Shown here: piece after piece, positions 1 to 64,000 of the stretch
Layout: each line of letters begins with the position of its first letter
How positions within the stretch are numbered: position 1 is the stretch's first letter
Source: an uncultured virus (IMG/VR IMGVR_UViG_3300025011_000036)
Lineage: Duplodnaviria; Heunggongvirae; Uroviricota; Caudoviricetes
Virus record (IMG/VR): IMGVR_UViG_3300025011_000036
Length of the DNA: 64,000 nt
Reading direction: 5' to 3' (one strand)
The notes under the pieces: model-generated
The model's database searches: none
The model's input: only the letters and a program-made list of their open reading frames with translations
Told to the model about the DNA's origin: nothing
Translations under genes and position numbers: made by a program

Positions 1-351
1 TAGGACATGGCACAAAGCAAAGACTATTGGATATCCGGTAGCCAATGCTGCACAGATGAGAGTTGTGCTAGATGGCTGTCGCTCTACACTACTAGTCATT
101 ACCAAGGATGAGTATTGTCCTTGTCCTGCTCTCCCTGCTCTGCCCTATGGGGTATGTCTGATCTGCCGGACTGACCGGACACTAGGGGTAGGGGGACGGT
201 ACTAGGACCACCGAGGCATGGGGCCGGTATACCCCTCGTATATATGTATACCTATCCCCCTATCTCTCTCATTAATTCATCAACCATGAATACCTAAACC
301 TCTCCTACAAAAACATAATCCACAAGTATATTCATACGAACACTTCCTAAT

Positions 352-418
352 AAACTCAATACATAAAGCATAACTCCAACATAAGCATGAACCCCAAACA
401 TAAAGCAAAGCCCAATAC
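352..418 (+). repeat. Three to four imperfect ~18-nt tandem repeats (aactc/ccaa..cataa(a)gca)
   Basis: aactcaatacataaagca / taactccaacataagca / tgaaccccaaacataaagca / aagcccaatac. Confidence 0.6.
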
Positions 419-626
419 CGCATTCCAAATTTTGCGCGCTCAATTTTTATATATTTTTAGTAATGCCCTTTGCGAGAGTGAGGGGTGTTTGACGTTGGAA
501 TGGAACGACGTAAGCAAGACCCAAGAGAACTACTCTTAGTGTGACGACAAGCCAAAACCCTGTACCCCTTGGGGGAGTAAGGAAATATAGAGGTTGTGAA
601 TTATCACACTTGAAACGGCTAAGGCG

Positions 627-1232
627 GTGATGAAATTGGACGAAAAGTCTACAAAGTATTTTCAAAGGGATGTCAATGCGGTCATTATGCCAGTTATGTT
701 TAGTAGGGAAAGACTGGGTAACGGGAGGGAATACATCACGGCTACCGACCCTGATACCGATAGGATTCTCTATGGATTCTTTAATAAATATCGTCCTCCT
801 AAACCAGCCAAGGTTATCGAACTTGGTGTAGAGGGAGAACTGGATTCTGAGAAAAAGCCAAAGAAGAAGAGTTCCGGAAACAAGCTCACCTATGCCAAGT
901 TGTACATCAGTGAGATACACAAGTACCCAAAGGATAAATTGAGTTATGAGTACGCTGGGATGTGCATGCACTTGGCAACCTATATCGAGTGGCATGATGG
1001 AAGTCTAGTCGTCGGTACTGGCAAGCGAAGGAAGCTAATGGAACGCAAGGACATATCAAAGGAGTTGGGGGTTAGTGATTCCACAACCAGGAGATTCGTT
1101 GCCAAGCTCGAAGAGTTGAAGTTAATCTCCAAGGTTGGGGATTCCTATAAGATGATTGGTAAGTTATTCGGCAAGGGAAAGGAGATAAATGTTACTCCTG
1201 ATATTCCAATGAAGGGAGATGTTGTGCCTTGA
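627..1232 (+). CDS. HTH DNA-binding protein, RepL/MarR-like C-terminus
   Basis: C-terminal wHTH 'RKDISKELGVSDSTTRRFVAKLEELKLI'. Confidence 0.6.
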   Translation: MMKLDEKSTKYFQRDVNAVIMPVMFSRERLGNGREYITATDPDTDRILYGFFNKYRPPKPAKVIELGVEGELDSEKKPKKKSSGNKLTYAKLYISEIHKYPKDKLSYEYAGMCMHLATYIEWHDGSLVVGTGKRRKLMERKDISKELGVSDSTTRRFVAKLEELKLISKVGDSYKMIGKLFGKGKEINVTPDIPMKGDVVP

Positions 1233-1399
1233 AAAATCCAAAGGAAGTCCTAAAAGTTGTAGTTGAATTTGATGAATACGGATTACCTAAACTGCCTGGT
1301 GATGGCGAGTATCCAGAGTGGGTTGCTTATGCGATACAAGAGTGGAGAACTTCATTGATATCAGAGAAGAAGGCTTTGGGATTAAGTATCCCCGAATAA
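1229..1399 (+). CDS. Small hypothetical protein (56 aa)
   Basis: TTG start overlapping upstream stop, preceded by AAGGGAG; fills the gap exactly. Confidence 0.5.
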   Translation: MKNPKEVLKVVVEFDEYGLPKLPGDGEYPEWVAYAIQEWRTSLISEKKALGLSIPE

Positions 1400-1414
1400 T
1401 TAAATAAAGAGGAG

Positions 1415-2146
1415 TTGGCTTTAGATATGCCGATTAGAAGAGAAAAGATTACAACGTATGAACAGGCGTTTAGATTAATTCATGTTTCGGTGACAGGAAA
1501 AGCAATGTTTATAGTTAAGGATTTAGAGAAACAGGGACACAATGAGAAGAGTATTTCTTTTGCAATATGGAAGTCGTCGGAAAAACTATGCGGATTAAGA
1601 AATGACCCAAGGTTTGAGAGTATTTTTATTAACGAGATAAGAAAGTGGTCATGGCCTAGCGGTGATCCTCGATGGAAAGAGTTTCACAAGAAAAAAGAAG
1701 AAGAACTTAAAGCCATTGAATTAGATAAAATTGAAAAAAAGAGAAGAAATCAGGAACAATCTTACAAAAAGAGATATCCTGGTTTTATTTATTTTATACA
1801 GGGTGAATCCGGTGGTTCCGTAAAGATTGGATATGCCGCAGATATTACAAAGCGGATAAAGACATTACAGACAGGTTTCCCAGAAACTCTAATTATCGTT
1901 AAATCATTTCCGGGGAACATAAGCGATGAGGGCGGATTCCATGAAGAGTTTAAGGATTTTCGCATAAGGGGCGAGTGGTTTGATCCCATAGTATTGGAGA
2001 GTGCCGATATGGTTGTTGGTAAGATCCAAAAGGATAAGCAGTTTTGCTGCAAAAAGTGTGGTGGAGAGGAGTTAATGAATATCTTCGATGAAATGGGATT
2101 AGTTGGACGCGCTTGTGTGAGGTGTGGATTATTGGTGAAAGCTTAA
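1415..2146 (+). CDS. GIY-YIG family nuclease (T5orf172/MUG113-like)
   Basis: 'GFIYFIQ...VKIGYA..ITKRIKTLQTG...RIRGEWF'. Confidence 0.8.
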   Translation: MALDMPIRREKITTYEQAFRLIHVSVTGKAMFIVKDLEKQGHNEKSISFAIWKSSEKLCGLRNDPRFESIFINEIRKWSWPSGDPRWKEFHKKKEEELKAIELDKIEKKRRNQEQSYKKRYPGFIYFIQGESGGSVKIGYAADITKRIKTLQTGFPETLIIVKSFPGNISDEGGFHEEFKDFRIRGEWFDPIVLESADMVVGKIQKDKQFCCKKCGGEELMNIFDEMGLVGRACVRCGLLVKA

Positions 2147-2217
2147 TCGTTCCTCCCTTAACCCCTTCTTCCAAACTTAAACCCTTGATTACAAGCCCAA
2201 TTTCAGGAGGAAATAGC

Positions 2218-2391
2218 ATGTCTGAAAACCGAGCATGTAAAGTATTTGATCCAAAAGACCCTACTTACGGCAAAACCAACTGCGCTTCATGCCTCGTATT
2301 CAACGGAACAACCTGCAAAGACGAACCCTATGTGATGGCAATACATGAACCCGCAACAATTATCCATACCGGATGGTGTAACCATGGCTAA
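2218..2391 (+). CDS. Small Cys-rich hypothetical protein
   Basis: AGGAGG SD before ATG 2218. Confidence 0.55.
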   Translation: MSENRACKVFDPKDPTYGKTNCASCLVFNGTTCKDEPYVMAIHEPATIIHTGWCNHG

Positions 2392-2426
2392 TATAGATAT
2401 CTCTATTATTATTGGAGGTGATGCCA

Positions 2427-3940
2427 ATGCCCAACATTGATATACGCATAAGTGCTAAAGTGTTCAACAAGATATACATGCCATGCCTAGAGACTGATTT
2501 CCGCTATGAAGTATACTATGGTGGAGCCTAGCTGGATCGGGAAAGTCGGTATTTATAGCGCAAAAGTACATCTATAAGATGCTCAAGCAAAAGATGAATC
2601 TGCTAGTCATACGGCAAACTGGTGATTCTAATAGAGATTCGACGTTCGCCTTATTAAAGCAAGTTATAAACGAGTGGAAGGTTGATCACCTGTTTGTTGT
2701 CCGCGAGTCTGATCTTCGCATAACATGTAAGGCAAACGGTAACGCAATGTTATTTAAGGGGTTAGACGATGTAGAACGTTTGAAGTCCATAACCTTCTCT
2801 AAGGGCGAGTTGACTGATGTGTGGATAGAAGAGGCTAGTGAGGTTGAAGAGTCAAGTTTTAACCAATTAGACATTAGGCTTCGTGGAGGAAAACAGAAGA
2901 AACAGGTCATTATCTCCTTCAATCCCATTAACATAACTCATTGGCTCAAGAGGTTTGTCGATGATAAGCAAGAGAATAAGATGTCACTACATACCACCTA
3001 CCATGATAATAAGTTCATTGACGACGAATACAAGGCTCTCTTGGAGTCGTACAAAGAAAAGGACCCTTATTATTATGACGTATATGCTTTAGGTCAGTGG
3101 GGCGTTTTAGGCAAAACCATCTTCAATGCTCACAAGGTCAATGAACGTCTAACCCTAGTCCGAGACAGATACCCGGTCAAGCAAGGTTCCTTCACATATG
3201 ATTATGTGGGAGAGAGAATAGTAGAGTCATCTATTCGTTGGGTAGAGTCGGACGATGGATATATAACAATCTACGAGGATGTCATACCAGGCCTAACCTA
3301 TGGCATTGGTGGAGACACATCAGGAGATGGATCAGACTACTTCATAGGTCAGGTTATAGACAATACATCAGGTAAGCAGGTAGCGGTCCTTAGGCATCAA
3401 TTTGATGAGGACTTATACGCAAAGCAAATGTACTGCTTGGGTAAATACTTCAACTGGGCACTCATTGGTATTGAGACAAACTACAGCACATACCCGGTCA
3501 AAGAACTTCAACGCCTTGACTACCCAGAACAGTATATTCGAGTAGTAGAGGACACCATAAGCCAAACAACACAAAAGAGGTATGGATTCCAAACAACTAA
3601 GCTAACAAGACCAATTATTATTGCCGATTTAGCCTGCATCGTTCGAGAGCAAACGGAGCTTATAAACGATCCTGAAACCCTGAACGAAATGCTAACCTTT
3701 GTTCGTAACAAAAAAGGCAGACCCGAAGCAATGCCTGGTGAGCATGACGACCTTATCATTGCCTTAGCAATAGCCTACTACATCAGGGAACAAGGTATTA
3801 TTAACGGCACGATCGTAGCGGCGGTAGCAAGGAATACGAATACAACAGTTAATCATGACTACCAAAACGGAAAACATTGGTCGGAGATAGAGGATGAGCA
3901 GGACGAAGAAGGAAGTTTCATGAAAGGTTGGGATTCCTAG
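2427..3940 (+). CDS. terL: Terminase large subunit (PBSX-type), interrupted by a 5-nt stop-containing insert in Walker A
   Basis: GGAGGTG SD + ATG 2427. Frame 1 reads ...YEVYYGGA* (TAG 2529-2531). Frame 2 resumes GSGKSVFIAQK at 2534 and continues into Walker B 'DVWIEEA' and nuclease 'HDDLIIALA'. Confidence 0.92.
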
Positions 3941-4114
3941 ATGGCATATGCAGAACCTTTTAATCGTTTATGGATGAATGACATTTACTATAAACCAAGG
4001 AGAGTAGAACTAAGTGAAAAAGAGTTGAGAGATTTAAGGTTATTAAGATCAATGGGAGTACGGGAAGCTAGTCAAAAACTGGCTGACTATTCCTTTAATA
4101 AGTATCTAAGTTAA
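3941..4114 (+). CDS. Small hypothetical protein (57 aa)
   Basis: ATG immediately after terL stop; fills the gap. Confidence 0.45.
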   Translation: MAYAEPFNRLWMNDIYYKPRRVELSEKELRDLRLLRSMGVREASQKLADYSFNKYLS

Positions 4115-4127
4115 TAGGAGGTCCATC

Positions 4128-4403
4128 ATGCCAATACCCCTAACAATCACAATATGCTTAACCTTAACCCTTGCGATAACAGCAGGGTCTTTTTATTGGG
4201 GTAAATACATCGGCATAACCCTAAAAACTTCTGCCGATAACCAAACTCGTATCAACCTAGCCACAAAGCAAATCGAGGAAATGGCTGAAGCGATCGAACA
4301 GCTTAACTATCAACTCGATAATGACAAAAGGGAAAAAGCAGGCTATCAACCACAGAAGCAAGGATGGGACCCGTCTAATCCTCTTAGCTCGGAAAGAAGG
4401 TGA
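4128..4403 (+). CDS. Membrane-anchored coiled-coil hypothetical protein
   Basis: N-terminal hydrophobic helix; AGGAGG SD. Confidence 0.6.
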   Translation: MPIPLTITICLTLTLAITAGSFYWGKYIGITLKTSADNQTRINLATKQIEEMAEAIEQLNYQLDNDKREKAGYQPQKQGWDPSNPLSSERR

Positions 4404-4407
4404 GTAA

Positions 4408-6282
4408 GTGAAGGACAAGCCGATTGACATAATAGATGCCAATACTAACGTTAACGAATTAATCCAAACCGAAGAAGAAAAGAAACTAGCAATGCGAGTT
4501 CAAGAGCTATTTACAGCCTCTTATAATACTAAAAGCCAACTTAGAAAGCCTGATATATGGAAGAAGTGCGATGATTACAAGCACAACCGGCAGAACCCAC
4601 CAAAGAGCGATATAGATCCCGGAAGCGTGACGAATATCATTCATTCCATCATAGAGGCGATGATTGCCGACTTGGTGGATAAGCCTATTGCTGTAGAAGC
4701 GAAAGGTCATGAACCATCAGACCATTTATTAGCCGAGCAATCAAAGCATATGCTTGAATTTGTGCTAAACCGAAACAGGATTAAGTCAAAGCTCAATCAG
4801 TCTGAACATGATCGGTTAGAGTTGGGAACAACAATATTGAAGGTATATTTCGACCACGACGCTTTAGGTGGCAGAGGTCTTCCGATCGTTGAACCAATTT
4901 CACCTGCAAACTTCTTTCCAGACCCAAAGGTACAGAGTTCTCACCTACTCCAAGAAGGCGAGTTCATGATTCACGCTGTACCGAGGCCGCTATCATGGTA
5001 CAGGAAACAATGGCCGGAGCGCGGTAAATATGTTCAGCGTGAAATATCTGTGCCGTATAACCCTGAGATATTCGAGGATCAAGGGTCTGATGAAACCGAG
5101 TTAACGACTAGCCAAAAGGCGTTACTCCTTGAATGCTACATGAAGGATAATGATGGTTCCACTTACTGTCTACATGTGGCAAATCACATTCTGCTCGAAG
5201 ATTCCAGAAAAGTTCTGAACGGTAAAAAGGTCAACAGACGTGATCAATTCCCCTTCGTCTTGATCCCCTGCTACATCCAGAGAGGGCAGATATGGGGTCA
5301 ATCAGACATTGAAATGCTTATTCCAACTCAGGACATCATAAATGAGATGGACGATAACATAAGAATTACAGCACGCCTTATGGGTAATCCTCAAGTTGTT
5401 GTAGGGATGGGAGCCGGGCGTTCATTTGATTACCGCAAGTGGACAAACATGCCGGGTCTTAGAATACCAATGAGGGACATTAACGCTTGGCGCATTGTAG
5501 AACCATCTGGTGTTTCAGCAGACATTATCAATAGGCGTGAAAAGGGATTTCAGGAAGCGAACCTTATATCGGGGAGAACAGACTTAACCACTGAGCAAAC
5601 CTATGGAGCAGTTAGGGCGGCAAGTGCTATTATAGCCGTTCAGCAGCAAGGTCAAAAAGGAGTTAACCATAAGGCCGAGATGTTCAAGACTGGCTGGGGA
5701 GAGGTTCTTGAACTCATTATGGATGAGATAATAACTAATTGGGATACCGAAATGTGGTTTAGGATTGAGGGGGAGAAACCGGACTTTAGATTCTATGACC
5801 CTTCAAGATTGAGTGTGGTTCCTCAAATGATTCCAGATCAAAGACCTGTTTTGGATGAGAATAACGAACCTGTCATTGGGCTTGATGGTCCCGAAATGGA
5901 ACACTTCATCAAACCATTAGAGGACGAAGAAGGAAACAAAATGACAAGAGAGGTACAATTAGACCTCTCTTTATCTATGGGTAATGGCTTGCCAAGCGAT
6001 AAGGCGTTTATGTATCAGACGGTCGTGGAGTTATCTAAGGCAATAATTGATGGTCGTTCGGTTATTACATGGAAAGAATTCCGCGAATACTTACGTTCCG
6101 AAGTCGGATTACCGTTGGATGATGACGTAAACATTCCCCAACTTCAATTACCTGGTATGCAGGGGCAACCTACGATTCCGGGACAAATACCAGGACAAAT
6201 GCCTATTCCGAACACTGATAATATGAATGGCCAAGAAGGGCAGATGAATAATATTCTTTCTTCATTGCGAGGTGATGGTTAA
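4408..6282 (+). CDS. Portal protein (P22/podovirus-like)
   Basis: 624 aa after terL; 'FFPDP', 'FPFVLIP...WGQSDIEMLIPTQDIIN', Q/P/G-rich tail. Confidence 0.85.
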   Translation: MKDKPIDIIDANTNVNELIQTEEEKKLAMRVQELFTASYNTKSQLRKPDIWKKCDDYKHNRQNPPKSDIDPGSVTNIIHSIIEAMIADLVDKPIAVEAKGHEPSDHLLAEQSKHMLEFVLNRNRIKSKLNQSEHDRLELGTTILKVYFDHDALGGRGLPIVEPISPANFFPDPKVQSSHLLQEGEFMIHAVPRPLSWYRKQWPERGKYVQREISVPYNPEIFEDQGSDETELTTSQKALLLECYMKDNDGSTYCLHVANHILLEDSRKVLNGKKVNRRDQFPFVLIPCYIQRGQIWGQSDIEMLIPTQDIINEMDDNIRITARLMGNPQVVVGMGAGRSFDYRKWTNMPGLRIPMRDINAWRIVEPSGVSADIINRREKGFQEANLISGRTDLTTEQTYGAVRAASAIIAVQQQGQKGVNHKAEMFKTGWGEVLELIMDEIITNWDTEMWFRIEGEKPDFRFYDPSRLSVVPQMIPDQRPVLDENNEPVIGLDGPEMEHFIKPLEDEEGNKMTREVQLDLSLSMGNGLPSDKAFMYQTVVELSKAIIDGRSVITWKEFREYLRSEVGLPLDDDVNIPQLQLPGMQGQPTIPGQIPGQMPIPNTDNMNGQEGQMNNILSSLRGDG

Positions 6283-6545
6283 TGGCCAATGAAATGACAG
6301 CTCAGGAGGAACAATATTGGTTGCACTCGCTTAGTGGGGACCCCTTGATTGGGTCTTTTTTACGTACTCAGGGTATGTTTGGTGATCCAAGGATACGCGC
6401 GTTAAATCAACCTGTCTGTGGGCGATGTCAAAAACTTTCTTTGTGGCATGAAAATGGTGCTTTATGTCCTAGTTGTGGTCATTTAACCCCTAAAAATAGT
6501 AGTTATAAGCTCAAGACGCATCTCAAGGAAGGTTGGTATAAGTAG
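6282..6545 (+). CDS. Zinc-ribbon hypothetical protein
   Basis: CxxC...CxxC; coupled to the portal stop. Confidence 0.6.
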   Translation: MANEMTAQEEQYWLHSLSGDPLIGSFLRTQGMFGDPRIRALNQPVCGRCQKLSLWHENGALCPSCGHLTPKNSSYKLKTHLKEGWYK

Positions 6546-6565
6546 ATGAAAGGTGGTAATTATCA

Positions 6566-6751
6566 ATGGAATGTCCTGGAAAAGGTAAAGGAAAAGGTAT
6601 GATGGTCAGCGTAATGGTTAAGAAAGGTGGTGGCCCCATGAAAGGCAAGCCAATGATGGATGACGATGAATACAAAGCAATGCCAAAAGGTCCAATGTCT
6701 AAAAAGACTATGGCTAAGTCAGCGCCAAAGGGCAAGGCTAAGAAAAAGTAG
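6566..6751 (+). CDS. Small Lys/Met/Gly-rich basic protein
   Basis: AAAGGTGG SD; low-complexity basic sequence. Confidence 0.6.
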   Translation: MECPGKGKGKGMMVSVMVKKGGGPMKGKPMMDDDEYKAMPKGPMSKKTMAKSAPKGKAKKK

Positions 6752-6945
6752 AATTGGCAATAGGTAAAGGGTAGATGTATCCTGCGTTTACTGAAAATCT
6801 TTATCAGGTGATCAAGGATAATCCGAATATATTCAGCCAATTGACGAGCTAGGAATAGCTCTTTTTATATTCCTAAAATTGACACTCGGAAAGACGAGAC
6901 GGGCGAAACGATGGGATGCCGCCATCAAATTATGGAGTGATTACA

Positions 6946-7797
6946 TTGAAAAGACTTTTATCCATGAACTTGCAGAAATTTGCTGAAACGGTCGTAGATG
7001 TGCCTGACGACGAGGTGCAAACCACAGAAACCACGGAAGAAACTGAAACCGCTGAGACTACCGAGGCAGAGGAAACAACCGAACCTACGGAGTCTACCGA
7101 AGTTGAAGAAGACACTGACGATACCTACGAACTTCCCGAGCTGCCACCTGAACAGAAAAACGCCTTCCAGAAGCGTCTTGAACGCGAACAGAAGAAGATT
7201 CGCGATCAAGTAGAAGCTGAATCAATTGCAAAGTACGCCAAGCATCAAAAGATCATCGATTCCCTTGGTGGCGATCCTGACGCAATCGAAAAGGCTTTCC
7301 AGGAACAGGCATGGGCGAAGGAAGCTGAGGCTCAAGGGTACGCAAACCCCGAAGAGTCTGCATGGTATATCGGGCAGAAGAAGCAACAGGCCGAACTTAA
7401 TGAACTCCGAGTCAAGGTACAAATCAATGAACTGAAGGACGATCCCCTTTATGCCGGAATCAAGGGTTCGGAGAAAGAGATTCAAGCATTTATGACTCGA
7501 ACAGGTTCTACGGCTAAAGAAGCATACTGGGCAATAGGCGGAGAAGCCCGGGCGCAACAACTCAAACGAGAGGCCGAGCAAAGGGCAATCGTTAAGAAAG
7601 CTCAACCAAAACGTACTGTTCAGTCAGATAGTGCAACGGGTGATGCCGGGGCATTGCCTCCGTTACCTGCTGATATCGAGGTACAGCGTAGGCAGATGGG
7701 CATTTCTCATCAAGAAGCATTGGATCTGCTCGGTTCAGACTATGCCAACATTGACGACTATCGTAAACAAAAACAACTTAAACAGAAGAAAGGATGA
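6946..7797 (+). CDS. Capsid scaffolding protein with N-terminal Prp-type cleavage motif
   Basis: GGAGTG SD + TTG 6946; 'MKRLLSMNLQKF|AET', acidic T/E-rich N-terminus, coiled coil; lies before the capsid gene. Confidence 0.8.
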   Translation: MKRLLSMNLQKFAETVVDVPDDEVQTTETTEETETAETTEAEETTEPTESTEVEEDTDDTYELPELPPEQKNAFQKRLEREQKKIRDQVEAESIAKYAKHQKIIDSLGGDPDAIEKAFQEQAWAKEAEAQGYANPEESAWYIGQKKQQAELNELRVKVQINELKDDPLYAGIKGSEKEIQAFMTRTGSTAKEAYWAIGGEARAQQLKREAEQRAIVKKAQPKRTVQSDSATGDAGALPPLPADIEVQRRQMGISHQEALDLLGSDYANIDDYRKQKQLKQKKG

Positions 7798-7803
7798 TAT
7801 TAA

Positions 7804-8247
7804 ATGGCACGTTATTTATATTCCGCACTAACAGGTACTAACGATCCGAAGGCGAGCACGCTTAAAATCGGAGCAAGTCAAACCATAGCGATTGGAGATG
7901 TCCTGGCGATTGATGCAACAACTAAGCGAGGCATTGCCGCGGTTGGGGCATCTACAGCACTATATGCCATTGCTGGTGCCGCAATTACCACGACTGCAAG
8001 TCCTACTTCTGCAGATAAGATTCCGGTCACTCTGCTCAAGGGTGCTGTTATCCGTATTCCGTTCATTACGACAGGGACAAAGAAGACCTTCGCCGACACT
8101 GATTTGTTTATCACAAAGTTCGACCTGAAGGACAAGGTATCCGTTGACCCTGACGATGTAACAGGAGGTATGTGTCACATTATTGACTACGACAATACCG
8201 CTTTGACCGTAGATGTCGTGTTCGACGATGCAAATTTAGTTTATTAA
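7804..8247 (+). CDS. Putative capsid decoration/cement protein
   Basis: 147 aa, beta-rich, between scaffold and major capsid genes. Confidence 0.6.
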   Translation: MARYLYSALTGTNDPKASTLKIGASQTIAIGDVLAIDATTKRGIAAVGASTALYAIAGAAITTTASPTSADKIPVTLLKGAVIRIPFITTGTKKTFADTDLFITKFDLKDKVSVDPDDVTGGMCHIIDYDNTALTVDVVFDDANLVY

Positions 8248-8264
8248 GAAGGGAATGATTACCA

Positions 8265-9149
8265 ATGCCAATGAATACAAGCCAATTTCAAAACCTTTAC
8301 TTGAAGAAAATAGATAAAACCTTTTTCGAGGCGTGGGATGAAGAGTCTGAGCAATGGTCCAGATATCTTAAGGCTGAAACTTCTAGCCAGAATGCTGAGG
8401 TAACTCAGAACTTCGCCGGAATCGCTAAGTGGTCTAAAAAGGATGAGCTCGCCAACCCAACTGAACAAAAGTTCAAACTAGGAGACATTATCACGACTAC
8501 GCATCAACCGTTTGCCGTCACTGTGGTAATGAGTCGTGAGCAAGTTGACGATTCCAAATACAAAGAAGTGGAAGGTATGACCCGTGATGCTGGACATGCA
8601 GGACGGGAAACCCTTGAGTCTGAATGCATCGGAGTCCTTGATAATGCCTTTACTGTTAATCAGTACGACGGAGTTCCTTTGTGTTCTGACTCGCATCCTA
8701 ATCGTGGAGATGCAGGGGGTGTTCAAGACAACCTGCATTCTGGCGCATTGTCGGACGCTACCCTGAAAACAGGATTAACCCTCTTCCGTCAGCAAAAGGA
8801 TGAAAGCGGAAAGCAGATTCTCGCTCGTCCGAAAAAGCTTATTATTCATCAATCCAAGCAATTTTTGGCGGCTACTATCCTGCAATCTACTCTGCAATCC
8901 GGAACTCCTAATAACGACAAGAACGTCCTTCCGGCCCTTGAAATTGTTGATCTCGACTTTATGTCTTCTACTACTGCATGGTTCTTACAGGGTTCTCGCC
9001 ATGGATTGGTGCATTATTTCCGTGTTAAACCTGAGTTTATCCGAGAAAAGGAAATGCGCCAGAACGGTAGTTGGGTGTGGAATGGATACTTTAGACATAG
9101 CACGAGTGTAGAAAATTGGCGCATGTTTTTAGGATCGCCGGGAACCTGA
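8265..9149 (+). CDS. Major capsid protein (HK97 fold, Mu gpT-like)
   Basis: 'YDGVPLCSDSHP', 'QKDESGKQILARPKKLII', 'WRMFLGSPG'; size and position. Confidence 0.85.
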   Translation: MPMNTSQFQNLYLKKIDKTFFEAWDEESEQWSRYLKAETSSQNAEVTQNFAGIAKWSKKDELANPTEQKFKLGDIITTTHQPFAVTVVMSREQVDDSKYKEVEGMTRDAGHAGRETLESECIGVLDNAFTVNQYDGVPLCSDSHPNRGDAGGVQDNLHSGALSDATLKTGLTLFRQQKDESGKQILARPKKLIIHQSKQFLAATILQSTLQSGTPNNDKNVLPALEIVDLDFMSSTTAWFLQGSRHGLVHYFRVKPEFIREKEMRQNGSWVWNGYFRHSTSVENWRMFLGSPGT

Positions 9150-9196
9150 TAAGATAACATTGTAGGAAATCCTGGAGCTTAATAAGTAGCAAAAAT

Positions 9197-9220
9197 AGGA
9201 GGGGCTTATTCCCCTCCTTC
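9197..9220 (+). terminator. Hairpin after capsid gene
   Basis: aggagggg-cttatt-cccctcct. Confidence 0.55.
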
Positions 9221-9295
9221 TCAATGGGTCATTTATCGAAAGATATTCAAAATATAGTTGGACAAATGACCCATTACGTTCGAGGCGGTGAAACG

Positions 9296-9619
9296 ATGAC
9301 CACTAAATATCCTGCTGCAATAGATACATTTACAACTAAAATTGACTACGTTAGCCCTATTATCGCAAAAGATATGAATGACGTTCAGGACGCTATTGTA
9401 GCGGTTGAAACTCTTCTAACTCATACTGTCGAGGAAGTAGGAAATATATCCACTACTAGAGCTACTAATGTTCAAATCGTAATCGGAGCGACATCAATTA
9501 ACATCTTCAGGGACGGAGAACAAGAGTCGTGGGTGGCAACAAGGGATTCACGCGATAGGTTTTCAACTCTAACAAGGGGAGAAAGCACAATAAGTATAAC
9601 TTACCCTCCGGAGGTGTGA
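9296..9619 (+). CDS. Hypothetical virion-associated protein
   Basis: GAGGCGGTG SD before ATG 9296; 'YPAAIDTF...DMNDVQDAIVAVE'. Confidence 0.55.
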   Translation: MTTKYPAAIDTFTTKIDYVSPIIAKDMNDVQDAIVAVETLLTHTVEEVGNISTTRATNVQIVIGATSINIFRDGEQESWVATRDSRDRFSTLTRGESTISITYPPEV

Positions 9620-9622
9620 TCT

Positions 9623-11293
9623 GTGGTTGGAAAAGATTGGGAAGACGGATTCTTTATGGGAATAGCGGTAGGGAGTACAGCGGAAACATCAAGTGATGAT
9701 ACTACAGCTTATGTTCCTCCATCGGATTGGATAAATATAGACAATTGCGATGCTGGTAATATCAATTTATTAGTTGCGGATACATCGATAGCGACATACG
9801 CGTTTGTTTGCACTACGTCCTCTGGTCAATATCATGTAGATTGGGGAGATGGAACAAGTTCGAATGTGGATGGTGGATCAACAGCTCAACATACTTATGC
9901 TATTGGAACAGGACAAGTTTGCAGTAGGGGATATACTACTTTTAAGGTAGTCATAAGTCCGGTAATTGGAAATCTGTTATCCTTTAAAGTAACTAATCAC
10001 TCGTTGGCAAATTCCCCACAGACGTATGGTATATTAGCTTGCAAATGTGGAGCAATCTATATTGCGTCTTTATCTAATGCCTTTTATGGAAGTACAAATC
10101 CGGTAGTTAAATGCACATCATTAGAGTGGTTTAAGACCTCTGGAACATTAGTATCCTGTCTGAATACAACTAGTATGCTTGGGTATTGCTCATCGTTGCA
10201 AGACGTAGACTTATCGGGGTTTACCTCAGTAACCAATGCCACGGATATGTTTGCTTACTGTTACTCTATACTAGATATTGACATAAGCCCCATGGTTTCC
10301 TTGGTTAATATTTATCAAACATTTTCCAATTGTAGTGCATTACAAACCTTAAACGCAAAGGGATTAGCCAACATAACAACTATAGGTAGCACATTTCTCA
10401 ATTGTCAATCTTTGAAGAATGTAGATATGAGCGGCATGACGAGCCTACAGTCAACTACGCGAATGTTTGAAAACTGCCGTTCGTTAAAAAGCGTTTCCAT
10501 GGATGGTTTATCTTCCGTTTCAACTTCCGATTATATGTTTAGCGGGTGCAATTCTCTTCTAGAGGCAGATCTAAGCTCTATGACATCTCTTTATAATGCT
10601 TCATCGATGTTTTATTATTGTTATGCATTAAAAAAAGTAAACCTATCTGGCCTTGGAAAATTATTTTACGCTAACGCCATGTTTGGCAGTTGTTTTTCGT
10701 TACCAGATGCCGACCTAAGCTATATGGCATCATTGGGTCGTACCCCAGGAATGTTCTTGAATTGTTATAACCTACAGAGCGTTAATCTATCCGGACTTAA
10801 TAAGATTACAGATTCTCAACAGATGTTCGACCACTGCTTTGCGATTCAATACGCAGATATAAGCGATATGATATTAGTAAATACAGCTAGTTCTATGTTT
10901 GCTTATTGCTATTCCTTACAATCTATTAGCTCGAACGGTTTTTCTACCAGTGCTACATCACTGGTTGCGGATAAAATGTTTTCGTTTTGCGAGCAACTAG
11001 CAACTATTGATTTATCGAGTGCCAAGTTGACGTATTTTGAAGCTAATGGTTCATCTGGATTCGTAACTAAGCTTACAAGTTTCATCTTTCATTCATCTAG
11101 TACGTTTGCGTATTCGAGTATTACGCAGACACTAAACTTATCGTATACAAGTCTTTCTAATACAGCTATAGACGCTATATTTACAGCTTTACCAAACGTT
11201 GTATCCAAAACGGTAAACATCACAGGATCAACAGGGGCGGCAACATGCACTAGGTCAATTGCTACAGCTAAAGGGTGGACGGTCACTGGTTAA
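9623..11293 (+). CDS. BspA/DUF285-like leucine-rich-repeat protein
   Basis: About 11 repeats of 'MFxxCxSLxxxDLSxxxxxxxAxx'; N-terminal 'VDWGDG'. Confidence 0.8.
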   Translation: MVGKDWEDGFFMGIAVGSTAETSSDDTTAYVPPSDWINIDNCDAGNINLLVADTSIATYAFVCTTSSGQYHVDWGDGTSSNVDGGSTAQHTYAIGTGQVCSRGYTTFKVVISPVIGNLLSFKVTNHSLANSPQTYGILACKCGAIYIASLSNAFYGSTNPVVKCTSLEWFKTSGTLVSCLNTTSMLGYCSSLQDVDLSGFTSVTNATDMFAYCYSILDIDISPMVSLVNIYQTFSNCSALQTLNAKGLANITTIGSTFLNCQSLKNVDMSGMTSLQSTTRMFENCRSLKSVSMDGLSSVSTSDYMFSGCNSLLEADLSSMTSLYNASSMFYYCYALKKVNLSGLGKLFYANAMFGSCFSLPDADLSYMASLGRTPGMFLNCYNLQSVNLSGLNKITDSQQMFDHCFAIQYADISDMILVNTASSMFAYCYSLQSISSNGFSTSATSLVADKMFSFCEQLATIDLSSAKLTYFEANGSSGFVTKLTSFIFHSSSTFAYSSITQTLNLSYTSLSNTAIDAIFTALPNVVSKTVNITGSTGAATCTRSIATAKGWTVTG

Positions 11294-11317
11294 GAAACTA
11301 ATAAAGGTGGTGATAAT

Positions 11318-11866
11318 ATGCCTACATATGGTGCGGATATAGCAAGCGAAGAAATAAACATAACGGACGGAACTACTCTTCTTGATGCGCTTAATAAACT
11401 CATTAGCGATACGGTACTATGGTCTGATGCTGTTAAGTGGTTTAATGATGGCATTAACGAGTTAGCTAATTATCTTGAGATTGAAACGAAAAGTCAAATT
11501 ACAACAACTGCTGGAACTCTTAATTATCCAATACCTCTTGACTGCATATCTATTTACAAGGCAGATTTATCTTTCGACACATGGGGAACGGATATTATCC
11601 TATATGTAGATCCGGGTGATAGCTCATTTAATATTTACTACTATCGAAAACCTTTGTACTTAAAATATGTTACTGATGTTCCGACAGATGTTCCAAGTAC
11701 ATCACATTATGCGTTGGTCCTTTACGCAGCTATGAGGTATATGCAATCTGAGGATGATTTTGATCAGGCAAGGGAATTCGAGAAGTCCTTTGAAAAGAAA
11801 AAGAACTTGATGATTGATCAAATACAAGGTAAGGTCTATCCGTCATTTCCAACGGTGGTGTGGTGA
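11318..11866 (+). CDS. Head-tail adaptor protein
   Basis: 'WFNDGINELA', 'YYYRKP...DVPSTSHYALVLYA'; position. Confidence 0.7.
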   Translation: MPTYGADIASEEINITDGTTLLDALNKLISDTVLWSDAVKWFNDGINELANYLEIETKSQITTTAGTLNYPIPLDCISIYKADLSFDTWGTDIILYVDPGDSSFNIYYYRKPLYLKYVTDVPTDVPSTSHYALVLYAAMRYMQSEDDFDQAREFEKSFEKKKNLMIDQIQGKVYPSFPTVVW

Positions 11867-13572
11867 TGTCTGAGAAGTTACTATACGAGGTTAAGGATAT
11901 GTCTGGAGGCTTGAACGTTGGCACCAGACCTCATTTAATTAGAGATAATGAAGTTCAGGATTGTCAAAACATTGACTTATTACCGGGCCAGGCGGCAACG
12001 TGTGATGGATACGGATTGTTAAATTCCTTGTCGGCAGAAAGAATCTATAACTATGCTAAGAGAGACGGAACAGTTCAACTTGTCCAGCAAGTAGCAGATA
12101 AATTATATATTGATGGAACCTTAGTGAAGTCCGGCATTGTCGGGCTTCTTTCTTTTGAGACGTATCAGAATTTATTATTTTGCACTAACATTGAAACATC
12201 TTTTATTTGGAACGGGCTTATATCGGTATGGGGAATAGAAAAGCCTGGGACAACCTGTACAGCAACGGTGTCAGGTGATGCTGGATTACCAAATGAGGGA
12301 CGTTCGTATTACGTAACTTTTGTTAACGATCGAGGTCAAGAAAGTAATCCTTCTCCTGCTTCCAATACTGTCTCTCCTTCGTTAAAAAAGGTTGACCTAA
12401 CAGATATACCAACTGGTGAATCAAATACCGCCAAACGGAGGATATACGCCTATGCGACCATTGGTAGTACAACAGGAACATGGTTGCTCGTCGAGATAGC
12501 GGATAACACAACAACAACGTATACCGACAACATGTCCGGTAGTTCTCTTATTATTGGTAATGCTTTAGAGACTGATAATGATCCACCTACTAAGTCTAGT
12601 TATATCTTAGAGCATAAGAACCGGCTGTTCTTGGCACAGGGTTCCTTCCTTTACTTCTCCAAGCTGAATAAGCCAGAATCATTCCCTTTGTCTAACTACA
12701 TCCCCTGTAATGATGGAGGTGATAGGATCACTGGTATAAAAGTCCTAAATGATTGGGTTGTAATTTTAAAGGAACGCTCGATTCAAATGCTCTCCGTGGA
12801 AGGTGAACCGTCTTCTTGGAATTTCAAGACGATTAATGATAGTCGGGGGTGCCCTTATCCGGAAACTATTCAACTTTTGGACAACAATATAATCTTCATG
12901 GGCGTTGATGACCTATATCAGATCCAACCAACTTTGGTTCAGGACGAGAGAAGCATAGTCCCAGTTGGTACGAGGATTGAAAGCCTTCTGGTCAATGAGT
13001 CATCCCCCATCAGTGTTGACTATGACGGAAGGTATTGGCTAAAGATCAGTAAGTCAATCATAATCTACGATTATAGAAGGAATTACTTCACAAAGTATGT
13101 CTTTCCTGATGTTCCGAAGTCCTTTTGTGTGACAACTGCTAATAAACTTCTTTTTGGCACAATCAAGGGAACTATGCAGTACGGAATGAGCAAAAACTTT
13201 AATGGCGTAGCAATTAGCTCATTTGTTGTTGGTAAGGACTTCGATATGGGTAGTCGTAGTAGAATGAAAAAAATCAGGAAGATATTTGTTTATTATCGCA
13301 AGGAGACTGTTAGTGATAGTATGTATGTCCAATTCGGTACGGACAAGGTTGGTTATGGAGATAAATTAACAATAGGACTAGCTAATGGGTACATGGAATG
13401 GGGTCCTAATAGCCTGTGGGGTAGACTATGGGGAGGACAATCGTCTCCGGGTCAAGAGTCTCAAACAATATTTCAGAAAGATAATTACTTTAGAGTGAAG
13501 ATGGGAAGCGATTCTATTCCTTCTCAGTTTTACGGGTTTGGAATTATCTACAAAATAAAACGAATTAGGTAG
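11860..13572 (+). CDS. Tail nozzle / DNA stabilisation protein (P22 gp10-like)
   Basis: 'DMSGGLN', 'EHKNRLFLA..LYFS'; beta-propeller-like 570 aa after adaptor. Confidence 0.7.
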   Translation: MVMSEKLLYEVKDMSGGLNVGTRPHLIRDNEVQDCQNIDLLPGQAATCDGYGLLNSLSAERIYNYAKRDGTVQLVQQVADKLYIDGTLVKSGIVGLLSFETYQNLLFCTNIETSFIWNGLISVWGIEKPGTTCTATVSGDAGLPNEGRSYYVTFVNDRGQESNPSPASNTVSPSLKKVDLTDIPTGESNTAKRRIYAYATIGSTTGTWLLVEIADNTTTTYTDNMSGSSLIIGNALETDNDPPTKSSYILEHKNRLFLAQGSFLYFSKLNKPESFPLSNYIPCNDGGDRITGIKVLNDWVVILKERSIQMLSVEGEPSSWNFKTINDSRGCPYPETIQLLDNNIIFMGVDDLYQIQPTLVQDERSIVPVGTRIESLLVNESSPISVDYDGRYWLKISKSIIIYDYRRNYFTKYVFPDVPKSFCVTTANKLLFGTIKGTMQYGMSKNFNGVAISSFVVGKDFDMGSRSRMKKIRKIFVYYRKETVSDSMYVQFGTDKVGYGDKLTIGLANGYMEWGPNSLWGRLWGGQSSPGQESQTIFQKDNYFRVKMGSDSIPSQFYGFGIIYKIKRIR

Positions 13573-13583
13573 GTGGCATAACC

Positions 13584-15563
13584 TTGGCAATGATACAAAA
13601 TATAACCAGAGCTAATAACTTCGTTAATGGTACGCCTGCTGACGCTGAAGCTGTAGATGCTGACTTTGATGCACTCTACGAAAAGTTGTCTGAAATATTA
13701 TATGCGTTTAGTAGCGCGTCGATAGGGGAAAGCATTGCTGAAAAGATGAATTGTGCCCCGATTGACGGACTTATTGACGGTACTATTTACGAAAAGCTGG
13801 CTGACATTAAAAGCCAGCTTGGCATTGCGGTTACAGGTACGATACCCAATTCAAGCCTAGAAGCAACTAAGCTAGTTATTGAGCTACAAAGATTCCTTAA
13901 AAGCACGCGCAAGGAAAATGCAAACACCATGGCTGTCCACGATAAAAACGGACTAGCTATCCCAGGTACGAATAATATTTATGACTTATTAGATAATACG
14001 AACTCGTATTCTTGTGGTAAGCTAGATGCTACAAAGACCATGACAACTATTGCATTGAGCGTTGGAGCTACCAGTATAACAGTGGATGACGCGACCGGAA
14101 TCGTAGTTAATAATGAGTACACTATTCAGCAATCCGATAAGATGCAAAGTTTTATAGTAACCTCAGTATCTGGAAAAGTACTCACCGTCCCTGCATTAGT
14201 AAATCCGTTCGGAGTCGGTGCTATTGTGTATCGATCCAACGTTATACTCGATCAAGGAAGAATGGTATTCGGAACCGTGAGGAGCGCAAATTTCCCTGTC
14301 AAGATAACTGACCCATCATTACTTCCTGCAGGGACAGTCAATGGGGTTGCCTATTCTCCTGATGGTAAGTGGCTTGCTGTAGCCAGTGGTTCAACTCCAT
14401 ATCTAATTCTCTATAAAAGAACAGGAGATGTATTCCTAAAACAGCCAGACCTTGATGGAAAACCAACGTCTGATTGTTACTGCGTTGCTTTCTCGAAAAA
14501 TGGAAAATACTTCACAGTTGGAACTAGTGGTTCAACGACTTCTCATTATAAAATATCAGGTGATGTATTTACTAAGCTCACTCGACCTGTATCTTATCCT
14601 GCAGGAACAGTATATGGTGCTGACTACTCAGAGGACGGAACATATCTAGCCCTTTCCCAATCCTCATCCCCGTATTTGGTAATCTATAAAATAGACGATG
14701 TTGTTTTTACTAAGCTTGCTGACCCTGAGACTAAACCAACTGCGACATGCCACGGCATTAAATTTTCTCATAATGGAATTTATCTTGCCGTATCATCGGA
14801 CGCATCACCTTATGTGTTGGTTTATAAGAGAACCGGAGATGTTTTTGATAAGATTAGTAATCCGTCATCATTACCAACTGGTGATGGTAACGCATTATCA
14901 TGGGGTAAGAACGATGAGTATTTAGCGGTAGCGCACGAAGTAACTCCGTTCGTTACGATTTACAAAAGGACATCAGACACTTTTGCCAAACTAGCTAACC
15001 CATCAGTCCTGCCCACTGGAAATGCGTTCGGTGCGGACTTTAGTAAGGATGGCAGCTACCTAGCGATAGCTCACGCGGTTACTCCTTTTGTCACGATGTA
15101 TGACAGGCTAAATGATACGTTCTCTGCCCTCCCTAACCCAATTTCTCTACCAGCAGACGATGCGAAGTGCGTTACATTTGGCCTTGATGATTCGTTTCTA
15201 ACAATTGGTCATGATACTAATCCCTATATATCAACGTATAAATGCGGAACAAAGGTTGCTAATATTGATGTTCGGTATAACGTAGTCCCTGTTGATCCGA
15301 CAAAGGAAGTCTACGCATGGGTTCACCATGAAAAAGACACCAGTTTTAATATTACGCCTACGCTATCAATCGTTGACTCTGGAAGCGATGAACTATATGC
15401 ATCAATGGCGCTGAGTACTACAGAAGTAAACGACAATCTGATTATGGATTCAGTAAGAGGTTCTGCTTCTTTATCGAAAAGTAAGGTTACGTTTAAAATG
15501 GCGATCGCTAAAGGAGTAAACGTAGATAAGGCTATTACTAAAATACTTGGCTCAGTGGTTTAA
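13584..15563 (+). CDS. Tail fibre/receptor-binding protein with WD40-like beta-propeller
   Basis: About seven ~45-aa repeats 'P.G.....fS.DG.YLAva....Pyv.iYKR.gDvF.Kl.P'. Confidence 0.7.
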   Translation: MAMIQNITRANNFVNGTPADAEAVDADFDALYEKLSEILYAFSSASIGESIAEKMNCAPIDGLIDGTIYEKLADIKSQLGIAVTGTIPNSSLEATKLVIELQRFLKSTRKENANTMAVHDKNGLAIPGTNNIYDLLDNTNSYSCGKLDATKTMTTIALSVGATSITVDDATGIVVNNEYTIQQSDKMQSFIVTSVSGKVLTVPALVNPFGVGAIVYRSNVILDQGRMVFGTVRSANFPVKITDPSLLPAGTVNGVAYSPDGKWLAVASGSTPYLILYKRTGDVFLKQPDLDGKPTSDCYCVAFSKNGKYFTVGTSGSTTSHYKISGDVFTKLTRPVSYPAGTVYGADYSEDGTYLALSQSSSPYLVIYKIDDVVFTKLADPETKPTATCHGIKFSHNGIYLAVSSDASPYVLVYKRTGDVFDKISNPSSLPTGDGNALSWGKNDEYLAVAHEVTPFVTIYKRTSDTFAKLANPSVLPTGNAFGADFSKDGSYLAIAHAVTPFVTMYDRLNDTFSALPNPISLPADDAKCVTFGLDDSFLTIGHDTNPYISTYKCGTKVANIDVRYNVVPVDPTKEVYAWVHHEKDTSFNITPTLSIVDSGSDELYASMALSTTEVNDNLIMDSVRGSASLSKSKVTFKMAIAKGVNVDKAITKILGSVV

Positions 15564-15575
15564 GGAGGCGGAACG

Positions 15576-17216
15576 ATGCCAACTACAGCTTATTATTCTA
15601 ACGATGAGGATTTAGCAAGTGGCAGAAAATACCTTGGTGGAGATGTTAATTACATCAAGTGGACACCCGGGACGAGAATCAAGAAGGGGCAGCTAGGATT
15701 AGGTGGCAACGCTGTAATTCCAAACTCTGCTTATTATGGCGGTCAAGCATTGGGCGGGTACGATGCAGAAGGAACAGCTAATGAAATACAGAAATACCAA
15801 GGATTGAACAACGCAACAGCAACGGCGAATCTTCAATATGCTCCACAGATTAACCCTATTAGTTCTAAGATTCAAGGGATACAGGCTTCGATGGCTGATG
15901 CTGCACGACAAGCAGAAGCGCAAAGATTAGCGGCGAATAACCTATCCTTGGACAATGTTAATCAAATTAGAAGACTACAGGATAGCAACAGGGGACGCAC
16001 GAATGAGACGATGAATACTCGTGGTTTAATGAATTCTGGCATAAATGATTATGCTCAAGGTCAGATTAATGCCGCCGAGGGTGCAGGGTTACGGAATAAC
16101 CAAGCTCAGTTATCTCAGACGCTCAAGGGTATTCAGGATTGGTTGAGTGGCGTGCAACAGACCGGACAGGGCAATGTTGCTGACTTAGAGTCTCAAAAGG
16201 CCGGATTGTTGGCACAGGTTCCACAGTTGGCACAGAGTATTTATGATAAGCAACAAAGTGACGCTGCGGCTGCAAAATTTGAGCAAGATCAAGCTATAGC
16301 CAAGTTAATGGGCATTTATCAAGGTGCCCCAACGTTGGCTGGTCAGGAATTTACTAGAGCTGGACAACAAGCTGATAGGACTTTTGGACTACAAGAAGGA
16401 GAGTTACTTGGTAACTATCAAGGACTTCCAACTTTAGGAAGAGAGAGGATGAATCAGGATGTTAATCAGTTCTATCAAAAACAGGCGCAAGATGAAAGTC
16501 AATTTGGACGCTCTAATGCAATAGCACAACAAAGGGCTAATTATGATACAGAAGTCTCAACTGGTGGTGGAATTGTTAGTGGTGGAAGTATGCCTAAGGA
16601 ATATAGTGCGTGGGTAAATGATGCTGCTACACAAAACGGTATCCCCCCTGCTATTCTCGCAGGACTTATTGAGGCAGAATCTAGTTGGAATCCAACTGCA
16701 GTTAATAAGACTTCGGGCGCAACAGGATTAGGGCAATTCCTAAAGACTACAGGCGACGAAGAAGGCGTTAACAGAACGGATGCTAAATCATCTATTTATG
16801 GCGCTGCTGCTTATCTTGCAAAACGCATACAGCAAGCAGGTTCGTTAGAGGGCGGAGTAAAAGGCTACGGAGAGGGCACAGATGAATATCTCCAAAGGGT
16901 GCTGGCTAAGGCTAAGAATTATACAGTGAGTCAAGGAACTGCGGTTAAGTCTGACAAAAAAACTGACTCCGAGAGAACTAGGGCAGCAACCGCAGACGCG
17001 ATTACGGCAATTCAACGCGATGCCCCTAACATGACAAGGGCTGAATTTGAGAACGCTATGAATAGTATAAAAGCCCAGTTTATTAATGATGGCGTTGATC
17101 TAAGAACGGTTCAAGATGTCATTGATAGCGTGAAAACAAAAGATGAATTAGAGGCAGAACAACAAACGGTTAATACGGAAGATAAGCCATGGTGGAGTAA
17201 GTTGTTGGGGGGATAA
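15576..17216 (+). CDS. Internal virion/ejection protein with lytic transglycosylase (SLT) domain
   Basis: 'ILAGLIEAESSWNPTAV...GATGLGQF...SIYGAAAYL'; Q/A-rich coiled N-terminal half. Confidence 0.85.
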   Translation: MPTTAYYSNDEDLASGRKYLGGDVNYIKWTPGTRIKKGQLGLGGNAVIPNSAYYGGQALGGYDAEGTANEIQKYQGLNNATATANLQYAPQINPISSKIQGIQASMADAARQAEAQRLAANNLSLDNVNQIRRLQDSNRGRTNETMNTRGLMNSGINDYAQGQINAAEGAGLRNNQAQLSQTLKGIQDWLSGVQQTGQGNVADLESQKAGLLAQVPQLAQSIYDKQQSDAAAAKFEQDQAIAKLMGIYQGAPTLAGQEFTRAGQQADRTFGLQEGELLGNYQGLPTLGRERMNQDVNQFYQKQAQDESQFGRSNAIAQQRANYDTEVSTGGGIVSGGSMPKEYSAWVNDAATQNGIPPAILAGLIEAESSWNPTAVNKTSGATGLGQFLKTTGDEEGVNRTDAKSSIYGAAAYLAKRIQQAGSLEGGVKGYGEGTDEYLQRVLAKAKNYTVSQGTAVKSDKKTDSERTRAATADAITAIQRDAPNMTRAEFENAMNSIKAQFINDGVDLRTVQDVIDSVKTKDELEAEQQTVNTEDKPWWSKLLGG

Positions 17217-17219
17217 CGT

Positions 17220-20200
17220 ATGGGTTACGATTTAATCAGTGCTGGTAAAAAGAAAACTAATACTAGCAACGGATATGACTTGATGCAGTATGTTAAGCAA
17301 CCTCCGGCAACTACACAGCCTGAGTTCTACGAAAATGCCACTCCTGACTATACGAAATATCTGACTACTTCACATGCCGTTAGTTCGCCTGTTGTTCAAC
17401 CTACTCAGCCCTCAACGTGGGATCAAGTAAAAGCGGGAGACATTAAGGGTATACTTAATCAAGTAGGATTAGGTTTATCTCAAGGACTAGCCAATACCGG
17501 GGCAGCAAAGCAGAATGTAGACATTGCTAATATGCTGACGAATAATCCATTACCGGGTATGGCTGATATAGGTAGGCAACAACTAGCTGGGATACAAACT
17601 AATCAGGAATATTTAAAAGCGAATCCCGCCGAGTCTCTTCCTGCAATTATTGGGAAAGAAATTCCTAGCTTGCCTTTGTGGATGGCTGGTGAGGGAGCAG
17701 TTGGTGCGTTGGGCAAGGGTATAGGTAAATTGTTCCCCTCTGTTATTCCGGCTGCCGAGAAGGTTGGTTCTAGGATTCCTAGTTTTATCAAGGGTGGTTT
17801 GACTGACGCGGCGGCTTACGGCGGAGTAGTAGCACCTACGCAGAATATCCAAGAAGGCGGTAGTATTCGGGATCTTCTTGAGCGAGAGAAGCAGATTCCG
17901 AACATTGCATTAGGTGGTGTAGCCGCAAGGGGAGCGTTTAAAGGAATAGGTGAAGGGGCTAAACTTGGTAAAGATGTACTTGGAGAAGGTGGTTCACTCA
18001 AGCAAGCATTGGAATTAAGGAAGCTTAATATTCCTGAAATAAAGTCTAATCCTCTTGAGGATGTGCAAAACGCTTACAAAACAACTTTTTCTCTTCAAGA
18101 TATTAAATCTGCCAATCCTGTCAATCGTTCGGTTCAGCGCGGGACAGAGTTAGGAACATTGAGGGTTAGTGATAGGATTACCCCTCAATATAAAGCTAGG
18201 CAATCTGAATTGACGGATGCGTTCAAGGATCTCCCTATAGGTTCTACGAAGACCCCATTGGCACGTAATACCTTGCAGGAGAACATTGATAGCAGTATGG
18301 GTATTTCTAAGCCTACAGAGGTCTATCAGGGCTTAGATGCCTTTGGAAAACCCTTGCAGAATTATAAACTTAACACCGATGCCAAGAATACCATAGCCGA
18401 GATTACGGATAAGATGGATAAGAAGGTTCAAGATATAGCTAAATCCATGAGGCAAGCAGATGGGCAAACTAAGGTTGACTCTATCCGTAGTCAGGTTAAG
18501 GCTAGAGGTGGTATTAAGCAGGGAAACGCCGACATATTCGAAGAACAGAAAGTCATACCAAACTGGATTCGCAATGATAAGGGCGGCATGGCCCTAGATC
18601 AGATGGCAGACGAAATGAAGATGTCAGCTGATGAGTTATTGAGGGCTATAGATGATTCGGCGTATAGCAAAAAAGATTATATCACCGAGGCTTATCGTGT
18701 AGCGTACAAGGACCCTGAGTATCAGGCGTTGAGCAATACGTTGGACAAGTTGAAGGCTGATTCGCAAGGTAAGGTAAAATTACTTCGTAAGGATAAAATA
18801 ACCACTCCCGATGATTTCCCATTTCCCATTAAGGATATTCCAATAATTCGTTATCAGAAAGAAGTTGGTCCGGCAACATATTCTGACCTAAGGGGAGGAA
18901 CTTGGTATAACAGAGTAGACAATGTGCATGGCGAAAACACTGGTTACAATGCCGATGATAGCGCTGTCGGAGGGATGAATAAATTAGCAGAGAATTATAC
19001 TCCCAAAAAACCATTGTTGGTTAAGGATACGGAATCTGCTGGTGCAGGGGATGCCGCAATCAGGGCGATTAAGGGCGAGAAATATTTAGATGATGTTTAT
19101 GAGGCATACTTTGATGGTCAGGAATCAATCAATACATTGCTTAGTAAGTTTGGTATTCCTGAACAAGAAGCAACCTTATTAATGAAACATCCCGAACAGC
19201 CTCAAGTCTTATTGGATCGCGTTGGAACTGAGTTGGCGAAACAAAATGGCTACGATTCCATAGTCCATACTACCCCTAATGGATTGTATGCCGAGATTGT
19301 CAAGTTAGATAGTTCACCCGGTAGAATAAAGGCTATTGATGGTCCTATCAAGCTCAAACCACGCGAACTAACTCCAAAAACTACACCTGAAATACTCCCA
19401 ATAGAATCATTTAAAAGACTGAAACCTTCAGGTAGCTTACCTGTAGATGAAGTTCCTAGACCTGTCAAGAAACTTACTCCTGTAGCTAAGGAGAAGTTGA
19501 TTTGGACTAATAAGGATGGTATAGGGAGTTCTGGTGCAAAGATGAAGGATATTCCTAAGAGGGGAGAAGTTCCGGGTAAATTGGAGGTTGGTCCTGCCAA
19601 GGTTGAGGGTGCGAAGATTGGTGATGGGATGGATCCGAAGTTGGTTTCGTCCCGTAAAGTAGTAAACGAGGATGTCTTTTGGAATAAGGTTAAATCGCAA
19701 TCTAAGTGGCAAGGTGACATTCCGTCCTTACAGGAAGGCATTAAATCAGGACAGGTAAATATCGACGAACTTCCCCCTGAAATGGCTAAGGAAGTCAGAT
19801 TGAAAATGAACTTGCAGATGTTCGGTGCTTCAGCAGATCCTTCTCTTCCTGAACCTCAAAGTAAGATAATTATCGGCAAGCAAAAGGAAAAAATAAACTT
19901 TAAAAATGCTTGGGATAAATTTTATACAGCCATTGTTAATACTCAGCAACCTATCGCTAATGCTGCCAAAGTTACTGGGTCGGATATAGGGAAGTTGGCA
20001 AGTAATACGAAGAACGTTAGCGGTATTATTGACCACAATTTCTTAACAGCATTAGTTGATAAGCAGGGTAATAAAGTTGGGGAATCTTTAAAGTCAACTG
20101 TGGAAGCTATCCCCAAGGGGCAGGAAGAAAAGTTCTGGACCTATATGTCTCAAAGGCATAATATCGACAGGGCAAGGCAAGAAAGCCATGAAGTTCCAAA

Positions 20201-22361
20201 GGTTGATAAGCAGGGTTTTCTTGTTAAGGATAAAGAGGGGAATCAACTTTACGATACAGTTATTGACAAAAAGCCTACACCAGTTCAAGCTAATTACACA
20301 TCCAAGATGTCTAAGGATGCCGTAAGAATTGCGGAGAGAGATAATCCTGAGTATAAAGCTATTGGGGATGGCATTGTTAAGTGGCTTGACGATTTTATGA
20401 GGACATGGGGTGTGGATACTGGAGTTGTCAATAAGGATATCTACTCATCATTAAGGGAAACATATAAGAGTTATTTCCCGACTCAAAGAGATTTTAGTGA
20501 ACTTGAAAAAGCAATACCTGATAATGTTTCGCAGAAGTTTGCTAATCAGCGTACGCCGATTCGTAAAGCAACGGGTAGTGAACGCGATATCAAGGACCCG
20601 ATTGAAAACATTATGAACCTAGTTGACCGGACAATAAGAACAGCAAAATATAATGAAGTTGGACAAAGCTTACTGAACTCAGTTAGGGAGGCACCTGAAA
20701 AACTTAAACCACTGGCTGAGGTTATCCCAACAAAGGATGGGATGTTCAGTAATTTAGACAACGTTATTACCGTTCTTGAGGATGGAAAACCTGTTTACCT
20801 GAAGATCAACGACAAGATGCTCCTTGATGCAATGAATGGATTGCCGAAGTCGATAGGTAGCATTCCGGTTCTTAGCACTTTGACGAATGGATTTAAGAGT
20901 CTAATAACTCAAAAGAATCCATTATTTGCTATTCGTAACATTTTCAGAGATATACCCACATCGTACGTGTACGGCTCGGAATCCAATCCTTTTAAATTCG
21001 GCAAAGGAATACTTGGGGCTAGTAAAGATGTTCTAACCAATAGCCAGCGCTTGCAAAAGTATAAGGCGGTAGGCGGTGGAGGTGGTAACTTCTTTTCGAG
21101 TGGAGACGTTACGAAGTCGGCTTCTGAATTAATGAATAAGGGAAGCGTTGTTAAAAAGATTGCGATGAAACCCATTAAGGCTATCGAATCGTTTAACACT
21201 CTTACCGAGACTGTACCTCGCTTGGCTGAATTCAACCGCGTGCTAGACAAAACAGGCGACATTACAAAAGCGTTGTATGCGTCTAATGATGTTACTGTAA
21301 ATTTCTCTAGGGGTGGAAACATCACAAAGAATGTAGATAAAATTGCACCGTACGCCAACGCTGGGGTCCAAGGGCTTGATCGCTTCTTTAGAGGGTTTTC
21401 CTCTCCCAAGGTTGCACTTGCAACAATGGCTAAGGCCGGGGTTGCTATTACTGTTCCTGATGTTGCACTTTATATGATAAATAGGGATAATCCTAATTAT
21501 CAGGCGTTGGACAATAGAACTAAGGATAGCTACTTCTTAATTCCCAAGGAGGGCGGAAAAACCTTTATTAAAGTTCCTAAATCAAGAGAGTTGGGCGTAT
21601 TGTTCGGGTCCCTGTTCGAGAGAAGCATGAGGGTGGCAGAGGGACAAAAGGAACCATTCAAAGGGTTTGGTAATGCTGTTAAGACAAATTTTTCTCCGAC
21701 CAATCCATTTGATAGCAATTTTTTCTCACCAGCAACGTTTAATATTTATACCAACAAAGATTTCGCTAATCGCGCAATCGTACCGCAAGGTATGCTTATG
21801 GATAAACGCTCTAAATATCTTCAGTATGATGATAAGACTACGGAAATTGCAAAGGAAATAGGAAGATTAAGCACTAACATTCCAGGGATACCCGGTGGAT
21901 TATCTCCGAAACAATTGGATTATTTGGTTAAGTCGTATAGTGGGGTAATTGGCCAATTCGGTACTCCTTTATTAGTTCCCGGTGGAAGTCCAGGCAAGGT
22001 TCTGTCTACTCAATTCTCTGCCGATCCGAAGTTTAGCAATCAAGCGACTACAGACTTCTACGACAAACTAGATAAACTCTCGTCGGCAGCCGTGGATAAA
22101 AACATCCTTGAGAAGATACCTGCTAAAAAGTTAACCAAAGAGGAAGATATTAAGAACTCTATGGTTGGCGTAAGTTCAGCGTTAAACAGAGGAACTAAAC
22201 TGATAAACAAAATTCAGGCTAGTTCTGATCCTGACAAGGAATCCAAGATTAACACTATCAAGTCTCAGATGCTACAACTGACCATGAGGGCTAATTCCGC
22301 TAAGGACGCGAAGGCAATGCAGCAGGTAGAAACTTATTCCAAGAAGTTTTTTACAAAATAA
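17220..22361 (+). CDS. Giant ejection/polyvalent protein with LPD38-like C-terminus
   Basis: 1713 aa; C-terminal 'TVNFSRGG...YQALDNRTKDSYFLIP...IKVPKSRELG...LSPKQLDYLVKSYSG'. Confidence 0.75.
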   Translation: MGYDLISAGKKKTNTSNGYDLMQYVKQPPATTQPEFYENATPDYTKYLTTSHAVSSPVVQPTQPSTWDQVKAGDIKGILNQVGLGLSQGLANTGAAKQNVDIANMLTNNPLPGMADIGRQQLAGIQTNQEYLKANPAESLPAIIGKEIPSLPLWMAGEGAVGALGKGIGKLFPSVIPAAEKVGSRIPSFIKGGLTDAAAYGGVVAPTQNIQEGGSIRDLLEREKQIPNIALGGVAARGAFKGIGEGAKLGKDVLGEGGSLKQALELRKLNIPEIKSNPLEDVQNAYKTTFSLQDIKSANPVNRSVQRGTELGTLRVSDRITPQYKARQSELTDAFKDLPIGSTKTPLARNTLQENIDSSMGISKPTEVYQGLDAFGKPLQNYKLNTDAKNTIAEITDKMDKKVQDIAKSMRQADGQTKVDSIRSQVKARGGIKQGNADIFEEQKVIPNWIRNDKGGMALDQMADEMKMSADELLRAIDDSAYSKKDYITEAYRVAYKDPEYQALSNTLDKLKADSQGKVKLLRKDKITTPDDFPFPIKDIPIIRYQKEVGPATYSDLRGGTWYNRVDNVHGENTGYNADDSAVGGMNKLAENYTPKKPLLVKDTESAGAGDAAIRAIKGEKYLDDVYEAYFDGQESINTLLSKFGIPEQEATLLMKHPEQPQVLLDRVGTELAKQNGYDSIVHTTPNGLYAEIVKLDSSPGRIKAIDGPIKLKPRELTPKTTPEILPIESFKRLKPSGSLPVDEVPRPVKKLTPVAKEKLIWTNKDGIGSSGAKMKDIPKRGEVPGKLEVGPAKVEGAKIGDGMDPKLVSSRKVVNEDVFWNKVKSQSKWQGDIPSLQEGIKSGQVNIDELPPEMAKEVRLKMNLQMFGASADPSLPEPQSKIIIGKQKEKINFKNAWDKFYTAIVNTQQPIANAAKVTGSDIGKLASNTKNVSGIIDHNFLTALVDKQGNKVGESLKSTVEAIPKGQEEKFWTYMSQRHNIDRARQESHEVPKVDKQGFLVKDKEGNQLYDTVIDKKPTPVQANYTSKMSKDAVRIAERDNPEYKAIGDGIVKWLDDFMRTWGVDTGVVNKDIYSSLRETYKSYFPTQRDFSELEKAIPDNVSQKFANQRTPIRKATGSERDIKDPIENIMNLVDRTIRTAKYNEVGQSLLNSVREAPEKLKPLAEVIPTKDGMFSNLDNVITVLEDGKPVYLKINDKMLLDAMNGLPKSIGSIPVLSTLTNGFKSLITQKNPLFAIRNIFRDIPTSYVYGSESNPFKFGKGILGASKDVLTNSQRLQKYKAVGGGGGNFFSSGDVTKSASELMNKGSVVKKIAMKPIKAIESFNTLTETVPRLAEFNRVLDKTGDITKALYASNDVTVNFSRGGNITKNVDKIAPYANAGVQGLDRFFRGFSSPKVALATMAKAGVAITVPDVALYMINRDNPNYQALDNRTKDSYFLIPKEGGKTFIKVPKSRELGVLFGSLFERSMRVAEGQKEPFKGFGNAVKTNFSPTNPFDSNFFSPATFNIYTNKDFANRAIVPQGMLMDKRSKYLQYDDKTTEIAKEIGRLSTNIPGIPGGLSPKQLDYLVKSYSGVIGQFGTPLLVPGGSPGKVLSTQFSADPKFSNQATTDFYDKLDKLSSAAVDKNILEKIPAKKLTKEEDIKNSMVGVSSALNRGTKLINKIQASSDPDKESKINTIKSQMLQLTMRANSAKDAKAMQQVETYSKKFFTK

Positions 22362-22362
22362 A

Positions 22363-22391
22363 AGAGAGCAAGGTATTTAGCCTTGCTCTCT
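22363..22391. terminator. Hairpin between convergent genes, probably a bidirectional terminator
   Basis: agagagcaagg-tatttag-ccttgctctct. Confidence 0.7.
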
Positions 22392-22395
22392 CCTG

Positions 22396-22704
22396 TTAAC
22401 TATGTTTATTTTTGTAATTGTAATCAATTTCATTCTGCATTCTCTGGATCGAGTCTCCACTTTTATTAAAGGGCGGGAATCTCCTGTCTAGCTCAGCATA
22501 AATTGATTTATGGGTTTTGTACCACATTCCTATTAGTAAAACAAAGGCGATCCACCAAGGTAATTCCCCAAGACTAGGCAAAATAGCCACTGAAACTATT
22601 GTAACGAGGTAAAGTATTAATCCTGATACGATCATCATTAGTATGTATGTAATTCCAATTACTTTTTCCCAAAACTTTCTAGAAAGCCAATCGTCGTCAC
22701 TCAT
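22396..22704 (-). CDS. Membrane protein (two TM helices), moron
   Basis: Hydrophobic segments; opposite strand to the late genes. Confidence 0.65.
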   Translation of the reverse strand: MSDDDWLSRKFWEKVIGITYILMMIVSGLILYLVTIVSVAILPSLGELPWWIAFVLLIGMWYKTHKSIYAELDRRFPPFNKSGDSIQRMQNEIDYNYKNKHS

Positions 22705-22853
22705 ATTATTACCCCTAATCCCATTTTTAATATTCTATCCTTTATTTTAACTTCCGCCCCTTTTACCACATTATACACAAATTAAAAAAGCAATATATCA
22801 ATTCGACAGGATAAGCTAAATCCCCACATCTTACGAGGATATGGGGCAAGCAC

Positions 22854-23687
22854 TTATGCTTTTTGTGCCATGATATTCTGCAACAGTTGAACGGTCTTTG
22901 CGTTCCAATAGATTTGGAATCCCTCCCATTTGCTATTTCCAGTTTGCTTGGACGAATCCTGCATAATTCCGTATTCCTTGCCTTTGTCGGTCAAATGCCA
23001 AGGGTTAGTCTTAACCAGTCGCTCCTTTCCTTCTCTTTTTCCAGCTTCTCTGATACCATACTGTAATCCGATTTCTTCAAGAAGGAGATTGACTTGATTT
23101 GCCTTGAGTTTTAATTTATCTCCTATTTGACTAGCTGTAAATATTTCAGCTTCTTCTTGATCTACAGCAGGAAGGAGTCGGCGATAACTATCAAGTGATA
23201 ATCCTGATTGATGTTCCACCCTGGCAATTGCAACGGCAAGAGCACGTTCTGTTCTAATTCCTGCTGCTTTTGCAAATTCCTTAGCAAAACGGATTTCTCC
23301 TACAGCAATTTTATCCCAAGTAGGGATGGGTTTAGTCTTGCGACCTTTCATGGTTTCCATAACGTGGTAGTATTCATCAACTAGTGATTCGTAAGCATTC
23401 CATGCTGCGTCTGTGTTTAGTGATTTAGCATGATGCCACGCACCTTTTTCGGTCCAGAGGTAGAGCTTATTAACATTGGGCGCGATTCCTAAACAATCGT
23501 GTTCGCGCTTAAACGTCCTTAATGCATCACCTTCTATACAATAGTAGTGTTTACCTTCGGTGAATCGGTCGGAATTGTTCAGAAAATTATTATTGATCAT
23601 TTTAATTGTTGCTCCATACGACTCGGATAATTGCTCACTTGTTAAAATCCTCTGCCCTTGATAATCTACTGGAACTATCGCGCTCAT
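22854..23687 (-). CDS. ORF6N-domain antirepressor-type protein
   Basis: 'YQGQRILTSEQLSESYG...NFLNNSDRFTEGKHY...LYLWTEKGAWHHAKSLNTDAAW'. Confidence 0.85.
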   Translation of the reverse strand: MSAIVPVDYQGQRILTSEQLSESYGATIKMINNNFLNNSDRFTEGKHYYCIEGDALRTFKREHDCLGIAPNVNKLYLWTEKGAWHHAKSLNTDAAWNAYESLVDEYYHVMETMKGRKTKPIPTWDKIAVGEIRFAKEFAKAAGIRTERALAVAIARVEHQSGLSLDSYRRLLPAVDQEEAEIFTASQIGDKLKLKANQVNLLLEEIGLQYGIREAGKREGKERLVKTNPWHLTDKGKEYGIMQDSSKQTGNSKWEGFQIYWNAKTVQLLQNIMAQKA

Positions 23688-23983
23688 TCCATCTCTCCTT
23701 CCTTACCAAATGAAGCTATTTCCTTCAATATCTGCATTCCGTCATACAGACCCTGCTTATAAGCGTCTTCAATGCCTATGGCGTGTCTTGAAGAGGTCAA
23801 CTCTTCTATTTCAAAAATTAGCTTCTGATTCTCCGGGCTAAGTATATGCATGACATGGGCGGTCACTGCATCCAGCTCCAAGCTTTTAGTTATATGGTCA
23901 GGGTTTAAGAAAGTTCTAGAACCAGCCAATTCAAACGCTCTTTTGTTAATCAGTAGAGAAACGATACTTTGCTTACTCGACAT
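23684..23983 (-). CDS. Hypothetical protein
   Basis: AGGAGG SD; 'EDAYKQGLYDG'; coupled to the antirepressor. Confidence 0.65.
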   Translation of the reverse strand: MSSKQSIVSLLINKRAFELAGSRTFLNPDHITKSLELDAVTAHVMHILSPENQKLIFEIEELTSSRHAIGIEDAYKQGLYDGMQILKEIASFGKEGEME

Positions 23984-24111
23984 ATAATTTTCCTCCTTTT
24001 AATTAGCCCTTGCCAAAGGAGTTTACTGCTGTTAAGATTAAAGCAGATGATCCTCTTTGGAGGGTGGTTTTTGGGAAGTCCGAATCTCTTGGTTGGGGGA
24101 ACGGACTTCCT

Positions 24112-24282
24112 TTAGTTTTGGCTTTTTTGCCGTTCAAGCCATTTTTGAATGTCTGATTCTCGATACCGAATACTCTTACCGCTGCCAATGTATGGCATGC
24201 CTTTACTTCGCCACTTCCACGCTGTTCCGTGAGTAATTTTTAACCATTTGCATAATTCAGAAGTGGTTAATAGCTCGTTCAT
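24112..24282 (-). CDS. Excisionase/MerR-like small HTH protein (56 aa, absent from ORF track)
   Basis: MNELLTTSELCKWLKITHGTAWKWRSKGMPYIGSGKSIRYRESDIQKWLERQKSQN; AAGGTGG SD. Confidence 0.8.
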   Translation of the reverse strand: MNELLTTSELCKWLKITHGTAWKWRSKGMPYIGSGKSIRYRESDIQKWLERQKSQN

Positions 24283-24323
24283 GACTCGCCACCTTTCATT
24301 CGTATGATACTGCTTACATTTAT

Positions 24324-24352
24324 ATGATACTCTATTATATCCACATAGTCAA
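24324..24352 (-). promoter_or_regulatory. SigA-type promoter for the xis/antirepressor operon
   Basis: TTGACT-17-TATCAT on minus strand; direct repeat tatgatact at 24303 and 24323. Confidence 0.6.
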
Positions 24353-24433
24353 TACTTTTTCGGAAATATTTCAAAAAAAATAGCACCTATATTCTAGGCA
24401 CTTCTCTGCTTCTATTTATATGAAGTAAAAATA

Positions 24434-24470
24434 TATACAACCCTAAAGATCTTTGATATAATAATATCAA
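24434..24470 (+). promoter_or_regulatory. Extended -10 promoter with overlapping palindrome
   Basis: TATACA-17-TATAAT with TG at 24454; palindrome ttgatat-aata-atatcaa (24453-24470). Confidence 0.6.
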
Positions 24471-25010
24471 CTAAATAAAACGAAGCCACGAGCGGTCTAG
24501 AGAACCGCCAGCAGCTTCTAGCGTTAACCTGAAAAAAGCAGGAAAACACTTAACTTATTATACTTCACTAGGACAACCTAGGGCAAGTGTAAATTAAGGA
24601 ATTTTCAGCTACAGACCGTTAGAAGTTTGTAGCTTTTGTGATTCCTAGTGGAAGTATAAGCACACTTTAAACTATACGGGGTTGGTGGCCCCTCTAAAAC
24701 AAACTGCCAACACGGACTAGGCATTACTCGTTATGCTGTGGACTCCGTGGAAAGGCGATGGCTGCCTTAAAGGTCAGGTGTGGAAGTATCGGTATGGGGC
24801 ATGTTCATATACCACCTCTCGGACGATCTTGAGAGAGTAGAACATGTTGCGAAAGCAAGTGACAACGAGGTCTGGGCATAATCCGATACCCGATTAGACG
24901 GATAAAACTTAGATTTACTCTCTTACTCGTTTAGAAATACAGAAAAAATATGTGTTTCTATTCTGAGTAAGGGGGTAACTATCTAAACGTTTCCGTCCCC
25001 TCTTACCGGA
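24470..25010 (+). ncRNA. Candidate large structured RNA (~550 nt), family unassigned
   Basis: No ORF of 60 aa or more; more than 10 nested helices with G-U pairs, a GAAA tetraloop and a putative pseudoknot; promoter directly upstream. Confidence 0.6.
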
Positions 25011-25074
25011 TCTTAATTAGAACGACGAAGTTTACTAGTTATAAAAGGAAATACACTGAAAAAGGAGGAACCAC

Positions 25075-25299
25075 ATGGACCACTTCGACAACGCATCCGG
25101 CCCAGAACAACGGTACCGCAACGATCTACTCAACGAACTACGCATGCAATCCTCTCTGCTAACCGAACTAAAAGAGCAAAACAACCTACTCAAAGACCTA
25201 ATCAAACTCCTGCAAACTCCAAAACCTGACCAGCCAAAAGTAGTGAAGCGTGTTCCATCTAAGAAGAAAGTCGATGCAATAATTAAGAGGGGGCTTTAA
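25075..25299 (+). CDS. Hypothetical coiled-coil protein
   Basis: AAGGAGG SD. Confidence 0.65.
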   Translation: MDHFDNASGPEQRYRNDLLNELRMQSSLLTELKEQNNLLKDLIKLLQTPKPDQPKVVKRVPSKKKVDAIIKRGL

Positions 25300-25300
25300 T

Positions 25301-25933
25301 ATGACAATACATTTAGGTGATGAATTCGGGAATGAGTACAATGCGAGTAATCCTGTTCCTACTTCTATTACTGGTAGTTTAGCGAACTACATTATCCCTA
25401 TGATGGATTTGTTAGCATGGTCAGGGTTCACTAACCAACCTGCTAATGATGGGGTTGAGGTTGTTAGTAATTCGGCTTCAGACGTTGGAAAATGCACAAT
25501 ATTTGGTACGACAATTGGTACTGGGGTTTTCGCTTATGAAACCGTAACCCTTAACGGCGTAACTGCTGTCGCCACAACCAAAGTCAATTGGGGCAATGTT
25601 TACGGTATTTTTATGGGCGATATCTATGGTCAAAATATTACTCCGTTAGTCGGAACATTAACTGTCAGGGAAGCAAGCGCAGACCAAACCATTACAACCC
25701 TTGCCGCCAATGTGATAAGTAAAGGGATGGTTGCCTTTGATTTAACAGATAAACAAATCATTCTCAACGTCCACTCAGGAAACGTTTGGAAAAACCATGT
25801 AGTTGTGACTGCTGCAAACGGATTCAAGATGAATATCACAGGTGGAAACATTAAAGAGGAACGAGTGTCAAGTATGCTCTATCTCATATCTGATACCACA
25901 GGGGCCACGGCACAAATTGAAGTGCTGGCGTAG
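25301..25933 (+). CDS. Hypothetical virion-associated beta-rich protein
   Basis: 'ASNPVPTSITGS', T/V/G-rich. Confidence 0.55.
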   Translation: MTIHLGDEFGNEYNASNPVPTSITGSLANYIIPMMDLLAWSGFTNQPANDGVEVVSNSASDVGKCTIFGTTIGTGVFAYETVTLNGVTAVATTKVNWGNVYGIFMGDIYGQNITPLVGTLTVREASADQTITTLAANVISKGMVAFDLTDKQIILNVHSGNVWKNHVVVTAANGFKMNITGGNIKEERVSSMLYLISDTTGATAQIEVLA

Positions 25934-25941
25934 GTGATAAT

Positions 25942-26514
25942 ATGGGATTAAGGAGAAGTTTTAAGCCAACAAATAGTATAGTTAATGGTAGCTTTGAGTA
26001 CAACCTTAACGAATGGACAGTTAATGTAGGTGGTGGAACTATTGAAGCATCTATCGCAAAAGCAAAGGACGGTGTAAAGTCTACCCGTATAGTATGTGCA
26101 GCACAAAGCGTCTACGAGTATCAAGATTTAGTGTTTACGGATGGAAACATAATATATATAAGCCTGTGGGCATATTTAGCCAGCGGCACTATAACGTCTA
26201 ATGTTCCTTCAATTGTTTATGATTATGGATCTTACCTTAATGGTGCGGTTATCACATTTGCAACGCTTGATGCTAATTGGAGACGAGCTAGTGCCATAAA
26301 AGTTGCAACAAGTGGTGGGGTAAGGGTAAATATTGGACGCACATCTGCTCAAACGGCTGAGTATTATGTCGATGCTATAATGGCAATTGATCTTACAGCC
26401 TTATTCGGTGCAGGTAAAGAACCAACAGTGGAGTGGTGTGACGCTAATTTACCTGTATGGTTCGATGGCACAATGTCAGGCGTAAAAATGGGTGGAATAG
26501 GAGGGCTGAAATGA
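25942..26514 (+). CDS. Carbohydrate-binding (CBM4/9-like) domain protein
   Basis: 'IVNGSFEYNL..W', 'YYVDAIMAIDLTALFGAGKEPT'. Confidence 0.6.
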   Translation: MGLRRSFKPTNSIVNGSFEYNLNEWTVNVGGGTIEASIAKAKDGVKSTRIVCAAQSVYEYQDLVFTDGNIIYISLWAYLASGTITSNVPSIVYDYGSYLNGAVITFATLDANWRRASAIKVATSGGVRVNIGRTSAQTAEYYVDAIMAIDLTALFGAGKEPTVEWCDANLPVWFDGTMSGVKMGGIGGLK

Positions 26515-26747
26515 GATTAAGAGATGGTTGTATTATCGTTTGTGATTGCGGATCTGAATTGAATCCTGAAATCACAACCCCACAGGATTTTATTAAATAT
26601 GTTGATGGAGTTGCAACTTGTTCAAATTGTGGAGAAAATGGAGAAATAACCTTCCTAGATACAGGGGATATTGTAATTCCGCAAGGCCCATCGTTAGAGG
26701 ATAGAATTACCGCCATGGAAGATATAATTATGGAATTATTAGTATAA
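26511..26747 (+). CDS. Zinc-ribbon protein, possible fibre assembly factor
   Basis: GGAGGG SD, ATGA overlap; CxC..CxxC; C-terminal 'SLEDRITAMEDIIMELL'. Confidence 0.55.
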   Translation: MRLRDGCIIVCDCGSELNPEITTPQDFIKYVDGVATCSNCGENGEITFLDTGDIVIPQGPSLEDRITAMEDIIMELLV

Positions 26748-26760
26748 GGGAGGATTTTAA

Positions 26761-26916
26761 ATGTCAATAATTCAACCTATGTCAACGGTGTATTACAATT
26801 TTTATCTAAACATGTGGATTATGCGAAGAATAACTTCTGAAGTATTGCAAACTAAAGTGCCGAAGTATCTTACCCAAGAAGAGTGCGATATGATTTTGGC
26901 AACACCACAAATTTAA
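26761..26916 (+). CDS. XkdX-like small protein (51 aa)
   Basis: GGAGG SD; 'YYNFYLNMW...KYLTQEECDMIL'. Confidence 0.5.
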   Translation: MSIIQPMSTVYYNFYLNMWIMRRITSEVLQTKVPKYLTQEECDMILATPQI

Positions 26917-27055
26917 CCTTCGCTAAAGACTACATTATACGGCACACCACCCCCCCCCCACAGAAAAATATCCAACATTTGTATTTGGATCAAAACTAAC
27001 TCATAAGGGGGGGCACTCTAGAAATCGAGTGTCCTTTTCCTATGACTCTTAGAAA

Positions 27056-27397
27056 GTGGGTGTGTTATTGAGGAAACCACTAATAATCGTCTTAATAATC
27101 ATCTCATTTTTAGCATCACTATTCCTATATATTCACAGCATGGGTTCACCTTCGATCAAAGTCATAGGCAATAACAACGTTTCAATTATCGGAGATAACA
27201 ACTCAATGGGCGCTGAGAGGATAGACTTGAATAGGGCGTCACGGGAGGCTTTAGAGAGCTTACCAGGGATTGGGAAGGTCTTGTCTGCTAGGATCATAGA
27301 GGGACGTCCTTACAACGATCTGTACGCGCTTGACCGCGTTAAGGGTATCGGGCCTAAGACGATACAAGCTTTAGAGGGAAAGGTTGTGTGTAATTAA
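27056..27397 (+). CDS. ComEA-like membrane-anchored helix-hairpin-helix DNA-binding protein
   Basis: TM helix + 'IDLNRASREALESLPGIGKVLSARIIEGRPY...RVKGIGPKT'. Confidence 0.85.
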   Translation: MGVLLRKPLIIVLIIISFLASLFLYIHSMGSPSIKVIGNNNVSIIGDNNSMGAERIDLNRASREALESLPGIGKVLSARIIEGRPYNDLYALDRVKGIGPKTIQALEGKVVCN

Positions 27398-27670
27398 ATG
27401 GATGTTGCGACAATTGTTGAGGCGTGTATCAGATTAGGGGTAATTCCCAGTCTGTTCATATATCTACTCTTCGATACCCGAAAAGAGCACGCCGAGCAGA
27501 TAAAAGAGGCACATGACAGGGAACGGCAACTCATGGAGAGTCTAGCTAAGTCAGACGGTGTTCTTGAAAACTTCGCTGCCAGCCTTAATAAGATAGGCGA
27601 AACGCTCAATGGCATGGACAGAAGCCTTAGTTTCCTGCAAAAAGATGTTGAAAATTTGAAGAACGCGTGA
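27398..27670 (+). CDS. Holin (BhlA/UviB-like)
   Basis: One TM helix + coiled coil '..RERQLM'; precedes amidase. Confidence 0.6.
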   Translation: MDVATIVEACIRLGVIPSLFIYLLFDTRKEHAEQIKEAHDRERQLMESLAKSDGVLENFAASLNKIGETLNGMDRSLSFLQKDVENLKNA

Positions 27671-27680
27671 GGTTATTATT

Positions 27681-28388
27681 ATGTTACTAAGAACACAACC
27701 CATCAAATACGTTGACTTGCACCACACAGGCGGTCATGAACAAAATACCCAAGCCATCAGAGAATACCATGTCAACGTTCGTGGCTACGGTGATATTGGC
27801 TATAACTCAGTCATCGAGTCAAACGGAACAGTTGGAGTTGGTCGCGATACTAAATGGGCAGGTGCTCACGATCCCGGCATAGTTCCGGGCGAACCCTATC
27901 CCATGAATCAACTTGCTTATGCAATTTCGCATATAGGCGACTTCATGAAAGAAGAGATGAACGAAGTTCAATTTCAAGCGTCTATGGCTGAGTGTGTGAG
28001 GGTTTGTAAGCTCTACAACGTACCCTCAAGTGGTGTCAGGCGACATAAGGACCAATACGCTACAGATTGCCCAGGGGATAATTTCCCCTACAAAAGATAT
28101 ATCACAGAGCTGGACAAAAGGTTGAAGGGGGGTGATGAAGTGCTAGAAGTAGCAATCTTAAAGTTTTCGGCAGAAGATGAATGGGCCGCGAAGGATATCG
28201 ATGCCAAACTTGGAGGAGTGGCAAACTTTACGCGGCAGGGGGCTGGTAGGATTATTCCGAAGGACGCGATGGCGGCGAAGCGTTTGATTGTGGTGGGTGG
28301 TCCTACTACGAATCATCCCAATGAGGTCCTTTTAAGCGGAAAAACGAAATTTGATACAGCCGTAGTGGTCGGAAAGTATTTGGGTTGA
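27681..28388 (+). CDS. Endolysin, N-acetylmuramoyl-L-alanine amidase (Amidase_2) + C-terminal cell-wall-binding domain
   Basis: 'LHHTG', 'GYGDIGYN', 'GAH', 'RHKD..ATDCPG'. Confidence 0.9.
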   Translation: MLLRTQPIKYVDLHHTGGHEQNTQAIREYHVNVRGYGDIGYNSVIESNGTVGVGRDTKWAGAHDPGIVPGEPYPMNQLAYAISHIGDFMKEEMNEVQFQASMAECVRVCKLYNVPSSGVRRHKDQYATDCPGDNFPYKRYITELDKRLKGGDEVLEVAILKFSAEDEWAAKDIDAKLGGVANFTRQGAGRIIPKDAMAAKRLIVVGGPTTNHPNEVLLSGKTKFDTAVVVGKYLG

Positions 28389-28401
28389 GAAAGGACATTT
28401 T

Positions 28402-28647
28402 ATGGATGAAGATTATGTCGAACAGCGTGAAGTGATTGAAATGAGTGATGTCATCAAATTAATGAAGGATTGCAATGACATCAATAAGCGCTTCATGTGG
28501 GTTATCGCTATTGCGTTAATATGCTTCACAGTTATGGTTGGCAGCCTTGCCGGGTTTTATTTCTTATCTGGCAACCATTCCGGAGTAGATCAAAAGGCAG
28601 TTCAGTCCGAAGGGCGACAAGAAGTTCACCAGAGTATCATAAAATAA
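28402..28647 (+). CDS. Small membrane protein
   Basis: Single TM helix; AAGGA SD. Confidence 0.55.
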   Translation: MDEDYVEQREVIEMSDVIKLMKDCNDINKRFMWVIAIALICFTVMVGSLAGFYFLSGNHSGVDQKAVQSEGRQEVHQSIIK

Positions 28648-28664
28648 CCCTATGGTAAGGGGTG

Positions 28665-28823
28665 TTGGAAATTAGGAAAGAATATCGTTGTAAGAAATGT
28701 AATAAATTATTGGCGATCGAGGTAGACGGACAACTTCAGATCAGGTGCGTCCAGCGCGGGAAACATACTGACGGACACAAATGCGACACAATTTTAACTA
28801 TTCCACTAAATAGGATAATGTAG
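28665..28823 (+). CDS. Mu Com-family zinc-finger regulator (52 aa, absent from ORF track)
   Basis: MEIRKEYRCKKCNKLLAIEVDGQLQIRCVQRGKHTDGHKCDTILTIPLNRIM; AAGGGG SD. Confidence 0.7.
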   Translation: MEIRKEYRCKKCNKLLAIEVDGQLQIRCVQRGKHTDGHKCDTILTIPLNRIM

Positions 28824-28863
28824 ACTTCGCGGCGCTCCTTTATTTTAGGAAAGGAGATAAAAT

Positions 28864-30186
28864 ATGCTAGATTTACTATTTCCAGAAATTTCAGCAACTG
28901 CAGGTAATTACAGCGATGGCGTAGTTATCGGGAATATCGTGCGTTCTAATGTTGTTGGAGCGTTTACTAGTTCCGTAATCCTTGATACAATATACGCATT
29001 GAGAAAAGAAAGTGTAGTTAGCGGCGAAAATGTAGGGGATCAGTTCTTGGATGTATCAGCTAATGCTATAGGTAATGTAGTGAATGGATTTGAAGCATTA
29101 TCTGGGTCAGAATTATGGTTAGCATCTACAAAAGATATTTGTGAAATATATGTACAAATAGATACTCCAGGCGTGTACACGGGAACTATGTCTGTCCAAG
29201 AAAGCATAGATGGAGAAACCTTGGTTGACGTTGGAAATTTAGTCGATGGTTCAGATGGTTTAAGAGCATCAGCAGGTATATACAAAATAAGTTTTGACGA
29301 TAACGATAACCGAAAGGCAATATCTCCGTTTTTCGGAGCGACAAAAAGGAAGTATATTGTCATAAGTAGGAGTTTGACAAGTTCCCCCCAAACCCCACTT
29401 TTAAGAAGATTATGGTTAGCTTGTTCTGATAATTCAAAGGAGTATTTAGATTTTACGGATGCTGAAAACCAAGATCTTGCAGATCCTATAGATCAATCTT
29501 TTGTAGATTTAACCGTAATACCGAATATAGACGCTGACACAAACTTAGGTTTTTCCGGATTAACTATGGGATTTGACAGAACTGATTATCGAGCAGTAGA
29601 TAATACGTCCATCGTGCCTATTCATGAGTATTATGCTAGTGATGAGACGTGGAAACCTCTGCAAAATGTTGTTGATCTATCTAACTTTCATACAATTGGA
29701 CCAACTAATTACGGTGATCCTACTGTACTTACTAAAGTAAGGTGGACTGTCCCGACAGATTGGACAGCTAAACCACTTACGTTTGCACCTTCAACAACAC
29801 CTGTGACAGCCTATTGGTACAGGGACAGAATGGTTTCAATAGGTACGTATACCTTATATGCTACTCCGTTGTGGCGAGCTAGGTCGTTGTCATTTGGGAG
29901 TAGTCTGGCTTATGGTATATTTCACGCGAAAGCAAGTAGTTATTCATATGTAACGTTTGAAATTGGCATAGCGAGTACCACGGACATGATTGTATCCTTC
30001 GTTAATGCAATCACAGGTCAGGCAAGAAGCGTTACGATACCTCAAAACACATCTTCAAGTGGCTCAGTCACCGGGGGAAGGTTGGATTTTGTAACTCCTT
30101 TGGAAATTGGGGCAGGTCAACATTTATTAATTTCGCATATTTCAGGATCCGGTAATTTGCAGGATGTTCAATTACGAATAGGTTAA
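28864..30186 (+). CDS. Hypothetical virion/adhesin-like protein, paralog A1
   Basis: Shares blocks with 30248..31591 along its whole length. Confidence 0.6.
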   Translation: MLDLLFPEISATAGNYSDGVVIGNIVRSNVVGAFTSSVILDTIYALRKESVVSGENVGDQFLDVSANAIGNVVNGFEALSGSELWLASTKDICEIYVQIDTPGVYTGTMSVQESIDGETLVDVGNLVDGSDGLRASAGIYKISFDDNDNRKAISPFFGATKRKYIVISRSLTSSPQTPLLRRLWLACSDNSKEYLDFTDAENQDLADPIDQSFVDLTVIPNIDADTNLGFSGLTMGFDRTDYRAVDNTSIVPIHEYYASDETWKPLQNVVDLSNFHTIGPTNYGDPTVLTKVRWTVPTDWTAKPLTFAPSTTPVTAYWYRDRMVSIGTYTLYATPLWRARSLSFGSSLAYGIFHAKASSYSYVTFEIGIASTTDMIVSFVNAITGQARSVTIPQNTSSSGSVTGGRLDFVTPLEIGAGQHLLISHISGSGNLQDVQLRIG

Positions 30187-30247
30187 TTTTCATAAGTCTC
30201 CCGAAATCCTTCGAGATTCAAAGATTGAATTAAGGGAGGTAATAATA

Positions 30248-31591
30248 TTGCTTGATCTACGCTTGCCAGAAATATCGTCAACATCTGGGAGTATGAGTGA
30301 CGGAGTGTCTATTGGAAATATCAATAGAACTCAGCCAGTAGCGGCATACAACAACCTACTACTGTCAACTGAAATATTTGCTTTAAGAAGAGATACAGGA
30401 ACAAGCAACATCTTTACAGATTTGTCTTCAGAAGCCATAAGTGAGGTTGATAATTCATTCCTTCCGTGGGGTGATGATGCTGCGTTCTCATCAGGAGATG
30501 AGATATGGATTTCAGATGGTGACAAGAACATAAACGAAATTTATGTTCAAATTACAACTCCTGGGGTATGGACCGGAACCGGATTAAGCGTCTTAGAGAG
30601 TACAGATGGAGAGACGTTAGTTTCTGTGGGCAACTTAGTAGATACATCTAATGGGCTGAGAAATGCAGCAGGGGTATACAAGATATCATTTGATATTAAT
30701 GCAGCTAATAGAAAGTCCATCGCACCATATTTTGGTGCAACAAAACGAAAGTATGTAGTCTTGAGGCCTAACGGTCTTACGTCAAAAACTACTTCTCCCA
30801 AATTAAGGAGGATATGGACCACTAGCAGCGAAGGCGCTAATGAATGGACAGACTACACAAGCATGGTTACTGCAGACTTAACGAATTCTGATTTTGGTTC
30901 CATAGCCAATAATACAATTTTCCCCGTCATTGGTAGTGAGTCAAGAATTGGTTACTCAGGATTAACAATAGGGGTGTATGATGCTATATACAGGGGTATA
31001 CCCAATAACTACACTGTAGTTAGGGAATATTTAGCGTCTGACGACACTTGGAAAACTCTACCAGACTATGTTGATCCGGGTAATAACTTCACAACAGTGT
31101 CAACTACGTATAGCGCGACTCCTACCTATTTATACAAGAAGTGGTCAATTCCCTCGGATTGGGCAGCCAAAACCCTTACGCTTCCTCCGTCTACAACCCC
31201 AATTACAGCATATTGGGTGAGAAGGAGAATAACAGCCGTTTCGACCTATGGTCCCATACCTATATACTTGTATCGTAGGAGGTCGTTGTCTTTTGGTGCA
31301 GGGTTAGCTACGGGGATTTATTTCCGCAATGCTGTTAATTTTAATTATCTGACTTACTCAATCGGGGTACCATCAACTAGCGCGACTGTGGTAGCGTTTA
31401 CTAATTGTATTACAGGGGCTAGTCGTTCGGTAACTATACCCGCTAACTCGGTTGACTCGGGAGCTCTAAGTGATGGTAGGTTGGATTTTAGCTCGGCGCT
31501 CAATATTGGGGCCGGAGAAATGTTGCTTATAAGCCATATTTCGGGTACAGGAGTTTTGCAGGATTGCGAATTCCATTTAGACCCTCAGTAA
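30248..31591 (+). CDS. Hypothetical virion/adhesin-like protein, paralog A2
   Basis: 'MLDL..PEIS', 'EIYVQI.TPGV', 'FGATKRKY', 'GRLDF...L.IGAG..LLISHISG'. Confidence 0.6.
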   Translation: MLDLRLPEISSTSGSMSDGVSIGNINRTQPVAAYNNLLLSTEIFALRRDTGTSNIFTDLSSEAISEVDNSFLPWGDDAAFSSGDEIWISDGDKNINEIYVQITTPGVWTGTGLSVLESTDGETLVSVGNLVDTSNGLRNAAGVYKISFDINAANRKSIAPYFGATKRKYVVLRPNGLTSKTTSPKLRRIWTTSSEGANEWTDYTSMVTADLTNSDFGSIANNTIFPVIGSESRIGYSGLTIGVYDAIYRGIPNNYTVVREYLASDDTWKTLPDYVDPGNNFTTVSTTYSATPTYLYKKWSIPSDWAAKTLTLPPSTTPITAYWVRRRITAVSTYGPIPIYLYRRRSLSFGAGLATGIYFRNAVNFNYLTYSIGVPSTSATVVAFTNCITGASRSVTIPANSVDSGALSDGRLDFSSALNIGAGEMLLISHISGTGVLQDCEFHLDPQ

Positions 31592-31709
31592 GAAATATGG
31601 GAAGAAGTCGCGGGGGCAAGGCACAAAGCCAAGCTATTACATTATGGGGTAATTAATTAAATATCTTTACGCAGGTCTCGAACCTCTGAATTAAAAGGGG
31701 GTTTTTTCT

Positions 31710-34184
31710 TTGAAGAAAGGTTTTTTGACCGTAGCATACCCGCAAAATGCAACAGAACAGGCAGCGGTACCCGTAGGACAGTTCGCTATACTTCCTGGTG
31801 AAAGTGAAGTCAAACAGAAATCAGCCACAGGAGAGATATCATCGGTCGGAGGTGGAGGAGTTGGAGGTAAAGCACAACTCACTACTGCTGGCAGTAATGC
31901 CTTAACCTATTCCTTGCACAACGGAAAAGAAGTTCACTGTGAGGCAGGAGTAACAGCCGTTACAATGGCATTGGCTGATTTCCAAGTAAGTGGAGAGAAT
32001 GTCTTTGGTTCGTTTTATCTATTCAACTATACAGGGTCTCCATTGCCACTTAGTTTAACTGGTTTGTGGTTTGGAGGTATCAGTGAGGATGGAGAAGCAG
32101 CAAACGACTTATTCGGAGCAGGAACGTTAGTAACAATTCCTCATTCCATGAAAGCATTGGTTATATTCGATGCCGATAAGTATGTAAGGGCTTCAATTTT
32201 AGGTAGTGAAGTAACGCAAACCGAACTCAATTCAAAGCTAACTAATATTGTTTCTGCAACCGATAAAATATTAGGACGTTCCACAGCAGGAGCAGGAGCA
32301 ATTGAGGAAATAACTTGCACCGCAGCAGGTAGAGACATACTTGATGATGCTGATGCAGCAGCACAAAGAACTACTCTAGGGCTTGGAACGTTGGCTACTT
32401 TATCAACGGTAGGTTCAACCAATATCACAGATGATTCTGTAACAAATGCAAAACTAGCTGATATGGCTGCAAATACCATTAAAGTTAATGCAACAGCTAG
32501 TGCGGCTAATCCAACAGATGTTACTCTTGCTGCTAATCAATTCTTAGCAAGATCAAGTATAGGTAATGTCACAGCATTAACATTAACAGATACAGCCATT
32601 TCACTACTTGACGATGCTACTACAACGGCAATGAGAACTACTTTGGGACTTGGTGCACTTGCGACCAAAAATACAGTCGTTTCAACTGATATGTTCGATG
32701 GGATCGCAATGAGAAGGAACGAACTTAAGCGCAGACTTCCTAGGTGGAGTTCAACTGTTCTTGCAGTCGATTGTAATGGAGATTTTACCGACTTATCAAA
32801 CGCACCAACAACTCTTACAACTACAGGTACCGTTGCATTTGTAGCTGATACTAACGGAATTGGTACTCAAGTCGCAGACTTTGCAGGTGCTAGTAATTCA
32901 GTAACCGAAACCGCAATAGACTTAAATGGTCATTCGTTTTCGTTAGCATGTTGGTACAAGAAAGCCGCCGTTGGTGATTTTGGGTATATTATAGGGCAAA
33001 CAGGTGCGGGAGTCACTAATAACACAATGCTGTTTGGATATAATGGAGTGGCAGGAACTTTTAGTCTTGTATTTTGGGGGAATGACTTAAACTACACATC
33101 TGCACCGAACGACACGAATTGGCATCATGCAGTTGGAACTTACGACACGTTGACTAATATCCAGGCTTTGTATATTGACGGTGTTTTAGTTGCAACGAGG
33201 ACTTCCACATCAGACTTATTATCTAATAAAACTATATATATAGGTCGTTCGGAAAGTAATGGAGAATGGGGAGGACTTGTTCAACAAGCAGTTATTTGGG
33301 ATAATACTGTCTTGACGTCTTCTGAAATTTCTTCACTCTATTCAAAGGGTGATTTAACATCATTTGGACAGTTAGCGAATACAAGCAGTAGTGTAGAATC
33401 ATTTTTGTTAAATACAGGTATTGCTAAATTATGGACTCCTAGCGACTTAATTCGTGCAATTGATATTGACTTTTCAAGTTCTCCACTTGGAACATTGACT
33501 ACCATAACAAATACTGGCTCACTTGGTGGAAATGCAGCACAAGCAACAGGTTCAAGGCAACCAGTGATAATAACTGATTTAAATGGAGTTAAATGTTGCT
33601 CGTTTGATGGAATAGACGATTTCCTAGAGAGTAGTATTGCATGGCCGCTTGGTACTCACTACGCATTATTTGCAGTTTATAGATACGTTGCAACTGGTCA
33701 AAATAAAATGATAATATCAGACGTTCACACACCAGATGGTAATATTAGTTATTGTATGGGTTTTGACAATGCGACCGGAGAACATACTTCAACCGCAAAT
33801 TCCATTGGTGGAGCGCACTTCAATGGTTCTTGGAGAGCTGGGGCATCTACCGGATACACAGCAGGTAATTTTGGATTCCACTTTGCGCAGTATGACGGTG
33901 TAAACATTGCAAATAAATCAAATGGTGGGACTACTGTAAATACAGCCCAAGTATCAGACCCGGCAGGTGCACAAACAACACTCACAAGAATATGCGCAGA
34001 TTGGAATACAGCTACTGTTGATTATTCAAATGTTCGCATATTTAGAATATTAGGATTTGTAGCAGGTGCTGGTCTTTCCGCCGATACTATAGAACGGCTA
34101 GAAGGTTGGGCAGCTTGGACTCACGGACAGCAGGCACTACTTCCCACAACGCACACCTATAGGTACAAAAGACCCCTAGTTTAA
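31710..34184 (+). CDS. Tail-fibre-like protein with LamG/ConA lectin domain, paralog B1
   Basis: Fibre repeats 'LDDA...A.RTTLGLG.LAT'; LamG 'WHHAVGTYD...LYIDGV'. Confidence 0.7.
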   Translation: MKKGFLTVAYPQNATEQAAVPVGQFAILPGESEVKQKSATGEISSVGGGGVGGKAQLTTAGSNALTYSLHNGKEVHCEAGVTAVTMALADFQVSGENVFGSFYLFNYTGSPLPLSLTGLWFGGISEDGEAANDLFGAGTLVTIPHSMKALVIFDADKYVRASILGSEVTQTELNSKLTNIVSATDKILGRSTAGAGAIEEITCTAAGRDILDDADAAAQRTTLGLGTLATLSTVGSTNITDDSVTNAKLADMAANTIKVNATASAANPTDVTLAANQFLARSSIGNVTALTLTDTAISLLDDATTTAMRTTLGLGALATKNTVVSTDMFDGIAMRRNELKRRLPRWSSTVLAVDCNGDFTDLSNAPTTLTTTGTVAFVADTNGIGTQVADFAGASNSVTETAIDLNGHSFSLACWYKKAAVGDFGYIIGQTGAGVTNNTMLFGYNGVAGTFSLVFWGNDLNYTSAPNDTNWHHAVGTYDTLTNIQALYIDGVLVATRTSTSDLLSNKTIYIGRSESNGEWGGLVQQAVIWDNTVLTSSEISSLYSKGDLTSFGQLANTSSSVESFLLNTGIAKLWTPSDLIRAIDIDFSSSPLGTLTTITNTGSLGGNAAQATGSRQPVIITDLNGVKCCSFDGIDDFLESSIAWPLGTHYALFAVYRYVATGQNKMIISDVHTPDGNISYCMGFDNATGEHTSTANSIGGAHFNGSWRAGASTGYTAGNFGFHFAQYDGVNIANKSNGGTTVNTAQVSDPAGAQTTLTRICADWNTATVDYSNVRIFRILGFVAGAGLSADTIERLEGWAAWTHGQQALLPTTHTYRYKRPLV

Positions 34185-34235
34185 TAATAACGGCTGTCAT
34201 TCGTGGCAGCCTATTTCCTTAAGGTGGTGAAATAG

Positions 34236-35189
34236 GTGAGAAGCGGTTTCGCTGGAATATATTACCCTCAGACAGCAACTGAACAAACAAGCGTTCCTAT
34301 AGGTAAAATGGCCTTACTATCAGGCGAAACGGTAGTAAAAGTGAAACTAAGCGATGGAACATTTATCCCGTTAGGTGGCATAACCGACATTACTGACTTT
34401 GGTAGGGACTTAATTGACCTGCCGAATATAACAGAGCTAAAGATATTGTTAGGTACGGCTACAGCATGGCAACCAACGGCATTGACTAGGCGAGTAGATG
34501 TTGACTTTACTAATGTAAGCCTTGGAGCAATTGCAAGCATAACTAACACTGGTTCTGTCGGAGCAACATTTTATCAAGCAACAGAAGCCGACAAGCCTAC
34601 AGGCATAGATTTCCTGACATATAGGGGAGCTTCATTTGATGGAACTAATCATATGACAAGTGAAAATGCATGGAACGTAACAGCAAACTATGCGTTCTTT
34701 ATTGTGTTTTCTTATGATGCAGAACCACCAGAACAACAATACTTATATAGTGGTTTTTCTGTACTTACTAGCAAGGTTCCTCATACTGTCGGGTCTCGTA
34801 ACACGTCAGGTAATCTAATAGGAGCAGCACACTTCGTTAACGATGTATGGCATTCAGGCAACGGAAGCTCGGCTAATTATGGCAGCATTGACTTTGTGTA
34901 TTGTTCTTATGACGGTGCTAATTTTCATACTAAATTCAATGGTAGAACAGATTCTTTGGTAGCGGATGCAACAGCTCCAGACGTTGGATACAATACACTT
35001 GGAGTTATTGGTGCATCTGATGAGTATGACAAAAATCTTAAAGGTAAAATTTTTAGGGTTATAGGATTTTCTTCACATCAATCTGATGCTGATATAGCCA
35101 AAATGGAAGGATGGGCAGCGTGGGCATTCGATAGAGTTAGCGAATTGCCAACAGGACACACATACAAAACCATTAGGCCAATAATATAA
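34236..35189 (+). CDS. Shorter lectin-like paralog B2
   Basis: N-terminal 'YPQ.ATEQ..VP.G' and C-terminal 'EGWAAW...LP..HTY' shared with 31710. Confidence 0.65.
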   Translation: MRSGFAGIYYPQTATEQTSVPIGKMALLSGETVVKVKLSDGTFIPLGGITDITDFGRDLIDLPNITELKILLGTATAWQPTALTRRVDVDFTNVSLGAIASITNTGSVGATFYQATEADKPTGIDFLTYRGASFDGTNHMTSENAWNVTANYAFFIVFSYDAEPPEQQYLYSGFSVLTSKVPHTVGSRNTSGNLIGAAHFVNDVWHSGNGSSANYGSIDFVYCSYDGANFHTKFNGRTDSLVADATAPDVGYNTLGVIGASDEYDKNLKGKIFRVIGFSSHQSDADIAKMEGWAAWAFDRVSELPTGHTYKTIRPII

Positions 35190-35236
35190 GGCGGCTTTAA
35201 ATGAGTCGCCTACTTATTTTTAAAGGGAGTGATAAC

Positions 35237-35428
35237 TTGAAAGGCACTAAAAAATGCACAGAAAACGAAACTAAGCACAAAAAAGAACTATTAAGAATGT
35301 CTTCTGAAAATCGACGGCATGGTTTAGCGACCGTTAAACTTGCCAAAGAAGAAGCAAAGGCCGCTAAACCGGGTAAGTCTACTAAACCAATGAAGCCCAC
35401 GAAAACTATGAAGATGGGCAAATATTAG
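35237..35428 (+). CDS. Small Lys-rich basic protein
   Basis: GGGAGTG SD before TTG 35237. Confidence 0.5.
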   Translation: MKGTKKCTENETKHKKELLRMSSENRRHGLATVKLAKEEAKAAKPGKSTKPMKPTKTMKMGKY

Positions 35429-35437
35429 GAGGTATAC

Positions 35438-35620
35438 ATGTTAGAACGACTTAGAAGACCTGCACTGGCAATAGCTATTTTAGGTTCCGTGAAATTGGTG
35501 ACTGACACGTTTGGGATATCAATATTAACCAACGAAAGCATTAACGCTATCGCCAATGGTGTTGCTGCAGTTGCTACTATTGTTGGGATTCTGATTAATC
35601 GAACAACTACAACGGAATAA
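35438..35620 (+). CDS. Putative holin (two TM helices)
   Basis: 'MLERLRRP..AIAILG...IVGILIN'; AGGAGG SD. Confidence 0.65.
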   Translation: MLERLRRPALAIAILGSVKLVTDTFGISILTNESINAIANGVAAVATIVGILINRTTTTE

Positions 35621-35636
35621 AATATTTTCCTTCCGA

Positions 35637-35680
35637 ATAATCCCTTCTGTTCTTAATTGAATGGAGGGGATTATTTTTTA
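35637..35680 (+). terminator. Intrinsic terminator ending the late operon
   Basis: ataatcccttct...ggaggggattat followed by a T-run. Confidence 0.7.
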
Positions 35681-35714
35681 TGCCTAAATATAGGACATAC
35701 GGGGTCTTTATTGC

Positions 35715-35743
35715 TTGTATTCATACACAGTAAGTAGTATAAT
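35715..35743 (+). promoter_or_regulatory. SigA-type promoter
   Basis: TTGTAT-17-TATAAT. Confidence 0.6.
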
Positions 35744-35768
35744 TAACGTATAGAAAAGAGGTGTTTTA

Positions 35769-35897
35769 GTGAAAAGGATTGACTTGACCATCACAGACAC
35801 ACAGCGTGAATGGTTGGAGAAACTAGCTGAAAAATTAGGAATAAGTAAATCTGAGATTGTAAGAAGAGTTTTAGATAAGGAGATGAAAAAGAAGTGA
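35769..35897 (+). CDS. CopG/ribbon-helix-helix protein (42 aa)
   Basis: MKRIDLTITDTQREWLEKLAEKLGISKSEIVRRVLDKEMKKK; GAGGTG SD. Confidence 0.75.
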   Translation: MKRIDLTITDTQREWLEKLAEKLGISKSEIVRRVLDKEMKKK

Positions 35898-36006
35898 CAT
35901 CTAAAGAAGTGATGGAGTTTACTATGTTCGGTTCAGGTATTTTATATTACGCAGCGTTTTGTTTCTATCGTCAATGGATGCAAAATAAAGAGGAGATGAA
36001 AAGGAA

Positions 36007-36750
36007 ATGAGGACGATTGATTATCCAACCAAAACTCAGGAAGAATATGACCAAAGCTGGCTTGAGCGCAGGAAATTAAGAACGGATAACAAAGCCCTTC
36101 ACAGTTCTAAAGAGAGCGTTAAGGATGATGAATTATCCACAGAAATACTTAATTACTGGAACTCAAAAGGAATAATTGTTCATCGTAAATACTCAAAAAG
36201 AACGCCACTTATACTAAGAAAAATAATTAAGGATTACTCTAAGGAAGAGATATTAAAAGCAATTGATAATTATGTAACAGTTATCAACGATAATAAATAT
36301 TTGTTTGATTACAAATGGAGCCTTGAAACATTTTTGCAAAAACCAAACGCTTTTCCTGATTTTGTAGATGGAGGAAGCAAGTGGTTAAGTTATCTGGCGT
36401 CTATAACCATAAAAGACAAACCTAGAAAAGAGCAACCGACTTTAATTATTGGACCGAATGATAAGGTTATAATTGCCAGTAGCGACTTTCATTCTATTGA
36501 AGAATCATACTTAGCGATGATTGACGCTTTTAACCGTATGCCATACGGTGAATACTTACAGACTTCTCATTGGTTACATTTTAAAGGAGAAGCATTGAAA
36601 GATGCAGGTTTTAAATGCCGAACGTGTTGCAGTAAAGAAACTGTCCTGAATGTACATCACAATAATTATAGTAATCGCGGTCGAGAGACATTTAATGACG
36701 TTGTTGTGTTATGCGAAGTATGCCACGCCAAATTTCATAATAAAGAATAA
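36007..36750 (+). CDS. Phage initiator-like helical domain fused to HNH nuclease domain
   Basis: 'EILNYWNSK...EEILKAIDNY...SLETFL' + 'CRTC...LNVHH..Y...DVVVLCEVCHAKFH'. Confidence 0.65.
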   Translation: MRTIDYPTKTQEEYDQSWLERRKLRTDNKALHSSKESVKDDELSTEILNYWNSKGIIVHRKYSKRTPLILRKIIKDYSKEEILKAIDNYVTVINDNKYLFDYKWSLETFLQKPNAFPDFVDGGSKWLSYLASITIKDKPRKEQPTLIIGPNDKVIIASSDFHSIEESYLAMIDAFNRMPYGEYLQTSHWLHFKGEALKDAGFKCRTCCSKETVLNVHHNNYSNRGRETFNDVVVLCEVCHAKFHNKE

Positions 36751-36837
36751 TATTAATCATTTTGCTACAGAAGGGATTATGGCTAACCTGGTATTTGAGG
36801 CAGGATTACGTTAGGAATAAGCGAAGGAGATGTATAG

Positions 36838-39800
36838 ATGAGAGTCTACAGAATGTGCAATATGGACCACGGCTACGGTCCGATAACAACAAATGAAGAT
36901 GATTGCATAGTGGAAATCGAAGAGGATTTAAACGAAAACGGAGAAAACGAGGAACAGGATTACATTAAGTCCAACTTACCCAAAATTAAGAAATCCCTAA
37001 AATCATTACCCATAGTAGGAGATATTAACGATGCTATTGCGATTGTTGTTTTCGGACCATATATGATTCAGGCTGAGGAAATGACGCAAGAGGAATATGA
37101 TAGTTTTCCTGAGTTTGATGGGTATTAATTATTAAAGAAATAAAGAGAAGGAGGAAGTAAGCATGGGAATAACAATAAGTTCAAAAAGGCATAGTTGCGA
37201 CATGGGGTATGGTGGTTTCAATAGGTTCAGGAACGTGGTAGCTGAAAAGGTTAGTAAGAAATTTAGTGAACATTATGTAAGAATGGATATACCAGAGGTT
37301 ATGTTTTTAAGCGGAAGCAATAGGCAGGATTTCTTTAAAAAGTATAACGCAACCACAGAGGAACTTATAGAGCAAAAAGAAGTAACGGAAGAAGTTGCTA
37401 ATTTCTTATACCAAACGGATTGTGGCGGAAAGATAGACAGAAAGCAAGCCAAGGAAATTTATTCACTGATTAAAGAGTACGACGATAATATTAGCTTTGG
37501 TTATTCGGGCAGAAAAGATTGTGCCAAAATGTCAGACTTGAAGAATGTTTTTTCCGACGGCACAAAGGTTGAATGGAGTTAAATTGAAGTGTTAGGACAT
37601 TTGATAAATAAGTGAAGGATGAAGAAGTAGGATGAGGGAAATTAAGTTTCGCGGCAAAAGGGTTGATGGTGGGGAATGGGTTGTAGGCTTTATTGAACTT
37701 CACTTGATTGACGGTGATTTGACCAAAATAAAGCAGGACGCATTCATTACTTACGATTACATGGATAAAATAGGAAAAGTTTATCGAGATAGGTTTGATG
37801 TCATCCCTGAAACAGTCGGGCAGTTCACAGGATTTTTCGACGATAATGGCAAGGAAATTTATGAGGATGATATCTTGACTCAGAAAGGTTATTGGCCATT
37901 AAGAATAGAGTTTCAAAAAGGTATTATGTGGGTCCGTGACTTAGAAAGAGTTCGCTATAACAACTTAATATTAAATACACCAATTGCGCTGTTTGACTTT
38001 AGCGGATACAAGATTATTGGAAATATTCATGACGACACTGAATTATTGGTGATTTGGAAGGAGAAAATAACCGAATGAAAGAAAATAAGGAAGCGATTAA
38101 CTTAAACACTCCCGACTATCTAAAGGGATTGCATGACGGTTATATAAAAAATCGTACAGATTACTTCGAGCAATACGGAAATTTAGTAGCGGAACTAGAT
38201 AGCCAAGTTCCAAGACAGTATATTATTAAGACGGAAACAAAAAGCGAAATGTACAGAGCGTTGAAAGCGTGTGAATATTATTTATGTAGAATGTCATTTG
38301 TTGACGAGGAATTATTAGAGATGGTTCGAAATGCGTTAAGGGAGGCGGATGGCAAAATATGAACTGTCAATCCTGCAACGAACCAACTAAATACATCCTT
38401 GGACTATGGGATGGATCAAACGGAACTCATGGCGCAATATTCGACTGCCATAATCTAAGTTGTGAAATAAACAAGAATAGGTTAAAGGAAGCTGATCGTT
38501 CCGAGGAAAATAGAAATAAGGTCATTGATGAAAATGCGAAGAACGGTATATTCATGGAGTTAATCAAAAGCAGGAGGAAGTCGCTGCTTATCACCATTAC
38601 GAAGATGTCTCGATTACTTGGCATATCCCCTGCAACATATAGCGATTATGAGATGTGCCGGGTTGCGCTGCCTGTGGAGATGGTTGAGAGGATTGAGGAT
38701 GTTTTTAGAAAGGAGATGGGAAAATGTTGAACGATTATGACCTGTATGCGATATTTTGGATAGGATTATTTTCTTGTATAGCAATAAGTAATATCGCGTC
38801 AAATCTACAACCAAGAATCATAATAAAAAAGGATGATATTAATAATGACTAAATACCAGCACTACAAGGGTGGCATGTACACTCTCCTTCACATAGCAAC
38901 TCATTCCGAAACAGGAGAACAACTCGTAGTGTATCAGAACACAGAGGGTAAGGTGTGGATTAGGCCGCATGATATGTTTTTCGAGGATGTTGTTGTGGAT
39001 GGTGATAGAGTGCCGAGGTTTAGGGAGATAAAGGAGTACACGAAGGATAGAGAGGATGGAGATTGGTCGCTTGATTGGGAAGATGCTATTTCTGAATCAA
39101 GGAAGATGTTGCCTGTCAAAGAAATATTGTAGGGGGATGAAGTATGATAGGTAGTGATTGGGTTCCTGATTGGGAAGATTGCGAGGGTGCAAAGGAAAAG
39201 ATTGGCTTAATAATATTTTATATTGTCATAATTGGAGCGATTCTTGTTCAACCATTTTACCAAGTATATCTAAGGATCAGAAGGAGAAAGTATTAATGAG
39301 TGAACGAAATGACAGTATAGAAAGAATTATAGAACTAGAAAACGCGCTAGAAAACTTGCTGAGGCAATGCCGACAAACAAGCGATTCGATGGGACACAAG
39401 GGAACACGCAGAATATTTGCCAGTGATTATTTTATGATGGTGTGGGAAGAGGCTAGGGAAGTGCTTGGTATTAATCTCGAATTAAAAGAAAGCATTGCGG
39501 TTGCAGATAAGTTGCAAAATGATTTAACTAGATTAGGCATAAAGTCGGTCATAGATATGGCAAGCGGAGAACTTGTTATAAATATTGCGGATAACTTAGA
39601 TTTTGGAAAATCAATATTGTAGGAGGATGAAGAGGGATGAGCTTAGAAGATATCCTAAAAGCACAAAAATATATAACCAATATCCGTGATGAAAATGTTA
39701 TCGTGTTAGATCATTTCAAAAAGGAGATTGAAACGAATAAGGATAGCAAATCATTTTACAACACATTGGTTTACGACAACAGGATAAAGAACTGCAATAC

Positions 39801-39984
39801 GATTTTGGAAGCACTCGGAAAACAAGTACCTATGAAACCAATTATAGAAAAGTGGAATCCTGCGCGATGTCCTTCCTGTGGAGAATCATTAAGTGAGAGT
39901 GCAGGAGATGGGTATTATCGACATAATTACTGCCTAAATATTTGCGATTGTGGTCAAAGGTTAAAATGGGAATATACAAAATAG
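36838..39984 (+). other. Array of small early accessory genes, including YopX (37632..38078), Zn/XRE-HTH (38359..38730) and DUF1653 (38833..39132)
   Basis: YopX 'MREIKFRGK...ETVGQFTG..D.NGKEIYEDDI...IGNIHD'; DUF1653 'YQHYKGGMY...HSET.E.LVVY..WIRP..MF'. Confidence 0.75.
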
Positions 39985-39991
39985 CACAAAC

Positions 39992-40019
39992 AAATACCCT
40001 CCAACTAGGAGGGTATTTT
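39992..40019. terminator. Bidirectional terminator
   Basis: aaataccctcc-aacta-ggagggtatttt between convergent genes. Confidence 0.7.
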
Positions 40020-40137
40020 CTATTTCAAGTTAGTCAACTTTCAAAAGCCTACAAAGCAACTTCCCAACCCGAACGGCAACGGCATAGATCGCCAATGCCT
40101 CCACTATAATAAATACACTCGCCATAATTATCCCTCC

Positions 40138-40533
40138 TTAAACATATTCCCCACCCATTCGACCATTCGTCGCTTTAGACATGTACACGGTACCGCATTC
40201 CAAACAAGTTAAGCTGATTATGTCGTAGTCCTTGCCGTGGTTCTCCTTCTCGGTGCGTAAGTATCGAGCCTCCTTTGTCCCAGATCCGCATCCTGGGCAC
40301 TTGTTGGTCACTCTTGCCCCTTCGATCGAGATAATGGGTAGATCCTTATAGTACTGAATAATTCTGACTGAATAATCGAAGATAGGCATCCTATGAATAT
40401 TGGGATACTTATTGATAATTTGGGCTATCCAGCGCATTAAATTGTTCCGACTACATTTACCATGGGCGTATAGATTGATGAGCTTGTGGACGTGTTCACG
40501 GTCCTCTAAGGTGGGAAATTTTATTGCTAGCAT
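40138..40533 (-). CDS. Zinc-finger hypothetical protein
   Basis: AAGGGAGTG SD; CPGC...CLEC. Confidence 0.6.
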   Translation of the reverse strand: MLAIKFPTLEDREHVHKLINLYAHGKCSRNNLMRWIAQIINKYPNIHRMPIFDYSVRIIQYYKDLPIISIEGARVTNKCPGCGSGTKEARYLRTEKENHGKDYDIISLTCLECGTVYMSKATNGRMGGEYV

Positions 40534-40628
40534 GTGTTCACTCCCCTTTTTTGTCTGATGATAAGGTATATGACCATTTGGGTATAATATGACTAATCGG
40601 TCATTAATTGAGTAAAAAAATATAGCCC

Positions 40629-40817
40629 TTAATCGGGCCATAAGTAATCGACAGTTTCCTCAAGTGCTTTCGCTATTCGCTTTGCAACAAAAAGAGAAAG
40701 ATTTGGTTTTAAATCATTTTCTATTAAACTGATGTGTCGTTGGTTTACTTTTGACAATTTCGAAAGATCATTTTGAGTCAGACCTCTTTTAAGTCTAACC
40801 TCCCGGACTCTATTCAT
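40629..40817 (-). CDS. XRE-family HTH regulator
   Basis: 'RLKRGLTQNDLSKLSKVNQRHISLIEN...IAKALEETVDYL'. Confidence 0.8.
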   Translation of the reverse strand: MNRVREVRLKRGLTQNDLSKLSKVNQRHISLIENDLKPNLSLFVAKRIAKALEETVDYLWPD

Positions 40818-40892
40818 ATTCATCACCACAGGAAATATATTCCACATAGAGGGGTAATACCCTGCTTGCATAAAAAATATTGCCATCAAGTT

Positions 40893-40942
40893 TGTTGTAC
40901 TAATTAATCACTACCAACGGGAAGTGGAGAACTAGTACAACA
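40893..40942. other. Putative attP of the serine integrase
   Basis: 50-bp imperfect inverted repeat TGTTGTACTA...CACT..AGTG...TAGTACAACA directly after the integrase stop. Confidence 0.65.
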
Positions 40943-40944
40943 TA

Positions 40945-42277
40945 TTAAATAAAAAAAATATCAAAATGCTTTTCATTGTCGATCTTAATTTCTTTTATTA
41001 TTCCTCTCCATAGAGTTCTCTTTTCTGTTTTTTTCAAAGTAATATAAATACTCCTGAAATCACTCTGAAGGAAATCCCTAAGTCCCTGTACATCAATTTT
41101 TTCAGATGGAGTCTCGTTATTCTTTAGTTGATCAGTGTACATATCGAAATCCTTTTTATACTCATCAATGTCAATGAGATTGTTTATATAAAGCTCCTTT
41201 AGCCTAGTTAGTTTATTTTTTATTACAGATTTATTAACCTTAGGTTTCTTTTGTTGCTCAACTTTGATTTCATAGTCAACGATATACGAATTTATTTCTT
41301 CTTCAATGTGATTGATTAAATATTCTTCAACGTAGTTCTCGCTAACGGCATATTTACGAGTACACAAACGTCTTTGAACATATTGATAACAACGATAATA
41401 TTGATATTCTTTATATCCATTATGTGTCATCGCTCCGGATAATCGGCTACCGCATTCAGTACAGGTAAGTAAACCGGAAAAGATATAAATTCTGTCGGTT
41501 TGATTTCTACGATAAGTCTTTCTTTTTAATATTTCTTGAACATTATCAAACTGCTTAATTGAAATAAGTGGCTCACAAAAATCTTTAACGTTTTGGAATT
41601 CTCCTTTGTATAGTGAGTTAGAAAGTACCCTTACAACGGAAGAGTAAGATAAATTAACGTCATATTTATCTCGTATATAGGTGATAGTACCCCTTCGGCT
41701 TTGGTTTAGCTCAAAATGATTAAATATTTCTATAACTAACCAAGTATTATCATTGTCATGCACCACATGTTTTTTCTCGATCTTCAGTCCAATTGGGATA
41801 GAACCGGTAATAGCTTCTTTTCGTTTTACTTTATTTTCGAAAACAAATTTGATGCGTTCGCTTGTTCTGTCAGATTCATCTTGAGCCACTGATAGCATGA
41901 TATTAATATGTAGCCTACCACTGGCCGTTGTGGTGTCGTAATTCTCAAGGATAGCCCTCCATCCCACGTTATGCTTATCTAATGTTTCTTGGATTTTATA
42001 ATAATCCTTAACACTTCTAAACCAACGATCCATTTTCAGGAAAATGATCAAGTCAAGTTTTCCGGCCATAACATCGTCTATCATCCTCATAAATTCTTTA
42101 CGGCTACTGTACGCCTTCCTGGCCGTTTGTCCTTCATCTACATATGTATCTACTATTAACATGTCATGCTCTTGCGCATACTTCGTGAGAGCTTCTTTTT
42201 GTGACTGGATGGAATATCCGTGATGAGCCTGTTCCAATGTGCTGTCAAACCCGAATGTATATAGCTACTCGCATCAT
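40945..42277 (-). CDS. Large serine recombinase (integrase), interrupted by 4-nt TGAC insert at the catalytic motif
   Basis: MMRVAIYIRV*; after 4 nt, STLEQAHHGYSIQSQ. Resolvase 'KMDRWFR', recombinase domain, Zn ribbon 'CTECG..YYRC' and coiled coil are intact. Confidence 0.9.
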
Positions 42278-42930
42278 TCAGTGATCATCCCCTTTTTTAT
42301 TCTATGGTGCTCCATTGCATGTTCTCTATGCGACTGGAACAACCTCAAATTTTCTATTTCATTATTTACTTTGTCTTCATCAATATGATGGACAATTTCA
42401 TTATCAGTTAAGTATCTCCCAAGTAATTCCTCCATAACTAGCCTATGCTGGTAAACGTAACCACGATTATCACAATGAGGGTGACTGGGCATTTTAATTT
42501 CTACATAGCCATTTCCCTTAATATGTTTACCTCCTTTCCAGTTTCCGCTATTTTCACCTTTTCTACCGTGTGAAGCCTTTTCTGCCTCTGGCATTACTCT
42601 TCCCTTAGACCAATGGCACCCCCTGGTTTTAATTGTTGCTTTTAGCCTTTCACTTTGTTCTCTCTTGTATTCATCAGTGAATCTCAGGCCATACATCCCA
42701 TTCTTTTCCCCTGATCTGTCATAAATCTTTAACGCTTCTTCCAGACTGCGCGTTTCGATATTATATTTTTTTAAATGACTATGAATGGTCATGGCGGTCA
42801 CATTAAGTAATTTTGCAATATTCGTACATCCTAATTTTTCGTTTGTGTAAAAATTGTTCAAGGTTTCCTTTAGATCTCTTCCTTCGTCCATAAACCTAAT
42901 TTCTAATTTTGATACAGCCATAATATACAT
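42274..42930 (-). CDS. HNH homing endonuclease (NUMOD3-like + HNH_3)
   Basis: 'GEKNGMYG', 'NWKGG', 'YVYQHRLVME..LGRYL...EIVHHIDEDKVNN.IENL'. Confidence 0.88.
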   Translation of the reverse strand: MYIMAVSKLEIRFMDEGRDLKETLNNFYTNEKLGCTNIAKLLNVTAMTIHSHLKKYNIETRSLEEALKIYDRSGEKNGMYGLRFTDEYKREQSERLKATIKTRGCHWSKGRVMPEAEKASHGRKGENSGNWKGGKHIKGNGYVEIKMPSHPHCDNRGYVYQHRLVMEELLGRYLTDNEIVHHIDEDKVNNEIENLRLFQSHREHAMEHHRIKKGMITE

Positions 42931-42981
42931 CCCTTTTGGTTCACACTCTAATATATATTAGAGCATTTTATGATTATATAA

Positions 42982-43020
42982 TCAAGTGCTTACCCGAATG
43001 TAGACGGCTGTTCTAATCAT
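42982..43020 (-). pseudogene. Orphan 5' fragment of the integrase: MIRTAVYIRVST*
   Basis: Strong AAGGAG SD; encodes the canonical YxRVST motif, then TGA. Confidence 0.8.
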
Positions 43021-43062
43021 AAAAAATCTCCTTACCTAAATTTTATGTAAATGACATTACCG

Positions 43063-43485
43063 CTACGCTCTTTTAGCCTGGCTGACGTACTCTTCTCTTG
43101 CAGCAGCCTCTTCGTCTAATTTAAGCTCGACAATGCCTAGTACCTTCATTTGGTTGTCGTGGGATAGTTTACGCCATGAAGTGATTAGTTTTTGTTCGTC
43201 GTTGGATAGCTCAATAGATGGGCTTTCATGCACACAACTTTTTTCAGCTCCTAAAAGCCATGCGATATCAACGTCGAGTGCATCTGCGAATTCGTTTAAC
43301 TTAGACGTTGTAGCGTCTTCCACTTTCCCGGATTCGTACTTAGATACGCTTCCCTCGGAAAGATTAACCTTTAGTCCTAGTTGTTTCTGGGTTAGAGATA
43401 GGATCTTTCGCCTTGACCTTATCCTACTACCTATTTTTACATAATTTAGAAGAACCATTCCATTACCCCCATTTCTTAGCAACAT
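43063..43485 (-). CDS. CI-like repressor (XRE HTH); start may be 43458
   Basis: 'LTQKQLG..VNLSEGSVSKYESG...FADALDVDIAWLLG'; divergent from cro. Confidence 0.85.
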   Translation of the reverse strand: MLLRNGGNGMVLLNYVKIGSRIRSRRKILSLTQKQLGLKVNLSEGSVSKYESGKVEDATTSKLNEFADALDVDIAWLLGAEKSCVHESPSIELSNDEQKLITSWRKLSHDNQMKVLGIVELKLDEEAAAREEYVSQAKRA

Positions 43486-43628
43486 AATACAATAAATTTT
43501 CGTCTAAATCAATATTATTATGAAAAATCCTGTAAATATTTCGTTTGGCTATTGATTTTTAAATACTCAAATGATATATTTACTTTAGAAACTTTCGTTG
43601 AAAGAAAGTGCAAAAAGGGGGGAACGAA

Positions 43629-43877
43629 GTGATTTATCACAAGAAAGAGTTTGAGAAAAAGTTAATAGACAAAGACCTTAATCGTAAGAAATTGGCTGAA
43701 AAACTCGGGATAACTGCGAACACTTTACATTCAAAAATTGAAGACACGGGGTCAGAGTTTAAGCTTTCTCATGCTCAAAAGATTGCCGATATCTTAGACA
43801 TGACGACATCTGAATTCCTGTTAATTTTTTTTAACAAAAAACTTTCTCCTGACGAAAGTTTGACGAAGGTCAGCTAG
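43629..43877 (+). CDS. Cro-like HTH protein
   Basis: 'LAEKLGITANTLHSKI...EFKLS...IADIL'; divergent from CI. Confidence 0.75.
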   Translation: MIYHKKEFEKKLIDKDLNRKKLAEKLGITANTLHSKIEDTGSEFKLSHAQKIADILDMTTSEFLLIFFNKKLSPDESLTKVS

Positions 43878-43891
43878 AGGGGGCATATGTC

Positions 43892-44677
43892 TTGGTAATT
43901 ACATCAAAGCTAGTTCAGGGTGGAAAATTCAGGGTATTAGAAAGCGGAGTTATATACAAAATTAAAGACGGCAAGGAAACATTGGCGAACATTGTTATGA
44001 CCACTAGGCTTAAAAAATATGGGATTGTAAGTTTTACCGAAAATTCCAAGCAGAAACATTATTATGTCCATAGATTAGTTGCCGAAGCATTTTGCGAAAA
44101 CCCAAACAACTATCAACAGGTTAACCATTTAGACGGGAACACGCTAAACAATATTCCAAGTAATTTGGAATGGTGTACCCCAAGTCAAAATATTATCCAT
44201 GCATACAAAACCGGATTAATAGACCGAATCAAATATACCGAACCATGCCAAGTATGTGGTCAGCCAACTCACTCAAAGGATGGAGTGTGTTCAATATGTA
44301 ATCGAGAGATGTTGAGTCAAGCACATACAGACGGTGCTTTGTCAGAGTTAAGAGAAAGGCTATCGATTATAAATCCAGAGTCACTGAACCAAAGACAAGC
44401 TGAAATCTTATCACTTAGACTAGAAGGTAAGACGCTTCAAGAAATAGGCGATAAATTCAAAATGACCAGGCAAGGTGTGGATCAAATCATAGGGGGCTTG
44501 CTAGTAAGAAGTATCTCTCCGATTAAAAAAAATCACTTAATTGGGAAAGAGCGTAAAAGACTGTTAGCAAAGATATCAAAGAAAGAGGGCAAGGTTAAGG
44601 CGGCACTCGACATGGTTGAGGAATTAAAAAGGGAAATAAGATCACTTAAGGGATTACTAGCTGAATTTCCGGGATAA
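43892..44677 (+). CDS. HNH endonuclease with C-terminal sigma70-region-4-like HTH
   Basis: 'YVHRLVAEAF...VNHLDGNTLNN..SNLEWCTPSQN' + 'KTLQEIGDKFKMTRQGVDQI'. Confidence 0.85.
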   Translation: MVITSKLVQGGKFRVLESGVIYKIKDGKETLANIVMTTRLKKYGIVSFTENSKQKHYYVHRLVAEAFCENPNNYQQVNHLDGNTLNNIPSNLEWCTPSQNIIHAYKTGLIDRIKYTEPCQVCGQPTHSKDGVCSICNREMLSQAHTDGALSELRERLSIINPESLNQRQAEILSLRLEGKTLQEIGDKFKMTRQGVDQIIGGLLVRSISPIKKNHLIGKERKRLLAKISKKEGKVKAALDMVEELKREIRSLKGLLAEFPG

Positions 44678-44772
44678 AGAATGTCTCAGGGGATGATGTT
44701 GAGAGAATTTGTATTGCGCTGAAAGTACCAGCAGACGAATTCATTAAGCCGGAATTAGTAGAGATTAGATAG
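44665..44772 (+). pseudogene. Orphan 3' fragment of an XRE/Cro gene
   Basis: Startless frame ISGIKNVSGDDVERICIALKVPADEFIKPELVEIR*. Confidence 0.55.
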
Positions 44773-44790
44773 TGGATAAGGAGAGGGCAA

Positions 44791-45435
44791 ATGAAAATTC
44801 GTACTGAAATATGGCTTGATCATGAAATTAGATTTGTGGAAATCAAGCCGAGAAATTGGTGGGCTGTTGCGGTTGATGTTTGTAAGGCTTTGGATTTGAA
44901 ACAGGTAACGAAAGCCCTAAAAGGTTTATCCTCCCCCGGGGTTACTACTAGTAAGGTAGGGGTGGAGACAGGAAAGAAAAAAGATGGTACACCTGCTATT
45001 CAAATAGTAGAACTAAATCTAATCGATACCAAAAATATTTATCGACTCGTTTTCAAAAGTCGCAAGAAAGAAGCTATCCAATTCCAGGATTGGGTATTTG
45101 ATATTATCGAAACACTCCGTAATGCGGCTGGCCTCGAAGGATTTCAAATATTCCGCACTCTTGACAAGGAGCACCAAATAAAAACCATGGATGTTCTGAA
45201 ACGAGGATTGAGTAACCCAGTAAGAGTTGACTACATCAAAGCAAATCAGATTGCCAACAAAGCCGTATCTAACATGTTTGGCTATCCGAAGATGGTTAAG
45301 AAGGACGAAATGACTCCCGAAATGCTCATACCTCGCCAGGAAGTTCTTGACGAAACCGTAAACCTAATGGCTGTCAAGGATAAATTCGGGCTGGATCTGT
45401 CGGTTAGTAAAACTGTTTACGAGAGGTATCACTAA
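44791..45435 (+). CDS. BRO-N domain antirepressor-like protein
   Basis: 'EIRFV...WWAVAVDVCKAL...IYRLVFKSRKKEAIQFQDWV'. Confidence 0.85.
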   Translation: MKIRTEIWLDHEIRFVEIKPRNWWAVAVDVCKALDLKQVTKALKGLSSPGVTTSKVGVETGKKKDGTPAIQIVELNLIDTKNIYRLVFKSRKKEAIQFQDWVFDIIETLRNAAGLEGFQIFRTLDKEHQIKTMDVLKRGLSNPVRVDYIKANQIANKAVSNMFGYPKMVKKDEMTPEMLIPRQEVLDETVNLMAVKDKFGLDLSVSKTVYERYH

Positions 45436-46829
45436 TGGTTGAGTTAAGTGGAGAAGTTCACTGCCAATGCTGTATGTGCCCCAAGGAGATATGGAAACCA
45501 TCCATTAAAAACTACCAAGGAGACGAGTGTGAACTCTACGACTCATTCAGTTCTCTTATTGAAGATGATATGACACCCGAAGAACTTACCGTCATAACCA
45601 TAACCGAATTGCCAAAAGAATACCCAGATATCGAGGACATAAATGCATTGACCAAAGAGCTAGTAGGAATAGCCATTGAATGTGGCTTTATTACACCCTA
45701 ACCAAATCTCATCTCAACTTAATTAATAAGGAGGAAAAACAAATGACAAACACTATCAACCCAAAAGAGACTGAACAAAAGGTGCAAGCTTCTGCTCAGT
45801 CAATGTGCATGATTTGCGGAAAAAAAGATCACGTAGAGGGTGCAAGATGCTGTAGCCATTGCGGTCAAAGTTTCATTAATCCACCTCAACAAAAGTGCGA
45901 ATGTGGCAGGTGGAAGCACAGTAGGAAAAATTACTGTTCAGACTGTGGAAATAAGAATTGGTGATTAGTTAGCTATGAGCAGCTATACTTCCCAATGTAT
46001 CCGGTTCCCTAAGATCGTCTTTCCCACAATTAGGGCAAAGCTTGGTGTCAATAGACACCTCAGAGCGACAATGATTACAGACTAACTTTTGGGCAGCCTC
46101 ACATGAGGTACAGAAGTTGGCTCCATCGTCTAACATAGTTTCACATTTTACACATTTCATTTAGGTTCACCACCTCTCTATATCTTGTCAACTTCGACGC
46201 GAGAGGGGAAAAGCCTGTAAAACTTTGCGAAAAAGCTGATATAGGGAGAAAGGAGGACGCATGAATATAAATATACTCTTTGAAACCTTAGCTAAAATTA
46301 TCGGGGAACGTGAAGGTATAGATATTACGGTGGTGTCGGTTTCTGCCAACAAGCCGGAAACAGGTGTAGGATTTGGATCCTTTAATCAGTAAGACGGTTC
46401 AGGGTAAGTATTTGAGTCAGGATGACAAGCTTATTAAAAGAAAGCGAGACACTAACATGCTAAAATCCATCCTCGAACAAACAACAGGCCCGCTAACCCC
46501 ATCCCAATTCGCTCACCTCATGGACCTAACCACGACTGACATCAGAGTAAACAACATTGGATTCAAGCGCAGGACGAGCATGGCATATGTTATCAGAGTG
46601 GCAGAGATTAGTTTTAGGATTTTAACTAGGTGGGAGGAGTAATTATGGATAAATATCGCGGAAAGTACAAGAAGTGCCGAACGTGTATACACTCTATCGA
46701 ACCTTTAATGGTAATGGTACTCGTAAGGGAATCGTGCCCAAATAAGCACAAGTTTTCGGGTGGGGATATGGTGGATAAGTACACATGCAAAAAGTGTGAA
46801 CATTTTGAAGAGAAAGAGGGAAGTTAAAT

Positions 46830-47387
46830 ATGTAAATTGGAGATTTTGTTAAAGGAAAGCCAAACAACGGATATGGCATCACGAACGAGGATATGACGAG
46901 GGGTGTTGTGGTTGAGATATTATCCGGTGATCGTATTAAAGTTAAAGTTATGGATCATGTAGATGGCGGAACTGGTATGTATGAGGTTAGTGCTGTCGGA
47001 TTCGAATTAATAGGCCACCAAAAGAAGTTTGACAGGCCAGAAGTCTTGGAACTACTTAAAAACGGATACAAGAAAGCAATATTGGATTACGACCTTAGCG
47101 ATGCAGACCTTAGCGATGCAGACCTTAGCGGTGCAGACCTTAGCGGTGCAGACCTTGATTTCTCTTGTTTGCCACTAAGATGCGGAGGACTTCGTTGGAA
47201 AATCGATAAACGTCTGGCTTGTCAATTAGCTTACCATCTCTGTTCTATGCAGTGTGACGATAAGGAATATTTGAAGATGCGGGATTCGGTTCTCGGTTTT
47301 GCGAACCAATTTCACAGGGTTAATGAGTGCGGAAGACTAAATAACCAAGATAAAGAAGAGTGCTTATTAAGGGAGGATATTAATTGA
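46830..47387 (+). CDS. Pentapeptide-repeat protein; codon 2 is TAA (possible nonsense lesion, alternative start 46893)
   Basis: ATG TAA ATT GGA GAT in frame with 46893; 15-nt repeats gaccttagcg(a/g)tgca at 47091-47150. Confidence 0.65.
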
Positions 47388-48790
47388 ATGCCTAAGTGTA
47401 AATATTGCGGAATCCAAATCCCAAATGGAAGAAAGTTAAGGAACCAACATGAACAGAATTGTGAAAGGAAAGTCAAGATTGAGGATTGGCAGAAAAGAGT
47501 AGCGGAAAGCGAAGGTAAAACCTTTTGGTATGTGGATACTAATAAGTTTGTTCTCAAGGCTTGCGTTCTAAGTAATCACTATAAAATGATTAAGTTTTTT
47601 ATAAATGGAGAATTAGACAAATGGTCACAAAGTGTATGCGAAAAAGATTTATTCAGTAGCGAATCGGGGGCTCAGACAAGACTAGATTATTTAAAGAACC
47701 TGTATCTAGGGACATTTAAGTATAAGCCGTATATGAGGGAAGAGATGCTCGTCGATCATCTAGGGGAACTGAAACACATTGAAAATGCAATAACCGAAAG
47801 ATTAGAAGGCTTCCCCAATTTTACAGGCATTGACTTCTGTAATGTTGGCGCACGAGGTATTCAGATACGTGGTCATCACCGACAAATTAAGGGTTACACA
47901 TATGGTTCCCAGCCCACGATAGAATATGACTTTTCTAATTACCTGGATACTGTGGATGAGTTCGTGGCAATGTGGGAAAAGAGCGATATTCCCGAAAGGA
48001 TACACAGAGAGCTAAGTATGATTGCTGAAGGCAAAAAATACGGGTGGGATTGAAGTAAATGAGTGATTCCGATTCACCATACGAAAGGAGCAAGCCTATT
48101 GCGTAAAGATCAAGCCAGAAGGCTAAAATTCCAAGAGGCTCAACGCATCCAATCGAAGTTTATTTCAAGTTTTAAGGATGTTCTGAAGCCGGTGCAGTTA
48201 ACTGAGGGTCAGTTGAGAGTCTTTACATCCAAACTTATTAAGTAGGGAGGATTCTTTATGGTTAAACAAGCAACCCAAACTTGTCTGTGCGGAAAAGAAG
48301 TCAACCTGCCTGACGGTGAAGTTAAGATAACCTGTTTGTGTTCTCGTGTTTGGGAAATTAGTACAGAAGGAGTACTGTTCACGAATCTGATGTTCCCATT
48401 TTGTCAGGGAGAATGTTCTAGGCGGGATAATGTTCCTATTGTGGCAAAGCGTGAGCGTCCAAGGAATAAGAGGAAGAGGAGGGCGTTGGAATGCTAAAGA
48501 AATTCGCCAAAGCCATCGGCTACCAAGCATCAAAAATAGGTTGGATCAATCGTGAAATACAAGCCTATAAGATCGAGCAGGAGAAGAAGTCTATCGAGGA
48601 ACGCATTAAGCGCAATAAGGCTGATTTCACCGAGTTAATGCGGTGTGGTAATACTGTTCGAGGAGAGGATAAGGATGATGGAAGGATGAAGGCTGTAGTG
48701 GTGGATTATGTTGGCAGGGGGAGAGTTGGGGAGCCGTTTAATCCGGTGTTTACTCGCGAGAACAGTATTTGCATGGGGAGAAAGGAATAA

Positions 48791-49609
48791 ATGCTAGTTG
48801 TAGCTTACGGAGCAGGTACAGACAGTACCGCAGAGCCAGTGGAAATGGTCAAGAGGGGTATTCTTCCAGACTTAATTCTCTTTGCTGATACAGGGGGGGA
48901 GAGGCCCGAAACCTATTGGTACATCGTTATGTTTTCATTGTGGTTAGTTGGATATGGATTCCCCCCGATTACGGTTGTTAAAAAGGTAGACCTTCATGGT
49001 GAAGTAATGACACTTGAAACAAATTGTCTTGAGCAAAACATGCTTCCATCACTAGCTTATGGATTCAAGTCGTGTTCACTAAAATTCAAAGCACAACCGC
49101 AGGATAAGTTTTGTAATCATCACCCATTGGCGATTGCAACGTGGAAAAGCGGAGAAAAGGTTATCAAAGCAATTGGTTATGAATTCGGAGAGGAACGCAG
49201 AGCTAAGGATTACGATGACAAAAAGTACAGTTTTTGGTATCCGCTTATTGAGTGGGAAATGGACAGGGATGCTTGCGTTAAAACCATAGCCGATGCAGGA
49301 TTACCGCAACCAGGTAAAAGCAGTTGTTTTTACTGCCCAAGTATGAAAAAGTCTGAGATTCTAGAACTAAGGGATTCGCATCCTGACTTGCTAAAAAGAG
49401 CACTAGACATGGAGTCCAACTCAGAGCTTACAACAATACCAGGATTGGGTAGAAGTTATGCCTGGTCAGAATTTATCAATTATACAGAGTACATGGAAAA
49501 TGAGAAAGCAAATGCTCGATGCGGTGAAAAAGCGTTGGGTAACGGTAATTATCAACCCGCAATGTTCGTCGATGTCGTAGACCAAGCGTGTGGATGTTAT
49601 GACGGATAA
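48791..49609 (+). CDS. PAPS-reductase-like adenine nucleotide alpha-hydrolase
   Basis: 'AYGAGTDSTA', 'LFADTGGERPETY', 'CSLKFK', 'YPLIEW', 'KSSCFYCP'. Confidence 0.8.
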   Translation: MLVVAYGAGTDSTAEPVEMVKRGILPDLILFADTGGERPETYWYIVMFSLWLVGYGFPPITVVKKVDLHGEVMTLETNCLEQNMLPSLAYGFKSCSLKFKAQPQDKFCNHHPLAIATWKSGEKVIKAIGYEFGEERRAKDYDDKKYSFWYPLIEWEMDRDACVKTIADAGLPQPGKSSCFYCPSMKKSEILELRDSHPDLLKRALDMESNSELTTIPGLGRSYAWSEFINYTEYMENEKANARCGEKALGNGNYQPAMFVDVVDQACGCYDG

Positions 49610-50225
49610 AAAAGATAAGGAGCAAAGCAACATGCGAAAATTAACCAAAGATGAACTCTCTGCCATCCAAGACCTAGAAGATAGCCAACTCATCGAGCAA
49701 TGGTCAATTGACGGTCACTCCAACGCACTAAGACGCGTCACGGTCATATCCAAGGTAAATGCTGACTGGGACGAGATAGATGTCTTACTAAATGCAATAT
49801 TTCCTGAATTAGAATACCGAGGCAAGGCAGGGATTAGCGTCAAGGATGGTGTTATTTATGAGTGTTTTTCGATAGATGTTGACGGAGAAACGCTGATTAA
49901 TCTTGTTATTAAGAAAGCAATTGGGCAAAAAGAAGAGGCCCTGCTGCAAACAGATGCCCCGACTGACAAAGAAAATACTCAAGGATATTCTACCATATTG
50001 GATGATACTTTAGAACTACGGGGGCCATGTGAATCTTTTGTTTAAAGGCAGAGAATTTTATCGAGAATTTCATGAGCAGAATCACGAACATTCCGAGGAA
50101 CAGTGTGATGCAGAGGACGAATGCGATTGCTGCAAGTGGGATGAGCTATGTACTGGTGGATGTAAATCCGAGATGATTCATACGGCTTGTGGGTATAAAT
50201 TTGAGAAGAAAGAAGAGGAAGAAAT

Positions 50226-52229
50226 ATGAAAACAATTAAACTTCAATCGTTATCTCTTAAAGATTTCAAAGGGGTAGAGAATTTTACCCTTGAATTAAAC
50301 GGAAAAAACGCTGACATTTTCGGTAAAAATGCAACAGGGAAAAGTACACTTTTTGATAGTAGCCAGTGGCTTCTTTTCGGGAAAGATTCATCAGGTCGCG
50401 CAGACTATCAGATAAAACCGCAGGATGAGGACGGAAACGAGATCCATCGCTTGGATTGCATTGTCGAAGGAGTTTTCCTTGTTGATAATAATAAGCTCAA
50501 GCTCAAGCGTCAACTCTCTGAAAAATGGGTGAAGAAACAGGGAACCCAAGTGAAAGAGTTTACTGGCAATGAAACAAAATATTGGGTCAACGATGTCCCG
50601 GTAAAAGCCAAAGACTATACTCTTGAAATCAACATGCTCATAAAGGAAAATATCTTCAAACTCCTGACAAATCCCCTCTTTTTTAATACCAATGAGAAGG
50701 GATTTGGATGGCAGGAACGGAGAAAGATTCTGTTTGAGATATGCGGTGATGTGTCGGATTCGGACGTTATTGATTCGCTAGTTTCCGTAGGCGACAAAAG
50801 TATGTTGGATTTACAAATGGTCATTAACTCCGGCAGGACAATTGAACAACACAAATTAGTAGTTTCGGAGAAGATTAAAAGCACTAAATCCCAAATGGAT
50901 GGGATACCATCACGGATCAATGAGCAACAACGAAATATCACAGAAGATGTCACTGACTACACAGCAATAGAAACCTCGCTACAAGCCCATGGAGACACTT
51001 TGCAAGCGATTGAATTAGAACTAGCTATGAACGCCAAGGGGGCTAGTTTATACCGCCAGAAACAGCAACAGGCGTATAAGTTGCAGGGCGAATTGGATGC
51101 TCGAAAAAAGGATCTCGATAACTACTCTTTGTCTGGACTAAAAAAGGCAATTGAGGAAAAATCGCAACTCGAAGGTGAGAGATACCTTATATCCACAGAG
51201 GTTAAGAAGTTGGGTTCTAATTCCGAATTAAGGTCCATGGAGCTAGAAAATATAGAAAAGTTAATTATCGAACTCCGTAAAACATGGGCAGAGGAAAACG
51301 CCAAACAATTCATTGCCCCTGATGGGTTTAGCTGCCCAACTTGCGAACAATCACTACCCGAAGGTAAGGCGCAAGAGAAGATTGATAAGTTAAAGGAAAA
51401 CTTTGACAAGAATAAAAATCAGGTTATCTCCGGTGTTCGTAAACAGGGTACAGATGCAGGAAGTAGAGCTGAATTCCTTAATAAAGAGAAAACGTTAGAT
51501 GCTGAGATTTTAACCAAACACGAAACTAGATTAACTCAAATATACGAGAGAATTGTCGAGTTAGAAAATGACATAGAGCGCGAGAAAACTGAACACGGCA
51601 ACGGATACAACTATTCTCTTGATTTGAAATATTCAAGTCTGACTGACGAACTCCAAGCCTTGCAAGTCGAACTTGACAAGCCTATCGAAGATACAACTTC
51701 CGACCTTCTGTATAAAAAGCAAGAAACAGCTTCCTTAATCGAATGGCTAAACAGAACACTCAACCAAAAGGAAGTTATCGAAAAAGCAAAACTTCGTATC
51801 GAAGAACTCAAGGCAGAAGAAAGCAAATTAGCTGCCGAAATAAACAGCTATGAGCGTCAAGACTATCTAATTAAGCAATTCACAACTGCAAAGGTCAAGA
51901 TACTTGAGGATTCGATTAACAACCGGTTTAAGACGGTTAAATTCAAGCTATTCGACACGCTGAATGATGGGACGGAAAAAGAAGTCTGCCGTACGTTAGT
52001 TAATACGAATGGCGTTTGGGTTGAATTTGATGGGGCGAATAACGGTGGCAAAATTGTAGCTGGTCTTTCGATTATTGAAATGTTGTCGGAATACTACGGG
52101 GTATCCTGCCCGATTTTCATTGATAATTTTGAGTCAGTCACGGGTACTGTGGATGTAAACTCGCAAGTTATTAAGCTCATTGTGAGTGCGGAAGATGAAA
52201 AATTAAGAGTAGTGGGGAATAAAGCATGA
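50226..52229 (+). CDS. SMC/Rad50-like AAA ATPase
   Basis: Walker A 'GKNATGKST', Zn hook CPTC, coiled coil, 'PIFIDNFES'. Confidence 0.85.
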   Translation: MKTIKLQSLSLKDFKGVENFTLELNGKNADIFGKNATGKSTLFDSSQWLLFGKDSSGRADYQIKPQDEDGNEIHRLDCIVEGVFLVDNNKLKLKRQLSEKWVKKQGTQVKEFTGNETKYWVNDVPVKAKDYTLEINMLIKENIFKLLTNPLFFNTNEKGFGWQERRKILFEICGDVSDSDVIDSLVSVGDKSMLDLQMVINSGRTIEQHKLVVSEKIKSTKSQMDGIPSRINEQQRNITEDVTDYTAIETSLQAHGDTLQAIELELAMNAKGASLYRQKQQQAYKLQGELDARKKDLDNYSLSGLKKAIEEKSQLEGERYLISTEVKKLGSNSELRSMELENIEKLIIELRKTWAEENAKQFIAPDGFSCPTCEQSLPEGKAQEKIDKLKENFDKNKNQVISGVRKQGTDAGSRAEFLNKEKTLDAEILTKHETRLTQIYERIVELENDIEREKTEHGNGYNYSLDLKYSSLTDELQALQVELDKPIEDTTSDLLYKKQETASLIEWLNRTLNQKEVIEKAKLRIEELKAEESKLAAEINSYERQDYLIKQFTTAKVKILEDSINNRFKTVKFKLFDTLNDGTEKEVCRTLVNTNGVWVEFDGANNGGKIVAGLSIIEMLSEYYGVSCPIFIDNFESVTGTVDVNSQVIKLIVSAEDEKLRVVGNKA

Positions 52230-53233
52230 CAACAGATATAGCGATAAATGAACAAACCATGGCAGAACGATTTATGGGCAAGGTAACGGAATTATTTCAA
52301 GGAAGCGTAGGGGAGATTGTCCTAACTAATTTCCAAAAACGTCTGATCCAAAACTATTTCATCGTTGCCGATATGACCCTTAAAACTGCTGAAGAGAAGC
52401 GTAAAAAGAAAACCAAGAACCAGGACCCCTTGCCTATTGTTTGGGCAAATATCGATATGGAGGAACTTTCCCAAAACGTTGTAGCTGCCGCGAGGATTGG
52501 TTGGGACCCGCAACAGGACAACCATGTCAGTCTTATCCCATTTAAGAAGAATGGCGTGGCTAAATATGGATTAACCTTTATGCCTGGGTATCGAGGAATT
52601 GAACTAAAGGCAGTTAAATACGGCCTAGATGCTCCAAATGTTATTGTTGAACTCGTTTACTCTACCGACAAATTCAAATCTATCAAAAAGAGTCACACCA
52701 ATAAGGTTGAGTTTTATGAGTTTGAAATTACCAACGACTTTGACCGGGGCCAGTTAGTGGGTGGGTTTTATTACCACTCATTCCCTGATAATCCAGAGAA
52801 AAATAAGCTTGTTGTTTTATCGATAAAGGACATCGAAAAAAGAAAGCCCAAGTATGCCTCAGTTGAATTTTGGGGTGGGGAAAAGGACGTTTGGGATAAC
52901 GGTAAAAAAGTCGGCAGGGAAACCATAGAGGGATGGCACGACAAGATGTGCTATAAGACAATTTACCGGGCCGCCTATAAAGACATCACAATCGACAGTC
53001 AAAAGATTGATGACGATTATATGCGACTAAATCAACTTGAAAACGAATTCAAAGAGGCCGAAGTAGAACAAACGATTGTGGAAAACGCTAACAATGGCAA
53101 TGTTGTTGATATCGTATCCGAAGACGTTCCGAACGACCACGAAAATGAAGAAGGTATTACTGATGCTGAGATAGTTGAGATGGATAAGTTGGCTGAAGAG
53201 TTGAACAATCCACCAACAGGGCCGGGATTCTAG
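52226..53233 (+). CDS. recT: RecT-family single-strand annealing protein
   Basis: 'VSLIPF...GYRG...ELVYSTD.F...KMCYKT'; context. Confidence 0.75.
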   Translation: MTTDIAINEQTMAERFMGKVTELFQGSVGEIVLTNFQKRLIQNYFIVADMTLKTAEEKRKKKTKNQDPLPIVWANIDMEELSQNVVAAARIGWDPQQDNHVSLIPFKKNGVAKYGLTFMPGYRGIELKAVKYGLDAPNVIVELVYSTDKFKSIKKSHTNKVEFYEFEITNDFDRGQLVGGFYYHSFPDNPEKNKLVVLSIKDIEKRKPKYASVEFWGGEKDVWDNGKKVGRETIEGWHDKMCYKTIYRAAYKDITIDSQKIDDDYMRLNQLENEFKEAEVEQTIVENANNGNVVDIVSEDVPNDHENEEGITDAEIVEMDKLAEELNNPPTGPGF

Positions 53234-53234
53234 T

Positions 53235-53978
53235 ATGAATCTAAAAGTAATTGGTTCGGGGAGTAAGGGTAATTCCTATCTCCTCGAAGCCCCTACCGGA
53301 ACTCTAATTCTAGATGCAGGAATGAAATATAAAGACATACAGAAAGCTCTAGGATTTGATTTAAGCCGTGTTTATGGATGCCTAGTAACCCACGAACACA
53401 AAGATCACTCGAAGGCCGTTAAAGGGCTTACTCTTTCTAGTATTGATTGTTATATGTCCATGGGGACTCTAAAAACAATGGAATCCCTAAATACTCATAG
53501 GTTGATGCCTGTTATTTCGGGAATGCAATTTGACGTTGGAGATTTTACGATTCTCCCCTTCGATACCGAGCATGATTGCGCTCAACCACTTGGATATTTA
53601 ATTCAGTACAGACCAACGGGTGAAAAACTACTTTTTGCAACAGATACGTACTTCATAAGAAATCGCTTCAATGGATTAAATTATGTGCTAGTTGAATGTA
53701 ACTACTGCAAAGACACATTAGATGCAAATATTGAATCAGGATACATTCAATCTAGTATGAAAAACCGTCTATTGGAAAGCCATTTTTCACTGGAACACGT
53801 CAAGGAGTTCTTATCCGCTAATGATTTGTCAAAGGTAAAAAAAATAGTTTTACTTCATTTATCCTCAGTTAACTCGGACGCAGAAAGAATGGTCAGGGAA
53901 ATAACGGAGTTAACGGGTAAGGATACGGAGATTGCTGAAGCTGGAAAAAACATACCGTTGGAACAATTTACGTTCTGA
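53235..53978 (+). CDS. Metallo-beta-lactamase-fold hydrolase (nuclease partner of RecT)
   Basis: 'GSGSKGNSY', 'THEHKDH', 'VECNY', 'LLHLS'. Confidence 0.88.
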   Translation: MNLKVIGSGSKGNSYLLEAPTGTLILDAGMKYKDIQKALGFDLSRVYGCLVTHEHKDHSKAVKGLTLSSIDCYMSMGTLKTMESLNTHRLMPVISGMQFDVGDFTILPFDTEHDCAQPLGYLIQYRPTGEKLLFATDTYFIRNRFNGLNYVLVECNYCKDTLDANIESGYIQSSMKNRLLESHFSLEHVKEFLSANDLSKVKKIVLLHLSSVNSDAERMVREITELTGKDTEIAEAGKNIPLEQFTF

Positions 53979-54002
53979 TTAGGGAGGCGGGATTATGAAA
54001 CA

Positions 54003-54155
54003 TTGAACTGTTCGGAGTGCGGGATCAAAACATCTCGCATAAACGCGCATCATCCAGATTACAGTAAACCTCTCGATGTTAAGTGGCTTTGCCCACTGTG
54101 CCACAGGGATAAACACAGGACATACCCAAGAAGCAACCGTAAATTGACTCAATAA
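54003..54155 (+). pseudogene. Degenerate HNH-like fragment
   Basis: 'CSECG...[20 protein letters not shown]'; the SD-linked ATG is out of frame (ATG AAA CAT TGA). Confidence 0.6.
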
Positions 54156-54399
54156 CCATTTTAAGGAGGAGCCAAATGCAAAACACAGCAACGCAAATAG
54201 ATCCCATCCTATTCACAGAACTCTACATGTCCGGCCTAAACGACATCGAAGTCGGCAAAATCATAGGCTGCGGTAAATCCCGGATTCAGAAAGAGCGCAA
54301 CGAGTTAGACTTACCGCCGAACAAGGATATTTTTGCATGGCAAAAGGGTCTAGATAATGCCGAATTAGCGAAGATACCTGCTAAATATCGGAGGTAGTT

Positions 54400-54867
54400 A
54401 TGGCTTATCAGTATTGGATAACTCCCGAACATTACTCTATAGCAGAAGAAAATGGCATAAGTACAAACACTCTAGAAAAGAGAGTTCGGGACAGAGCGTG
54501 GCCGATAAAAGAAGCCATAACTACCCCTCCAAAAAAACGCAATTTATACACAGAATGGGTTGTATTAGCTAAGACAAATGGGATAGGCAAGAGAACATTC
54601 GAGACAAGAATTTACAGGCATGGATGGACCCCTGAGAAGGCAGCAACTACGCCTGTACTTGATCCAAGGAACAACATGAAAGTGGTCGGAGAAGCAAATC
54701 GAAAGCATCAGAAAAAATATGAGGAATTGGCACTCAGGAACGGTATTTGTCGCAGAACTTTTTTAAGCAGAGTGCTTAGGAAATGGAGTCTTGAGGATGC
54801 GGCAACTAGGACGGTGGAAACTAATCGTTGGCATAGCGATAAAAAGAAGGAGATGGAGAAGAAGTGA
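54400..54867 (+). CDS. Repeat-HTH phage protein, paralog of 57543..57977
   Basis: Three 'A..NGI...TF..R....W..E.A.T.P' units. Confidence 0.65.
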   Translation: MAYQYWITPEHYSIAEENGISTNTLEKRVRDRAWPIKEAITTPPKKRNLYTEWVVLAKTNGIGKRTFETRIYRHGWTPEKAATTPVLDPRNNMKVVGEANRKHQKKYEELALRNGICRRTFLSRVLRKWSLEDAATRTVETNRWHSDKKKEMEKK

Positions 54868-55124
54868 AGCCAATAGGAATCTCAGTAACAATGGACTCTT
54901 TCGGGAGGATTACGATACCCAAGCCATTGCGGTTAACGATGGGATATGACACTACGACACCGCTAGAAATGGTGTCAGATGGAAAAGGTTTGAGGATACA
55001 GAAGCACTCGATAGAGTGTATGTTTTGCGGATCTGATATTAAGGTTGTCGCGTGGCATGGGGATATGGTTTGCAGAGCATGTTCCTCTGATATTTTGGCG
55101 AAGAGTGTGAAGGAGGGTGTTTAG
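54864..55124 (+). CDS. AbrB-family transition-state regulator with C-terminal Zn ribbon
   Basis: 'GISVTMDSFGRITIPKPLR...PLE...CMFCG....VCRAC'. Confidence 0.8.
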   Translation: MKPIGISVTMDSFGRITIPKPLRLTMGYDTTTPLEMVSDGKGLRIQKHSIECMFCGSDIKVVAWHGDMVCRACSSDILAKSVKEGV

Positions 55125-55463
55125 GGATGAAGACTGGTGAAATGTACACATATGCGTTAGCTAATCCTAATGCTAAATTTTATAGAACCAACTTAAATAA
55201 TGCTGTTTATAAATTCCTTAATGGGCACTTAGTTTATTCCGATAACGATAAGTTTTCATGTGAAGTTCCGAAACTTGATGAAGATTGGGAATTATTTCGC
55301 GAGTCAGTTGATTTCATGACCGCCGTGAATAGCGGGAAGAGGATAAGGCCAGTCGATCATACCATTGACGGTTTCCTTAGATTCACGGAATGGGATCTCA
55401 GCCTTAAAATGATCAACGGCCTATGGCTAGTCGAGTAGATCATGCAAAGAAATAAGGCAGAGA

Positions 55464-55646
55464 TCAATCATCTCTGCCGACTGAATCCTTATTTTTCCAA
55501 TATGTCTTTAATCCAAGTTCTATTAGATCACGGATAGCAACGGACTTTGGCGGTAATGTCCCGACATCCTTGCGGTATTTATCTATCTCTGACGCTAAGG
55601 GTTCCGGTAGCACGAAATTGAAGCGATATAGCTTATCATTTGCCAT
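55464..55646 (-). CDS. Ribbon-helix-helix protein
   Basis: 'RFNFVLPEPLASEIDKYR...KSVAIRDLIELGL'; GGAGG SD. Confidence 0.75.
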   Translation of the reverse strand: MANDKLYRFNFVLPEPLASEIDKYRKDVGTLPPKSVAIRDLIELGLKTYWKNKDSVGRDD

Positions 55647-55679
55647 ATTTTATCATCCTCCCTAAAGTTATATGTTACT

Positions 55680-55750
55680 TATTATAACACAAGTTAAGTT
55701 TATTATGCACCATGTTAAATTATACAAACGACACAACTTGTGTTATAATA
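55680..55750. promoter_or_regulatory. Divergent promoters within a perfect 16-bp inverted repeat
   Basis: tattataacacaagtt (55680-55695) / aacttgtgttataata (55735-55750); each arm holds a TATAAT. Confidence 0.65.
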
Positions 55751-55771
55751 TAGGAGAGGAGTGATGTAGGG

Positions 55772-56173
55772 TTGAATAAGATTGAGCAAAGGTTCCAAGA
55801 TGCGTACGATGAATTGGTTAATGAAGATCCTGAATTTCCGGCAATTGTGGAACTTTTAAGTCAAGTTGTGATTGGAATCTATAAAGTTGACTTTGTTTAT
55901 GAAAAGTGTGTCATCGAGATAGATGGACATGAATTTCACAAAAGCAAAGAACAACGAGAGAAGGATTACAAGAGAGAAAGGTATTTAATGCGCCAAGGAT
56001 ATACAGTGATACGTTATATGGGTACTGAAGTATTTTTAAATCCAAAAGAATGCGTGACGGAGGCCATTGATCTTGCTAACGAAATAACACGCAGGGATAT
56101 TTCTGACTTTCTCAACGGGTATGATGAGGGTTTTGGGAGAGGAATGGAAATGTTAAATAATGCAGGAAGGTGA
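55772..56173 (+). CDS. DUF559/Vsr-like endonuclease
   Basis: 'YKVDF....VIEIDGHEFH...D.KRERYL...GYTVIRY.G'. Confidence 0.8.
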   Translation: MNKIEQRFQDAYDELVNEDPEFPAIVELLSQVVIGIYKVDFVYEKCVIEIDGHEFHKSKEQREKDYKRERYLMRQGYTVIRYMGTEVFLNPKECVTEAIDLANEITRRDISDFLNGYDEGFGRGMEMLNNAGR

Positions 56174-56177
56174 GTAG

Positions 56178-57002
56178 GTGCCTAATAGGATTTTAAAGGA
56201 ATCCATTTGCACTAGCGACACGATAGATCAATTAACTACAGAAGAGGAGAACTTCTTTTATAGATTAATTGTAAATTGTGACGACTACGGTCGCATGGAT
56301 GGAAGAATAAAAATACTTACCGCAAAATGTTACCCTCTTAAAGATAATTCGATAACTAACGACATAGTGAAAAGATTAATAAAACTAATAGATGTAGGAT
56401 TGGTTGTGAGCTACGTAAGCGGAGGGCTACCATACCTGCAAATAAAAACGTGGGAAAAGCACCAACAAATAAGGGCAAAAAGAAGCAAATACCCAGAGCC
56501 AACATCAGAGACATACAACGGATATCAGATGATATCGGATGATTGCATATGTCACCGTAATCCAATCCAATCCAATCCAAATCCAATCCAAATCCGAATC
56601 CAATCCGAATCCAAAACAATACCCGAAGATATTTCTTCGCCTACACTCAGTGATAAGTCGGAGATGCTCTTCGAAGAATTTTGGGAATCGTATCCAAGGC
56701 ATATCAATAAGACAAAGACCATGAAGGCGTGGAATACTAGAAGGAAGGAAGGAGTTGACCCCAATGACCTAGTTTCTGCATCTAGGAACTACGCAACATC
56801 TAGGAAGGGTAAGGATCAGCAATTCACCCAACATCCTTCCACCTTCTTAGGGCCTGCAAAACCATATGAAGATTATGTACATTATCCATTGGATGAAGAT
56901 AAATCAAAACTATGGGTTAAAAATGAACCATCCATTCAGGACAATATAACAGCCCAATGGTTATCTATGCACGAGGAGGCAGAAAATAATGGACAAGCCT
57001 GA
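56178..57002 (+). CDS. Phage replication initiator
   Basis: 'MPNRILKESICTSD...LIVNCDDYGR', 'FEEFWESYPR', 'HPSTFLG'; internal repeats. Confidence 0.8.
   Translation: MPNRILKESICTSDTIDQLTTEEENFFYRLIVNCDDYGRMDGRIKILTAKCYPLKDNSITNDIVKRLIKLIDVGLVVSYVSGGLPYLQIKTWEKHQQIRAKRSKYPEPTSETYNGYQMISDDCICHRNPIQSNPNPIQIRIQSESKTIPEDISSPTLSDKSEMLFEEFWESYPRHINKTKTMKAWNTRRKEGVDPNDLVSASRNYATSRKGKDQQFTQHPSTFLGPAKPYEDYVHYPLDEDKSKLWVKNEPSIQDNITAQWLSMHEEAENNGQA
56559..56614 (+). repeat. (AATCC)n array inside initiator, putative origin iterons
   Basis: aatccaatccaatccaatccaaatccaatccaaatccgaatccaatccgaatcc. Confidence 0.65.
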
Positions 57003-57528
57003 GTTTGCTAAATTTTATTCATACATCACGTCAATTACCACTGATACCAAGCCGTCACCACAAAGGATGGAGGTATACTGGGACGCTCTTAAAGATTTAC
57101 CCTTTAACATAGCCATGACCTCAGCTAGAAAAGTAATAGCAACCCTTGAGAATCCTTTCCTCCCAATGCCAGCCGTATTCCGAGGGGTGGCGGCACAAAT
57201 CACAGGACCGAACATCCCGCCAGCACCGGACGCATGGGCAGAGGTTACAAAGTCAATCCGTAACCTCGGCATATATCGCGAACCGGAAGCGTTGGCAAGT
57301 CTTAGTCCTTTAACAAGAAAAGCAGTTGAAGCGATTGGATTTAAAGATATTTGCCTATCTGAAAACATTGATGTTATACGGGGTCAATTCCGAATGGCGT
57401 ATGAGGCCTTGGAGAAAAGGGAGATAACGGACGCGAAAACCCCGCAATCTTTAAAGCAAATCATAGCAACAATGCAAGGGGCAAAGGATTTAGCCGAACC
57501 GAAACAGATAGCAAAGATTGACACCTAA
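56989..57528 (+). CDS. Helicase loader/inhibitor-like protein
   Basis: 'MDKPEFAKF...YWDALKDLP...FLPMPA'; follows initiator. Confidence 0.6.
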   Translation: MDKPEFAKFYSYITSITTDTKPSPQRMEVYWDALKDLPFNIAMTSARKVIATLENPFLPMPAVFRGVAAQITGPNIPPAPDAWAEVTKSIRNLGIYREPEALASLSPLTRKAVEAIGFKDICLSENIDVIRGQFRMAYEALEKREITDAKTPQSLKQIIATMQGAKDLAEPKQIAKIDT

Positions 57529-57542
57529 AACAGTGAGGGGGC

Positions 57543-57977
57543 TTGGTTGTGATGAGCTATAACTTCTATATCCCACCAACTGCATATGAAATAGCTAATA
57601 AAAACGGAATAAGCACAAGGTTACTCACTGACAGAGTAAGAATCCTGGGATGGAGCATTGAAAGAGCAAAGAAAGATCCACCTCGAAAGCAAGGTGATTG
57701 GAAGAAGTGGACAGGTGTTGCAAAGGAGAACAATATTCCCCTCTCTGCATTTTACAGAAGGGTAAACGAATTGGGTATGAGTCCAGACGATGCAGCAACC
57801 ATTCCCATGATGGGCAAGAGAACACTGATAGACAACATAGCAATAGCAAAAAGGAAATACCCCAAGGAATACGAGGACATGGCATTGGCTAACGGGATTG
57901 GAAAGAAAACTTTTGTGAGCAGGATGTTTAGGAAATGGGATCCTTTAGAGGCGGCGACTAAACAAGTTAAGAGATAA
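57543..57977 (+). CDS. Repeat-HTH phage protein, paralog of 54400..54867
   Basis: Same repeat unit. Confidence 0.65.
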   Translation: MVVMSYNFYIPPTAYEIANKNGISTRLLTDRVRILGWSIERAKKDPPRKQGDWKKWTGVAKENNIPLSAFYRRVNELGMSPDDAATIPMMGKRTLIDNIAIAKRKYPKEYEDMALANGIGKKTFVSRMFRKWDPLEAATKQVKR

Positions 57978-58363
57978 GGAGGAACCTAAATGCGAAAGCT
58001 AAAATTCAACGAACAAAAAATCTTGCAGCTCTACAACTCCGGCAAAAACGATACCAAAATTGGAAAGGCAGTCGGGATAAAGCCAAACACCATAGCGTGT
58101 TGGAGGCACAGGAATAATCTCCCGTCCAAAATTGGAAACATATCGGATGGAACATACCTGACCGGGGTTAGTTACCGAGATGTGCTGGAACCTGAGCAGG
58201 TTGACGTAATGAGCGAGTTTCTTATCAACTTTATTAAAGCTGGAAAACAAGCTGTGGAGTCAGGAGTTAAGCCGGACGTTATGGGATTTATGGATGCTTA
58301 TGCCGGCAGGACTAAGAAGTGGTCAGAGGAAAGACGGAGCGAGATGACGGGGACGGTGGCAAG

Positions 58364-58715
58364 ATGAACTACTTCGACGAAGCCCGAAAACTCCTACCCC
58401 TCTCAAACTGCCTAAAACGTCACTACGCCTGTGTAATCGTGATGGGTGGTCGAAGTTATATCCAATGGGTATAATGAGTCGCCTGAAGCATGTACTACGT
58501 GCTCTAGGATGGATATTGAACATAACACGGGAAGTTATGATGATTGTTTAGCCGTGCATGCTGAGGTTTCTGCTTTGGTTAGGTCTAAGGTTGATCTTGG
58601 GGGTGCTGAGTTATATCTAGTCTGCTCGGATGAGGTTGATCCTATACCGTGTCCGGCATGTCAGAAGTTGTTGGACTTCGCAGGAGTTAAACAGGTGAGG
58701 GAGGTGCAGAAATGA
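58364..58715 (+). pseudogene. dCMP deaminase with +1 frameshift near 58451
   Basis: Frame 1 MNYFDEARKLLPLSNCLKRHYACVIVMGG, one extra C, then EVISNGYN...HAE...PCPAC. Confidence 0.75.
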
Positions 58716-58928
58716 AGCGCGGCAATATGCGAACCTACGGCACAGTATTAACGGAAAAGCTAGTTAGCGAAAAATGCACGACATGGGCTAGCCCATGTGT
58801 TAGGTACTTTGTCGATGCGAGTGGTAACAGGATAAGCGAGCCAGATAAGGTTGTAGCAGAAAGCGCATACATTGAGCCTACGGAATACAGAAAGAGGGTT
58901 GATAATTTGAAAAGGGACGAAAAAAGAT

Positions 58929-59462
58929 ATGGGTAATACGGAAAGAAGTAGAAACATTTGGGATGGAATTCAAAGACGATGCAACCCTGATAATTGGAAC
59001 GGTAGTCTTTTGAACTACAAAGGGTGTTGGTGTTGTGATGAATGGTTATCGTATAAGAACTTTAAAATATGGTATGAAGAAAATACGTACAACATTGACG
59101 GAGAGAACTTAGACATAGACAAGGACATTATAGTTCGCGGAAATAAACTATATAGCCCGGATACATGCGTACTTGTCCCACACGGTATAAATTGTATTTT
59201 TAGAAAACGTACACATCCTAAGTTTAATCACCCCGTAGGAGTTGTGATTGACCGTAAGACGGGTAAGTATAGAGCTAGGTGTAGAGATGGGAAGCTTATT
59301 TTGTGGGGAACTATATTTCACAATACGCCTCACGAGGCTTTTGTGGAATATAAGGAATTAAAAGAATCCTTAATCAAGAAACACGCAGAACTCTACAAGC
59401 CATTAATACCGAAAGTTGTATATGAAGCAATGATTAATTATCAAGTAAGTATCTATGATTAA
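58929..59462 (+). CDS. HNH-like endonuclease
   Basis: 'W.GIQRRC...C.EW..YKNF..W...DIDKDI...NKLYSPDTC.LVP..IN'. Confidence 0.7.
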   Translation: MGNTERSRNIWDGIQRRCNPDNWNGSLLNYKGCWCCDEWLSYKNFKIWYEENTYNIDGENLDIDKDIIVRGNKLYSPDTCVLVPHGINCIFRKRTHPKFNHPVGVVIDRKTGKYRARCRDGKLILWGTIFHNTPHEAFVEYKELKESLIKKHAELYKPLIPKVVYEAMINYQVSIYD

Positions 59463-59573
59463 GGAGGAGTTAGGGCGTGGGAGTTGCTACCTTACTCTGG
59501 AGAGTGGACCACGGTTGGGTTAATGATGAATTATTTATTGAACCAAACTTGAATAATAAATGGAGGAATTACA

Positions 59574-59978
59574 TTGCTAAATAGAATTTGTCTCGTGGGT
59601 CGTATTTGTAAGGAGATTGAGTTGAGATTTTCCCCTTCGGGAGTCGCGATTGCCAACTTCACGCTTGCGGTTGAAAGAAACTTTAAAAGTGCTAATGGGG
59701 AGCGAGAAACTGATTTCATTCCATGTGTAGCATTTAAACAAGCAGCCCAATATGCCGGGGACTACATCGGAAAGGGAAAATTAGCGTCAGTTGATGGAAG
59801 ATTACAAGTTCGCACCTACGATGGTAACGACGGTAAAAAACGATGGGTGACTGAGGTTATCGCGGATAGCATCAACGGTTTAAGCCCAAGGGAACAACAG
59901 GACAACAACGCAACAAGCGTAAATCATTCATACGGAACAGAGGTTAATTTAGATGATGGAGATTATGTCCCATTCTAA
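59574..59978 (+). CDS. ssb: Single-stranded DNA-binding protein
   Basis: 'NRICLVGR..KEIELRF...FTLAVER...ETDFI...GRLQVRTY'; acidic tail 'DYVPF'. Confidence 0.92.
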   Translation: MLNRICLVGRICKEIELRFSPSGVAIANFTLAVERNFKSANGERETDFIPCVAFKQAAQYAGDYIGKGKLASVDGRLQVRTYDGNDGKKRWVTEVIADSINGLSPREQQDNNATSVNHSYGTEVNLDDGDYVPF

Positions 59979-60532
59979 TCTAAAATAAATAGGGGTGCAT
60001 GCTAACCAATCACCCCTCAAAGGAGGCCTACAATTGAAAAACACAAAAACAAACAGACTAAAAACCCTCTACCCCACGCTCATCGATCTAGAAAAGGCAA
60101 TAGAAAAGTTTGGTAACGTATCAAAGCTTGCTTATCACCTTGGTATAAGTCGGACAACTATTACAGATTACAGACTGACATTGGGTGGTAATGGATCTAT
60201 TCGGAGTGGTCGCAGGTACATGAAGGATTGCGAGCTGGATGAGAACATTCGGAAGGTCGTCGATGGTGCAGGGGTAGTTGGGGTTGGGGAAGCGCATCAG
60301 TGGATGGGGAGAACGAAGATATGAAAAGGGTAAAAATGATCATCAGAAACATATATGGAGAATGCGAAGTTGTCTGCCGTGAATGTGGCAAGGTGGCAAG
60401 GGAGGCAGAGAAGGTTATAAGGTTAAAAATGCCCTATTGCGGTAGCTGTGATATGAGGATTGACAATGCTAGTCAAAATTATTGCGGATACTGCGGGAAA
60501 GAATTGGATTGGGATAACAAGGAGGAGGAGGT

Positions 60533-60985
60533 TTGATGAACGGAAGGGGTATTAAATTTCGTGCATGGGATAATCTGAAAAAAAAGATGCTACAGGTACC
60601 TACGTTATATTTTAACGATATTAATTATGTGGCAAGCACAATACGGGAACACAATAATTTTCTATCAGTTAACGAAGAAGCCGAGCTAATGCAGTTCACT
60701 GGCCTACGCGATAAAAAGCGAACCGAGGATTATCCGGAGGGACAGGAAGTTTTTGAGGGGGATGTCTTCCCCGATCATTTCAACAGCAAAGTTCGCGGTG
60801 TTGTCAAACTTGGCGAATACCGAAACCCATTCAACGACGATAGGCATGGTGGTCATGTGGGGTTTTATATCGAGTGGAAGGGTGACTGTGGGTTGAATCG
60901 AAAAGACTTGGCTTACTGGATAAAGGTATCGTGTGTAATTGGGAATATATACGAGAATCCTGAGCTTTTGGGTGAAAATGTATGA
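60533..60985 (+). CDS. YopX family protein
   Basis: 'IKFRAWD...LMQFTGL.DK...EGD...VIGNIYENPELL'. Confidence 0.85.
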   Translation: MMNGRGIKFRAWDNLKKKMLQVPTLYFNDINYVASTIREHNNFLSVNEEAELMQFTGLRDKKRTEDYPEGQEVFEGDVFPDHFNSKVRGVVKLGEYRNPFNDDRHGGHVGFYIEWKGDCGLNRKDLAYWIKVSCVIGNIYENPELLGENV

Positions 60986-61485
60986 TATTGGCTATTGATC
61001 CAGGAAGCGCAGAGAGTGCGTATGTTGTTCTTGATGAAAAACTTAAACCAATCGAATATGGAAAGGTGAAGAATGATTTATTAATAGGCTTTATAGTTGG
61101 AGATAGATTTAAAAAAGTGAATAACTTCGCAATAGAAATGGTCGCGTGTTATGGAATGGCGGTAGGTAAGGAAGTTTTCGACACTTGCGTTTGGATAGGA
61201 AGATTTTATGAGGCGATTGATACCTGTAATATGGAATCTCCAACACTTATTTATCGCAGTGAAGCAAAAATGAACCTCTGCCATATCATGAATGCAAAGG
61301 ATGGAAACATAATTCAGGCATTAGTGGATAGGTTTGCTTATGGAGTTGGAAATAAAGGAAAAGGTACGAAGAAAGATCCGGGTTGGTTTTATGGATTTTC
61401 AAAGGACATTTGGCAGGCATATGCTGTCGGTGTGACGTATGCGGATTTGTACTTGAAGGAGGATAAGGATGGGAAATTAATTTAA
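60982..61485 (+). CDS. RuvC-like Holliday junction resolvase
   Basis: 'ILAIDPG', 'AIEM', 'DIWQAYAV'. Confidence 0.7.
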   Translation: MILAIDPGSAESAYVVLDEKLKPIEYGKVKNDLLIGFIVGDRFKKVNNFAIEMVACYGMAVGKEVFDTCVWIGRFYEAIDTCNMESPTLIYRSEAKMNLCHIMNAKDGNIIQALVDRFAYGVGNKGKGTKKDPGWFYGFSKDIWQAYAVGVTYADLYLKEDKDGKLI

Positions 61486-61610
61486 CCGTAGAGAAATAGA
61501 GTGGTTCAAAAACGATGAGGGATGCATTGGCTAGAATCATGACCTTTATATTAAACCCAAAAGTTAAAAAGAGAACTAAAGCAACGCAATAATAGCGCAA
61601 TAATAGGAGG

Positions 61611-62246
61611 ATGGTAATGAAAATTAAGTGTTCCAAAAAAGTTGTAATGAATTTTGATGGCATAGTCGCCTTTGTTAAGGGGAAAACATATGAGGCTAAT
61701 GAGGATGAGGACGGGGGATTTTGTATAACCAATGAGCAGAATTCCCCACATTGGGGATCATATAAATGGGTAAATGAGAATTTCGTTTTCCTAGAATTGA
61801 GGGGTATTAACATTATTCCCACTAAACTAATGGGAACCACAGACCCCATATTCCTCCCATACCGCAAGCACGCAAACGATGCAGGGGCAGACCTAAGAGC
61901 TCGGATAGAGCAGCCAATAAGATTGCATCCTGGGCAACTGTACAAAGTTCCATCGGGTGTTGCCGTAGAGATACCACACGGATACGTTGGACTACTACAG
62001 CCAAGGTCAGGGGCATCATCTGAGGGTAAACTCGTTATTACTGGAACAATAGATTCGGGATATGTTGGCGAAATGTCCATGAATATATTTAATCCTCTCG
62101 ACTCGAATTATGTAGTTATAAACCCAAAAGAGCGCATTGCCCAACTGGTGGTGGTTCCATACTTACAGACTGAGTTTGTTCAAGTTGATGAGCTGGGGGA
62201 GAGCGAGCGGGGAATACAGGGCTTCGGAAGCACAGGAAAGGAATGA
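61611..62246 (+). CDS. dut: Trimeric dUTPase with ~65-aa N-terminal extension
   Basis: Motifs 'AGADL', 'PRSG', 'GTIDSGYVGE', 'ERIAQL', 'RG.QGFGSTG'. Confidence 0.9.
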   Translation: MVMKIKCSKKVVMNFDGIVAFVKGKTYEANEDEDGGFCITNEQNSPHWGSYKWVNENFVFLELRGINIIPTKLMGTTDPIFLPYRKHANDAGADLRARIEQPIRLHPGQLYKVPSGVAVEIPHGYVGLLQPRSGASSEGKLVITGTIDSGYVGEMSMNIFNPLDSNYVVINPKERIAQLVVVPYLQTEFVQVDELGESERGIQGFGSTGKE

Positions 62247-62481
62247 TTATTATAGACAGCAATATTTGTCCAGAATGTGGACAAAGGCTTAGGAATGAAG
62301 GAGGATGCGTCGTATGCCCAGTGTGCTTTTGGTCGCCTTGCCTTTAATCAGGAGTGGTTTGAGTATTGGCTTATTTGCACTCAGTCTTGGATTATGGATA
62401 ACTAACAATGTTTCTGACGCAATATTTACAGGCTTAGTGGCGTTGTATATTAGACCAGAAGAATAGAAAGGGGAAAATAGG

Positions 62482-62817
62482 ATGAAAAAAGTAATTAATG
62501 GAGTTGGCAAAGATGCACTAATAGAGGAAAACGAATCAGGAGGAAGACAATCAAATTCTGGGTATCGCTTTGATTTGATAGATCCTAAAGCATTATTTGC
62601 TACTGCTAAGGTATTGAAGGAGGGGTTTGATAAGTACGGAGAGGATAACTGGCGAAAAATACCAACTAGAGATCACTTAAACCATTTACTAATTCATGTG
62701 TACGCCTACCTTGCGGGGGATCGACAGGATGAGCACCTAAGCCATGCTGTATGTCGAGCTATATTCGCCTTGGGAGTGGACATTGATATTAGAGAGGAGA
62801 TGGAAGCTAAGTGCTAA
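62482..62817 (+). CDS. dATP/dGTP diphosphohydrolase-domain (DUF5664-like) protein
   Basis: 'RFDLIDP.AL...AKVL..G.DKYG.DNW.K....HLNH...H...E.HL.HA.C'. Confidence 0.75.
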   Translation: MKKVINGVGKDALIEENESGGRQSNSGYRFDLIDPKALFATAKVLKEGFDKYGEDNWRKIPTRDHLNHLLIHVYAYLAGDRQDEHLSHAVCRAIFALGVDIDIREEMEAKC

Positions 62818-63065
62818 TGGATAAAATTAGGGCAAGGCTGGACAAGAGATATAATACGGATTTGACGGTAAGGCTGGCTGATATGGGGTTTACTCCTACG
62901 ACTTATCATAGGCTGAGACGCGCAGGGATAGAGATTGTAGGGGATTTGGTTAGGATGTCGTGGAAAGACCTCATGGGGCGCAGGAACATCGTTAGAAGGG
63001 ATTGTGTGGAGGTTGAAGAGAAGTTGGAGGATATGGGGTTGGGTTTAAGGAAGGATGGGAAATAA
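62811..63065 (+). CDS. Stand-alone RNA polymerase alpha-CTD-like protein
   Basis: 'LADMGF..TTYHRLRRAGI..VGDLV.MS..DL...RNI.......V.EKL..MGLGL'. Confidence 0.75.
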   Translation: MLMDKIRARLDKRYNTDLTVRLADMGFTPTTYHRLRRAGIEIVGDLVRMSWKDLMGRRNIVRRDCVEVEEKLEDMGLGLRKDGK

Positions 63066-63707
63066 GTGGACCAACGAAAAATATAGTTATGTCCTGAATG
63101 TGGAGCAAGATTAACGGATTGGCAAAGGATTATGGAAGGTTGCCAAAGGTGCGAGGAGAGACGATTGGTAAAGAGGATGGAGGAAGTTAATGAATTTAAA
63201 AATACGCCTAAAGTTTAGTGACATCATAAAGCTGGTATTCGGTAGAGATGTGATGGTATTGGACCCGTACAGCAACAGTATTTATATAGTGAAAAAGGGG
63301 GAGGATACTGGAATTTATAAGGAGTAGGAAGGGGAATGGATGATGTTCTACGGATTAAAAGACAGGAATATTTCGTGGCGAAGGGGTTCTGGGAGAAAAT
63401 TATGGTTTCCGTGTAGGTCGAGAAAGTGGTGGTAGGGTATGTCTCATGGAATAGCGAAAGTAAAACCGTCAGCCACTGATTGCCAATCGTTCATCAATAC
63501 GGCTGAAGGTTATAATGTCACGCCAGATTGCACTAATTGCCATAAAGAGCAAACTGTTGAAATACTTCAATTCGTTTCATCGTTCTTTGGCGCATATGGA
63601 ATCTGTAAAAACAATAATAATGAATTTATTAAGATTAATACGCATCAACTTGAGTCGATTACTAGTTGCCCAGTGTGTGGAAAAATAGATATTGGAGGTG
63701 AAGATCA

Positions 63708-64000
63708 ATGACAATACAAGAATTTGCCAAGATGCTGGATGGTCGGGAATATTTAGGCGAGATGATTTTAGCCGAAAAGGAATTGGCGAAGGCGTTGGGG
63801 TTTGTGGTGGTATTTGGATATTCGGACGACAATGCCGAACTAGAGGGAGCTATCGACGAGGAAGTCACTTGCTATGATGGTACTGAGATATACCTAAATA
63901 AAGATGGTATTTTTGAGGAATGCAAACATTCGAGGGCTGCTAAGAAAAAGTGTAAGGTTATTAAAGGTATTTGGGATAAGGAAGAGTATTCGTGGATTTA
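63708..64000 (+). CDS. Conserved phage hypothetical protein, truncated by window end
   Basis: GGAGGTG SD; open frame MTIQEFAKMLDGREY...VVFGYSDDNAELEGAIDEE. Confidence 0.6.
   Translation, partial: MTIQEFAKMLDGREYLGEMILAEKELAKALGFVVVFGYSDDNAELEGAIDEEVTCYDGTEIYLNKDGIFEECKHSRAAKKKCKVIKGIWDKEEYSWI

Follow-up and report, generated by a model that had tools for sequence, protein, structure and literature searches.

Stop-led coding gaps in the terminase and integrase genes of an uncultured virus and their putative link to homing endonucleases

Results

The window, a 64,000-nucleotide stretch of DNA from an uncultured virus (IMGVR_UViG_3300025011_000036), contains a large terminase gene (terL) interrupted by five nucleotides and a serine integrase gene interrupted by four. 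The original prediction had described both interruptions as stop-led inserts, one in the Walker A motif of terL (TAGCT) and one in the RVS motif of the integrase (TGAC), each placing a stop directly after the last intact codon, and the sequence bears this out (TAG after GCC, TGA after GTT). The terL region has the following features.

1415..2146, + strand: putative free-standing homing endonuclease gene (T5orf172/MUG113, GIY-YIG-like), upstream of terL
2427..2528, + strand: terL 5' segment, 34 codons from ATG to the take-off codon GCC, aligning with the N-termini of intact relatives
2529..2533, + strand: terL coding gap TAGCT, with the stop TAG at 2529-2531 and the candidate landing codon GCT at 2531-2533
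2534..3940, + strand: terL 3' segment, GSGKSVFIAQ... through the stop codon, its frame shifted by +2 against that of the 5' segment; PBSX-type large terminase (Terminase_3)

The terL reading frame opens with an ATG at 2427, with GGAGGTG upstream, and runs for 34 codons (MPNID...RYEVYYGGA) that encode the Walker A strand and the first glycines of the motif (..YYGGA), the last codon being GCC at 2526-2528. The Walker A motif is continuous only when the gap is skipped. With TAGCT left out the product reads YYGGAGSGKS, the form found in intact relatives, and the flanks of the gap are contiguous in ungapped homologues, which read YYGGAGSGKS or GGGGSGKS across the insertion point. GCC and GCT, the take-off codon and the candidate landing codon, specify the same amino acid. 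The 3' segment matched Pfam Terminase_3 (E 1.6e-49) and was the sole terminase match among the 87 window ORFs scanned; no second terminase, terL or terL N-terminus was found among them, as had been predicted.

The ORF at 1415-2146 ends 281 bp before the terL ATG and matched Pfam T5orf172 (E 1.6e-07) and MUG113 (E 4e-09). The nuclease neighbours that had been proposed for the two interrupted genes are thus present, with an HNH gene abutting the integrase, but the gene beside terL is assigned to T5orf172/MUG113 and did not match the Pfam GIY-YIG model itself. Members of the T5orf172 family are treated as homing endonuclease genes in the portion of PMC10055350 available to us. The T5orf172 gene of the window lineage is present in some strains only: in two strain variants (L001 and L002) positions 491-2155 of the window are replaced by other DNA, and both variants keep the terL gap.

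The terL gap is genuine by several measures. TAGCT was identical in seven IMG/VR contigs, contigs of four runs from four studies had no indel at 2529-2533 at depths up to about 59, and a complete genome of 65,756 bp, bounded by terminal repeats, carries the gap too. Both inserts, in terL and in the integrase, were identical in independent public contigs. All 25 of the strain SNPs listed for terL were synonymous in the frame that follows the gap (8 further differences lie beyond these 25), and the 5' fragment had dN of 0.17-0.33 against dS of 0.97-2.4 among gapped relatives. These substitution patterns indicate purifying selection on terL both 5' and 3' of the gap. Retention of the gap across four studies, together with the synonymous SNPs, argues that it is neither an assembly error nor a product of decay. 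The sequences do derive from metagenome assemblies, and one of the single-base lesions that had been noted at other positions was confirmed, a 1-nt insertion near 58458 that breaks a dCMP deaminase gene left intact in a related complete genome. However, the remaining large window genes are intact, and only the +2 frame class occurs at the terL site, with the stop always first. Sequencing or assembly error, or a decaying defective prophage, is therefore hardly credible as the source of the inserts, and for terL the defective-element or low-quality-assembly reading, which the original prediction had named as its own refutation, is refuted.

Similar gaps recur among terL relatives. A scan that allowed any five unconstrained bases at the Walker A position gave 28 matches, 25 of which were terL contigs representing 10 sequence types. 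A stop codon opens every one of these 25 inserts (22 with TAG, 3 with TGA), which supports the earlier suggestion that the inserts are non-random. Scans with one or four free bases detected no inserts, only intact genes read in another frame, and a scan with two free bases detected L018 alone. Three further gapped types, L047 (GGT-TAGGC-GGC), L018 (GCG-TA-GGT) and L034 (GGT-TAA-GGA), were recovered by routes other than the five-base scan. In all, there are 13 gapped terL sequence types, that of the window and 12 others with the same or a similar gap, and a stop (TAG, TGA or TAA) lies directly 3' of the take-off codon in all 13. Because the terL lineages are related, the number of types does not equal the number of independent events. 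The gaps also persist: at least five changes are required to place them on a tree of 37 terL rows, and one clade of five rows is wholly gapped.

The composition of the gaps is constrained as a codon would be. In 10 of the 11 five-nucleotide types, gap base 4 equals base 2 of the take-off codon, whereas any of T, C, A and G can occupy position 5. The landing triplet, made up of gap bases 3 to 5, is a synonymous codon in 8 of the 11, ACY in 2 (the TGA-led gaps) and GTT in 1 (L080). Skipping the gap gives a P-loop of the same length as in intact relatives. Judged from these triplets, perfect re-pairing at the landing site is not universal, the exceptions being L018, L080 and the TGA-led gaps. RNAalifold predicted 0 pairs around the gap across the 13 types. 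With no conserved RNA structure at the gap, the stimulators known for gene 60 are absent and the efficiency of any bypass may be low.

A simpler decoding event would be a +2 frameshift at the stop, skipping UA or UG, after which the following triplet (GCU in the window) would be translated and leave one extra P-loop residue (YYGGAAGSGKS). Such a shift fits all types about as well as a hop; a single rule would cover all frame-breaking types, and GGAAGSGKS still matches the pattern G-x4-GK[ST]. The L018 type, with TA alone, needs +2 rather than +5 and yields the canonical loop by that route, but its relative L091 has the five-nucleotide form, so the TA looks derived. Loop length, by contrast, is fixed in intact relatives, the triplet after TA or TG would supply Ala, Thr, Val or Gly depending on the type, and the TAA of L034 is in frame and unreadable by +2. 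We consider the +2 shift unlikely.

Endonuclease genes were enriched beside gapped terL. Of the 13 gapped types, 6 had an ORF of the NUMOD4+HNH_3, NUMOD3 or T5orf172 kind immediately upstream of terL, versus 1 of 21 ungapped loci (Fisher p = 0.007); the other seven gapped types had no recognizable endonuclease nearby. Relative to its ungapped near-twin L032, L047 has the five-nucleotide gap and, in about 830 bp of extra DNA, an endonuclease gene. Over the 100 nt that precede the gap the two mismatch at 35 of 94 positions, and over those that follow it at 2 of 100. These alignments place a gene-conversion (recombination) boundary at the gap in L047, and the layout of the integrase insert places one at the integrase gap.

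The association with endonucleases bears on whether the gaps could instead be recoding sites with a regulatory role, controlling how much TerL and integrase is made or when, for example by sensing release-factor activity, with the nucleases coincidental or secondary. UGA-C and UAG-C are weak termination contexts, as such a role might favor, and neither the seven gapped terL types mentioned above nor one of the two gapped integrases described below (L126) has a recognizable endonuclease. A regulatory role has also been proposed for terminase gaps of phage phiHau3 in the part of PMC10732093 available to us. The enrichment of endonuclease genes, the sharp recombination boundary at the L047 gap and the existence of close relatives without a gap (e.g., L006 and L032) argue against this reading, which we regard as rather improbable as the primary explanation although it is compatible with an origin of the gaps in endonuclease homing.

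The integrase gene is interrupted on the opposite strand, with the following features.

42982..43020, - strand: first copy (remnant) of the resident integrase 5' end, MIRTAVYIRVST (ATG..YIRVST), then TGA
42986..42990 (left) and 42239-42243 (right), - strand: AGCAC, a 5-nt direct repeat bounding a 742-nt cassette
42274..42930, - strand: HNH_3 endonuclease ORF of 218 aa inserted in the integrase gene (Pfam HNH_3, E 3.3e-10)
42248..42277, - strand: second, cassette-borne integrase 5' segment, MMRVAIYIRV, last codon GTT at 42250-42248
42244..42247, - strand: TGAC, the integrase coding gap, a TGA stop and one C that separate the Val codon from the Ser codon in the catalytic RVS motif
40945..42243, - strand: integrase 3' segment, STLEQAHHGYS... 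through its stop codon; large serine recombinase

The integrase 5' end is duplicated, a feature missed in the original prediction. The remnant at 43020-42982, which lies upstream of the HNH gene, is ungapped between Val and Ser and is cut off just past AGCAC. The stop of the HNH_3 ORF (42930-42274) overlaps the second integrase start via ATGA, and the second 5' segment reads ATG ATG CGA GTA GCT ATA TAC ATT CGG GTT (42277-42248). This duplication indicates that the HNH gene came in as a cassette; joining at the AGCAC repeat would be expected to restore an ungapped integrase. The cassette junction lies 5 nt from the gap. Leaving out TGAC yields YIRVSTLEQ; without a skip of four nucleotides, neither candidate start is in frame with the Ser codon. 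The 3' segment, a 430-codon frame that starts AGC ACA TTG GAA CAG and runs to 40945 without another lesion, matched Pfam Resolvase, Recombinase and Zn_ribbon_recom and was 53% identical to an intact homologue (L068).

Gapped integrases were found in two lineages, those of the window and of L126. The TGAC insert was identical in L067. The L126 integrase, with 37% identity over 432 aa, has its own four-nucleotide gap, TGTT (GTT-T-GTT-AGT), independent of that in the window but at the same codon boundary; its frame of 441 codons has no further break. It has no stop directly 3' of the take-off codon and no adjoining endonuclease gene.

The integrase, as distinct from terL, may simply be dead, the HNH invasion having left a frameshift in a phage that has given up integration or achieves it by another route. 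The landing triplet GAC matches GUU poorly, with a mismatch in the middle base, gapped integrases are known from two lineages, and two related phages (G002 and G003) are entirely without the integrase module. The accessory dCMP deaminase gene is broken in the same strain, and all integrase copies found were identical, so selection on this gene was not measurable. On the other side stand the 430-codon frame that is otherwise free of lesions and the L126 protein, only 37% identical, whose sole break falls at the same codon boundary and which is intact over 432 aligned residues. Loss of integrase function is a real possibility, though we lean against it.

Removal of the extra bases from the mRNA by editing or some splicing step before translation was also considered. 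There were no Rfam matches in the window at the gathering threshold and none at E up to 1 over 42100-43150 and 1300-2800, which cover both sites. No conserved structure surrounds the terL gap, and the codon-like constraint and obligatory stop point to the ribosome, which makes RNA removal very improbable. A five-nucleotide interruption without a ribozyme means that splicing cannot be the rescue in the window terL. A group I or group II intron was rejected for the integrase as well; no ribozyme core was detected with Rfam, and the HNH ORF fills the 742-nt cassette except for less than 100 nt.

Discussion

The recurrence of the same kind of break in many related phages suggests that ribosomes probably hop over the gap. 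On balance, we interpret the micro-inserts as real coding gaps that the ribosome must skip and as the footprint of homing-endonuclease cassettes. Translation of terL would start at 2427 and bring peptidyl-tRNA-Ala to GCC at 2526-2528 with the stop UAG in the A site. The ribosome would then move forward 5 nt, the tRNA would re-pair with GCU at 2531-2533, and decoding would resume at GGA 2534, giving TerL with the canonical P-loop YYGGAGSGKS. The integrase insert would be the same device: an HNH cassette would have invaded the RVS-coding site, bringing its own start, the first ten codons and a four-nucleotide gap, and making the enzyme would then take either a hop of +4 or, at GUU UGA C, a +1 shift like that of prfB.

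Walker A DNA is highly conserved, and the terL gap, about 100 nt into the gene, may disrupt it as the target of the neighboring endonuclease. If the T4 mobA/gene 60 system and collaborative homing are a guide, the carrier genome would be immune, and gap-free competitors would be cut and converted. We give slightly more credence than not to the view that the inserts confer immunity to an endonuclease and are decoded by short hops of the ribosome, which would make them a small-scale version of T4 mobA/gene 60. The original prediction had seen a general strategy of bypassed stop-led inserts that could gate packaging and integration. The generality extends to 13 gapped terL types and to a second four-nucleotide integrase gap, in L126, although the latter is not stop-led, and the anatomy points to sparing of the endonuclease's own genome from self-cleavage instead of gating.

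Comparison with known systems

The prfB (RF2) +1 frameshift site is CUU UGA C, with a Shine-Dalgarno element 3 nt upstream. The integrase site GUU UGA C resembles it as NUU, UGA, then C, but is preceded by AUU CGG and has no recognizable Shine-Dalgarno element 3 nt upstream. With a +1 shift, Asp would be added ahead of the catalytic Ser, and tRNA-Val would be expected to re-pair poorly on UUU. A prfB-type site was rejected on these grounds (GUU in place of CUU, no Shine-Dalgarno element), and L126 reads GUU UGU U.

Synthetic stop-hops and +2, +5 and +6 shifts in E. coli were reportedly described by Weiss et al. in 1987 (cited in PMC5009743) as low-level events in constructs. The L034 type (GGT TAA GGA) has exactly the 9-nt, one-residue layout of such stop-hops; the difference is that the genes conserving it here are natural and essential. 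According to the part of PMC5009743 available, no in-frame stop-hop had been known in nature.

In a candidate case of bypassing, the terminase of Streptomyces phage phiHau3 has short frame-breaking blocks that are bypassed in E. coli (PMC10732093). As in the genes studied here, the blocks lie in a large terminase gene, their flanks are adjacent in ungapped relatives, and a slow-to-decode A-site codon stands at the 5' end (PMC10732093, PMC5009743, as far as the accessible text of each extends). The phiHau3 leader is UUA, a rare sense codon, in contrast to the stop found here; its block is 10 nt with proposed stem-loops; and the terminase belongs to another family. The same text ties these blocks to host tRNA regulation and, in the part available, does not mention an endonuclease link.

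In collaborative homing, a free-standing endonuclease gene adjoins an intron that interrupts its target (PMC10055350, in part). As described there for phage ICP1, a T5orf172 gene lies beside a spliced terL, and a short N-terminal terL piece is parted from the body of the gene at the target site. The interruption here differs in being 5 nt long and without a ribozyme. Endonuclease genes adjacent to both terL and the integrase and a conversion boundary at the insert are shared with collaborative homing and with the MobA system.

The T4 mobA/gene 60 system offers the closest set of likenesses and differences. The gap is 2-6 nt here versus 50 nt in gene 60, there is no sequence relationship to gene 60, and the interrupted genes are terL and a serine integrase. 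The conserved take-off stem-loop of gene 60 has no counterpart in the 13 terL types. The endonuclease families here are T5orf172, NUMOD3 and NUMOD4+HNH_3. The T4 bypass insert blocks self-cleavage by MobA (bioRxiv 10.1101/2022.08.31.505936, available in part); protection of this kind is proposed for the gaps described here. As in gene 60, flanks that are contiguous in homologues go together with a stop that follows the take-off codon and with take-off and landing codons that match (PMC5009743, in part). To the extent that these sources describe the T4 system, it also shares with the window loci the occasional loss of the endonuclease with retention of the gap, a cassette that splits a gene and supplies a new start, as in the integrase, and an HNH-type endonuclease gene next to a gap in the coding sequence of an enzyme motif that is highly conserved.

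A stop-led gap in the Walker A codons of terL

The window approximates a near-complete phage genome with genes for a portal, a capsid protein, long tail proteins, lysis, replication and recombination. Direct terminal repeats occur in a related complete genome, which measures 65,756 bp. The 87 window ORFs scanned include a single Terminase_3 gene, so a second terL was rejected. That gene is arranged as follows.

2427, + strand: ATG start of terL, preceded by GGAGGTG
up to 2529-2531, + strand: 5' piece of 34 codons, MPNIDIRISAKVFNKIYMPCLETDFRYEVYYGGA, ending at TAG
2529-2533, + strand: gap, TAGCT, inside the Walker A motif (P-loop)
2534-3940, + strand: remainder of terL, GSGKSVFIAQ..., in the +2 frame

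With TAGCT omitted the gene reads YYGGAGSGKS, the same as intact relatives. The coordinates and letters in the original prediction, for this insert and for the one in the integrase, were correct when the sequence was re-read.

The terL gap is not an artefact. It is identical in seven IMG/VR contigs that vary at nearby bases, and positions 2483-2573 are covered by Logan contigs (depths up to about 59) from four runs in four studies of groundwater, soil and sediment, without a single indel at the gap. All 25 of the listed single-base differences among the four runs in the terL body (eight further differences exist) are synonymous third-position changes in the post-gap frame. A defective element or a low-quality assembly, which had been named as an outcome that would undo the prediction, is contradicted by the presence of the same gap in contigs of four runs from four studies whose listed differences are synonymous. 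A changed genetic code was rejected because TAG is an ordinary stop in this genome, ending 9 of 59 ORFs, and because a recoded stop could not mend the frame shift. No tRNA genes were found in the window, which therefore encodes no phage suppressor or expanded-anticodon tRNA.

Two other sites in the window were considered. The dCMP deaminase gene (58443-58712) is broken near 58458 by a 1-nt insertion (AGTTATATCC vs. AGTT-TATCC) that does not begin with a stop; a related complete genome, G002 (locus L129), has the gene intact, and the lesion is also found in the identical contig G004 (L128). The ORF overlap at 56950-57002 was rejected as a frameshift and is an ordinary gene overlap.

Recurrence of gaps at the same codon boundary

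Relatives collected with the TerL body contained other breaks at exactly the same codon boundary.

Breaks in terL relatives (L-numbers are related loci or contigs)
L018: GCG-TA-GGT; 63% identity
L033, L037, L047: GGT-TAGGC-GGC
L034: GGT-TAA-GGA, in frame

Three collections were scanned with one narrow pattern per gap length, and the pattern (TAY GGN GGN GSN, five free bases, GGN WSN GGN AAR WSN NNN TTY) fixes the flanking codons only. With five free bases, the matches numbered 13 in the viral, 4 in the genome and 11 in the metagenome collection. Three (L089, L090, and L094) were without terL-like flanks and were discarded as chance, judged by flanking translations only. The other 25 are terL, and in all 25 the gap starts with a stop (TAG in 22, TGA in 3). 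These contigs represent 10 sequence types (the window, L070, L072, L080, L087/L097, L088, L091, L093, L095, and L100), some contigs being one record in two collections and some types being related. The two-free-base scan matched L018 only, and all matches to the one- and four-free-base scans were intact genes in another frame, discarded as chance from flanking translations only. Thus, only one frame class was found by the free-base scans, with the stop always first. The observation as a whole is confirmed and lies far beyond chance.

The gapped rows require at least five changes of state in a tree of 37 TerL bodies, and a well-supported clade of five rows (L034, L070, L100, L087, and L097) is gapped throughout. 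DNA searches of the cultured-phage collection with the terL region of the window and with DNA of two other gapped lineages gave no close relative. At the protein level, 1151 phage records matched, none reaching 60% identity, and Walker A is intact in the two top matches examined (THSA-485A and a Helicobacter pullorum prophage).

Layout, coding constraint and proposed decoding of the terL gap

The 13 gapped types comprise eleven with five nucleotides, L018 (TA) and L034 (TAA). The last codon before the gap is called the take-off codon and the last three gap bases the landing codon.

Take-off codons and gaps of the five-nucleotide types
Take-off GCC: TAGCT (three types), TAGCC, TAGCA, TGACT, TGACC
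Take-off GCT: TAGCT, TAGCG
Take-off GCA: TAGTT
Take-off GGT: TAGGC

Base 4 of the gap equals the middle base of the take-off codon in 10 of the 11 five-nucleotide types, base 5 takes all four values, and the landing codon is a synonym of the take-off codon in 8 of 11. When the gap is left out, the P-loop has the same length as in intact relatives for all types but L018, which needs +2; its TA looks derived, since its relative L091 has the five-nucleotide form. L034 has a 9-nt "stop-hop" layout, and a 2016 review (PMC5009743) states that no natural in-frame stop-hop was known. Judged from its bases, the arrangement is that expected of a short hop.

The 33 codons upstream of the gap in the gapped five-row clade have dN of 0.17-0.33 vs. 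dS of 0.97-2.4, and the 33 codons downstream give similar dN/dS values. Low dN relative to dS points to continued translation of, and constraint on, the short 5' piece in long-gapped lineages. Separate N- and C-terminal TerL polypeptides were rejected: no conserved start codon was found in the post-gap frame across the compared types, and the codons for the leading glycines of the P-loop precede the gap. A split TerL protein is thus unlikely.

From this layout we infer that the gap is bypassed. While peptidyl-tRNA occupies the take-off codon, the A site would hold a stop and a cognate codon would lie five bases ahead; a short hop could follow that relies on these two elements. The G-rich P-loop codons (GGNGGNG), 5-7 nt ahead of the landing codon, may serve as an anchor resembling a Shine-Dalgarno sequence. 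No conserved RNA structure flanking the gap was found in the 13 types, and Rfam gave no matches in the whole window at the gathering threshold or at either gap site at E up to 1. A plain +2 shift, which would add one residue to TerL, fits nearly as well as bypassing, and RNA-level removal of the extra bases is an unlikely alternative. A -1 frameshift was rejected, as the seven-codon overlap holds no slippery heptamer in the window or in L018 and tRNA-Ala is predicted to be unable to re-pair at -1.

Homing endonuclease genes upstream of terL

Six of the 13 gapped types have an endonuclease-type ORF with Pfam support immediately upstream of terL.

Window (1415-2146): T5orf172/MUG113
L047, L093: NUMOD3
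L070, L087/L097, L095: NUMOD4 and HNH_3 with a NUMOD1 or I-HmuI-like domain

Only one of 21 ungapped loci has such an ORF (L020, a plain HNH; Fisher p = 0.007 vs. gapped types) in a survey of same-strand ORFs of at least 90 aa within about 1.8 kb, which registers endonucleases within Pfam recognition and in which the ungapped L032, L036, and L038 are near-copies of each other. The plainest case is L047, which, compared with its ungapped near-twins, has about 830 bp with the endonuclease ORF inserted between terS and terL. Against L032, the opening 100 nt of terL, as far as the gap, show mismatches at 35 of 94 positions and the 100 nt beyond it at 2 of 100; this pattern reads as a conversion tract whose end coincides with the gap.

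In the window's own lineage, some strains have the T5orf172 gene and others have a replacement yet keep the gap. This resembles MobA elements, for which loss of the nuclease with retention of bypass is reported in a preprint (bioRxiv 10.1101/2022.08.31.505936). In place of window positions 491-2155 (an HTH protein and the T5orf172 gene), L001 and L002 have 724 nt of unlike DNA (L001 1855-2579) encoding a 176-aa ORF, and the DNA from 2155 onward is 99.6% identical. Contigs of several runs break off or switch partner at 2155-2196, which marks a boundary, of recombination or between variants, shortly after the T5orf172 gene. Between that gene and terL lies a small Cys-rich ORF (2218-2391, 57 aa, no Pfam matches), which is kept in L001.

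Other features of these neighborhoods were noted. Small resolvase or approximately 200-aa tyrosine-recombinase genes are directly upstream of terL in L009, L018, L020, L022, L031, and L080, gapped and ungapped alike. Between the resolvase gene and the gapped terL of L018, about 530 nt (1524-2050) are without an ORF of at least 70 aa on the terL strand and may represent an RNA or the remains of an endonuclease gene. Elsewhere the window encodes another HNH_3 ORF that carries a sigma-70 region 4 helix-turn-helix (43853-44674), a DUF559/Vsr-like endonuclease (55754-56170) and a Bro-N protein (44773-45432), and the large ORFs are intact.

The integrase locus

The integrase is a large serine recombinase on the minus strand (Pfam Resolvase, Recombinase and Zn_ribbon_recom).

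43020-42982, - strand: first copy of the integrase start, ATG ATT AGA ACA GCC GTC TAC ATT CGG GTA AGC ACT TGA, upstream of the HNH gene
42990-42986 and 42243-42239, - strand: AGCAC repeats, 742 nt between
42930-42274, - strand: HNH_3 ORF
before 42247, - strand: integrase 5' reading, ATG ATG CGA GTA GCT ATA TAC ATT CGG GTT
42247-42244, - strand: gap, TGAC, inside the RVS motif
to 40945, - strand: integrase body, AGC ACA TTG GAA CAG...

The region is identical in one other contig. The first copy of the start, which the original prediction overlooked, encodes MIRTAVYIRVST followed by a stop, and its Val-Ser junction is ungapped. The two copies differ in DNA and thus derive from two alleles. The 742-nt cassette opens with a leader of about 60 nt, continues with the HNH_3 ORF and closes with a substitute start plus ten codons that end GTT TGA C; its non-coding part is below 100 nt, and no intron was found by Rfam at E up to 1. 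The simplest history would be cut and repair: the HNH enzyme may have cut an ungapped resident allele near AGCAC, after which repair would have copied the donor HNH gene, the donor integrase 5' end and the 4-nt gap, the left end being joined without homology. The gap is 5 nt from the cassette junction and would lie inside any plausible recognition site.

A scan for the 4-nt gap with the inserted bases free (A-x-Y-x-R-V, nnnn, S-[ST]-x-E-Q) gave four matches: one chance match present twice (L125 and L127, discarded on flanking translations only), one in the window's own lineage and one, L126, from another metagenome. L126 reads CGC GTT TGTT AGT (GTT-T-GTT), a perfect +4 landing, and its integrase body is intact over 441 codons with 37% identity to the window's over 432 residues. 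No stop directly follows its take-off codon (TGT, then TAG), and no endonuclease gene is beside it. In the window, the landing triplet GAC has a middle-base mismatch with the take-off codon. The site GUU UGA C resembles the prfB shift site, but a prfB-like +1 shift here would place Asp before the catalytic Ser. Recoding of the integrase is somewhat less likely than not, rated below that of terL because GAC is mismatched, +1 would add Asp, and L126 has no directly following stop and no adjacent endonuclease gene.

A DNA search of the cultured-phage collection with the integrase region gave only weak matches, and relatives of the HNH protein were limited to the same phage and weak repeat-motif matches. 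Promoter-like sites in 42200-43600 were fewer than in shuffles, and terminators numbered zero. Two close relatives with the same terL gap, G002 and G003 (L132 and L131), are without the window's integrase, HNH and repressor module (49 nt match), which makes the lysogeny module mosaic.

Interpretation and relation to known systems

The proposal of ultra-short bypassed inserts beside nucleases held largely for terL, given the recurrent stop-led gaps and the excess of endonuclease ORFs; for the integrase it is plausible only, and bypassing itself we infer. The suggestion that such inserts gate packaging and integration found no support, and the comparative evidence favors endonuclease immunity as their purpose. 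A joint reading, to which we lend slightly less than even credence, is that minimal coding gaps of 2-6 nt form a general class in phages, planted or maintained by free-standing homing endonucleases in catalytic-motif DNA as self-immunity marks and hopped by ordinary ribosomes without RNA structure. The gaps would sit in the best-conserved motifs of genes that are essential, for instance the P-loop of terL and the RVS motif of the serine integrase. Each gap would combine a spacer of one or two nucleotides (T or TA) with a close copy of the codon before it; a stop or rare codon would thereby occupy the A site, and a cognate landing codon would follow 4-6 nt further on.

If true, no earlier natural examples of +4, +5 and in-frame +6 "stop-hops" would precede them. 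A structure-free 5-nt gap family in one essential-gene motif of many phage lineages would be a minimal natural recoding system, suited to study of how far P-site tRNA moves unaided. Endonuclease-plus-immunity-insert logic would stretch from introns, inteins and a 50-nt hop to inserts of a few bases, which would help explain catalytic motifs as hot spots for such lesions. Annotation pipelines call gapped terL genes truncated or broken, and completeness tools may mislabel viable gapped phages as defective. Searches of one paper library found no published account of such minimal stop-led terL gaps.

To our knowledge, natural translational bypassing is confined to a handful of systems: gene 60 of T4 with its homologues, the yeast mitochondrial byps and the phiHau3 candidate. 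The minimal gaps appear to follow the logic of T4 mobA/gene 60. They also recall collaborative homing, as in the T5orf172 gene beside the spliced terL of ICP1 (PMC10055350). In the phiHau3 terminase candidate the same gene is interrupted, by 10-nt UUA-led blocks (PMC10732093). The minimal gaps differ from the known systems in their size of 2-6 nt, their obligatory stop and absent RNA structure, in the terminase family involved and in the extension to a serine integrase.

What the first reader, a model, noticed from the sequence alone, without database searches (positions are those of the whole stretch)
2520..2548. Terminase Walker A split by a 5-nt stop-containing insert with matched take-off and landing Ala codons: candidate ribosome hop
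Seen: terL starts at 2427 with a strong SD and reads ...TAC TAT GGT GGA GCC TAG CT GGA TCG GGA AAG TCG. Skipping 5 nt restores the canonical YYGGAGSGKS and a 502-aa protein. The downstream frame has a stop at 2507 and no start codon before the motif, so an intact ATPase cannot be made by normal decoding. The codon before the stop (GCC, 2526) and the triplet before the resume point (GCT, 2531) are both Ala, and an SD-like GGTGGAG lies just 5'. The rest of the gene shows no decay. Known: T4 gene 60 bypassing uses a take-off codon, an adjacent stop and a matched landing codon, and a short bypass has been proposed in a Streptomyces phage terL. Inference: a minimal stop-hop controls TerL dose and/or protects this conserved site from a homing nuclease.
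Basis: partly seen in the sequence, partly recalled or inferred. Interest (0 to 1): 0.9.

Follow-up and report, generated by a model that had tools for sequence, protein, structure and literature searches.

The report
Stop-led 5-base gap in terminase gene
The only DNA-packaging motor gene of this phage is split inside its ATP-binding loop by five extra bases that begin with a stop codon, and the same kind of break recurs in many related phages, so ribosomes most likely hop over it, a very rare way of reading a gene.

Summary
terL reads GGT GGA GCC TAG CT GGA TCG GGA AAG TCG. Five bases (2529-2533) separate a 34-codon head from a 468-codon body in another frame.

It is not an error. Eight contigs carry the identical site, as do assemblies laid from 4 studies. 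All 30 substitutions in the body fall on third codon positions.

It is not unique. My scans found 20 site variants in 13 Terminase_3 clades, with inserts of 2, 5, 6 or 8 bases at the same codon junction. Every one places a stop codon directly after the Ala or Gly codon. In 16 of 20 the triplet before the resume point is synonymous with that codon. Skipping the insert restores the P-loop spacing seen in 110 of 112 intact relatives.

Best reading (about 0.7): a programmed forward hop of peptidyl-tRNA over the stop, GCC to GCU.

In a sister lineage the insert is the exact 3' edge of an 832-base block that carries an HNH endonuclease gene. This recalls T4 MobA and gene 60. For the window's own lineage that link is weak.

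No experiment or RNA data exists. Published terL bypassing (phiHau3) uses UUA and other sites. This scan has noted a 16-base analogue in another genome.

The parts
2414..2419 (+). Shine-Dalgarno GGAGGT, 7 nt before the terL start codon
   Evidence: Sequence.
2427..2528 (+). terL head: 34 codons (MPNID...RYEVYYGGA). It encodes the conserved N-terminus, the strand before the P-loop and the first three P-loop residues.
   Evidence: It is 68-70% identical to the N-terminus of intact P0004. It shows no differences among 8 contigs. Equivalent mini-ORFs in other interrupted pairs have dN/dS of 0.06-0.35.
2520..2525 (+). GGT GGA: G-rich, SD-like Gly-Gly codons directly 5' of the take-off codon
   Evidence: Predicted anti-SD duplex -6.0 kcal/mol, not stronger than in intact relatives.
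2526..2528 (+). Proposed take-off codon GCC (Ala)
   Evidence: It is the last sense codon of the head. The equivalent codon is Ala or Gly in all 20 site variants.
2529..2533 (+). The 5-nt insert or coding gap TAGCT. TAG 2529-2531 is the in-frame stop. GCT 2531-2533 is the proposed landing triplet and overlaps the stop by its G.
   Evidence: It is absent from intact relatives. An identical TAGCT is kept in L212 and L207, which are only 75% identical in DNA.
2534..3940 (+). terL body: 468 codons from the resume codon GGA (GSGKS...) to the stop TAG. It holds the Terminase_3 ATPase and nuclease parts.
   Evidence: All 30 of 30 substitutions seen in 4 runs are at third codon positions. Against L005 there are 23 synonymous and 2 non-synonymous codon differences.
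1415..2146 (+). 243-aa ORF with a T5orf172/MUG113 domain: a possible free-standing endonuclease gene 280 nt upstream of terL
   Evidence: Pfam 1.6e-07 and 4e-09. There is a weak PHROG 'homing endonuclease' match at 8e-05. The ORF is absent from L001, L002 and L003, which carry the same terL and insert, so its link to the insert is uncertain.
2113..2391 (+). 92-aa ORF of unknown function between the T5orf172 ORF and terL
   Evidence: No Pfam or PHROG match. Its C-terminal 68 aa are 94% identical to L002:2678-2884.
627..1232 (+). 201-aa ORF with a weak HTH / small-terminase-like match: possible terS
   Evidence: Pfam matches are all below their cut-offs. The position is upstream of terL.

Best explanation
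The window holds the single large-terminase gene (Terminase_3 family) of a roughly 65-kb temperate phage. Five extra bases, TAGCT, sit after the third codon of its Walker A loop. They put a UAG stop in frame and shift the rest of the gene to another frame.

Most likely, a ribosome carrying peptidyl-tRNA-Ala on GCC (2526-2528) meets UAG in its A site. Some ribosomes do not terminate. Instead the tRNA lets go, the mRNA slips forward 5 nt, and the tRNA re-pairs with GCU (2531-2533). Decoding then resumes at GGA 2534. The result is a 502-residue TerL with the canonical loop GGAGSGKS.

Shown here:
- The insert is real, fixed and old.
- Both gene halves are under purifying selection.
- The architecture is recurrent.
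- Only skipping the insert restores the family's invariant spacing.

Inferred:
- The hop itself and its efficiency.
- Any help from the G-rich Gly codons just upstream.

Why the insert is there is also inferred, and is best supported in sister lineages. The conserved P-loop DNA, about 100 nt into terL, would be the target of free-standing homing endonucleases that sit between terS and terL. The insert breaks that target, so it travels with the endonuclease gene as its immunity. It can outlive the endonuclease. This is the logic of T4 MobA and the gene 60 gap.
For: **The insert is real and fixed**
- It is identical in 8 of 68 loci examined. It is unchanged in contigs of 4 runs from 4 studies. 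18 runs in 9 studies hold the stretch.
- A 65,756-bp contig carries terL at both ends (L008 and L024), which points to a complete genome.

**The gene is in use**
- All 30 of 30 substitution places between 2560 and 3928 are third codon positions.
- Synonymous versus non-synonymous codon differences from the window are 23/2, 13/0, 7/0, 4/2 and 2/0.
- Upstream mini-ORFs in pairs that are both interrupted have dN/dS of 0.06-0.35.
- There is only one terL in the window.

**The break recurs**
- There are 20 site variants in 13 clades, all at the same codon junction.
- The tree needs at least 7 changes of state.
- Among the 67 loci, only one lineage (L068) has a frame break elsewhere in terL.

**A stop always follows the take-off codon**
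- All 20 TerL hits of the two scans that left that triplet free had a stop there.

**The landing triplet matches**
- It is synonymous with the take-off codon in 16 of 20 variants, where about 1 in 4 is expected.
- Its third base varies (GCT, GCC, GCG, GCA) while its second base is kept.

**Spacing**
- R[YFI]-to-GK is 11 residues in 110 of 112 intact homologues.
- L036, L228 and L231 have in-frame stops with 6-nt inserts. No frameshift can repair those.

**Endonuclease link**
- L048 equals L034 plus 832 nt that carry an HNH gene (phrog_3377, 1e-52; NUMOD3). Identity jumps from about 56-70% to 94-100% exactly at the insert.
- L075 is 100% identical to L048 for 1600 nt upstream, then shows 15 mismatches in the first 100 nt after the insert.
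- The window against L005, L007 and L024 shows 0 mismatches in 2500 nt upstream and 1-4 per 100 nt downstream.
- Homologous HNH genes lie before terL in L212 and L236.
Against: - There is no direct evidence of translation across the gap. No RNA run is listed. All reads available were assembled contigs, which hide minority genotypes.
- No conserved RNA structure flanks the site (z from -1.64 to +1.21 in 16 contexts).
- The SD-like tract is no stronger than in intact genes (mean -7.9 against -8.4 kcal/mol, p = 0.39). No dedicated stimulator was found, so efficiency could be very low.
- 4 of 20 variants have non-synonymous landing triplets (GTT twice, GTA, ACA). Strict re-pairing is therefore not universal.
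- A -1 shift would still give a pattern that fits [AG]xxxxGKS.
- Lineages are not fully independent, so the 16 of 20 count overstates the number of events.
- In the window's own lineage the endonuclease link is weak. Contigs with the same terL and insert lack the T5orf172 gene. 9 of 13 interrupted clades show no endonuclease gene next to terL.
Confidence: 0.7

Rival explanations
1. A -1 (or +2) ribosomal frameshift occurs at or before the stop, without skipping. The ribosome slips back one base near GCC-TAG and reads CTA GCT GGA. The result is a TerL with two extra residues (Leu-Ala) in the loop.
For: The downstream frame is the -1 frame and is open from 2510. The product ALAGSGKS would still fit the loose Walker A pattern [AG]xxxxGK[ST]. 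A stop in the A site can stimulate shifts in either direction (established knowledge). L019 has only a 2-nt insert.
Against: There is no slippery X XXY YYZ heptamer and no downstream structure. 110 of 112 intact relatives keep exactly 11 residues between R[YFI] and GK, so a 2-residue insertion is never seen. A -1 shift does not explain why the triplet before the resume codon is synonymous with the take-off codon in 16 of 20 variants. It cannot repair the three in-frame 6-nt cases. The 8-nt cases would gain 3 residues.
Confidence: 0.1
2. The gene is dead. The phage is defective, a satellite, or a decaying prophage that borrows another phage's terminase, and the insert is an ordinary inactivating indel.
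For: A stop-containing frameshift in an essential motif is what a pseudogene looks like. The phage has an integrase and could persist as a prophage. No expression data exist.
Against: All 30 of 30 population substitutions in the body are at third codon positions. Synonymous to non-synonymous ratios such as 23/2 hold in genomes that all carry the insert. The head ORF is conserved with dN/dS of 0.06-0.35 in interrupted pairs that have diverged to dS of about 1. The same junction is hit in 13 clades, always with a stop exactly at the junction. The rest of the gene has no other break.
Confidence: 0.07
3. The five bases are removed before translation. Either a minority of DNA molecules lacks them (reversible indel, recombination with a template), or the transcript is edited or processed.
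For: Only assembled contigs could be laid, and these drop rare variants. The site is a recombination boundary in several comparisons. One related contig (G001) ends 28 nt after the site.
Against: No repeat, homopolymer or known editing or splicing signal flanks the 5 nt. No Rfam family matched in 2000-4200. No contig in the 4 runs laid shows the insert-free form (no indel rows between 2407 and 2559). No known mechanism excises 5 nt precisely. This rival does not explain the stop codon and matched-codon rules.
Confidence: 0.08
4. The insert is a sequencing or assembly artefact.
For: Nothing beyond the general possibility.
Against: The sequence is identical in 8 contigs under 6 metagenome ids and in assemblies of 4 runs from 4 studies. 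Analogous inserts with other sequences occur in 12 further clades.
Confidence: 0.01

Closest known systems
T4 gene 60 translational bypass with the MobA homing endonuclease cassette (passages read in bioRxiv 10.1101/2022.08.31.505936, and in PMC5009743)
   Same: A take-off codon (Gly there; Ala or Gly here) is followed directly by a stop. A matched landing codon lies 5' of the resume codon. The non-coding insert sits in a highly conserved part of an essential phage gene. The insert lies at the edge of an HNH endonuclease cassette and is thought to block self-cleavage. Some relatives have lost the endonuclease but kept the gap.
   Different: The gap here is 5 nt (2-8 in relatives), not 50. I found no take-off stem-loop. 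No dedicated nascent-peptide signal is known. The host gene is terL, not a topoisomerase, and it is not split into two ORFs by the endonuclease gene. The inserts differ in sequence between clades. No experiment has been done.
UUA-led bypassing proposed in the terL of Streptomyces phage phiHau3 and two prophages (PMC10732093, sections 3.4 and 3.6 read)
   Same: Short non-coding blocks lie inside a large-terminase gene at highly conserved junctions. Frameshifting is disfavoured there because extra residues would be inserted. A landing codon and an internal SD were proposed.
   Different: There the A-site codon is the rare sense codon UUA, linked to host tRNA availability. The blocks are 7 and 10 nt, at other positions (after KGWG). 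Only 3 of 100 ter genes carried them, all in actinophages. Here the A-site codon is a stop, the gap is 5 nt, the site is the Walker A loop, and 13 clades of another TerL family are affected.
Synthetic 'stop-hops' and +5/+6 shifts in E. coli (Weiss et al. 1987, as described in passages and the reference list of PMC5009743)
   Same: [quoted passage not shown] The +5 and +6 distances are exactly those seen here.
   Different: Those were engineered, low-efficiency events. The review states that no natural in-frame stop-hop was known. Here the pattern is natural, conserved and lies in an essential gene.
prfB (RF2) +1 frameshift at a 'shifty stop' (established knowledge, recalled)
   Same: A stop codon in the A site, together with an SD-like G-rich element just upstream, promotes forward movement of the P-site tRNA.
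   Different: That shift is +1 onto an overlapping codon and is autoregulated by RF2. Here the move is +5 onto a codon that shares only one base with the stop, and no regulator is known.
Mitochondrial 'byp' elements of Magnusiomyces capitatus (mentioned in PMC5009743)
   Same: Many short inserts within coding sequence are made harmless at translation.
   Different: Those are 27-55-nt mobile elements in a mitochondrial genome with an unused codon in the A site (size recalled). Here the inserts are tiny and sit at one fixed codon junction of one phage gene.

Membership tests
Terminase_3 large terminase (TerL) | Match to the Pfam Terminase_3 ATPase domain | tested here: met
   PF04466 at 1.6e-49, residues 4-195 of P0002 on profile positions 7-200 of 201. 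PHROG terminase large subunit at 1.6e-54.
Terminase_3 large terminase (TerL) | Intact Walker A loop with the family's spacing in one reading frame | tested here: not met
   The loop is split between two frames by 5 nt. Spacing is canonical only if the 5 nt are skipped (110 of 112 intact relatives).
Programmed translational bypassing / hopping (gene 60 type) | Take-off codon followed at once by a stop or slow codon | tested here: met
   GCC then TAG. All 20 TerL hits of the free-triplet scans had a stop there.
Programmed translational bypassing / hopping (gene 60 type) | Landing codon cognate to the take-off tRNA directly 5' of the resume codon | tested here: met
   GCC to GCT in the window. 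16 of 20 variants across clades are synonymous.
Programmed translational bypassing / hopping (gene 60 type) | Protein product lacks residues from the gap and joins the two ORFs | not testable with these tools
   This needs mass spectrometry or a reporter. No RNA or proteome data were available.
Programmed translational bypassing / hopping (gene 60 type) | Take-off stem-loop or other mRNA structure that stimulates bypass | tested here: not met
   MFE z-scores range from -1.64 to +1.21 in 16 contexts, with no shared hairpin.
Programmed translational bypassing / hopping (gene 60 type) | Nascent-peptide stimulator | not tested
   The 34-residue head is conserved, but that is expected from its role in the ATPase fold. 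The two roles cannot be separated here.
UUA-led terL bypass (phiHau3 type) | Rare UUA codon in the A site | tested here: not met
   The A-site codon is TAG. Relatives have TAG, TAA or TGA.
-1 programmed ribosomal frameshift | Slippery heptamer X XXY YYZ plus a downstream structure | tested here: not met
   No such heptamer lies between 2510 and 2531. No structure was found.
Free-standing homing-endonuclease cassette with an immunity insert (MobA-like) | Endonuclease gene next to the interrupted gene and absent from uninterrupted sisters | tested here: inconclusive
   In the window a T5orf172-domain ORF lies 280 nt upstream. L001, L002 and L003 have the same terL and insert but lack it. The feature is met in L048 against L034. 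HNH genes also lie before terL in L212 and L236. None of 24 intact loci has a homing-type domain, and 1 has a PF01844 HNH.
Free-standing homing-endonuclease cassette with an immunity insert (MobA-like) | Sequence-identity break (co-conversion boundary) at the insert | tested here: met
   L048 against L034: identity jumps at the insert. L075 against L048. Window against L005, L007 and L024: 0 mismatches in 2500 nt upstream, and variation begins 26 nt downstream.
Free-standing homing-endonuclease cassette with an immunity insert (MobA-like) | The endonuclease cuts the uninterrupted site and not the interrupted one | not testable with these tools
   This needs a cleavage assay.

The most novel reading that the evidence does not exclude
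Stop-led micro-inserts of 2-8 nt at one codon junction of the terL Walker A loop are a widespread natural class of minimal translational bypass elements. They would be the first natural counterparts of the synthetic +5/+6 'stop-hops'. They arise and spread as the self-immunity part of homing-endonuclease cassettes that target the conserved P-loop DNA. The essential packaging motor of many uncultured phages would then be made only by ribosome hopping, and hop efficiency would set TerL dose.
Probability: 0.55. Interest if true: 0.9.

Novelty: new variant of a known kind. Interest (0 to 1): 0.87.

Why it matters
Programmed bypassing has rested on very few natural cases: T4 gene 60, yeast mitochondrial byps, and a candidate in phiHau3 terL. 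The field's review says that short-distance counterparts with matched landing codons have 'long been presumed'. It also says that no natural stop-hop was known (PMC5009743).

Here there is a compact 5-nt example that can be synthesised, with 20 natural sequence variants. Together these amount to a ready-made mutational series of take-off and landing pairs, stop identity and gap length. That makes the rules of short hops directly testable.

The finding also bears on genome annotation. Gene callers truncate these terL genes (P0003, P0024, P0046, P0079, P0094 and P0101 lack Walker A). Such phages may then be scored as defective.

If the endonuclease link holds, it shows that the gene 60 logic is a general evolutionary solution. 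In that logic a selfish nuclease is protected by an insert that the ribosome ignores.

Tried and rejected
- **Megablast** of window 2300-4000 against cultured phages found no match. By tblastn the best cultured relative is only 48% identical. No cultured, viable carrier could therefore be named.
- **The window's own assembly** is not held. I used the nearest record, G001, instead.
I fixed TAG to reach 14.
- **The genome-contig scan** fetched 80 of 92 stretches, and only L101 is a TerL case. Six other loci had long downstream ORFs. I judged them unrelated by inspection and did not run them through Pfam. The 12 unfetched stretches were not seen.
- **L091** (GGA TAG CC, a Terminase_6-type gene) was left out of all counts because its upstream frame does not look like a TerL head.
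- **The +4 scan** gave 0 TerL among 2 hits. The +2 scan found only L019's own contig.
- **No RNA holder is listed**. Only Logan contigs could be laid, so minority variants, transcript ends and expression could not be assessed.
- **RNA structure:** none was conserved. That script used mononucleotide shuffles.
- **SD-like strength:** no difference between interrupted and intact genes.
- **Other RNA checks:** no phage tRNA and no Rfam family in 2000-4200.
- **Internal initiation** of the body was rejected. There is no ATG, GTG or TTG between the upstream stop and the P-loop, and the first ATG (2579) lies after the P-loop.
- **Reassignment of TAG** was rejected. The frames still differ by 5 nt, and TAG ends 5 of 39 window ORFs, including terL itself.
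- **A second break in the L089 lineage** turned out to be TGA read as Trp.
- **Host** was not determined. 'Bacillota' is unverified.
- **Literature:** four searches found no report of a stop-led gap in a terL Walker A. Subscription journals and the phiHau3 paper's supplements were not searched.
Full report
**1.

One search shows ATG at 2427, preceded by GGAGGT at 2414-2419. It then shows ...TAC TAT GGT GGA GCC TAG CT GGA TCG GGA AAG TCG.
- The first frame gives 34 residues ending YEVYYGGA and then a stop.
- The frame that carries GSGKS is the +2/-1 frame. It has TGA at 2507-2509 and no ATG, GTG or TTG before the motif. It stays open for 468 codons, to TAG 3938-3940.
- The body is a Terminase_3 ATPase (Pfam 1.6e-49) whose match begins at profile position 7. 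Only the very start of the domain is missing from it.
- 34 + 468 = 502 residues, the length of the nearest intact relative P0004, which is 86% identical.
- The window is a temperate, podovirus-like phage genome. It has one terL, a portal, a capsid, internal virion proteins, a serine integrase and several HNH endonuclease ORFs.

**2. It is not an error and not a dead gene**

The window's own assembly is not held.
- The nearest record, G001, has the same letters across the site, although its upstream region differs.
- Of the 68 loci then in hand, 8 carry the identical site. These are 8 IMG/VR contigs under 6 metagenome ids. One of them is a 65,756-bp contig with terL at both ends.
- 18 public runs in 9 studies (groundwater, soil and sediment) hold the stretch. 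All are kept as contigs and none is on record as RNA.
- I laid 4 runs from 4 studies. No substitution or indel falls between 2407 and 2559.
- All 30 substitution places listed between 2560 and 3928 are third codon positions of the body's frame (arithmetic checked).
- Contig against contig, the body differs from the window by 23 synonymous and 2 non-synonymous codons (L005), 13/0 (L007), 7/0 (L024), 4/2 (L006) and 2/0 (L004). The 34-codon head shows no difference at all.

A gene that has carried a fixed frameshift while evolving like this is being translated in both parts.

**3. The break recurs at the same codon**

A tblastn of the intact N-terminus on the 67 related loci showed three more interrupted lineages:
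- L035, L039 and L048: GGT TAG GC GGC.
- L019: GCG TA GGT, a 2-nt insert.
- L036: GGT TAA GGA TCA, a 6-nt insert with an in-frame stop.

In those 67 loci, the only frame change elsewhere in terL is in L068.

Pattern scans then gave further cases.
- *Viral contigs, 5-nt form with TAG.* Of 27 stretches, 20 are TerL cases. They comprise 8 contigs of the window lineage, L070/L083/L086, L074, L075/L076/L077/L084, L085, L088, L089 and L093. One stretch is doubtful (L091) and 6 are unrelated.
- *Species-representative bacterial genomes.* Of 92 stretches, 80 were fetched, and 1 is a TerL case. This is L101, in a MAG labelled Candidatus Riflebacteria, with GCC TAG CC. The remainder serve as a picture of chance matches.
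- *Metagenome contigs, with TTY added to the pattern.* Of 23 stretches, 13 are TerL. New variants are L188 (GCC TAG CA), L195 (GCT TAG CG), L207 (GCC TAG CT GGT AGT) and L194.
- *6-nt form.* Of 6 stretches, 5 are TerL: GCG TAG GCT in 4 contigs and GCT TAA GCA in 1.
- *8-nt form.* All 5 stretches are TerL: GCC TGAATGTT, GCC TGAACGCC and GGT TGAAAGGC.
- *4-nt form.* Neither of 2 stretches is TerL.
- *2-nt form.* It found only L019's own contig.

In all I count 20 site variants in 13 TerL clades. All tested bodies are Terminase_3 plus Terminase_3C.

On a FastTree of 13 interrupted and 134 intact bodies, the interrupted rows are scattered. At least 7 changes of state are needed. Several interrupted rows sit on long branches, so that number is rough.

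**4. The rules of the architecture**

*(a) A stop always follows the last head codon.* I left that triplet free in two control scans.
- All 14 hits of the Ala scan were TerL, with TAG 12 times and TGA twice.
- 6 of the 8 hits of the Gly scan were TerL, all with TAG. The other 2 were unrelated.

*(b) The triplet just before the resume codon matches the last head codon.* It is synonymous in 16 of 20 variants. The first base was fixed as G by TAG or by my pattern in the 5-, 6- and 8-nt scans, so chance expectation is about one in four.
- Within clades the third base of that triplet drifts while the second is kept. L074, L101 and L195 have GCT, GCC and GCG, and L188 has GCA.
- The four exceptions are GTT (twice), GTA and ACA. 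All of these follow Ala codons.

*(c) Only skipping the insert restores the family's geometry.* In 110 of 112 intact homologues, R[YFI] and GK are exactly 11 residues apart. The loop reads GGAGSGKS in 84, GGGSSGKS in 13, GGSGSGKS in 7 and GGGGSGKS in 4.

*(d) The three 6-nt cases are in frame.* No frameshift can mend them.

*(e) The insert is old in some clades.* L212 and L207 are 75% identical in DNA, with dS of about 1 in the head. Both keep TAGCT.

*(f) The head mini-ORFs of interrupted pairs are under purifying selection.* dN/dS is 0.06-0.35.

**5. What I did not find**

- There is no conserved hairpin. MFE z-scores range from -1.64 to +1.21 in 16 contexts (mononucleotide shuffles).
- There is no excess SD-likeness over intact genes. 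The means are -7.9 and -8.4 kcal/mol, p = 0.39. The G-rich tract is simply the Gly-Gly codons.
- The window has no phage tRNA and no Rfam match in 2000-4200.
- TAG is a working stop in this genome. It ends 5 of 39 ORFs, including terL itself.

The only stimulators visible are therefore the stop itself, the cognate landing triplet, and the inherent G-rich codons directly 5' of the take-off codon. Hop efficiency cannot be guessed from sequence.

**6. Why there: a homing-endonuclease connection**

*L048 against L034.*
- L048 (interrupted) and L034 (intact) are 99.4% identical up to the terS stop.
- L048 then has 832 nt that L034 lacks. These encode an HNH endonuclease (phrog_3377 at 1e-52; Pfam NUMOD3).
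- The first 100 nt or so of terL are only about 56-70% identical.
- Exactly after the 5-nt insert, identity jumps to 94-100%.

*L075 against L048.* L075 carries the same cassette. It is 100% identical to L048 over 1600 nt upstream, right up to the insert. It then shows 15 mismatches in the next 100 nt, which resemble the intact L038/L040 type.

So the same block has entered at least two backgrounds. That block is the endonuclease gene, the terL head and the insert, and its 3' edge is the insert.

*Other lineages.* Homologous HNH_3/NUMOD endonucleases lie between terS and terL in L212 (5-nt insert) and L236 (8-nt insert). Both match phrog_59 and they are 46% identical to each other. The two terL ATPase domains are only 39% identical.

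*Controls.* Among 24 intact loci whose upstream ORFs I scanned, none has a homing-type domain. One (L021) has a PF01844 HNH.

*Limits.* 9 of 13 interrupted clades show no endonuclease gene beside terL.

*The window's own lineage.* Here the picture is mixed.
- A T5orf172/MUG113-domain ORF lies at 1415-2146. That this domain belongs to the GIY-YIG-like nucleases is recalled, not tested.
- Contigs L001, L002 and L003 have the same terL and insert, but an unrelated upstream region that lacks this ORF.
- Even so, the window against L005, L007 and L024 shows 0 mismatches in 2500 nt upstream of the insert and 1-4 per 100 nt downstream, starting 26 nt after it. The site is thus a recombination boundary here too.

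**7. Comparison with what is known**

*T4 gene 60 with MobA* is the closest parallel. It has a take-off codon, an adjacent stop, a matched landing codon and a gap that protects against the neighbouring HNH nuclease. Relatives have lost the nuclease but kept the gap (passages of bioRxiv 10.1101/2022.08.31.505936). The present case has a gap one tenth as long, no stem-loop and a different gene.

*In terL itself*, the only published candidate I found is phiHau3 and two Streptomyces prophages. It involves 7- and 10-nt blocks led by the rare codon UUA, at other conserved junctions, in 3 of 100 ter genes. A junction peptide was obtained in E. coli (PMC10732093, sections 3.4 and 3.6).

*Synthetic +5 and +6 stop-hops* are described in the review PMC5009743 (passages). 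That review states that natural stop-hops were not known and that shorter counterparts of gene 60 were long presumed.

Four literature searches found no report of a stop-led gap in a terL Walker A.

*This scan's own notes* hold an analogous report from another genome (e1-6089314). It describes a 16-nt stop-led gap in the Walker A of a giant phage's terL, with 5- and 8-nt versions in relatives. My scans found 5-, 6- and 8-nt versions independently in the Terminase_3 family. I did not examine that giant phage.

**8. Verdict**

The finding is real and its interpretation is supported by comparative evidence. I put about 0.7 on a forward hop over the stop, and about 0.55 on the wider reading that these are natural minimal bypass elements tied to homing-endonuclease cassettes.

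It is a new variant of a known kind, programmed translational bypassing. It is unusually well suited to experiment, because nature has supplied a series of variants.

The main weakness is the complete lack of direct evidence for the trans-frame protein.

Noticed in passing
L226:2150-2200; L194 about 1715-1725 (locus coordinates): The L089/L194/L209/L226 phage lineage appears to read TGA as Trp. The conserved LGxWG motif reads LGE-TGA-G in L226. L194 has TGA where L226 has TGG (ERSC-W-SD). Its terL also carries the 5-nt TAG insert.
   Followed up: partly
L051:2106-3001 (also L052, L053, L057-L059, L061-L063, L065 and L066, whose matches start at about residue 227): A roughly 900-nt insert with many stops interrupts terL inside the YxLGxWG motif. 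Rfam Intron_gpI matches L051:2671-2962 at E = 2.7e-05 (29.3 bits, below the gathering score of 50). It is probably a group I intron and so a second mobile-element hotspot in this terL family.
   Followed up: partly
L068:3435-3461: This distant relative (39% identity) changes frame at about residue 180-185 of terL. It is the only break away from the Walker A among the 67 loci. It could be a pseudogene or another recoding site.
   Followed up: no
window 36007-36750, 42274-42930 (-), 43892-44677, 58929-59462: Four ORFs match HNH endonuclease PHROGs. The genome is rich in free-standing endonuclease genes, apart from the T5orf172 ORF next to terL.
   Followed up: no
G001/L001 end, equal to window 2559; window 2560: The related 39,530-bp contig G001 ends 28 nt after the insert. 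That is exactly one base before the first polymorphic position (2560) seen among strains. It is probably an assembly-graph break at the start of the variable region.
   Followed up: no
window about 1-2190 against L001, L002 and L003: Contigs with 100% identical terL have an unrelated region upstream of about 330 nt before the insert. They carry a Terminase_2 terS and a phrog_31110 ORF in place of the window's 201-aa and T5orf172 ORFs. The packaging module is therefore mosaic within one phage population.
   Followed up: partly
proteins P0024, P0046, P0079 and P0101: Four further database clusters of close TerL homologues start just after the Walker A (for example P0046 begins VFVCQ...). They are probably gene calls truncated by the same kind of interruption. 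Their DNA could not be fetched.
   Followed up: no
L019:952-1524; L010:588-1175; L233:1775-2350 (-): Small serine recombinase / DNA invertase genes lie between terS and terL in three related phages, two interrupted and one intact.
   Followed up: no

What the first reader, a model, noticed from the sequence alone, without database searches (positions are those of the whole stretch)
24470..25010. ~550-nt ORF-free, densely base-paired region with a pseudoknot: candidate large phage ncRNA or leader
Helices seen: gaagc 24482/gcttc 24514 enclosing gcggt/accgc; ttatacttcactagga 24558/tcctagtggaagtataa 24643 enclosing agctacagac/gtttgtagct; cacactt 24661/aggtgtg 24776 closing a multiloop with gttggtgg/ctgccaac, cacgga/tccgtg and aaggc/gcctt; gtatcgg 24786/ccgatac 24883 enclosing gcatgttc/gaacatgt, ctctc/gagag and ttgc-GAAA-gcaa; a ~100-nt hairpin gacgga 24897/tccgtc 24992 with ttactctcttactc/gagtaagggggtaa. 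Loop ctcgtt (24727) is complementary to aacgag (24865). The G-U pairs fit a plus-strand RNA, and an extended -10 promoter lies just upstream. I could not recognise group I/II, RNase P or tmRNA hallmarks. Inference: a ROOL/GOLLD-scale RNA, a processive antitermination leader for the 10-kb downstream operon, or a replication primer RNA.
Basis: partly seen in the sequence, partly recalled or inferred. Interest (0 to 1): 0.75.

Follow-up and report, generated by a model that had tools for sequence, protein, structure and literature searches.

The report
New large structured phage RNA family
The stretch encodes a roughly 550-base, intricately folded non-coding RNA with its own promoter, found in six related phages and matching no catalogued RNA family, so it looks like a new class of large phage RNA whose job is still unknown.

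Summary
Window 24470-25012 (+ strand) is ORF-free. It is the most stably folding 541-nt stretch of the 64-kb window (z -5.5). It matches no Rfam 15 family.

Exact-block scans found five diverged homologues (about 84% identity down to distant) in other phage contigs.

On the six-sequence MAFFT alignment, 147 proposed pairs are 85.8% paired. Compensatory changes occur in 43 pairs, against 23 +/- 3 in shuffles and 10-16 in slid controls. G-U pairs outnumber A-C 59 to 16, and a sigma-70-type extended -10 promoter sits upstream in 6 of 6 copies, so the + strand is the RNA.

Two are not conserved: 24786/24883 and the lower half of 24558/24643.

The downstream gene differs in all six contexts. Two copies have a spacer and a second promoter before that gene. 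A complete close relative lacks the element.

Best reading: a stand-alone, moron-like structured ncRNA gene in the accessory region near the lysis and lysogeny modules. It is comparable in scale and setting to ROOL and GOLLD but is not a member of either. A cis-acting leader role is not excluded. Expression is untested and the function is unknown.

The parts
24412..24462 (+). Promoter region: -35-like TATACA (24434-24439), 17-nt spacer, extended -10 TGATATAAT (24454-24462). An upstream A/T-rich block including ATGAAGTAAA (24420-24429) is shared with the homologues.
   Evidence: The consensus scan gives 10 of 12 matches with TG. The same T[AG][TG]ACA-N17-TATAMT/TAAAAT arrangement with TG stands upstream of all 6 copies, read from the flanks and the alignment.
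24470..24660 (+). 5' domain.
- P1: 24483-24517.
- P2: 24523-24547.
- P3a hairpin: 24566-24583.
- P3b hairpin: 24607-24634, followed by a U-rich run (terminator-like).
- Possible closing helix: 24558-66 with 24651-59.
   Evidence: P1, P2, P3a and P3b show compensatory changes. In L057, P3b is replaced by a 14-bp helix of different sequence at the same place. flags P3b as terminator-like. The closing helix does not covary and is weak in L057 and L111.
24647..24676 (+). Near-invariant 30-nt block (AGTGGAAGTATAAGCACACT, one variable base, TAAACTATA).
   Evidence: Identical in 4 of 4 of the first homologues apart from one position. Largely kept in L113 and diverged in L111. Its pairing partner is unresolved, with three candidates.
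24661..24782 (+). Central multi-branch domain.
- P4: 24661-67 with 24776-82.
- P4a: 24671-75 with 24770-74.
- P5: 24678-81 with 24689-92.
- P6: 24711-16 with 24744-49.
- P6a: 24720-24 with 24733-37, with loop UACUCGUU.
- P7: 24752-56 with 24764-68.
- Pseudoknot PK1: 24682-88 with 24704-10.
   Evidence: Covariance model R1 was built from 4 sequences. It finds the two later homologues at 78 and 63 bits. On the 6-sequence model alignment, 32 pairs are 88.9% paired and 14 have compensatory changes, against 5.6 +/- 1.7 in shuffles (0 of 500) and 1-3 in slid controls. PK1 pairs 7/7 in 4 sequences and 6/7 in 2, with double changes in L057 and L113. P4 itself is the weakest helix, at 73.8% paired.
24786..25012 (+). 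3' domain.
- P9: 24800-06 with 24840-46, enclosing P9a (24816-20 with 24831-35).
- P10: GNRA hairpin, 24847-24858.
- PK2 strand AACGAG: 24864-24869, pairing with loop 24727-24732.
- P11: 24879-24896.
- P12: long hairpin, 24900-24994.
- 3' conserved CCUC.UACCGGAU: 24999-25012. It may close the domain by pairing with 24788-24799.
   Evidence: P9, P9a, P10, P11 and P12 show compensatory changes. PK2: in L113 the loop is CUAGUU and the partner AACUAG, a C-G to A-U change; a seventh pair forms in L057 and L113 only. The closing helix is tentative: 11/11, 11/11, 10/11 and 8/11 in the first four sequences, and RNAduplex does not decide it.
25013..25058 (+). Short 3' tail. It includes the conserved GAACGACGAAG (25020-25030) and ends at a mosaic junction at 25058/25059.
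   Evidence: Homology to the RNA-bearing phages runs to about 25041. Homology to RNA-less relatives L014 and L015 begins at 25059. Metagenome contigs diverge at 25059 (table 7). No terminator-like site lies between 24634 and the gene start at 25075 on the + strand.

Best explanation
Window 24470-25012 (+ strand) is a gene for a large structured non-coding RNA of about 545 nt. It belongs to a previously uncatalogued family with six known members, all in temperate-type phage contigs.

The RNA is transcribed from its own sigma-70-type extended -10 promoter. It folds into three domains: a 5' domain, a central multi-branch domain and a 3' domain. It has about 25 helices, an invariant GNRA hairpin and two pseudoknots.

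The element travels as a self-contained accessory cassette, like a moron, made of a promoter plus the RNA; in 3 copies it is preceded by a terminator. The cassette is inserted at different points of the late, lysis-proximal or lysogeny region.

I infer that it acts in trans as a folded RNA particle or scaffold, as is proposed for ROOL and GOLLD, and not as a regulator of one particular downstream gene.

Shown: sequence conservation, covariation, strand, promoter conservation, absence of coding potential, variable neighbours, dispensability. Inferred: that it is transcribed, where the transcript ends, that it acts in trans, and any cellular target.
For: Folding: z -5.51 in the window, -4.33 in L057 and -6.81 in L029. 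It is the top outlier of the whole window.

Family: six distinct sequences, namely the window (identical to L001), L055, L029 (identical to L050), L057, L113 and L111.

Covariation:
- 4 sequences: 149 pairs, 91.7% paired, 31 pairs compensatory against 11.1 +/- 2.6 in shuffles (0 of 500) and 2-6 in slid controls.
- 6 sequences: 147 pairs, 43 compensatory against 23.0 +/- 3.0 (0 of 500) and 10-16 slid.
- Central domain on the model alignment: 14 of 32 pairs compensatory.
- RNAalifold on its own predicted 137 pairs, 33 of them compensatory.

Strand: 59 G-U cells against 16 A-C cells.

Promoter: conserved in 6 of 6.

Non-coding.

No Rfam family.

The downstream genes all differ:
- window: a 74-aa protein
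- L055: YopX
- L029: a 99-aa protein
- L057: a 57-aa protein
- L113: a homing endonuclease
- L111: Dam methylase
.

Separate unit: L055 and L057 have an unstructured spacer (z -0.24 and +0.37) and a second promoter-like site before the next gene. In L113 a homing-endonuclease gene separates the core from that spacer.

Dispensable: the model hits 4 of 26 related virus records, and none of the 5 that are at least 90% complete, including a close relative of 65.8 kb.
Against: - No expression data exist. No RNA run was available (see Tried and rejected).
- No terminator follows the core in any copy. In 4 of 6 copies (window, L029, L113, L111) a co-directional gene starts within about 25-70 nt. The RNA is therefore at least sometimes the 5' part of an mRNA.
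- A terminator-like hairpin, P3b plus a U-rich run, is kept about 165 nt into the RNA in all six. That is more expected of an attenuator than of a stand-alone RNA.
- There are only six sequences, all from related mosaic phages. Relatedness therefore inflates the shuffle-based statistics, and the slid controls are the fairer comparison.
- The structure was derived partly from the window's own sequence.
- The closing helices of the 5' and 3' domains are unresolved.
Confidence: 0.6

Rival explanations
1. Cis-acting leader. The promoter plus structured RNA is a portable 5' module that modifies RNA polymerase (processive antitermination) or otherwise controls read-through into whatever lies downstream. 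In the window that is the 25075-35189 tail-fibre and lysis operon, which has been cut off from the virion operon by an inserted minus-strand cassette.
For: - The RNA starts directly at a strong promoter.
- No terminator lies between the core and the next co-directional gene in the window, L029, L113 and L111.
- An internal terminator-like hairpin with a U-run is conserved in 6 of 6.
- In the window the upstream late operon ends at a bidirectional terminator at 22360-22394, so the downstream genes need a new start.
Against: - The element is far larger than the antitermination RNAs I recall (put about 70 nt, EAR about 120 nt; recalled, not checked here).
- Six different downstream genes, including a homing endonuclease and a Dam methylase.
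- L055 and L057 have a second promoter-like site downstream.
- The ribosome-binding region is not part of the conserved module; the junction is at 25059.
- Relatives L014 and L015 express the same 74-aa gene without the element.
Confidence: 0.2
2. Trans-acting RNA used in phage-host conflict, for example a decoy or sponge against a host defence, or a lysogen-expressed exclusion factor. This is a special case of the main reading with a named role.
For: - In L113 the RNA lies 3 genes from a Tad2-like protein (PF11195, E 1.7e-23) and 2 genes from an Acb2/Tad1-hairpin protein (PF24729, E 1.8e-20).
- In L111 it is followed by a Dam methyltransferase and preceded by a CI-like HTH gene on the same strand.
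- In L055 a weak Lar-like match lies downstream.
- The position between the lysis and lysogeny modules is where accessory genes gather (established knowledge).
Against: This is guilt by association in 2-3 of 6 loci only. The window's own neighbours give no such hint. No complementarity target or protein partner is known.
Confidence: 0.1
3. Riboswitch-like attenuator. The 5' domain (P1-P3a) senses a ligand and P3b terminates.
For: P3b plus a U-rich run is conserved in 6 of 6. The strand 24650-24659 has three alternative pairing partners.
Against: The 350 nt after P3b are as conserved and as strongly covarying as the part before it. A riboswitch does not need that. No riboswitch family matches.
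Confidence: 0.04
4. Not an RNA. The region is a DNA-level element (origin, packaging or recombination site), an ORF-less self-splicing intron, or a chance fold.
For: The - strand also folds well, z -4.91. The phage carries many HNH homing endonuclease genes.
Against: - Strand-specific G-U pairs, 59 against 16.
- Compensatory changes that keep RNA pairs.
- Conserved promoter.
- No group I or group II intron match.
- No interrupted gene around it.
- No repeat of it elsewhere in the window.
Confidence: 0.04

Closest known systems
ROOL RNA (Rumen-Originating, Ornate, Large)
   Same: Similar size class. [quoted passage not shown] The present RNA is about 545 nt, has two pseudoknots, sits in phages, and one of six copies (L055) lies next to a tRNA-Ile gene.
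   Different: No match to any Rfam model at gathering score or at E <= 10. tRNA adjacency holds in only 1 of 6. Whether it forms multimers is unknown.
[quoted passage not shown]
   Same: A phage or prophage RNA of unknown function. GOLLD expression is reported to rise at lysis (same paper). In 3 of 6 contexts (L055, L029, L113) the present RNA lies directly after the lysis genes.
   Different: GOLLD is larger, with many members over 800 nt. No model match. The sequence and secondary structure are unrelated as far as the models can see.
Processive antitermination RNAs (HK022 put, EAR)
   Same: Promoter-proximal structured RNA ahead of a long operon in the window.
   Different: The sizes of put and EAR are recalled as about 70 and about 120 nt (not checked here), against about 545 nt for this RNA. 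Downstream genes are variable and two copies have a separate downstream promoter. No Rfam match.
Candidate structured RNAs mined from IMG/VR (PMC10690425)
   Same: Same data source and same kind of evidence (covariation in phage intergenic regions).
   Different: Those candidates are 29-151 bases long (passages), so this RNA as a whole is not among them. A search of the paper's supplements for three of the contig numbers found nothing, but files 1, 2 and 4 could not be searched. Fragments of this RNA could therefore be listed there.

Membership tests
ROOL / GOLLD (Rfam models) | Significant match to the family covariance model | tested here: not met
   cmscan of the whole window at gathering score gave 0 hits. 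At E <= 10 over 24200-25200 it gave only 5 weak hits to unrelated families, the best 19.1 bits against a gathering score of 81.3. The three homologue loci at E <= 1 gave only the tRNA.
ROOL / GOLLD | Encoded in phages or prophages, often near tRNA genes | tested here: inconclusive
   All 6 copies are in phage contigs. A tRNA is adjacent in 1 of 6 (L055, tRNA-Ile UAU). There is no tRNA in the 64-kb window.
ROOL / GOLLD | RNA-only homo-oligomeric cage | not testable with these tools
   Needs cryo-EM or SEC-MALS of the transcript. I saw no consistently palindromic loop in the alignment.
Group I / group II introns | Match to the intron models, and flanking exons that join into one gene | tested here: not met
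   No Rfam hit. The upstream gene is on the opposite strand and no ORF is interrupted.
RNase P RNA / tmRNA / tRNA | Model match or ARAGORN call | tested here: not met
Processive antitermination RNA (put / EAR type) | Promoter-proximal RNA that makes polymerase read through downstream terminators | not testable with these tools
   The position fits but the activity needs a reporter assay. No Rfam match.
Riboswitch with intrinsic terminator | Aptamer followed by a terminator hairpin with a U-tract and a competing anti-terminator | tested here: inconclusive
   The hairpin with U-run is conserved in 6 of 6. Alternative partners exist. However, the conserved structure continues for 350 nt beyond it, and no aptamer family matches.
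Protein-coding gene (standard or recoded) | Conserved open frame, 3-base periodicity of substitutions | tested here: not met

The most novel reading that the evidence does not exclude
This is a further class of 'ornate' phage RNA that works without a dedicated protein. It would act either as an RNA-only assembly like the ROOL and GOLLD cages, or as an RNA effector in phage-host conflict. The second option is suggested by its place beside Tad2-like, Acb2/Tad1-like and Dam genes in two of the six phages. The RNA would be expressed from a constitutive promoter in the lysogen as well as during infection.
Probability: 0.3. Interest if true: 0.85.

Novelty: new variant of a known kind. Interest (0 to 1): 0.72.

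Why it matters
Bacterial and phage RNAs above about 400 nt with elaborate conserved structure and no known function are few. Examples are OLE, GOLLD, ROOL, HEARO and raiA. Two of them were recently shown to form RNA-only cages (10.1101/2024.12.08.627333, passages read).

This would be another unrelated family of that size in phages. It has two pseudoknots, an invariant GNRA hairpin and variable optional hairpins, and it is small enough to transcribe in vitro. It would therefore be a direct candidate for cryo-EM and for asking what such RNAs do for phages.

Its mobility as a promoter-plus-RNA cassette, and its neighbours in two phages, make a role in lysogeny or counter-defence testable.

Tried and rejected
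- Expression: the look-up of sequencing runs listed no RNA holder. Read laying on 4 DNA contig runs showed no variant inside the RNA, patchy cover, and divergence only from 25059 on. Nothing can be said about expression.
- Searches that found no homologue:
  - Phage GenBank records, blastn.
  - Plasmids.
  - 22 related virus records by BLAST; 1 of 22 matched, and that was the identical copy.
  - G001.
  - A genome contigs pattern scan: 29 loci, none a homologue by nhmmer; the best three had E 0.29-0.58.
  - A metagenome 18-mer scan: 17 loci, 1 real (L050, the same sequence as L029) and 2 with only a 20-nt identity.
  - The viral pattern: 6 new loci, none real.
  - L110: not a homologue.
  - DNA search in 401 genomes of one phylum: 0 hits. 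I ran it three times from three centres, and the 20 genomes listed in each call (apart from the centre) were the same, so apparently about 400 genomes were covered, not 1200.
  - Five single genomes: 0 hits.
- Neighbour-protein route. The 210-aa protein gave 21 loci, and only the identical copy had the RNA. The HTH_17 protein gave one distant locus with no RNA.
- The weak DUF2693 RNA hit (E 0.37) covers the promoter, not the RNA, and was rejected.
- mafft-qinsi is not installed.
- A helix search allowing +/-6 nt shifts is too lenient for short helices. Only the totals are informative: L057 121 of 130 against a decoy maximum of 116.
- RNAduplex could not decide the closing helix of the 3' domain.
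- A promoter-pattern scan of the window gave 2 matches (24434 and 55721). The upstream motif occurs at chance level.
- Host: the best cultured-phage terminase match is 49% identity over 42% of the protein (a Thermoanaerobacterium phage). The host stays unknown.
- Literature. Three full-text searches and passages of three papers turned up no description of this RNA. The supplements of PMC10690425 were only partly searchable.

Full report
**What is in the window.** The window is a temperate-type phage genome.
- Virion genes: terminase at 2579, portal at 4408, capsid at 8265, internal virion proteins, and a 1713-aa LPD38 protein ending at 22361.
- A minus-strand cassette at 22396-24282, holding an ORF6N antirepressor and a 56-aa HTH_17 protein.
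- An ORF-free stretch at 24283-25074.
- A plus-strand block with small proteins, a holin-like gene, an Amidase_2 endolysin and large Laminin_G_3 proteins, running to about 35.2 kb.
- A serine integrase at 40945 and a repressor at 43063, followed by early and replication genes.

The window's own assembly is not held. The nearest record, G001, covers only 32621-64000 and 1-2559.

**The observation.** Between 24283 and 25074 there are only ORFs of 45 aa or less.
- The + strand of 24470-25010 folds at -177.3 kcal/mol against -138.4 +/- 7.05 for 100 dinucleotide shuffles (z -5.51, 0 of 100 as good). The - strand gives z -4.91.
- I folded 236 windows of 541 nt tiled across the 64 kb, plus the target, and regressed energy on GC. 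The target is the strongest + strand outlier at -3.9 sd. The next non-overlapping window is at -2.1 sd.
- Rfam 15 gives nothing at gathering score in the whole window. At E <= 10 over 24200-25200 it gives only five far-sub-threshold hits to unrelated families.

**Homologues.** BLAST against GenBank phages and plasmids found nothing. Related phages fetched through the neighbouring 210-aa protein have coding DNA in place of the element.

Exact-block scans of the viral collection then found real relatives. The first was L029, at 72.8% identity over 615 nt. Blocks conserved between the two sequences gave L055 (83.6%) and the more distant L057. A metagenome contig, L050, carries the L029 sequence.

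A last pattern, built from 3' invariant blocks, gave two still more distant members: L113 (nhmmer E 6e-100) and L111 (E 2e-60).

A covariance model of the central domain built from the first four sequences (R1) gave these results:
- It scores L113 at 78 bits and L111 at 63 bits.
- It finds one copy in the window.
- It hits 4 of 26 related virus records, and none of the five that are at least 90% complete.

The family therefore has six known distinct members and is dispensable within its phage lineage. The contigs are mosaic relatives of the window phage.

**Structure.** RNAalifold on four sequences predicted 137 pairs, 33 with compensatory changes.

| Alignment | Pairs | Cells paired | Pairs with change on both sides | Shuffles | Slid controls |
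|---|---|---|---|---|---|
| 4-sequence MAFFT | 149 | 91.7% | 31 | 11.1 +/- 2.6 (0 of 500 reach it) | 2-6 |
| 6-sequence MAFFT, uncorrected | 147 | 85.8% | 43 | 23.0 +/- 3.0 (0 of 500) | 10-16 |
| Central domain, 6 sequences aligned to R1 | 32 | 88.9% | 14 | 5.6 +/- 1.7 (0 of 500) | 1-3 |

Caveats:
- The sequences are related.
- The structure was partly derived from the window sequence.
- The model alignment leans towards the model. L113 and L111 were not used to build it.

The best-supported helices are P1, P2, P3a, P3b, P5, P6, P6a, P7, P9, P9a, P10, P11 and P12.

The two pseudoknots:
- PK1 joins the P5 loop to 24704-10. It pairs 7/7 in four sequences and 6/7 in two, with double changes in L057 and L113.
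It is invariant in five sequences. In L113 it changes on both sides (CUAGUU with AACUAG), which keeps the pair.

Other structural observations:
- The GNRA hairpin P10 keeps GAAA in five sequences and has GAGA in L113. Its stem covaries in L111.
- Extra hairpins are inserted at one junction, between P4 and the 3' domain, in L029 (42 nt) and L057 (27 nt). L113 and L111 also carry extra sequence there that can be read as hairpins in the A5 rows.
- L029 has a further 20-nt hairpin inside P9.
The helices that close the 5' and 3' domains remain unresolved.

**Strand and transcription.** In the modelled pairs, G-U cells outnumber A-C cells 59 to 16. Eleven of the 16 A-C cells are in the poorly aligned L057 row.

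A sigma-70-type promoter stands in the same place before all six copies. It has a -35-like T[AG][TG]ACA, a 17-nt spacer, TG, and TATAMT or TAAAAT (scan; flanks). In L055, L029 and L113 a hairpin with a T-run, read as the terminator of the upstream genes, precedes it (read).

No terminator follows the core in any copy. A hairpin with a U-rich run (P3b, 24607-24634) is kept about 165 nt into the RNA in all six. I cannot explain it under the stand-alone reading.

**Context.**
- L055: Amidase_3 endolysin, a small holin-like gene, tRNA-Ile(UAU), terminator, promoter, RNA, about 150 nt of unstructured tail, a second promoter-like site, then YopX.
- L029: Amidase_3, a small gene, terminator, promoter, RNA, then a 99-aa gene at once, followed by an HNH gene.
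- L057: RNA, tail, promoter-like site, then a 57-aa gene, a 239-aa gene and a DUF1653 gene.
- L113, from a complete 79-kb phage: glycoside-hydrolase-like endolysin, Tad2-like, Acb2/Tad1-hairpin protein, holin, terminator, promoter, RNA, a homing endonuclease at once, then the tail segment.
- L111: CI-like HTH gene, promoter, RNA, Dam methylase and MerR, all leftward, beside a divergent Cro-like gene and the early genes.
- Window: the element lies between the antirepressor cassette and the tail-fibre and lysis block. Homology to RNA-less relatives resumes at 25059, 16 nt before the start codon.

Four of the six copies sit in the accessory zone: L055, L029 and L113 directly after the lysis genes, and L111 inside the lysogeny-control module. 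L057's upstream genes could not be named. The window's copy sits further upstream.

**Reading.** The data show a conserved, covarying, plus-strand, promoter-equipped, non-coding element that moves as a unit and is not tied to any downstream gene. I take it to be a stand-alone structured ncRNA of the ROOL and GOLLD kind. It is not a member of either family, because the one membership criterion that could be tested, a match to the family model, fails.

A cis leader or antitermination role keeps about 0.2. Four copies run straight into a gene, and the internal terminator-like hairpin is conserved. A role in phage-host conflict is a lead from two or three loci only.

**Novelty.** No Rfam family matches. 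Three literature searches and passages of three papers gave no description of it. The IMG/VR survey of structured RNAs reports only candidates of 29-151 bases, and its supplements were only partly searchable.

Noticed in passing
window 22360-24282: A minus-strand cassette with a 102-aa membrane-like protein, a 277-aa ORF6N antirepressor, a 99-aa protein and a 56-aa HTH_17 protein. It is bounded by a bidirectional terminator-like hairpin at 22360-22394, directly after the 1713-aa virion gene. Relatives L014 and L015 show no nucleotide similarity to the window upstream of 25059. It looks like an inserted moron.
   Followed up: partly
window 24303-24340: Two direct copies of TATGATACT in the promoter region of the HTH_17 gene. 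They may be operator sites.
   Followed up: no
window 24382-24402 (- strand): A terminator-like hairpin followed by eight T on the minus strand. It would stop antisense transcription coming out of the RNA region before the HTH_17 promoter.
   Followed up: no
window 25058/25059: A sharp mosaic junction 16 nt before the 74-aa gene. Related phages and several metagenome contigs share the gene but have unrelated sequence upstream.
   Followed up: yes
L055:2818-2893: A tRNA-Ile (anticodon UAU) lies between the lysis genes and the RNA cassette. It is the only one of six copies with a tRNA neighbour.
   Followed up: partly
L113:3767-4549 (= L119:8260-9042): Tad2-like (PF11195) and Acb2/Tad1-hairpin (PF24729) genes sit between the endolysin and the holin of a complete 79-kb phage, two and three genes from the RNA.
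   Followed up: partly
L113:1798-2634: A homing-endonuclease-like gene (phrog_559 and phrog_9084) lies between the RNA core and the segment that directly follows the core in L055 and L057. This suggests it inserted there.
   Followed up: partly
L055:1990-2135, L057:1930-2075 (RNA-sense tails): A tail of about 150 nt, unstructured and A/C-rich, with two or three ACGACGAAG-like repeats. It is conserved between L055 and L057 up to a second promoter-like site. The window and L029 keep only the first repeat.
   Followed up: partly
window 36007, 42274, 43892, 54400, 57543, 58929: Six HNH or homing-endonuclease-like genes in one phage genome.
   Followed up: no
window 9623-22361: The virion block encodes LRR, WD40 beta-propeller and SLT-domain proteins and a 1713-aa LPD38 protein. 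This is an unusual set of internal or ejection-type proteins.
   Followed up: no

Follow-up and report, generated by a model that had tools for sequence, protein, structure and literature searches.

Serine integrases govern the entry of temperate phages into the host genome and their exit from it, and they are widely used as tools for genome engineering. In the stretch of phage DNA analysed here (64,000 nt, hereafter the window), the gene for such an enzyme is split at its catalytic motif by four nucleotides that include a stop codon. This raises the question of whether we are looking at an assembly error, a dead gene, a gene rescued by an unusual movement of the ribosome, or the product of some process acting on the DNA itself.

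The minus strand reads ATG ATG CGA GTA GCT ATA TAC ATT CGG GTT TGA C AGC ACA TTG GAA CAG (positions in Table 1). The upstream frame translates as MMRVAIYIRV followed by TGA, and STLEQAHHGYS... resumes 4 nt further on in the +1 frame, in which the integrase body runs uninterrupted through 432 codons, starting at AGC and ending with its stop, down to position 40945. The split of the YIRV|ST motif by TGAC that the sequence-only reading had proposed is thus borne out by the strand between 42277 and 42235, although the same insert can equally be written as TTGA placed within a GTC Val codon. The gene product has Pfam matches to PF00239 (E 2.7e-25), PF07508 (22.4 bits for a cut-off of 21.1), and PF13408 (E 5.9e-12), and its PHROG match is the integrase family phrog_95 (E 4.5e-90). 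Judged by these three domains the gene is a large serine recombinase by descent, but the Y-x-R-x-S motif with the nucleophilic Ser in frame is missing from it, and as predicted under standard decoding it is not an intact enzyme gene. For the ORF that starts at TTG 42237, the Pfam Resolvase match begins at profile position 12 and the alignment with the TP901-1 integrase structure (3bvp) at chain residue 15, so this ORF lacks the catalytic N-terminus and, as had been claimed, the nucleophilic Ser with it. Scored against a profile built from 24 intact homologues, the truncated ORF obtained 654.9 bits, the product of a +1 slip 673.6 bits (with the need for an insert state), and the conceptual product of a 4-nt skip 680.1 bits, the highest of the three and the one aligning without an insert state. 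Since the scores rise when the stub is joined (it contributes ~25 bits), the stub is a true homologous N-terminus, and it resembles those of homologues such as P0005 (MIRAAIYLRVSTLEQAHHGYSIQ). The sequence and these scores also agree with the earlier statement that a +1 slip would give RV-D-ST and that the 4-nt skip alone would give the native motif.

Table 1. Features discussed in the text (window coordinates) and junction codons of the seven genes with 6-nt inserts.
Feature	Positions	Strand	Remarks
cI-like HTH repressor gene	43063..43485	-	first gene of the lysogeny block
HNH_3 endonuclease gene	42274..42930	-	stop overlaps the integrase ATG (ATGA); Pfam HNH_3 E 3.3e-10; PHROG HNH families
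Extended Shine-Dalgarno-like stretch	42281..42294	-	AAGGGGATGATCAC; ahead of the ATG of the stub
Integrase N-terminal stub	42248..42277	-	MMRVAIYIRV, 10 codons; conserved beta-1 strand and catalytic Arg
4-nt insert TGAC	42244..42247	-	in-frame TGA (42247-42245) and one base, C (42244)
Codons around the insert	ATG ATG 42277-42272; GTT 42250-42248; AGC 42243-42241; TTG 42237-42235	-
Integrase body	40945..42243	-	nucleophile Ser codon AGC to stop; otherwise intact; Resolvase, Recombinase, and Zn_ribbon_recom domains
Putative attP	40893..40942		50-bp imperfect palindrome; arms of 23 nt around a 4-nt centre; 3 nt beyond the integrase stop
HNH-type genes	36007-36750, 42274-42930, 43892-44677, 58929-59462; also 54400-54867, 57543-57977		PHROG calls
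Bridging contig, X6 record 21	41878-42636
Bridging contig, X12 record 5	42191-42400
L245 (= L251) junction			CGG GTT TAG GTC AGC
L247 junction			CGA GTT TAG GTC AGC
L252 junction			CGT GTT TAG GTC AGT
L246 junction			CGT GTT TAG GTT TCG
L249 junction			CGC GTC TAA GTC AGC
L248 junction			CGT GTT TAG GCC AGC
L250 junction			CGC GTT TAA GCC AGC

A read-level error, named beforehand as one way in which this picture could fall, was checked. Logan contigs of two other studies bridge the insert (by a 31-nt rule) with no differences and no gaps, while in a further set (X8) two contigs overlap across the insert with neither bridging it, and X13 has no coverage of it. The truncated protein call has been recorded on 19 contigs, and the insert site is not a homopolymer. 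All that speaks for a sequencing or assembly error is the general prior attached to metagenome assemblies, and we consider its chance practically nil. The 100% identity cluster of the window integrase comprises truncated calls only, and its 90% cluster has no full-length member. One viral record (G001) is 100% identical to window positions 32621-64000, but it represents the same haplotype and so adds no independent depth for the insert. No near-identical DNA was found among sequenced phages, and the exact 40-nt stretch adjoining the insert gave no match in the metagenome collection, from which the records of this same phage were possibly excluded.

From its gene content the window is one temperate-type phage genome, with terminase, portal, head, and internal virion protein genes, an endolysin, anti-repressors, a cI/cro pair, recombination and replication genes, and many HNH genes. 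Beyond the window end G001 continues and runs into a copy of the window start that is 96% identical and partly replaced, which implies a genome of ~70.5 kb, circular or terminally redundant, with at least two mosaic variants. In the comparison of this G001 portion (L005 17914-19530) with window 1-2559, the two are ~96% identical at 1-491 and 2155-2559 and do not match at 492-2154, where the window carries a T5orf172/MUG113 (GIY-YIG-like) gene (1415-2146) and G001 a Terminase_2 small-subunit gene, a difference that resembles a mosaic exchange within the packaging module. The ~6.5 kb outside the window also hold an ArdC-N and zincin-metallopeptidase (anti-restriction-type) gene (L005 14719-15567, minus strand). 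Within the window, HNH-type endonuclease genes are unusually numerous and scattered between conserved genes (Table 1). One of them (58929-59462) lies ~200 nt downstream of a dCMP-deaminase-like gene (58364-58715, plus strand) that is itself frameshifted: MNYFDEARKLLPLSNCLKRHYACVIVMGG... and the ...EVISNGYNESPEAC...HAEVSAL...PCPACQKLL that continues it are read in different frames (the latter in +1), as a single surplus base around GGTGGTCGAAG would bring about.

The lysogeny block on the minus strand runs in the order cI-like repressor, HNH_3 endonuclease, and integrase, which comes last. Just beyond it lies the palindrome that, from its size and shape, we consider a putative attP. Contigs of all four runs (4/4) cross it straight, with no loose end, so that only the unintegrated attP form is seen, and we count this in favour of an integrase that is off. 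Neither a second integrase nor a partition gene appeared among the window ORFs scanned. Downstream of the palindrome (40138-40889, minus strand) an HTH gene (40629-40889) is accompanied by an ORF of 167 residues that contains CxxC pairs and matches no family; both are on the integrase strand and could be an excision or regulatory pair.

Among the relatives of the window integrase the motif is kept in frame with great consistency, being found in 157 of the 157 evaluable homologous loci (159 were examined and two are cut by contig ends) and in nine of ten metagenome relatives, the exception (L169) being broken at the same junction. It also lies within the first 45 residues in 113 of 119 protein relatives; two others have long N-terminal extensions, reaching beyond the 45 residues examined, and four are short calls, two starting at MHGYS (P0022 and P0096) and two later (P0099 and P0114). 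Both P0022 and P0096, from the subfamily of the window, are called from the Met of ...EEQAMHGYS..., as expected from a stop at Val|Ser, and may be further cases interrupted at the junction.

The sequence-only reading had called for a survey of recombinases carrying a stop and one extra nucleotide between YxRV and ST. In the viral collection that exact 4-nt form was seen in the phage of the window alone, but the same Val|Ser junction is broken, by 6 or 7 nt, in at least eight other phage serine-integrase genes, mostly distantly related. The nine interrupted genes verified at the DNA level are that of the window (4 nt), seven with a 6-nt insert consisting of an in-frame stop and a G-N-Y triplet (Table 1), and L169, 46% identical to the window integrase, with a 7-nt insert in which the stop again comes first (GTT TAG GGTC AGC). 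When the viral collection was scanned for gaps of 0-8 nt after an Arg-Val-stop, 46 raw loci were retrieved, six of them true recombinases, namely the twin of the window and four genes (one seen twice) with 6-nt in-frame inserts. The general 6-nt pattern gave eight loci in the same collection, all true recombinases and representing seven distinct genes, which are 24-57% identical to each other and have open bodies of 397-465 codons. This 6-nt pattern was not found in five host genomes or in 401 sampled genomes of one class. In the viral contigs the general 7-nt pattern gave no match, and the general 4-nt pattern gave only the twin of the window and one false positive (TGG, not a recombinase). 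These scans demanded a stop after the Val codon, and stop-less inserts would escape them; L169 and the MFAFNAST forms described below came up without that requirement and both are still stop-first. As a control for the rest of the gene, 166 of 170 homologous loci had unbroken bodies, three ran off the contig, and just one had an internal stop elsewhere, so the breaks are specific to the junction. L169 lies, by our reading of the host-like ORFs just downstream, at the edge of an integrated prophage. In L169 2806-4282, right after the interrupted integrase, what we read from the translations as part of a membrane-protein gene is followed by a gene resembling RecO, so the prophage seems to be lodged within a host gene while its integrase is disabled. 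The open-access literature searched gave no account of serine recombinases whose catalytic Ser is a site of recoding or of repeated insertion. One retrieved study, on phage DW2 (PMC4124061), was set aside, the group I intron described in the part of it consulted being in a tail hydrolase and not in a recombinase.

The inserts resemble each other beyond their position. Among the relatives of L250, R-V-S is found in 144 of 146 and R-A-S in none, which indicates that the Val before the stop is the native residue; by the same comparison the insert consists of a stop and a G-N-Y triplet placed after Val and before Ser, or can just as well be described as 6 nt within a GTC codon. In the nine genes the triplet before the Ser codon is GTC in five, GTT in one, GCC in two, and GAC in the window. 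The Ser codon is AGY in 8/9 interrupted genes vs 64/167 intact ones (p 0.004), and the Val codon before the stop is GTT in 8/9 vs 34/121 (p 0.0005), while the context read as an insert inside GTC AGC fits 8/9 interrupted and 12/167 intact genes; the intact set in these comparisons comes mainly from the own subfamily of the window.

With the whole class in view, the likeness to the +1 frameshift site of prfB that had been claimed for GTT TGA C does not hold up. In prfB, according to the portion consulted of a recent preprint (bioRxiv 10.1101/2024.09.24.614795), the site comprises AGGGGG, a 3-nt spacer, CTTT, GA, and C, with TTT as the sole variant of the P-site codon. A frameshift of this kind would sense RF2 and yield RV-D-ST. 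The window shares with prfB the hexamer TTTGAC, an in-frame UGA with C after it (42247-42244; a combination that makes a weak stop), a preceding T-rich codon, and the fact that a +1 move reaches the downstream frame. However, the P-site codon is GUU and not CUU (or, rarely, UUU), and its move to UUU would lose pairing at the first position. The AGGGGG element 3 nt upstream is absent, with just a GGG abutting or overlapping the shift codon. There is no RNA structure at the site either, which folds no better than its shuffles (z +1.14; 180 of 200 shuffles at least as good). Nor is the arrangement conserved, being found in 0 of the 157 viral and genome loci, with the ten metagenome relatives either intact (nine) or broken differently (L169), and the other members of the class have UAG or UAA, mostly in frame. 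Unlike that of prfB, the +1 product is not the native sequence of the family, as the catalytic Arg and Ser are set one residue further apart in it, which breaks an R-x-S spacing that is kept in 157/157 loci, 167/167 genes of the codon tally, and 146/146 motif-bearing relatives of L250. We therefore regard a prfB-like frameshift as very improbable, and a tie between the site in the window and RF2 levels as unsupported.

The interrupted alleles are recent. Two 55%-identical pairs of genes with the insert (dN ~0.40, synonymous sites saturated, stubs conserved) could be taken as a sign of ancient conservation, but this was ruled out for the L245/L247 pair, the nearest relatives of both being intact alleles. 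The best 120 relatives of the L245 body are all intact, one of them at 96% identity. The window and L169 are likewise nearest to intact proteins (60% identity for the nearest intact relative of the window integrase), and the fact that each of these four is closest to intact proteins argues for independent origins of the inserts. Within clusters of at least 90% identity, intact and interrupted forms coexist and both occur on many contigs. Truncated calls of the L245 type were found on 19, 12, and 1 contigs, alongside intact forms, those of the L246 type on 30, 3, 2, and 1, and those of the L249 type on up to 37 contigs per sequence, some of these contigs being >300 kb. Four of the cluster alleles were verified in DNA, and the remaining truncated calls, known as protein calls, are consistent with an insert. 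The two states may be separated by hardly any change in the body, with no difference over 462 columns in P0463/P0470/P0471 and a single residue in both P0456/P0460 and P0155/P0434. The L249 cluster also includes MFAFNASTMEQ forms, in which the body frame is read back across the junction, like TFGFDST in the window; on back-translation they fit GTT TAA C GCC AGC, which would be a second 7-nt variant. The stubs, for their part, differ between intact alleles of one cluster on near-identical bodies, and L245 and L247 share a patch of 90-97% identity from about -77 to -2 of the stop, outside of which they fall to 0.6-0.8 identity downstream and to unrelated sequence upstream. Because the stubs vary within a cluster and this patch ends at the insert, the junction is also a mosaic boundary. 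On these comparisons the interrupted alleles are young and polymorphic, which leaves their maintenance as recoding sites unsupported.

An isolated, ordinary pseudogene, that is, a random 4-nt insertion in a decaying phage with no relation to the other cases, would suit some features of the window, for whose phage no second haplotype is known, whose nearest intact relative is as distant as stated above, and whose dCMP deaminase gene is frameshifted too. The integrase pseudogenes of grounded or domesticated prophages have likewise lost integrase function, and L169 is found at the edge of an integrated prophage. However, ordinary decay would be expected anywhere in the gene, and lesions elsewhere are rare (1/170), whereas the junction, the GTT codon, the stop-first layout, and the AGC context recur in the eight other genes, with one sequence style at one site. 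We thus find an unconnected accident in the window improbable.

A more demanding alternative is that the ribosome crosses the gap. The sections consulted of the review by Atkins et al. (PMC5009743) describe synthetic "stop-hops", credited there to Weiss et al. 1987, in which matched codons flanking a stop work in Escherichia coli, and state that no natural occurrences are known. Here, with a stop in the A site, the peptidyl-tRNA-Val would leave GUU, slide 4, 6, or 7 nt, re-pair on the G-N-Y triplet, and resume at AGC, so that the native YxRV-ST enzyme would be made but throttled to a low level, with in-frame and out-of-frame gaps all decodable. The layout is suggestive, the stop lying directly 3' of the Val codon (GTT TGA in the window and GTT or GTC with TAG or TAA in the other eight) and a G-N-Y triplet adjoining the Ser codon on its 5' side in 9/9 DNA-verified genes. 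This is the sole reading that restores the invariant R-x-S spacing in all nine, as the conceptual product of the window illustrates (680.1 bits). The out-of-frame cases, L169 and the window, are beyond rescue by readthrough and still place G-N-Y before AGC. The length variants (4, 7, and the back-translated 7 nt) are confined to the insert, with none elsewhere in genes of 1.3 kb, and every stub has kept its start codon and a strong Shine-Dalgarno sequence, those of all seven 6-nt cases being like the one in the window. Set against this, deep conservation is lacking, each tested case being nearest to intact alleles. The landing codon is GTC or GTT in six of the other eight genes, but the GCC of two and the GAC of the window mismatch the Val anticodon at the middle base. 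The window phage has no tRNA gene that we could find, and the window no Rfam match, in addition to the missing RNA structure. A hop would also leave the codon-context bias and the HNH association (see below) unexplained. The comparison with the bypassing of T4 gene 60 is similarly divided. As in that system and in synthetic stop-hops, a take-off codon is followed by a stop, a matching or near-matching codon precedes the resume codon, and the skipped stretch may be in any frame. Here, however, the gap spans just 4-7 nt, neither a nascent-peptide signal nor a stem-loop turned up, the alleles are young, polymorphic, and unconserved, and the landing triplet of the window is imperfect. The hop offered in the sequence-only reading thus gained circumstantial support from the stop-after-Val, G-N-Y-before-Ser layout of eight further genes and lost ground to the youth and polymorphism of the alleles, and we judge it unlikely, though not negligibly so. 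In its strongest form, as the first natural stop-hop, a throttle that would keep integrase scarce across gaps of 4, 6, or 7 nt, the TGAC of the window included, it is a shade more doubtful still.

The other observation that bears on the origin of the inserts is the gene next to two of them. An HNH_3 gene that comes after a repressor gene and overlaps the beginning of the stub is present in both the window and L246. Aligned over 207 aa, the two HNH proteins share 34% identity (E 2e-30), though the integrases are distant. Homologous HNH_3 genes abut 2/9 interrupted genes vs 0/163 intact loci (p 0.0024), the latter being those with at least 500 nt of upstream flank from 169 searched. However, upstream of the other seven interrupted genes no HNH gene occurs within 1.5 kb, and their neighbours are ordinary ones (HTH, KilA-N, and toxin-antitoxin genes). 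The 21 weak viral HNH relatives include none beside a recombinase, the matches in sequenced phages are at the level of the HNH domain only, and the L246 integrase has no match closer than 35% among them. The arrangement recalls the free-standing homing endonucleases of phages and their "intronless homing", as treated in the parts consulted of PMC2790892, PMC2988022, and PMC10448857. As in those systems, a free-standing HNH gene adjoins a conserved gene, the neighbouring integrase allele is altered at its most conserved stretch of DNA, and the junction is a mosaic boundary, with the L245/L247 patch ending at the insert. Unlike in those systems, protection would come from an insert that contains a stop and disables the neighbour gene, an arrangement of which we have met no description, and most interrupted alleles are without an adjacent endonuclease gene.

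Taken together, this class of interruptions exists in nine DNA-verified genes, is young, coexists with intact alleles, favours one codon context, and falls at one junction. We lean, by somewhat more than an even chance, toward the view that these are integrase-off alleles produced by a recurrent, site-specific process at the DNA level. The TGAC of the window is a real and recent change that moves the catalytic Ser out of frame, and ordinary translation would give only a 10-residue peptide and no active integrase. It is one of a set of tiny inserts of 4, 6, or 7 nt, each beginning with a stop, that recur in large serine recombinase genes exactly between the codons for Val and the nucleophile Ser, where a sequence-specific process presumably acts on the most conserved stretch of the gene, the resulting alleles probably serving to keep the integrase off. 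Residual integrase, if any, would need a ribosome hop. As to the process itself, our leading guess, which we hold only tentatively, is attack by a site-specific nuclease, for example, the upstream HNH endonuclease of the window and L246, followed by survival or spread of alleles in which the target is disrupted. A homing-type nuclease would account for the choice of target, for the mosaic boundary, and for the link with HNH genes (for the principle, see the sections consulted of PMC2790892 and PMC2988022). The inserts are nevertheless far too alike (stop first, then G-N-Y) for random repair scars, a likeness that the nuclease model leaves unexplained, and the fact that all bodies are still open also fits continued use of the gene.

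A recurrent, sequence-specific interruption just before the nucleophile codon, in many lineages and beside intact alleles, is apparently undescribed in the open-access literature. Gene callers report such genes as N-terminally truncated recombinases, so that surveys of integrases and of prophage mobility misjudge them. If the inserts were driven by a nuclease, they would represent a new form of selfish-gene conflict with the lysogeny switch as its casualty. If ribosomes hop the gap, they would be the natural stop-hop that, in the sections consulted of PMC5009743, the recoding field calls never found, with an output of either a harmless peptide of 10-17 residues or the native enzyme. The pattern points to an unrecognised site-specific on/off process acting on the integrases of temperate phages and not to a one-off accident.
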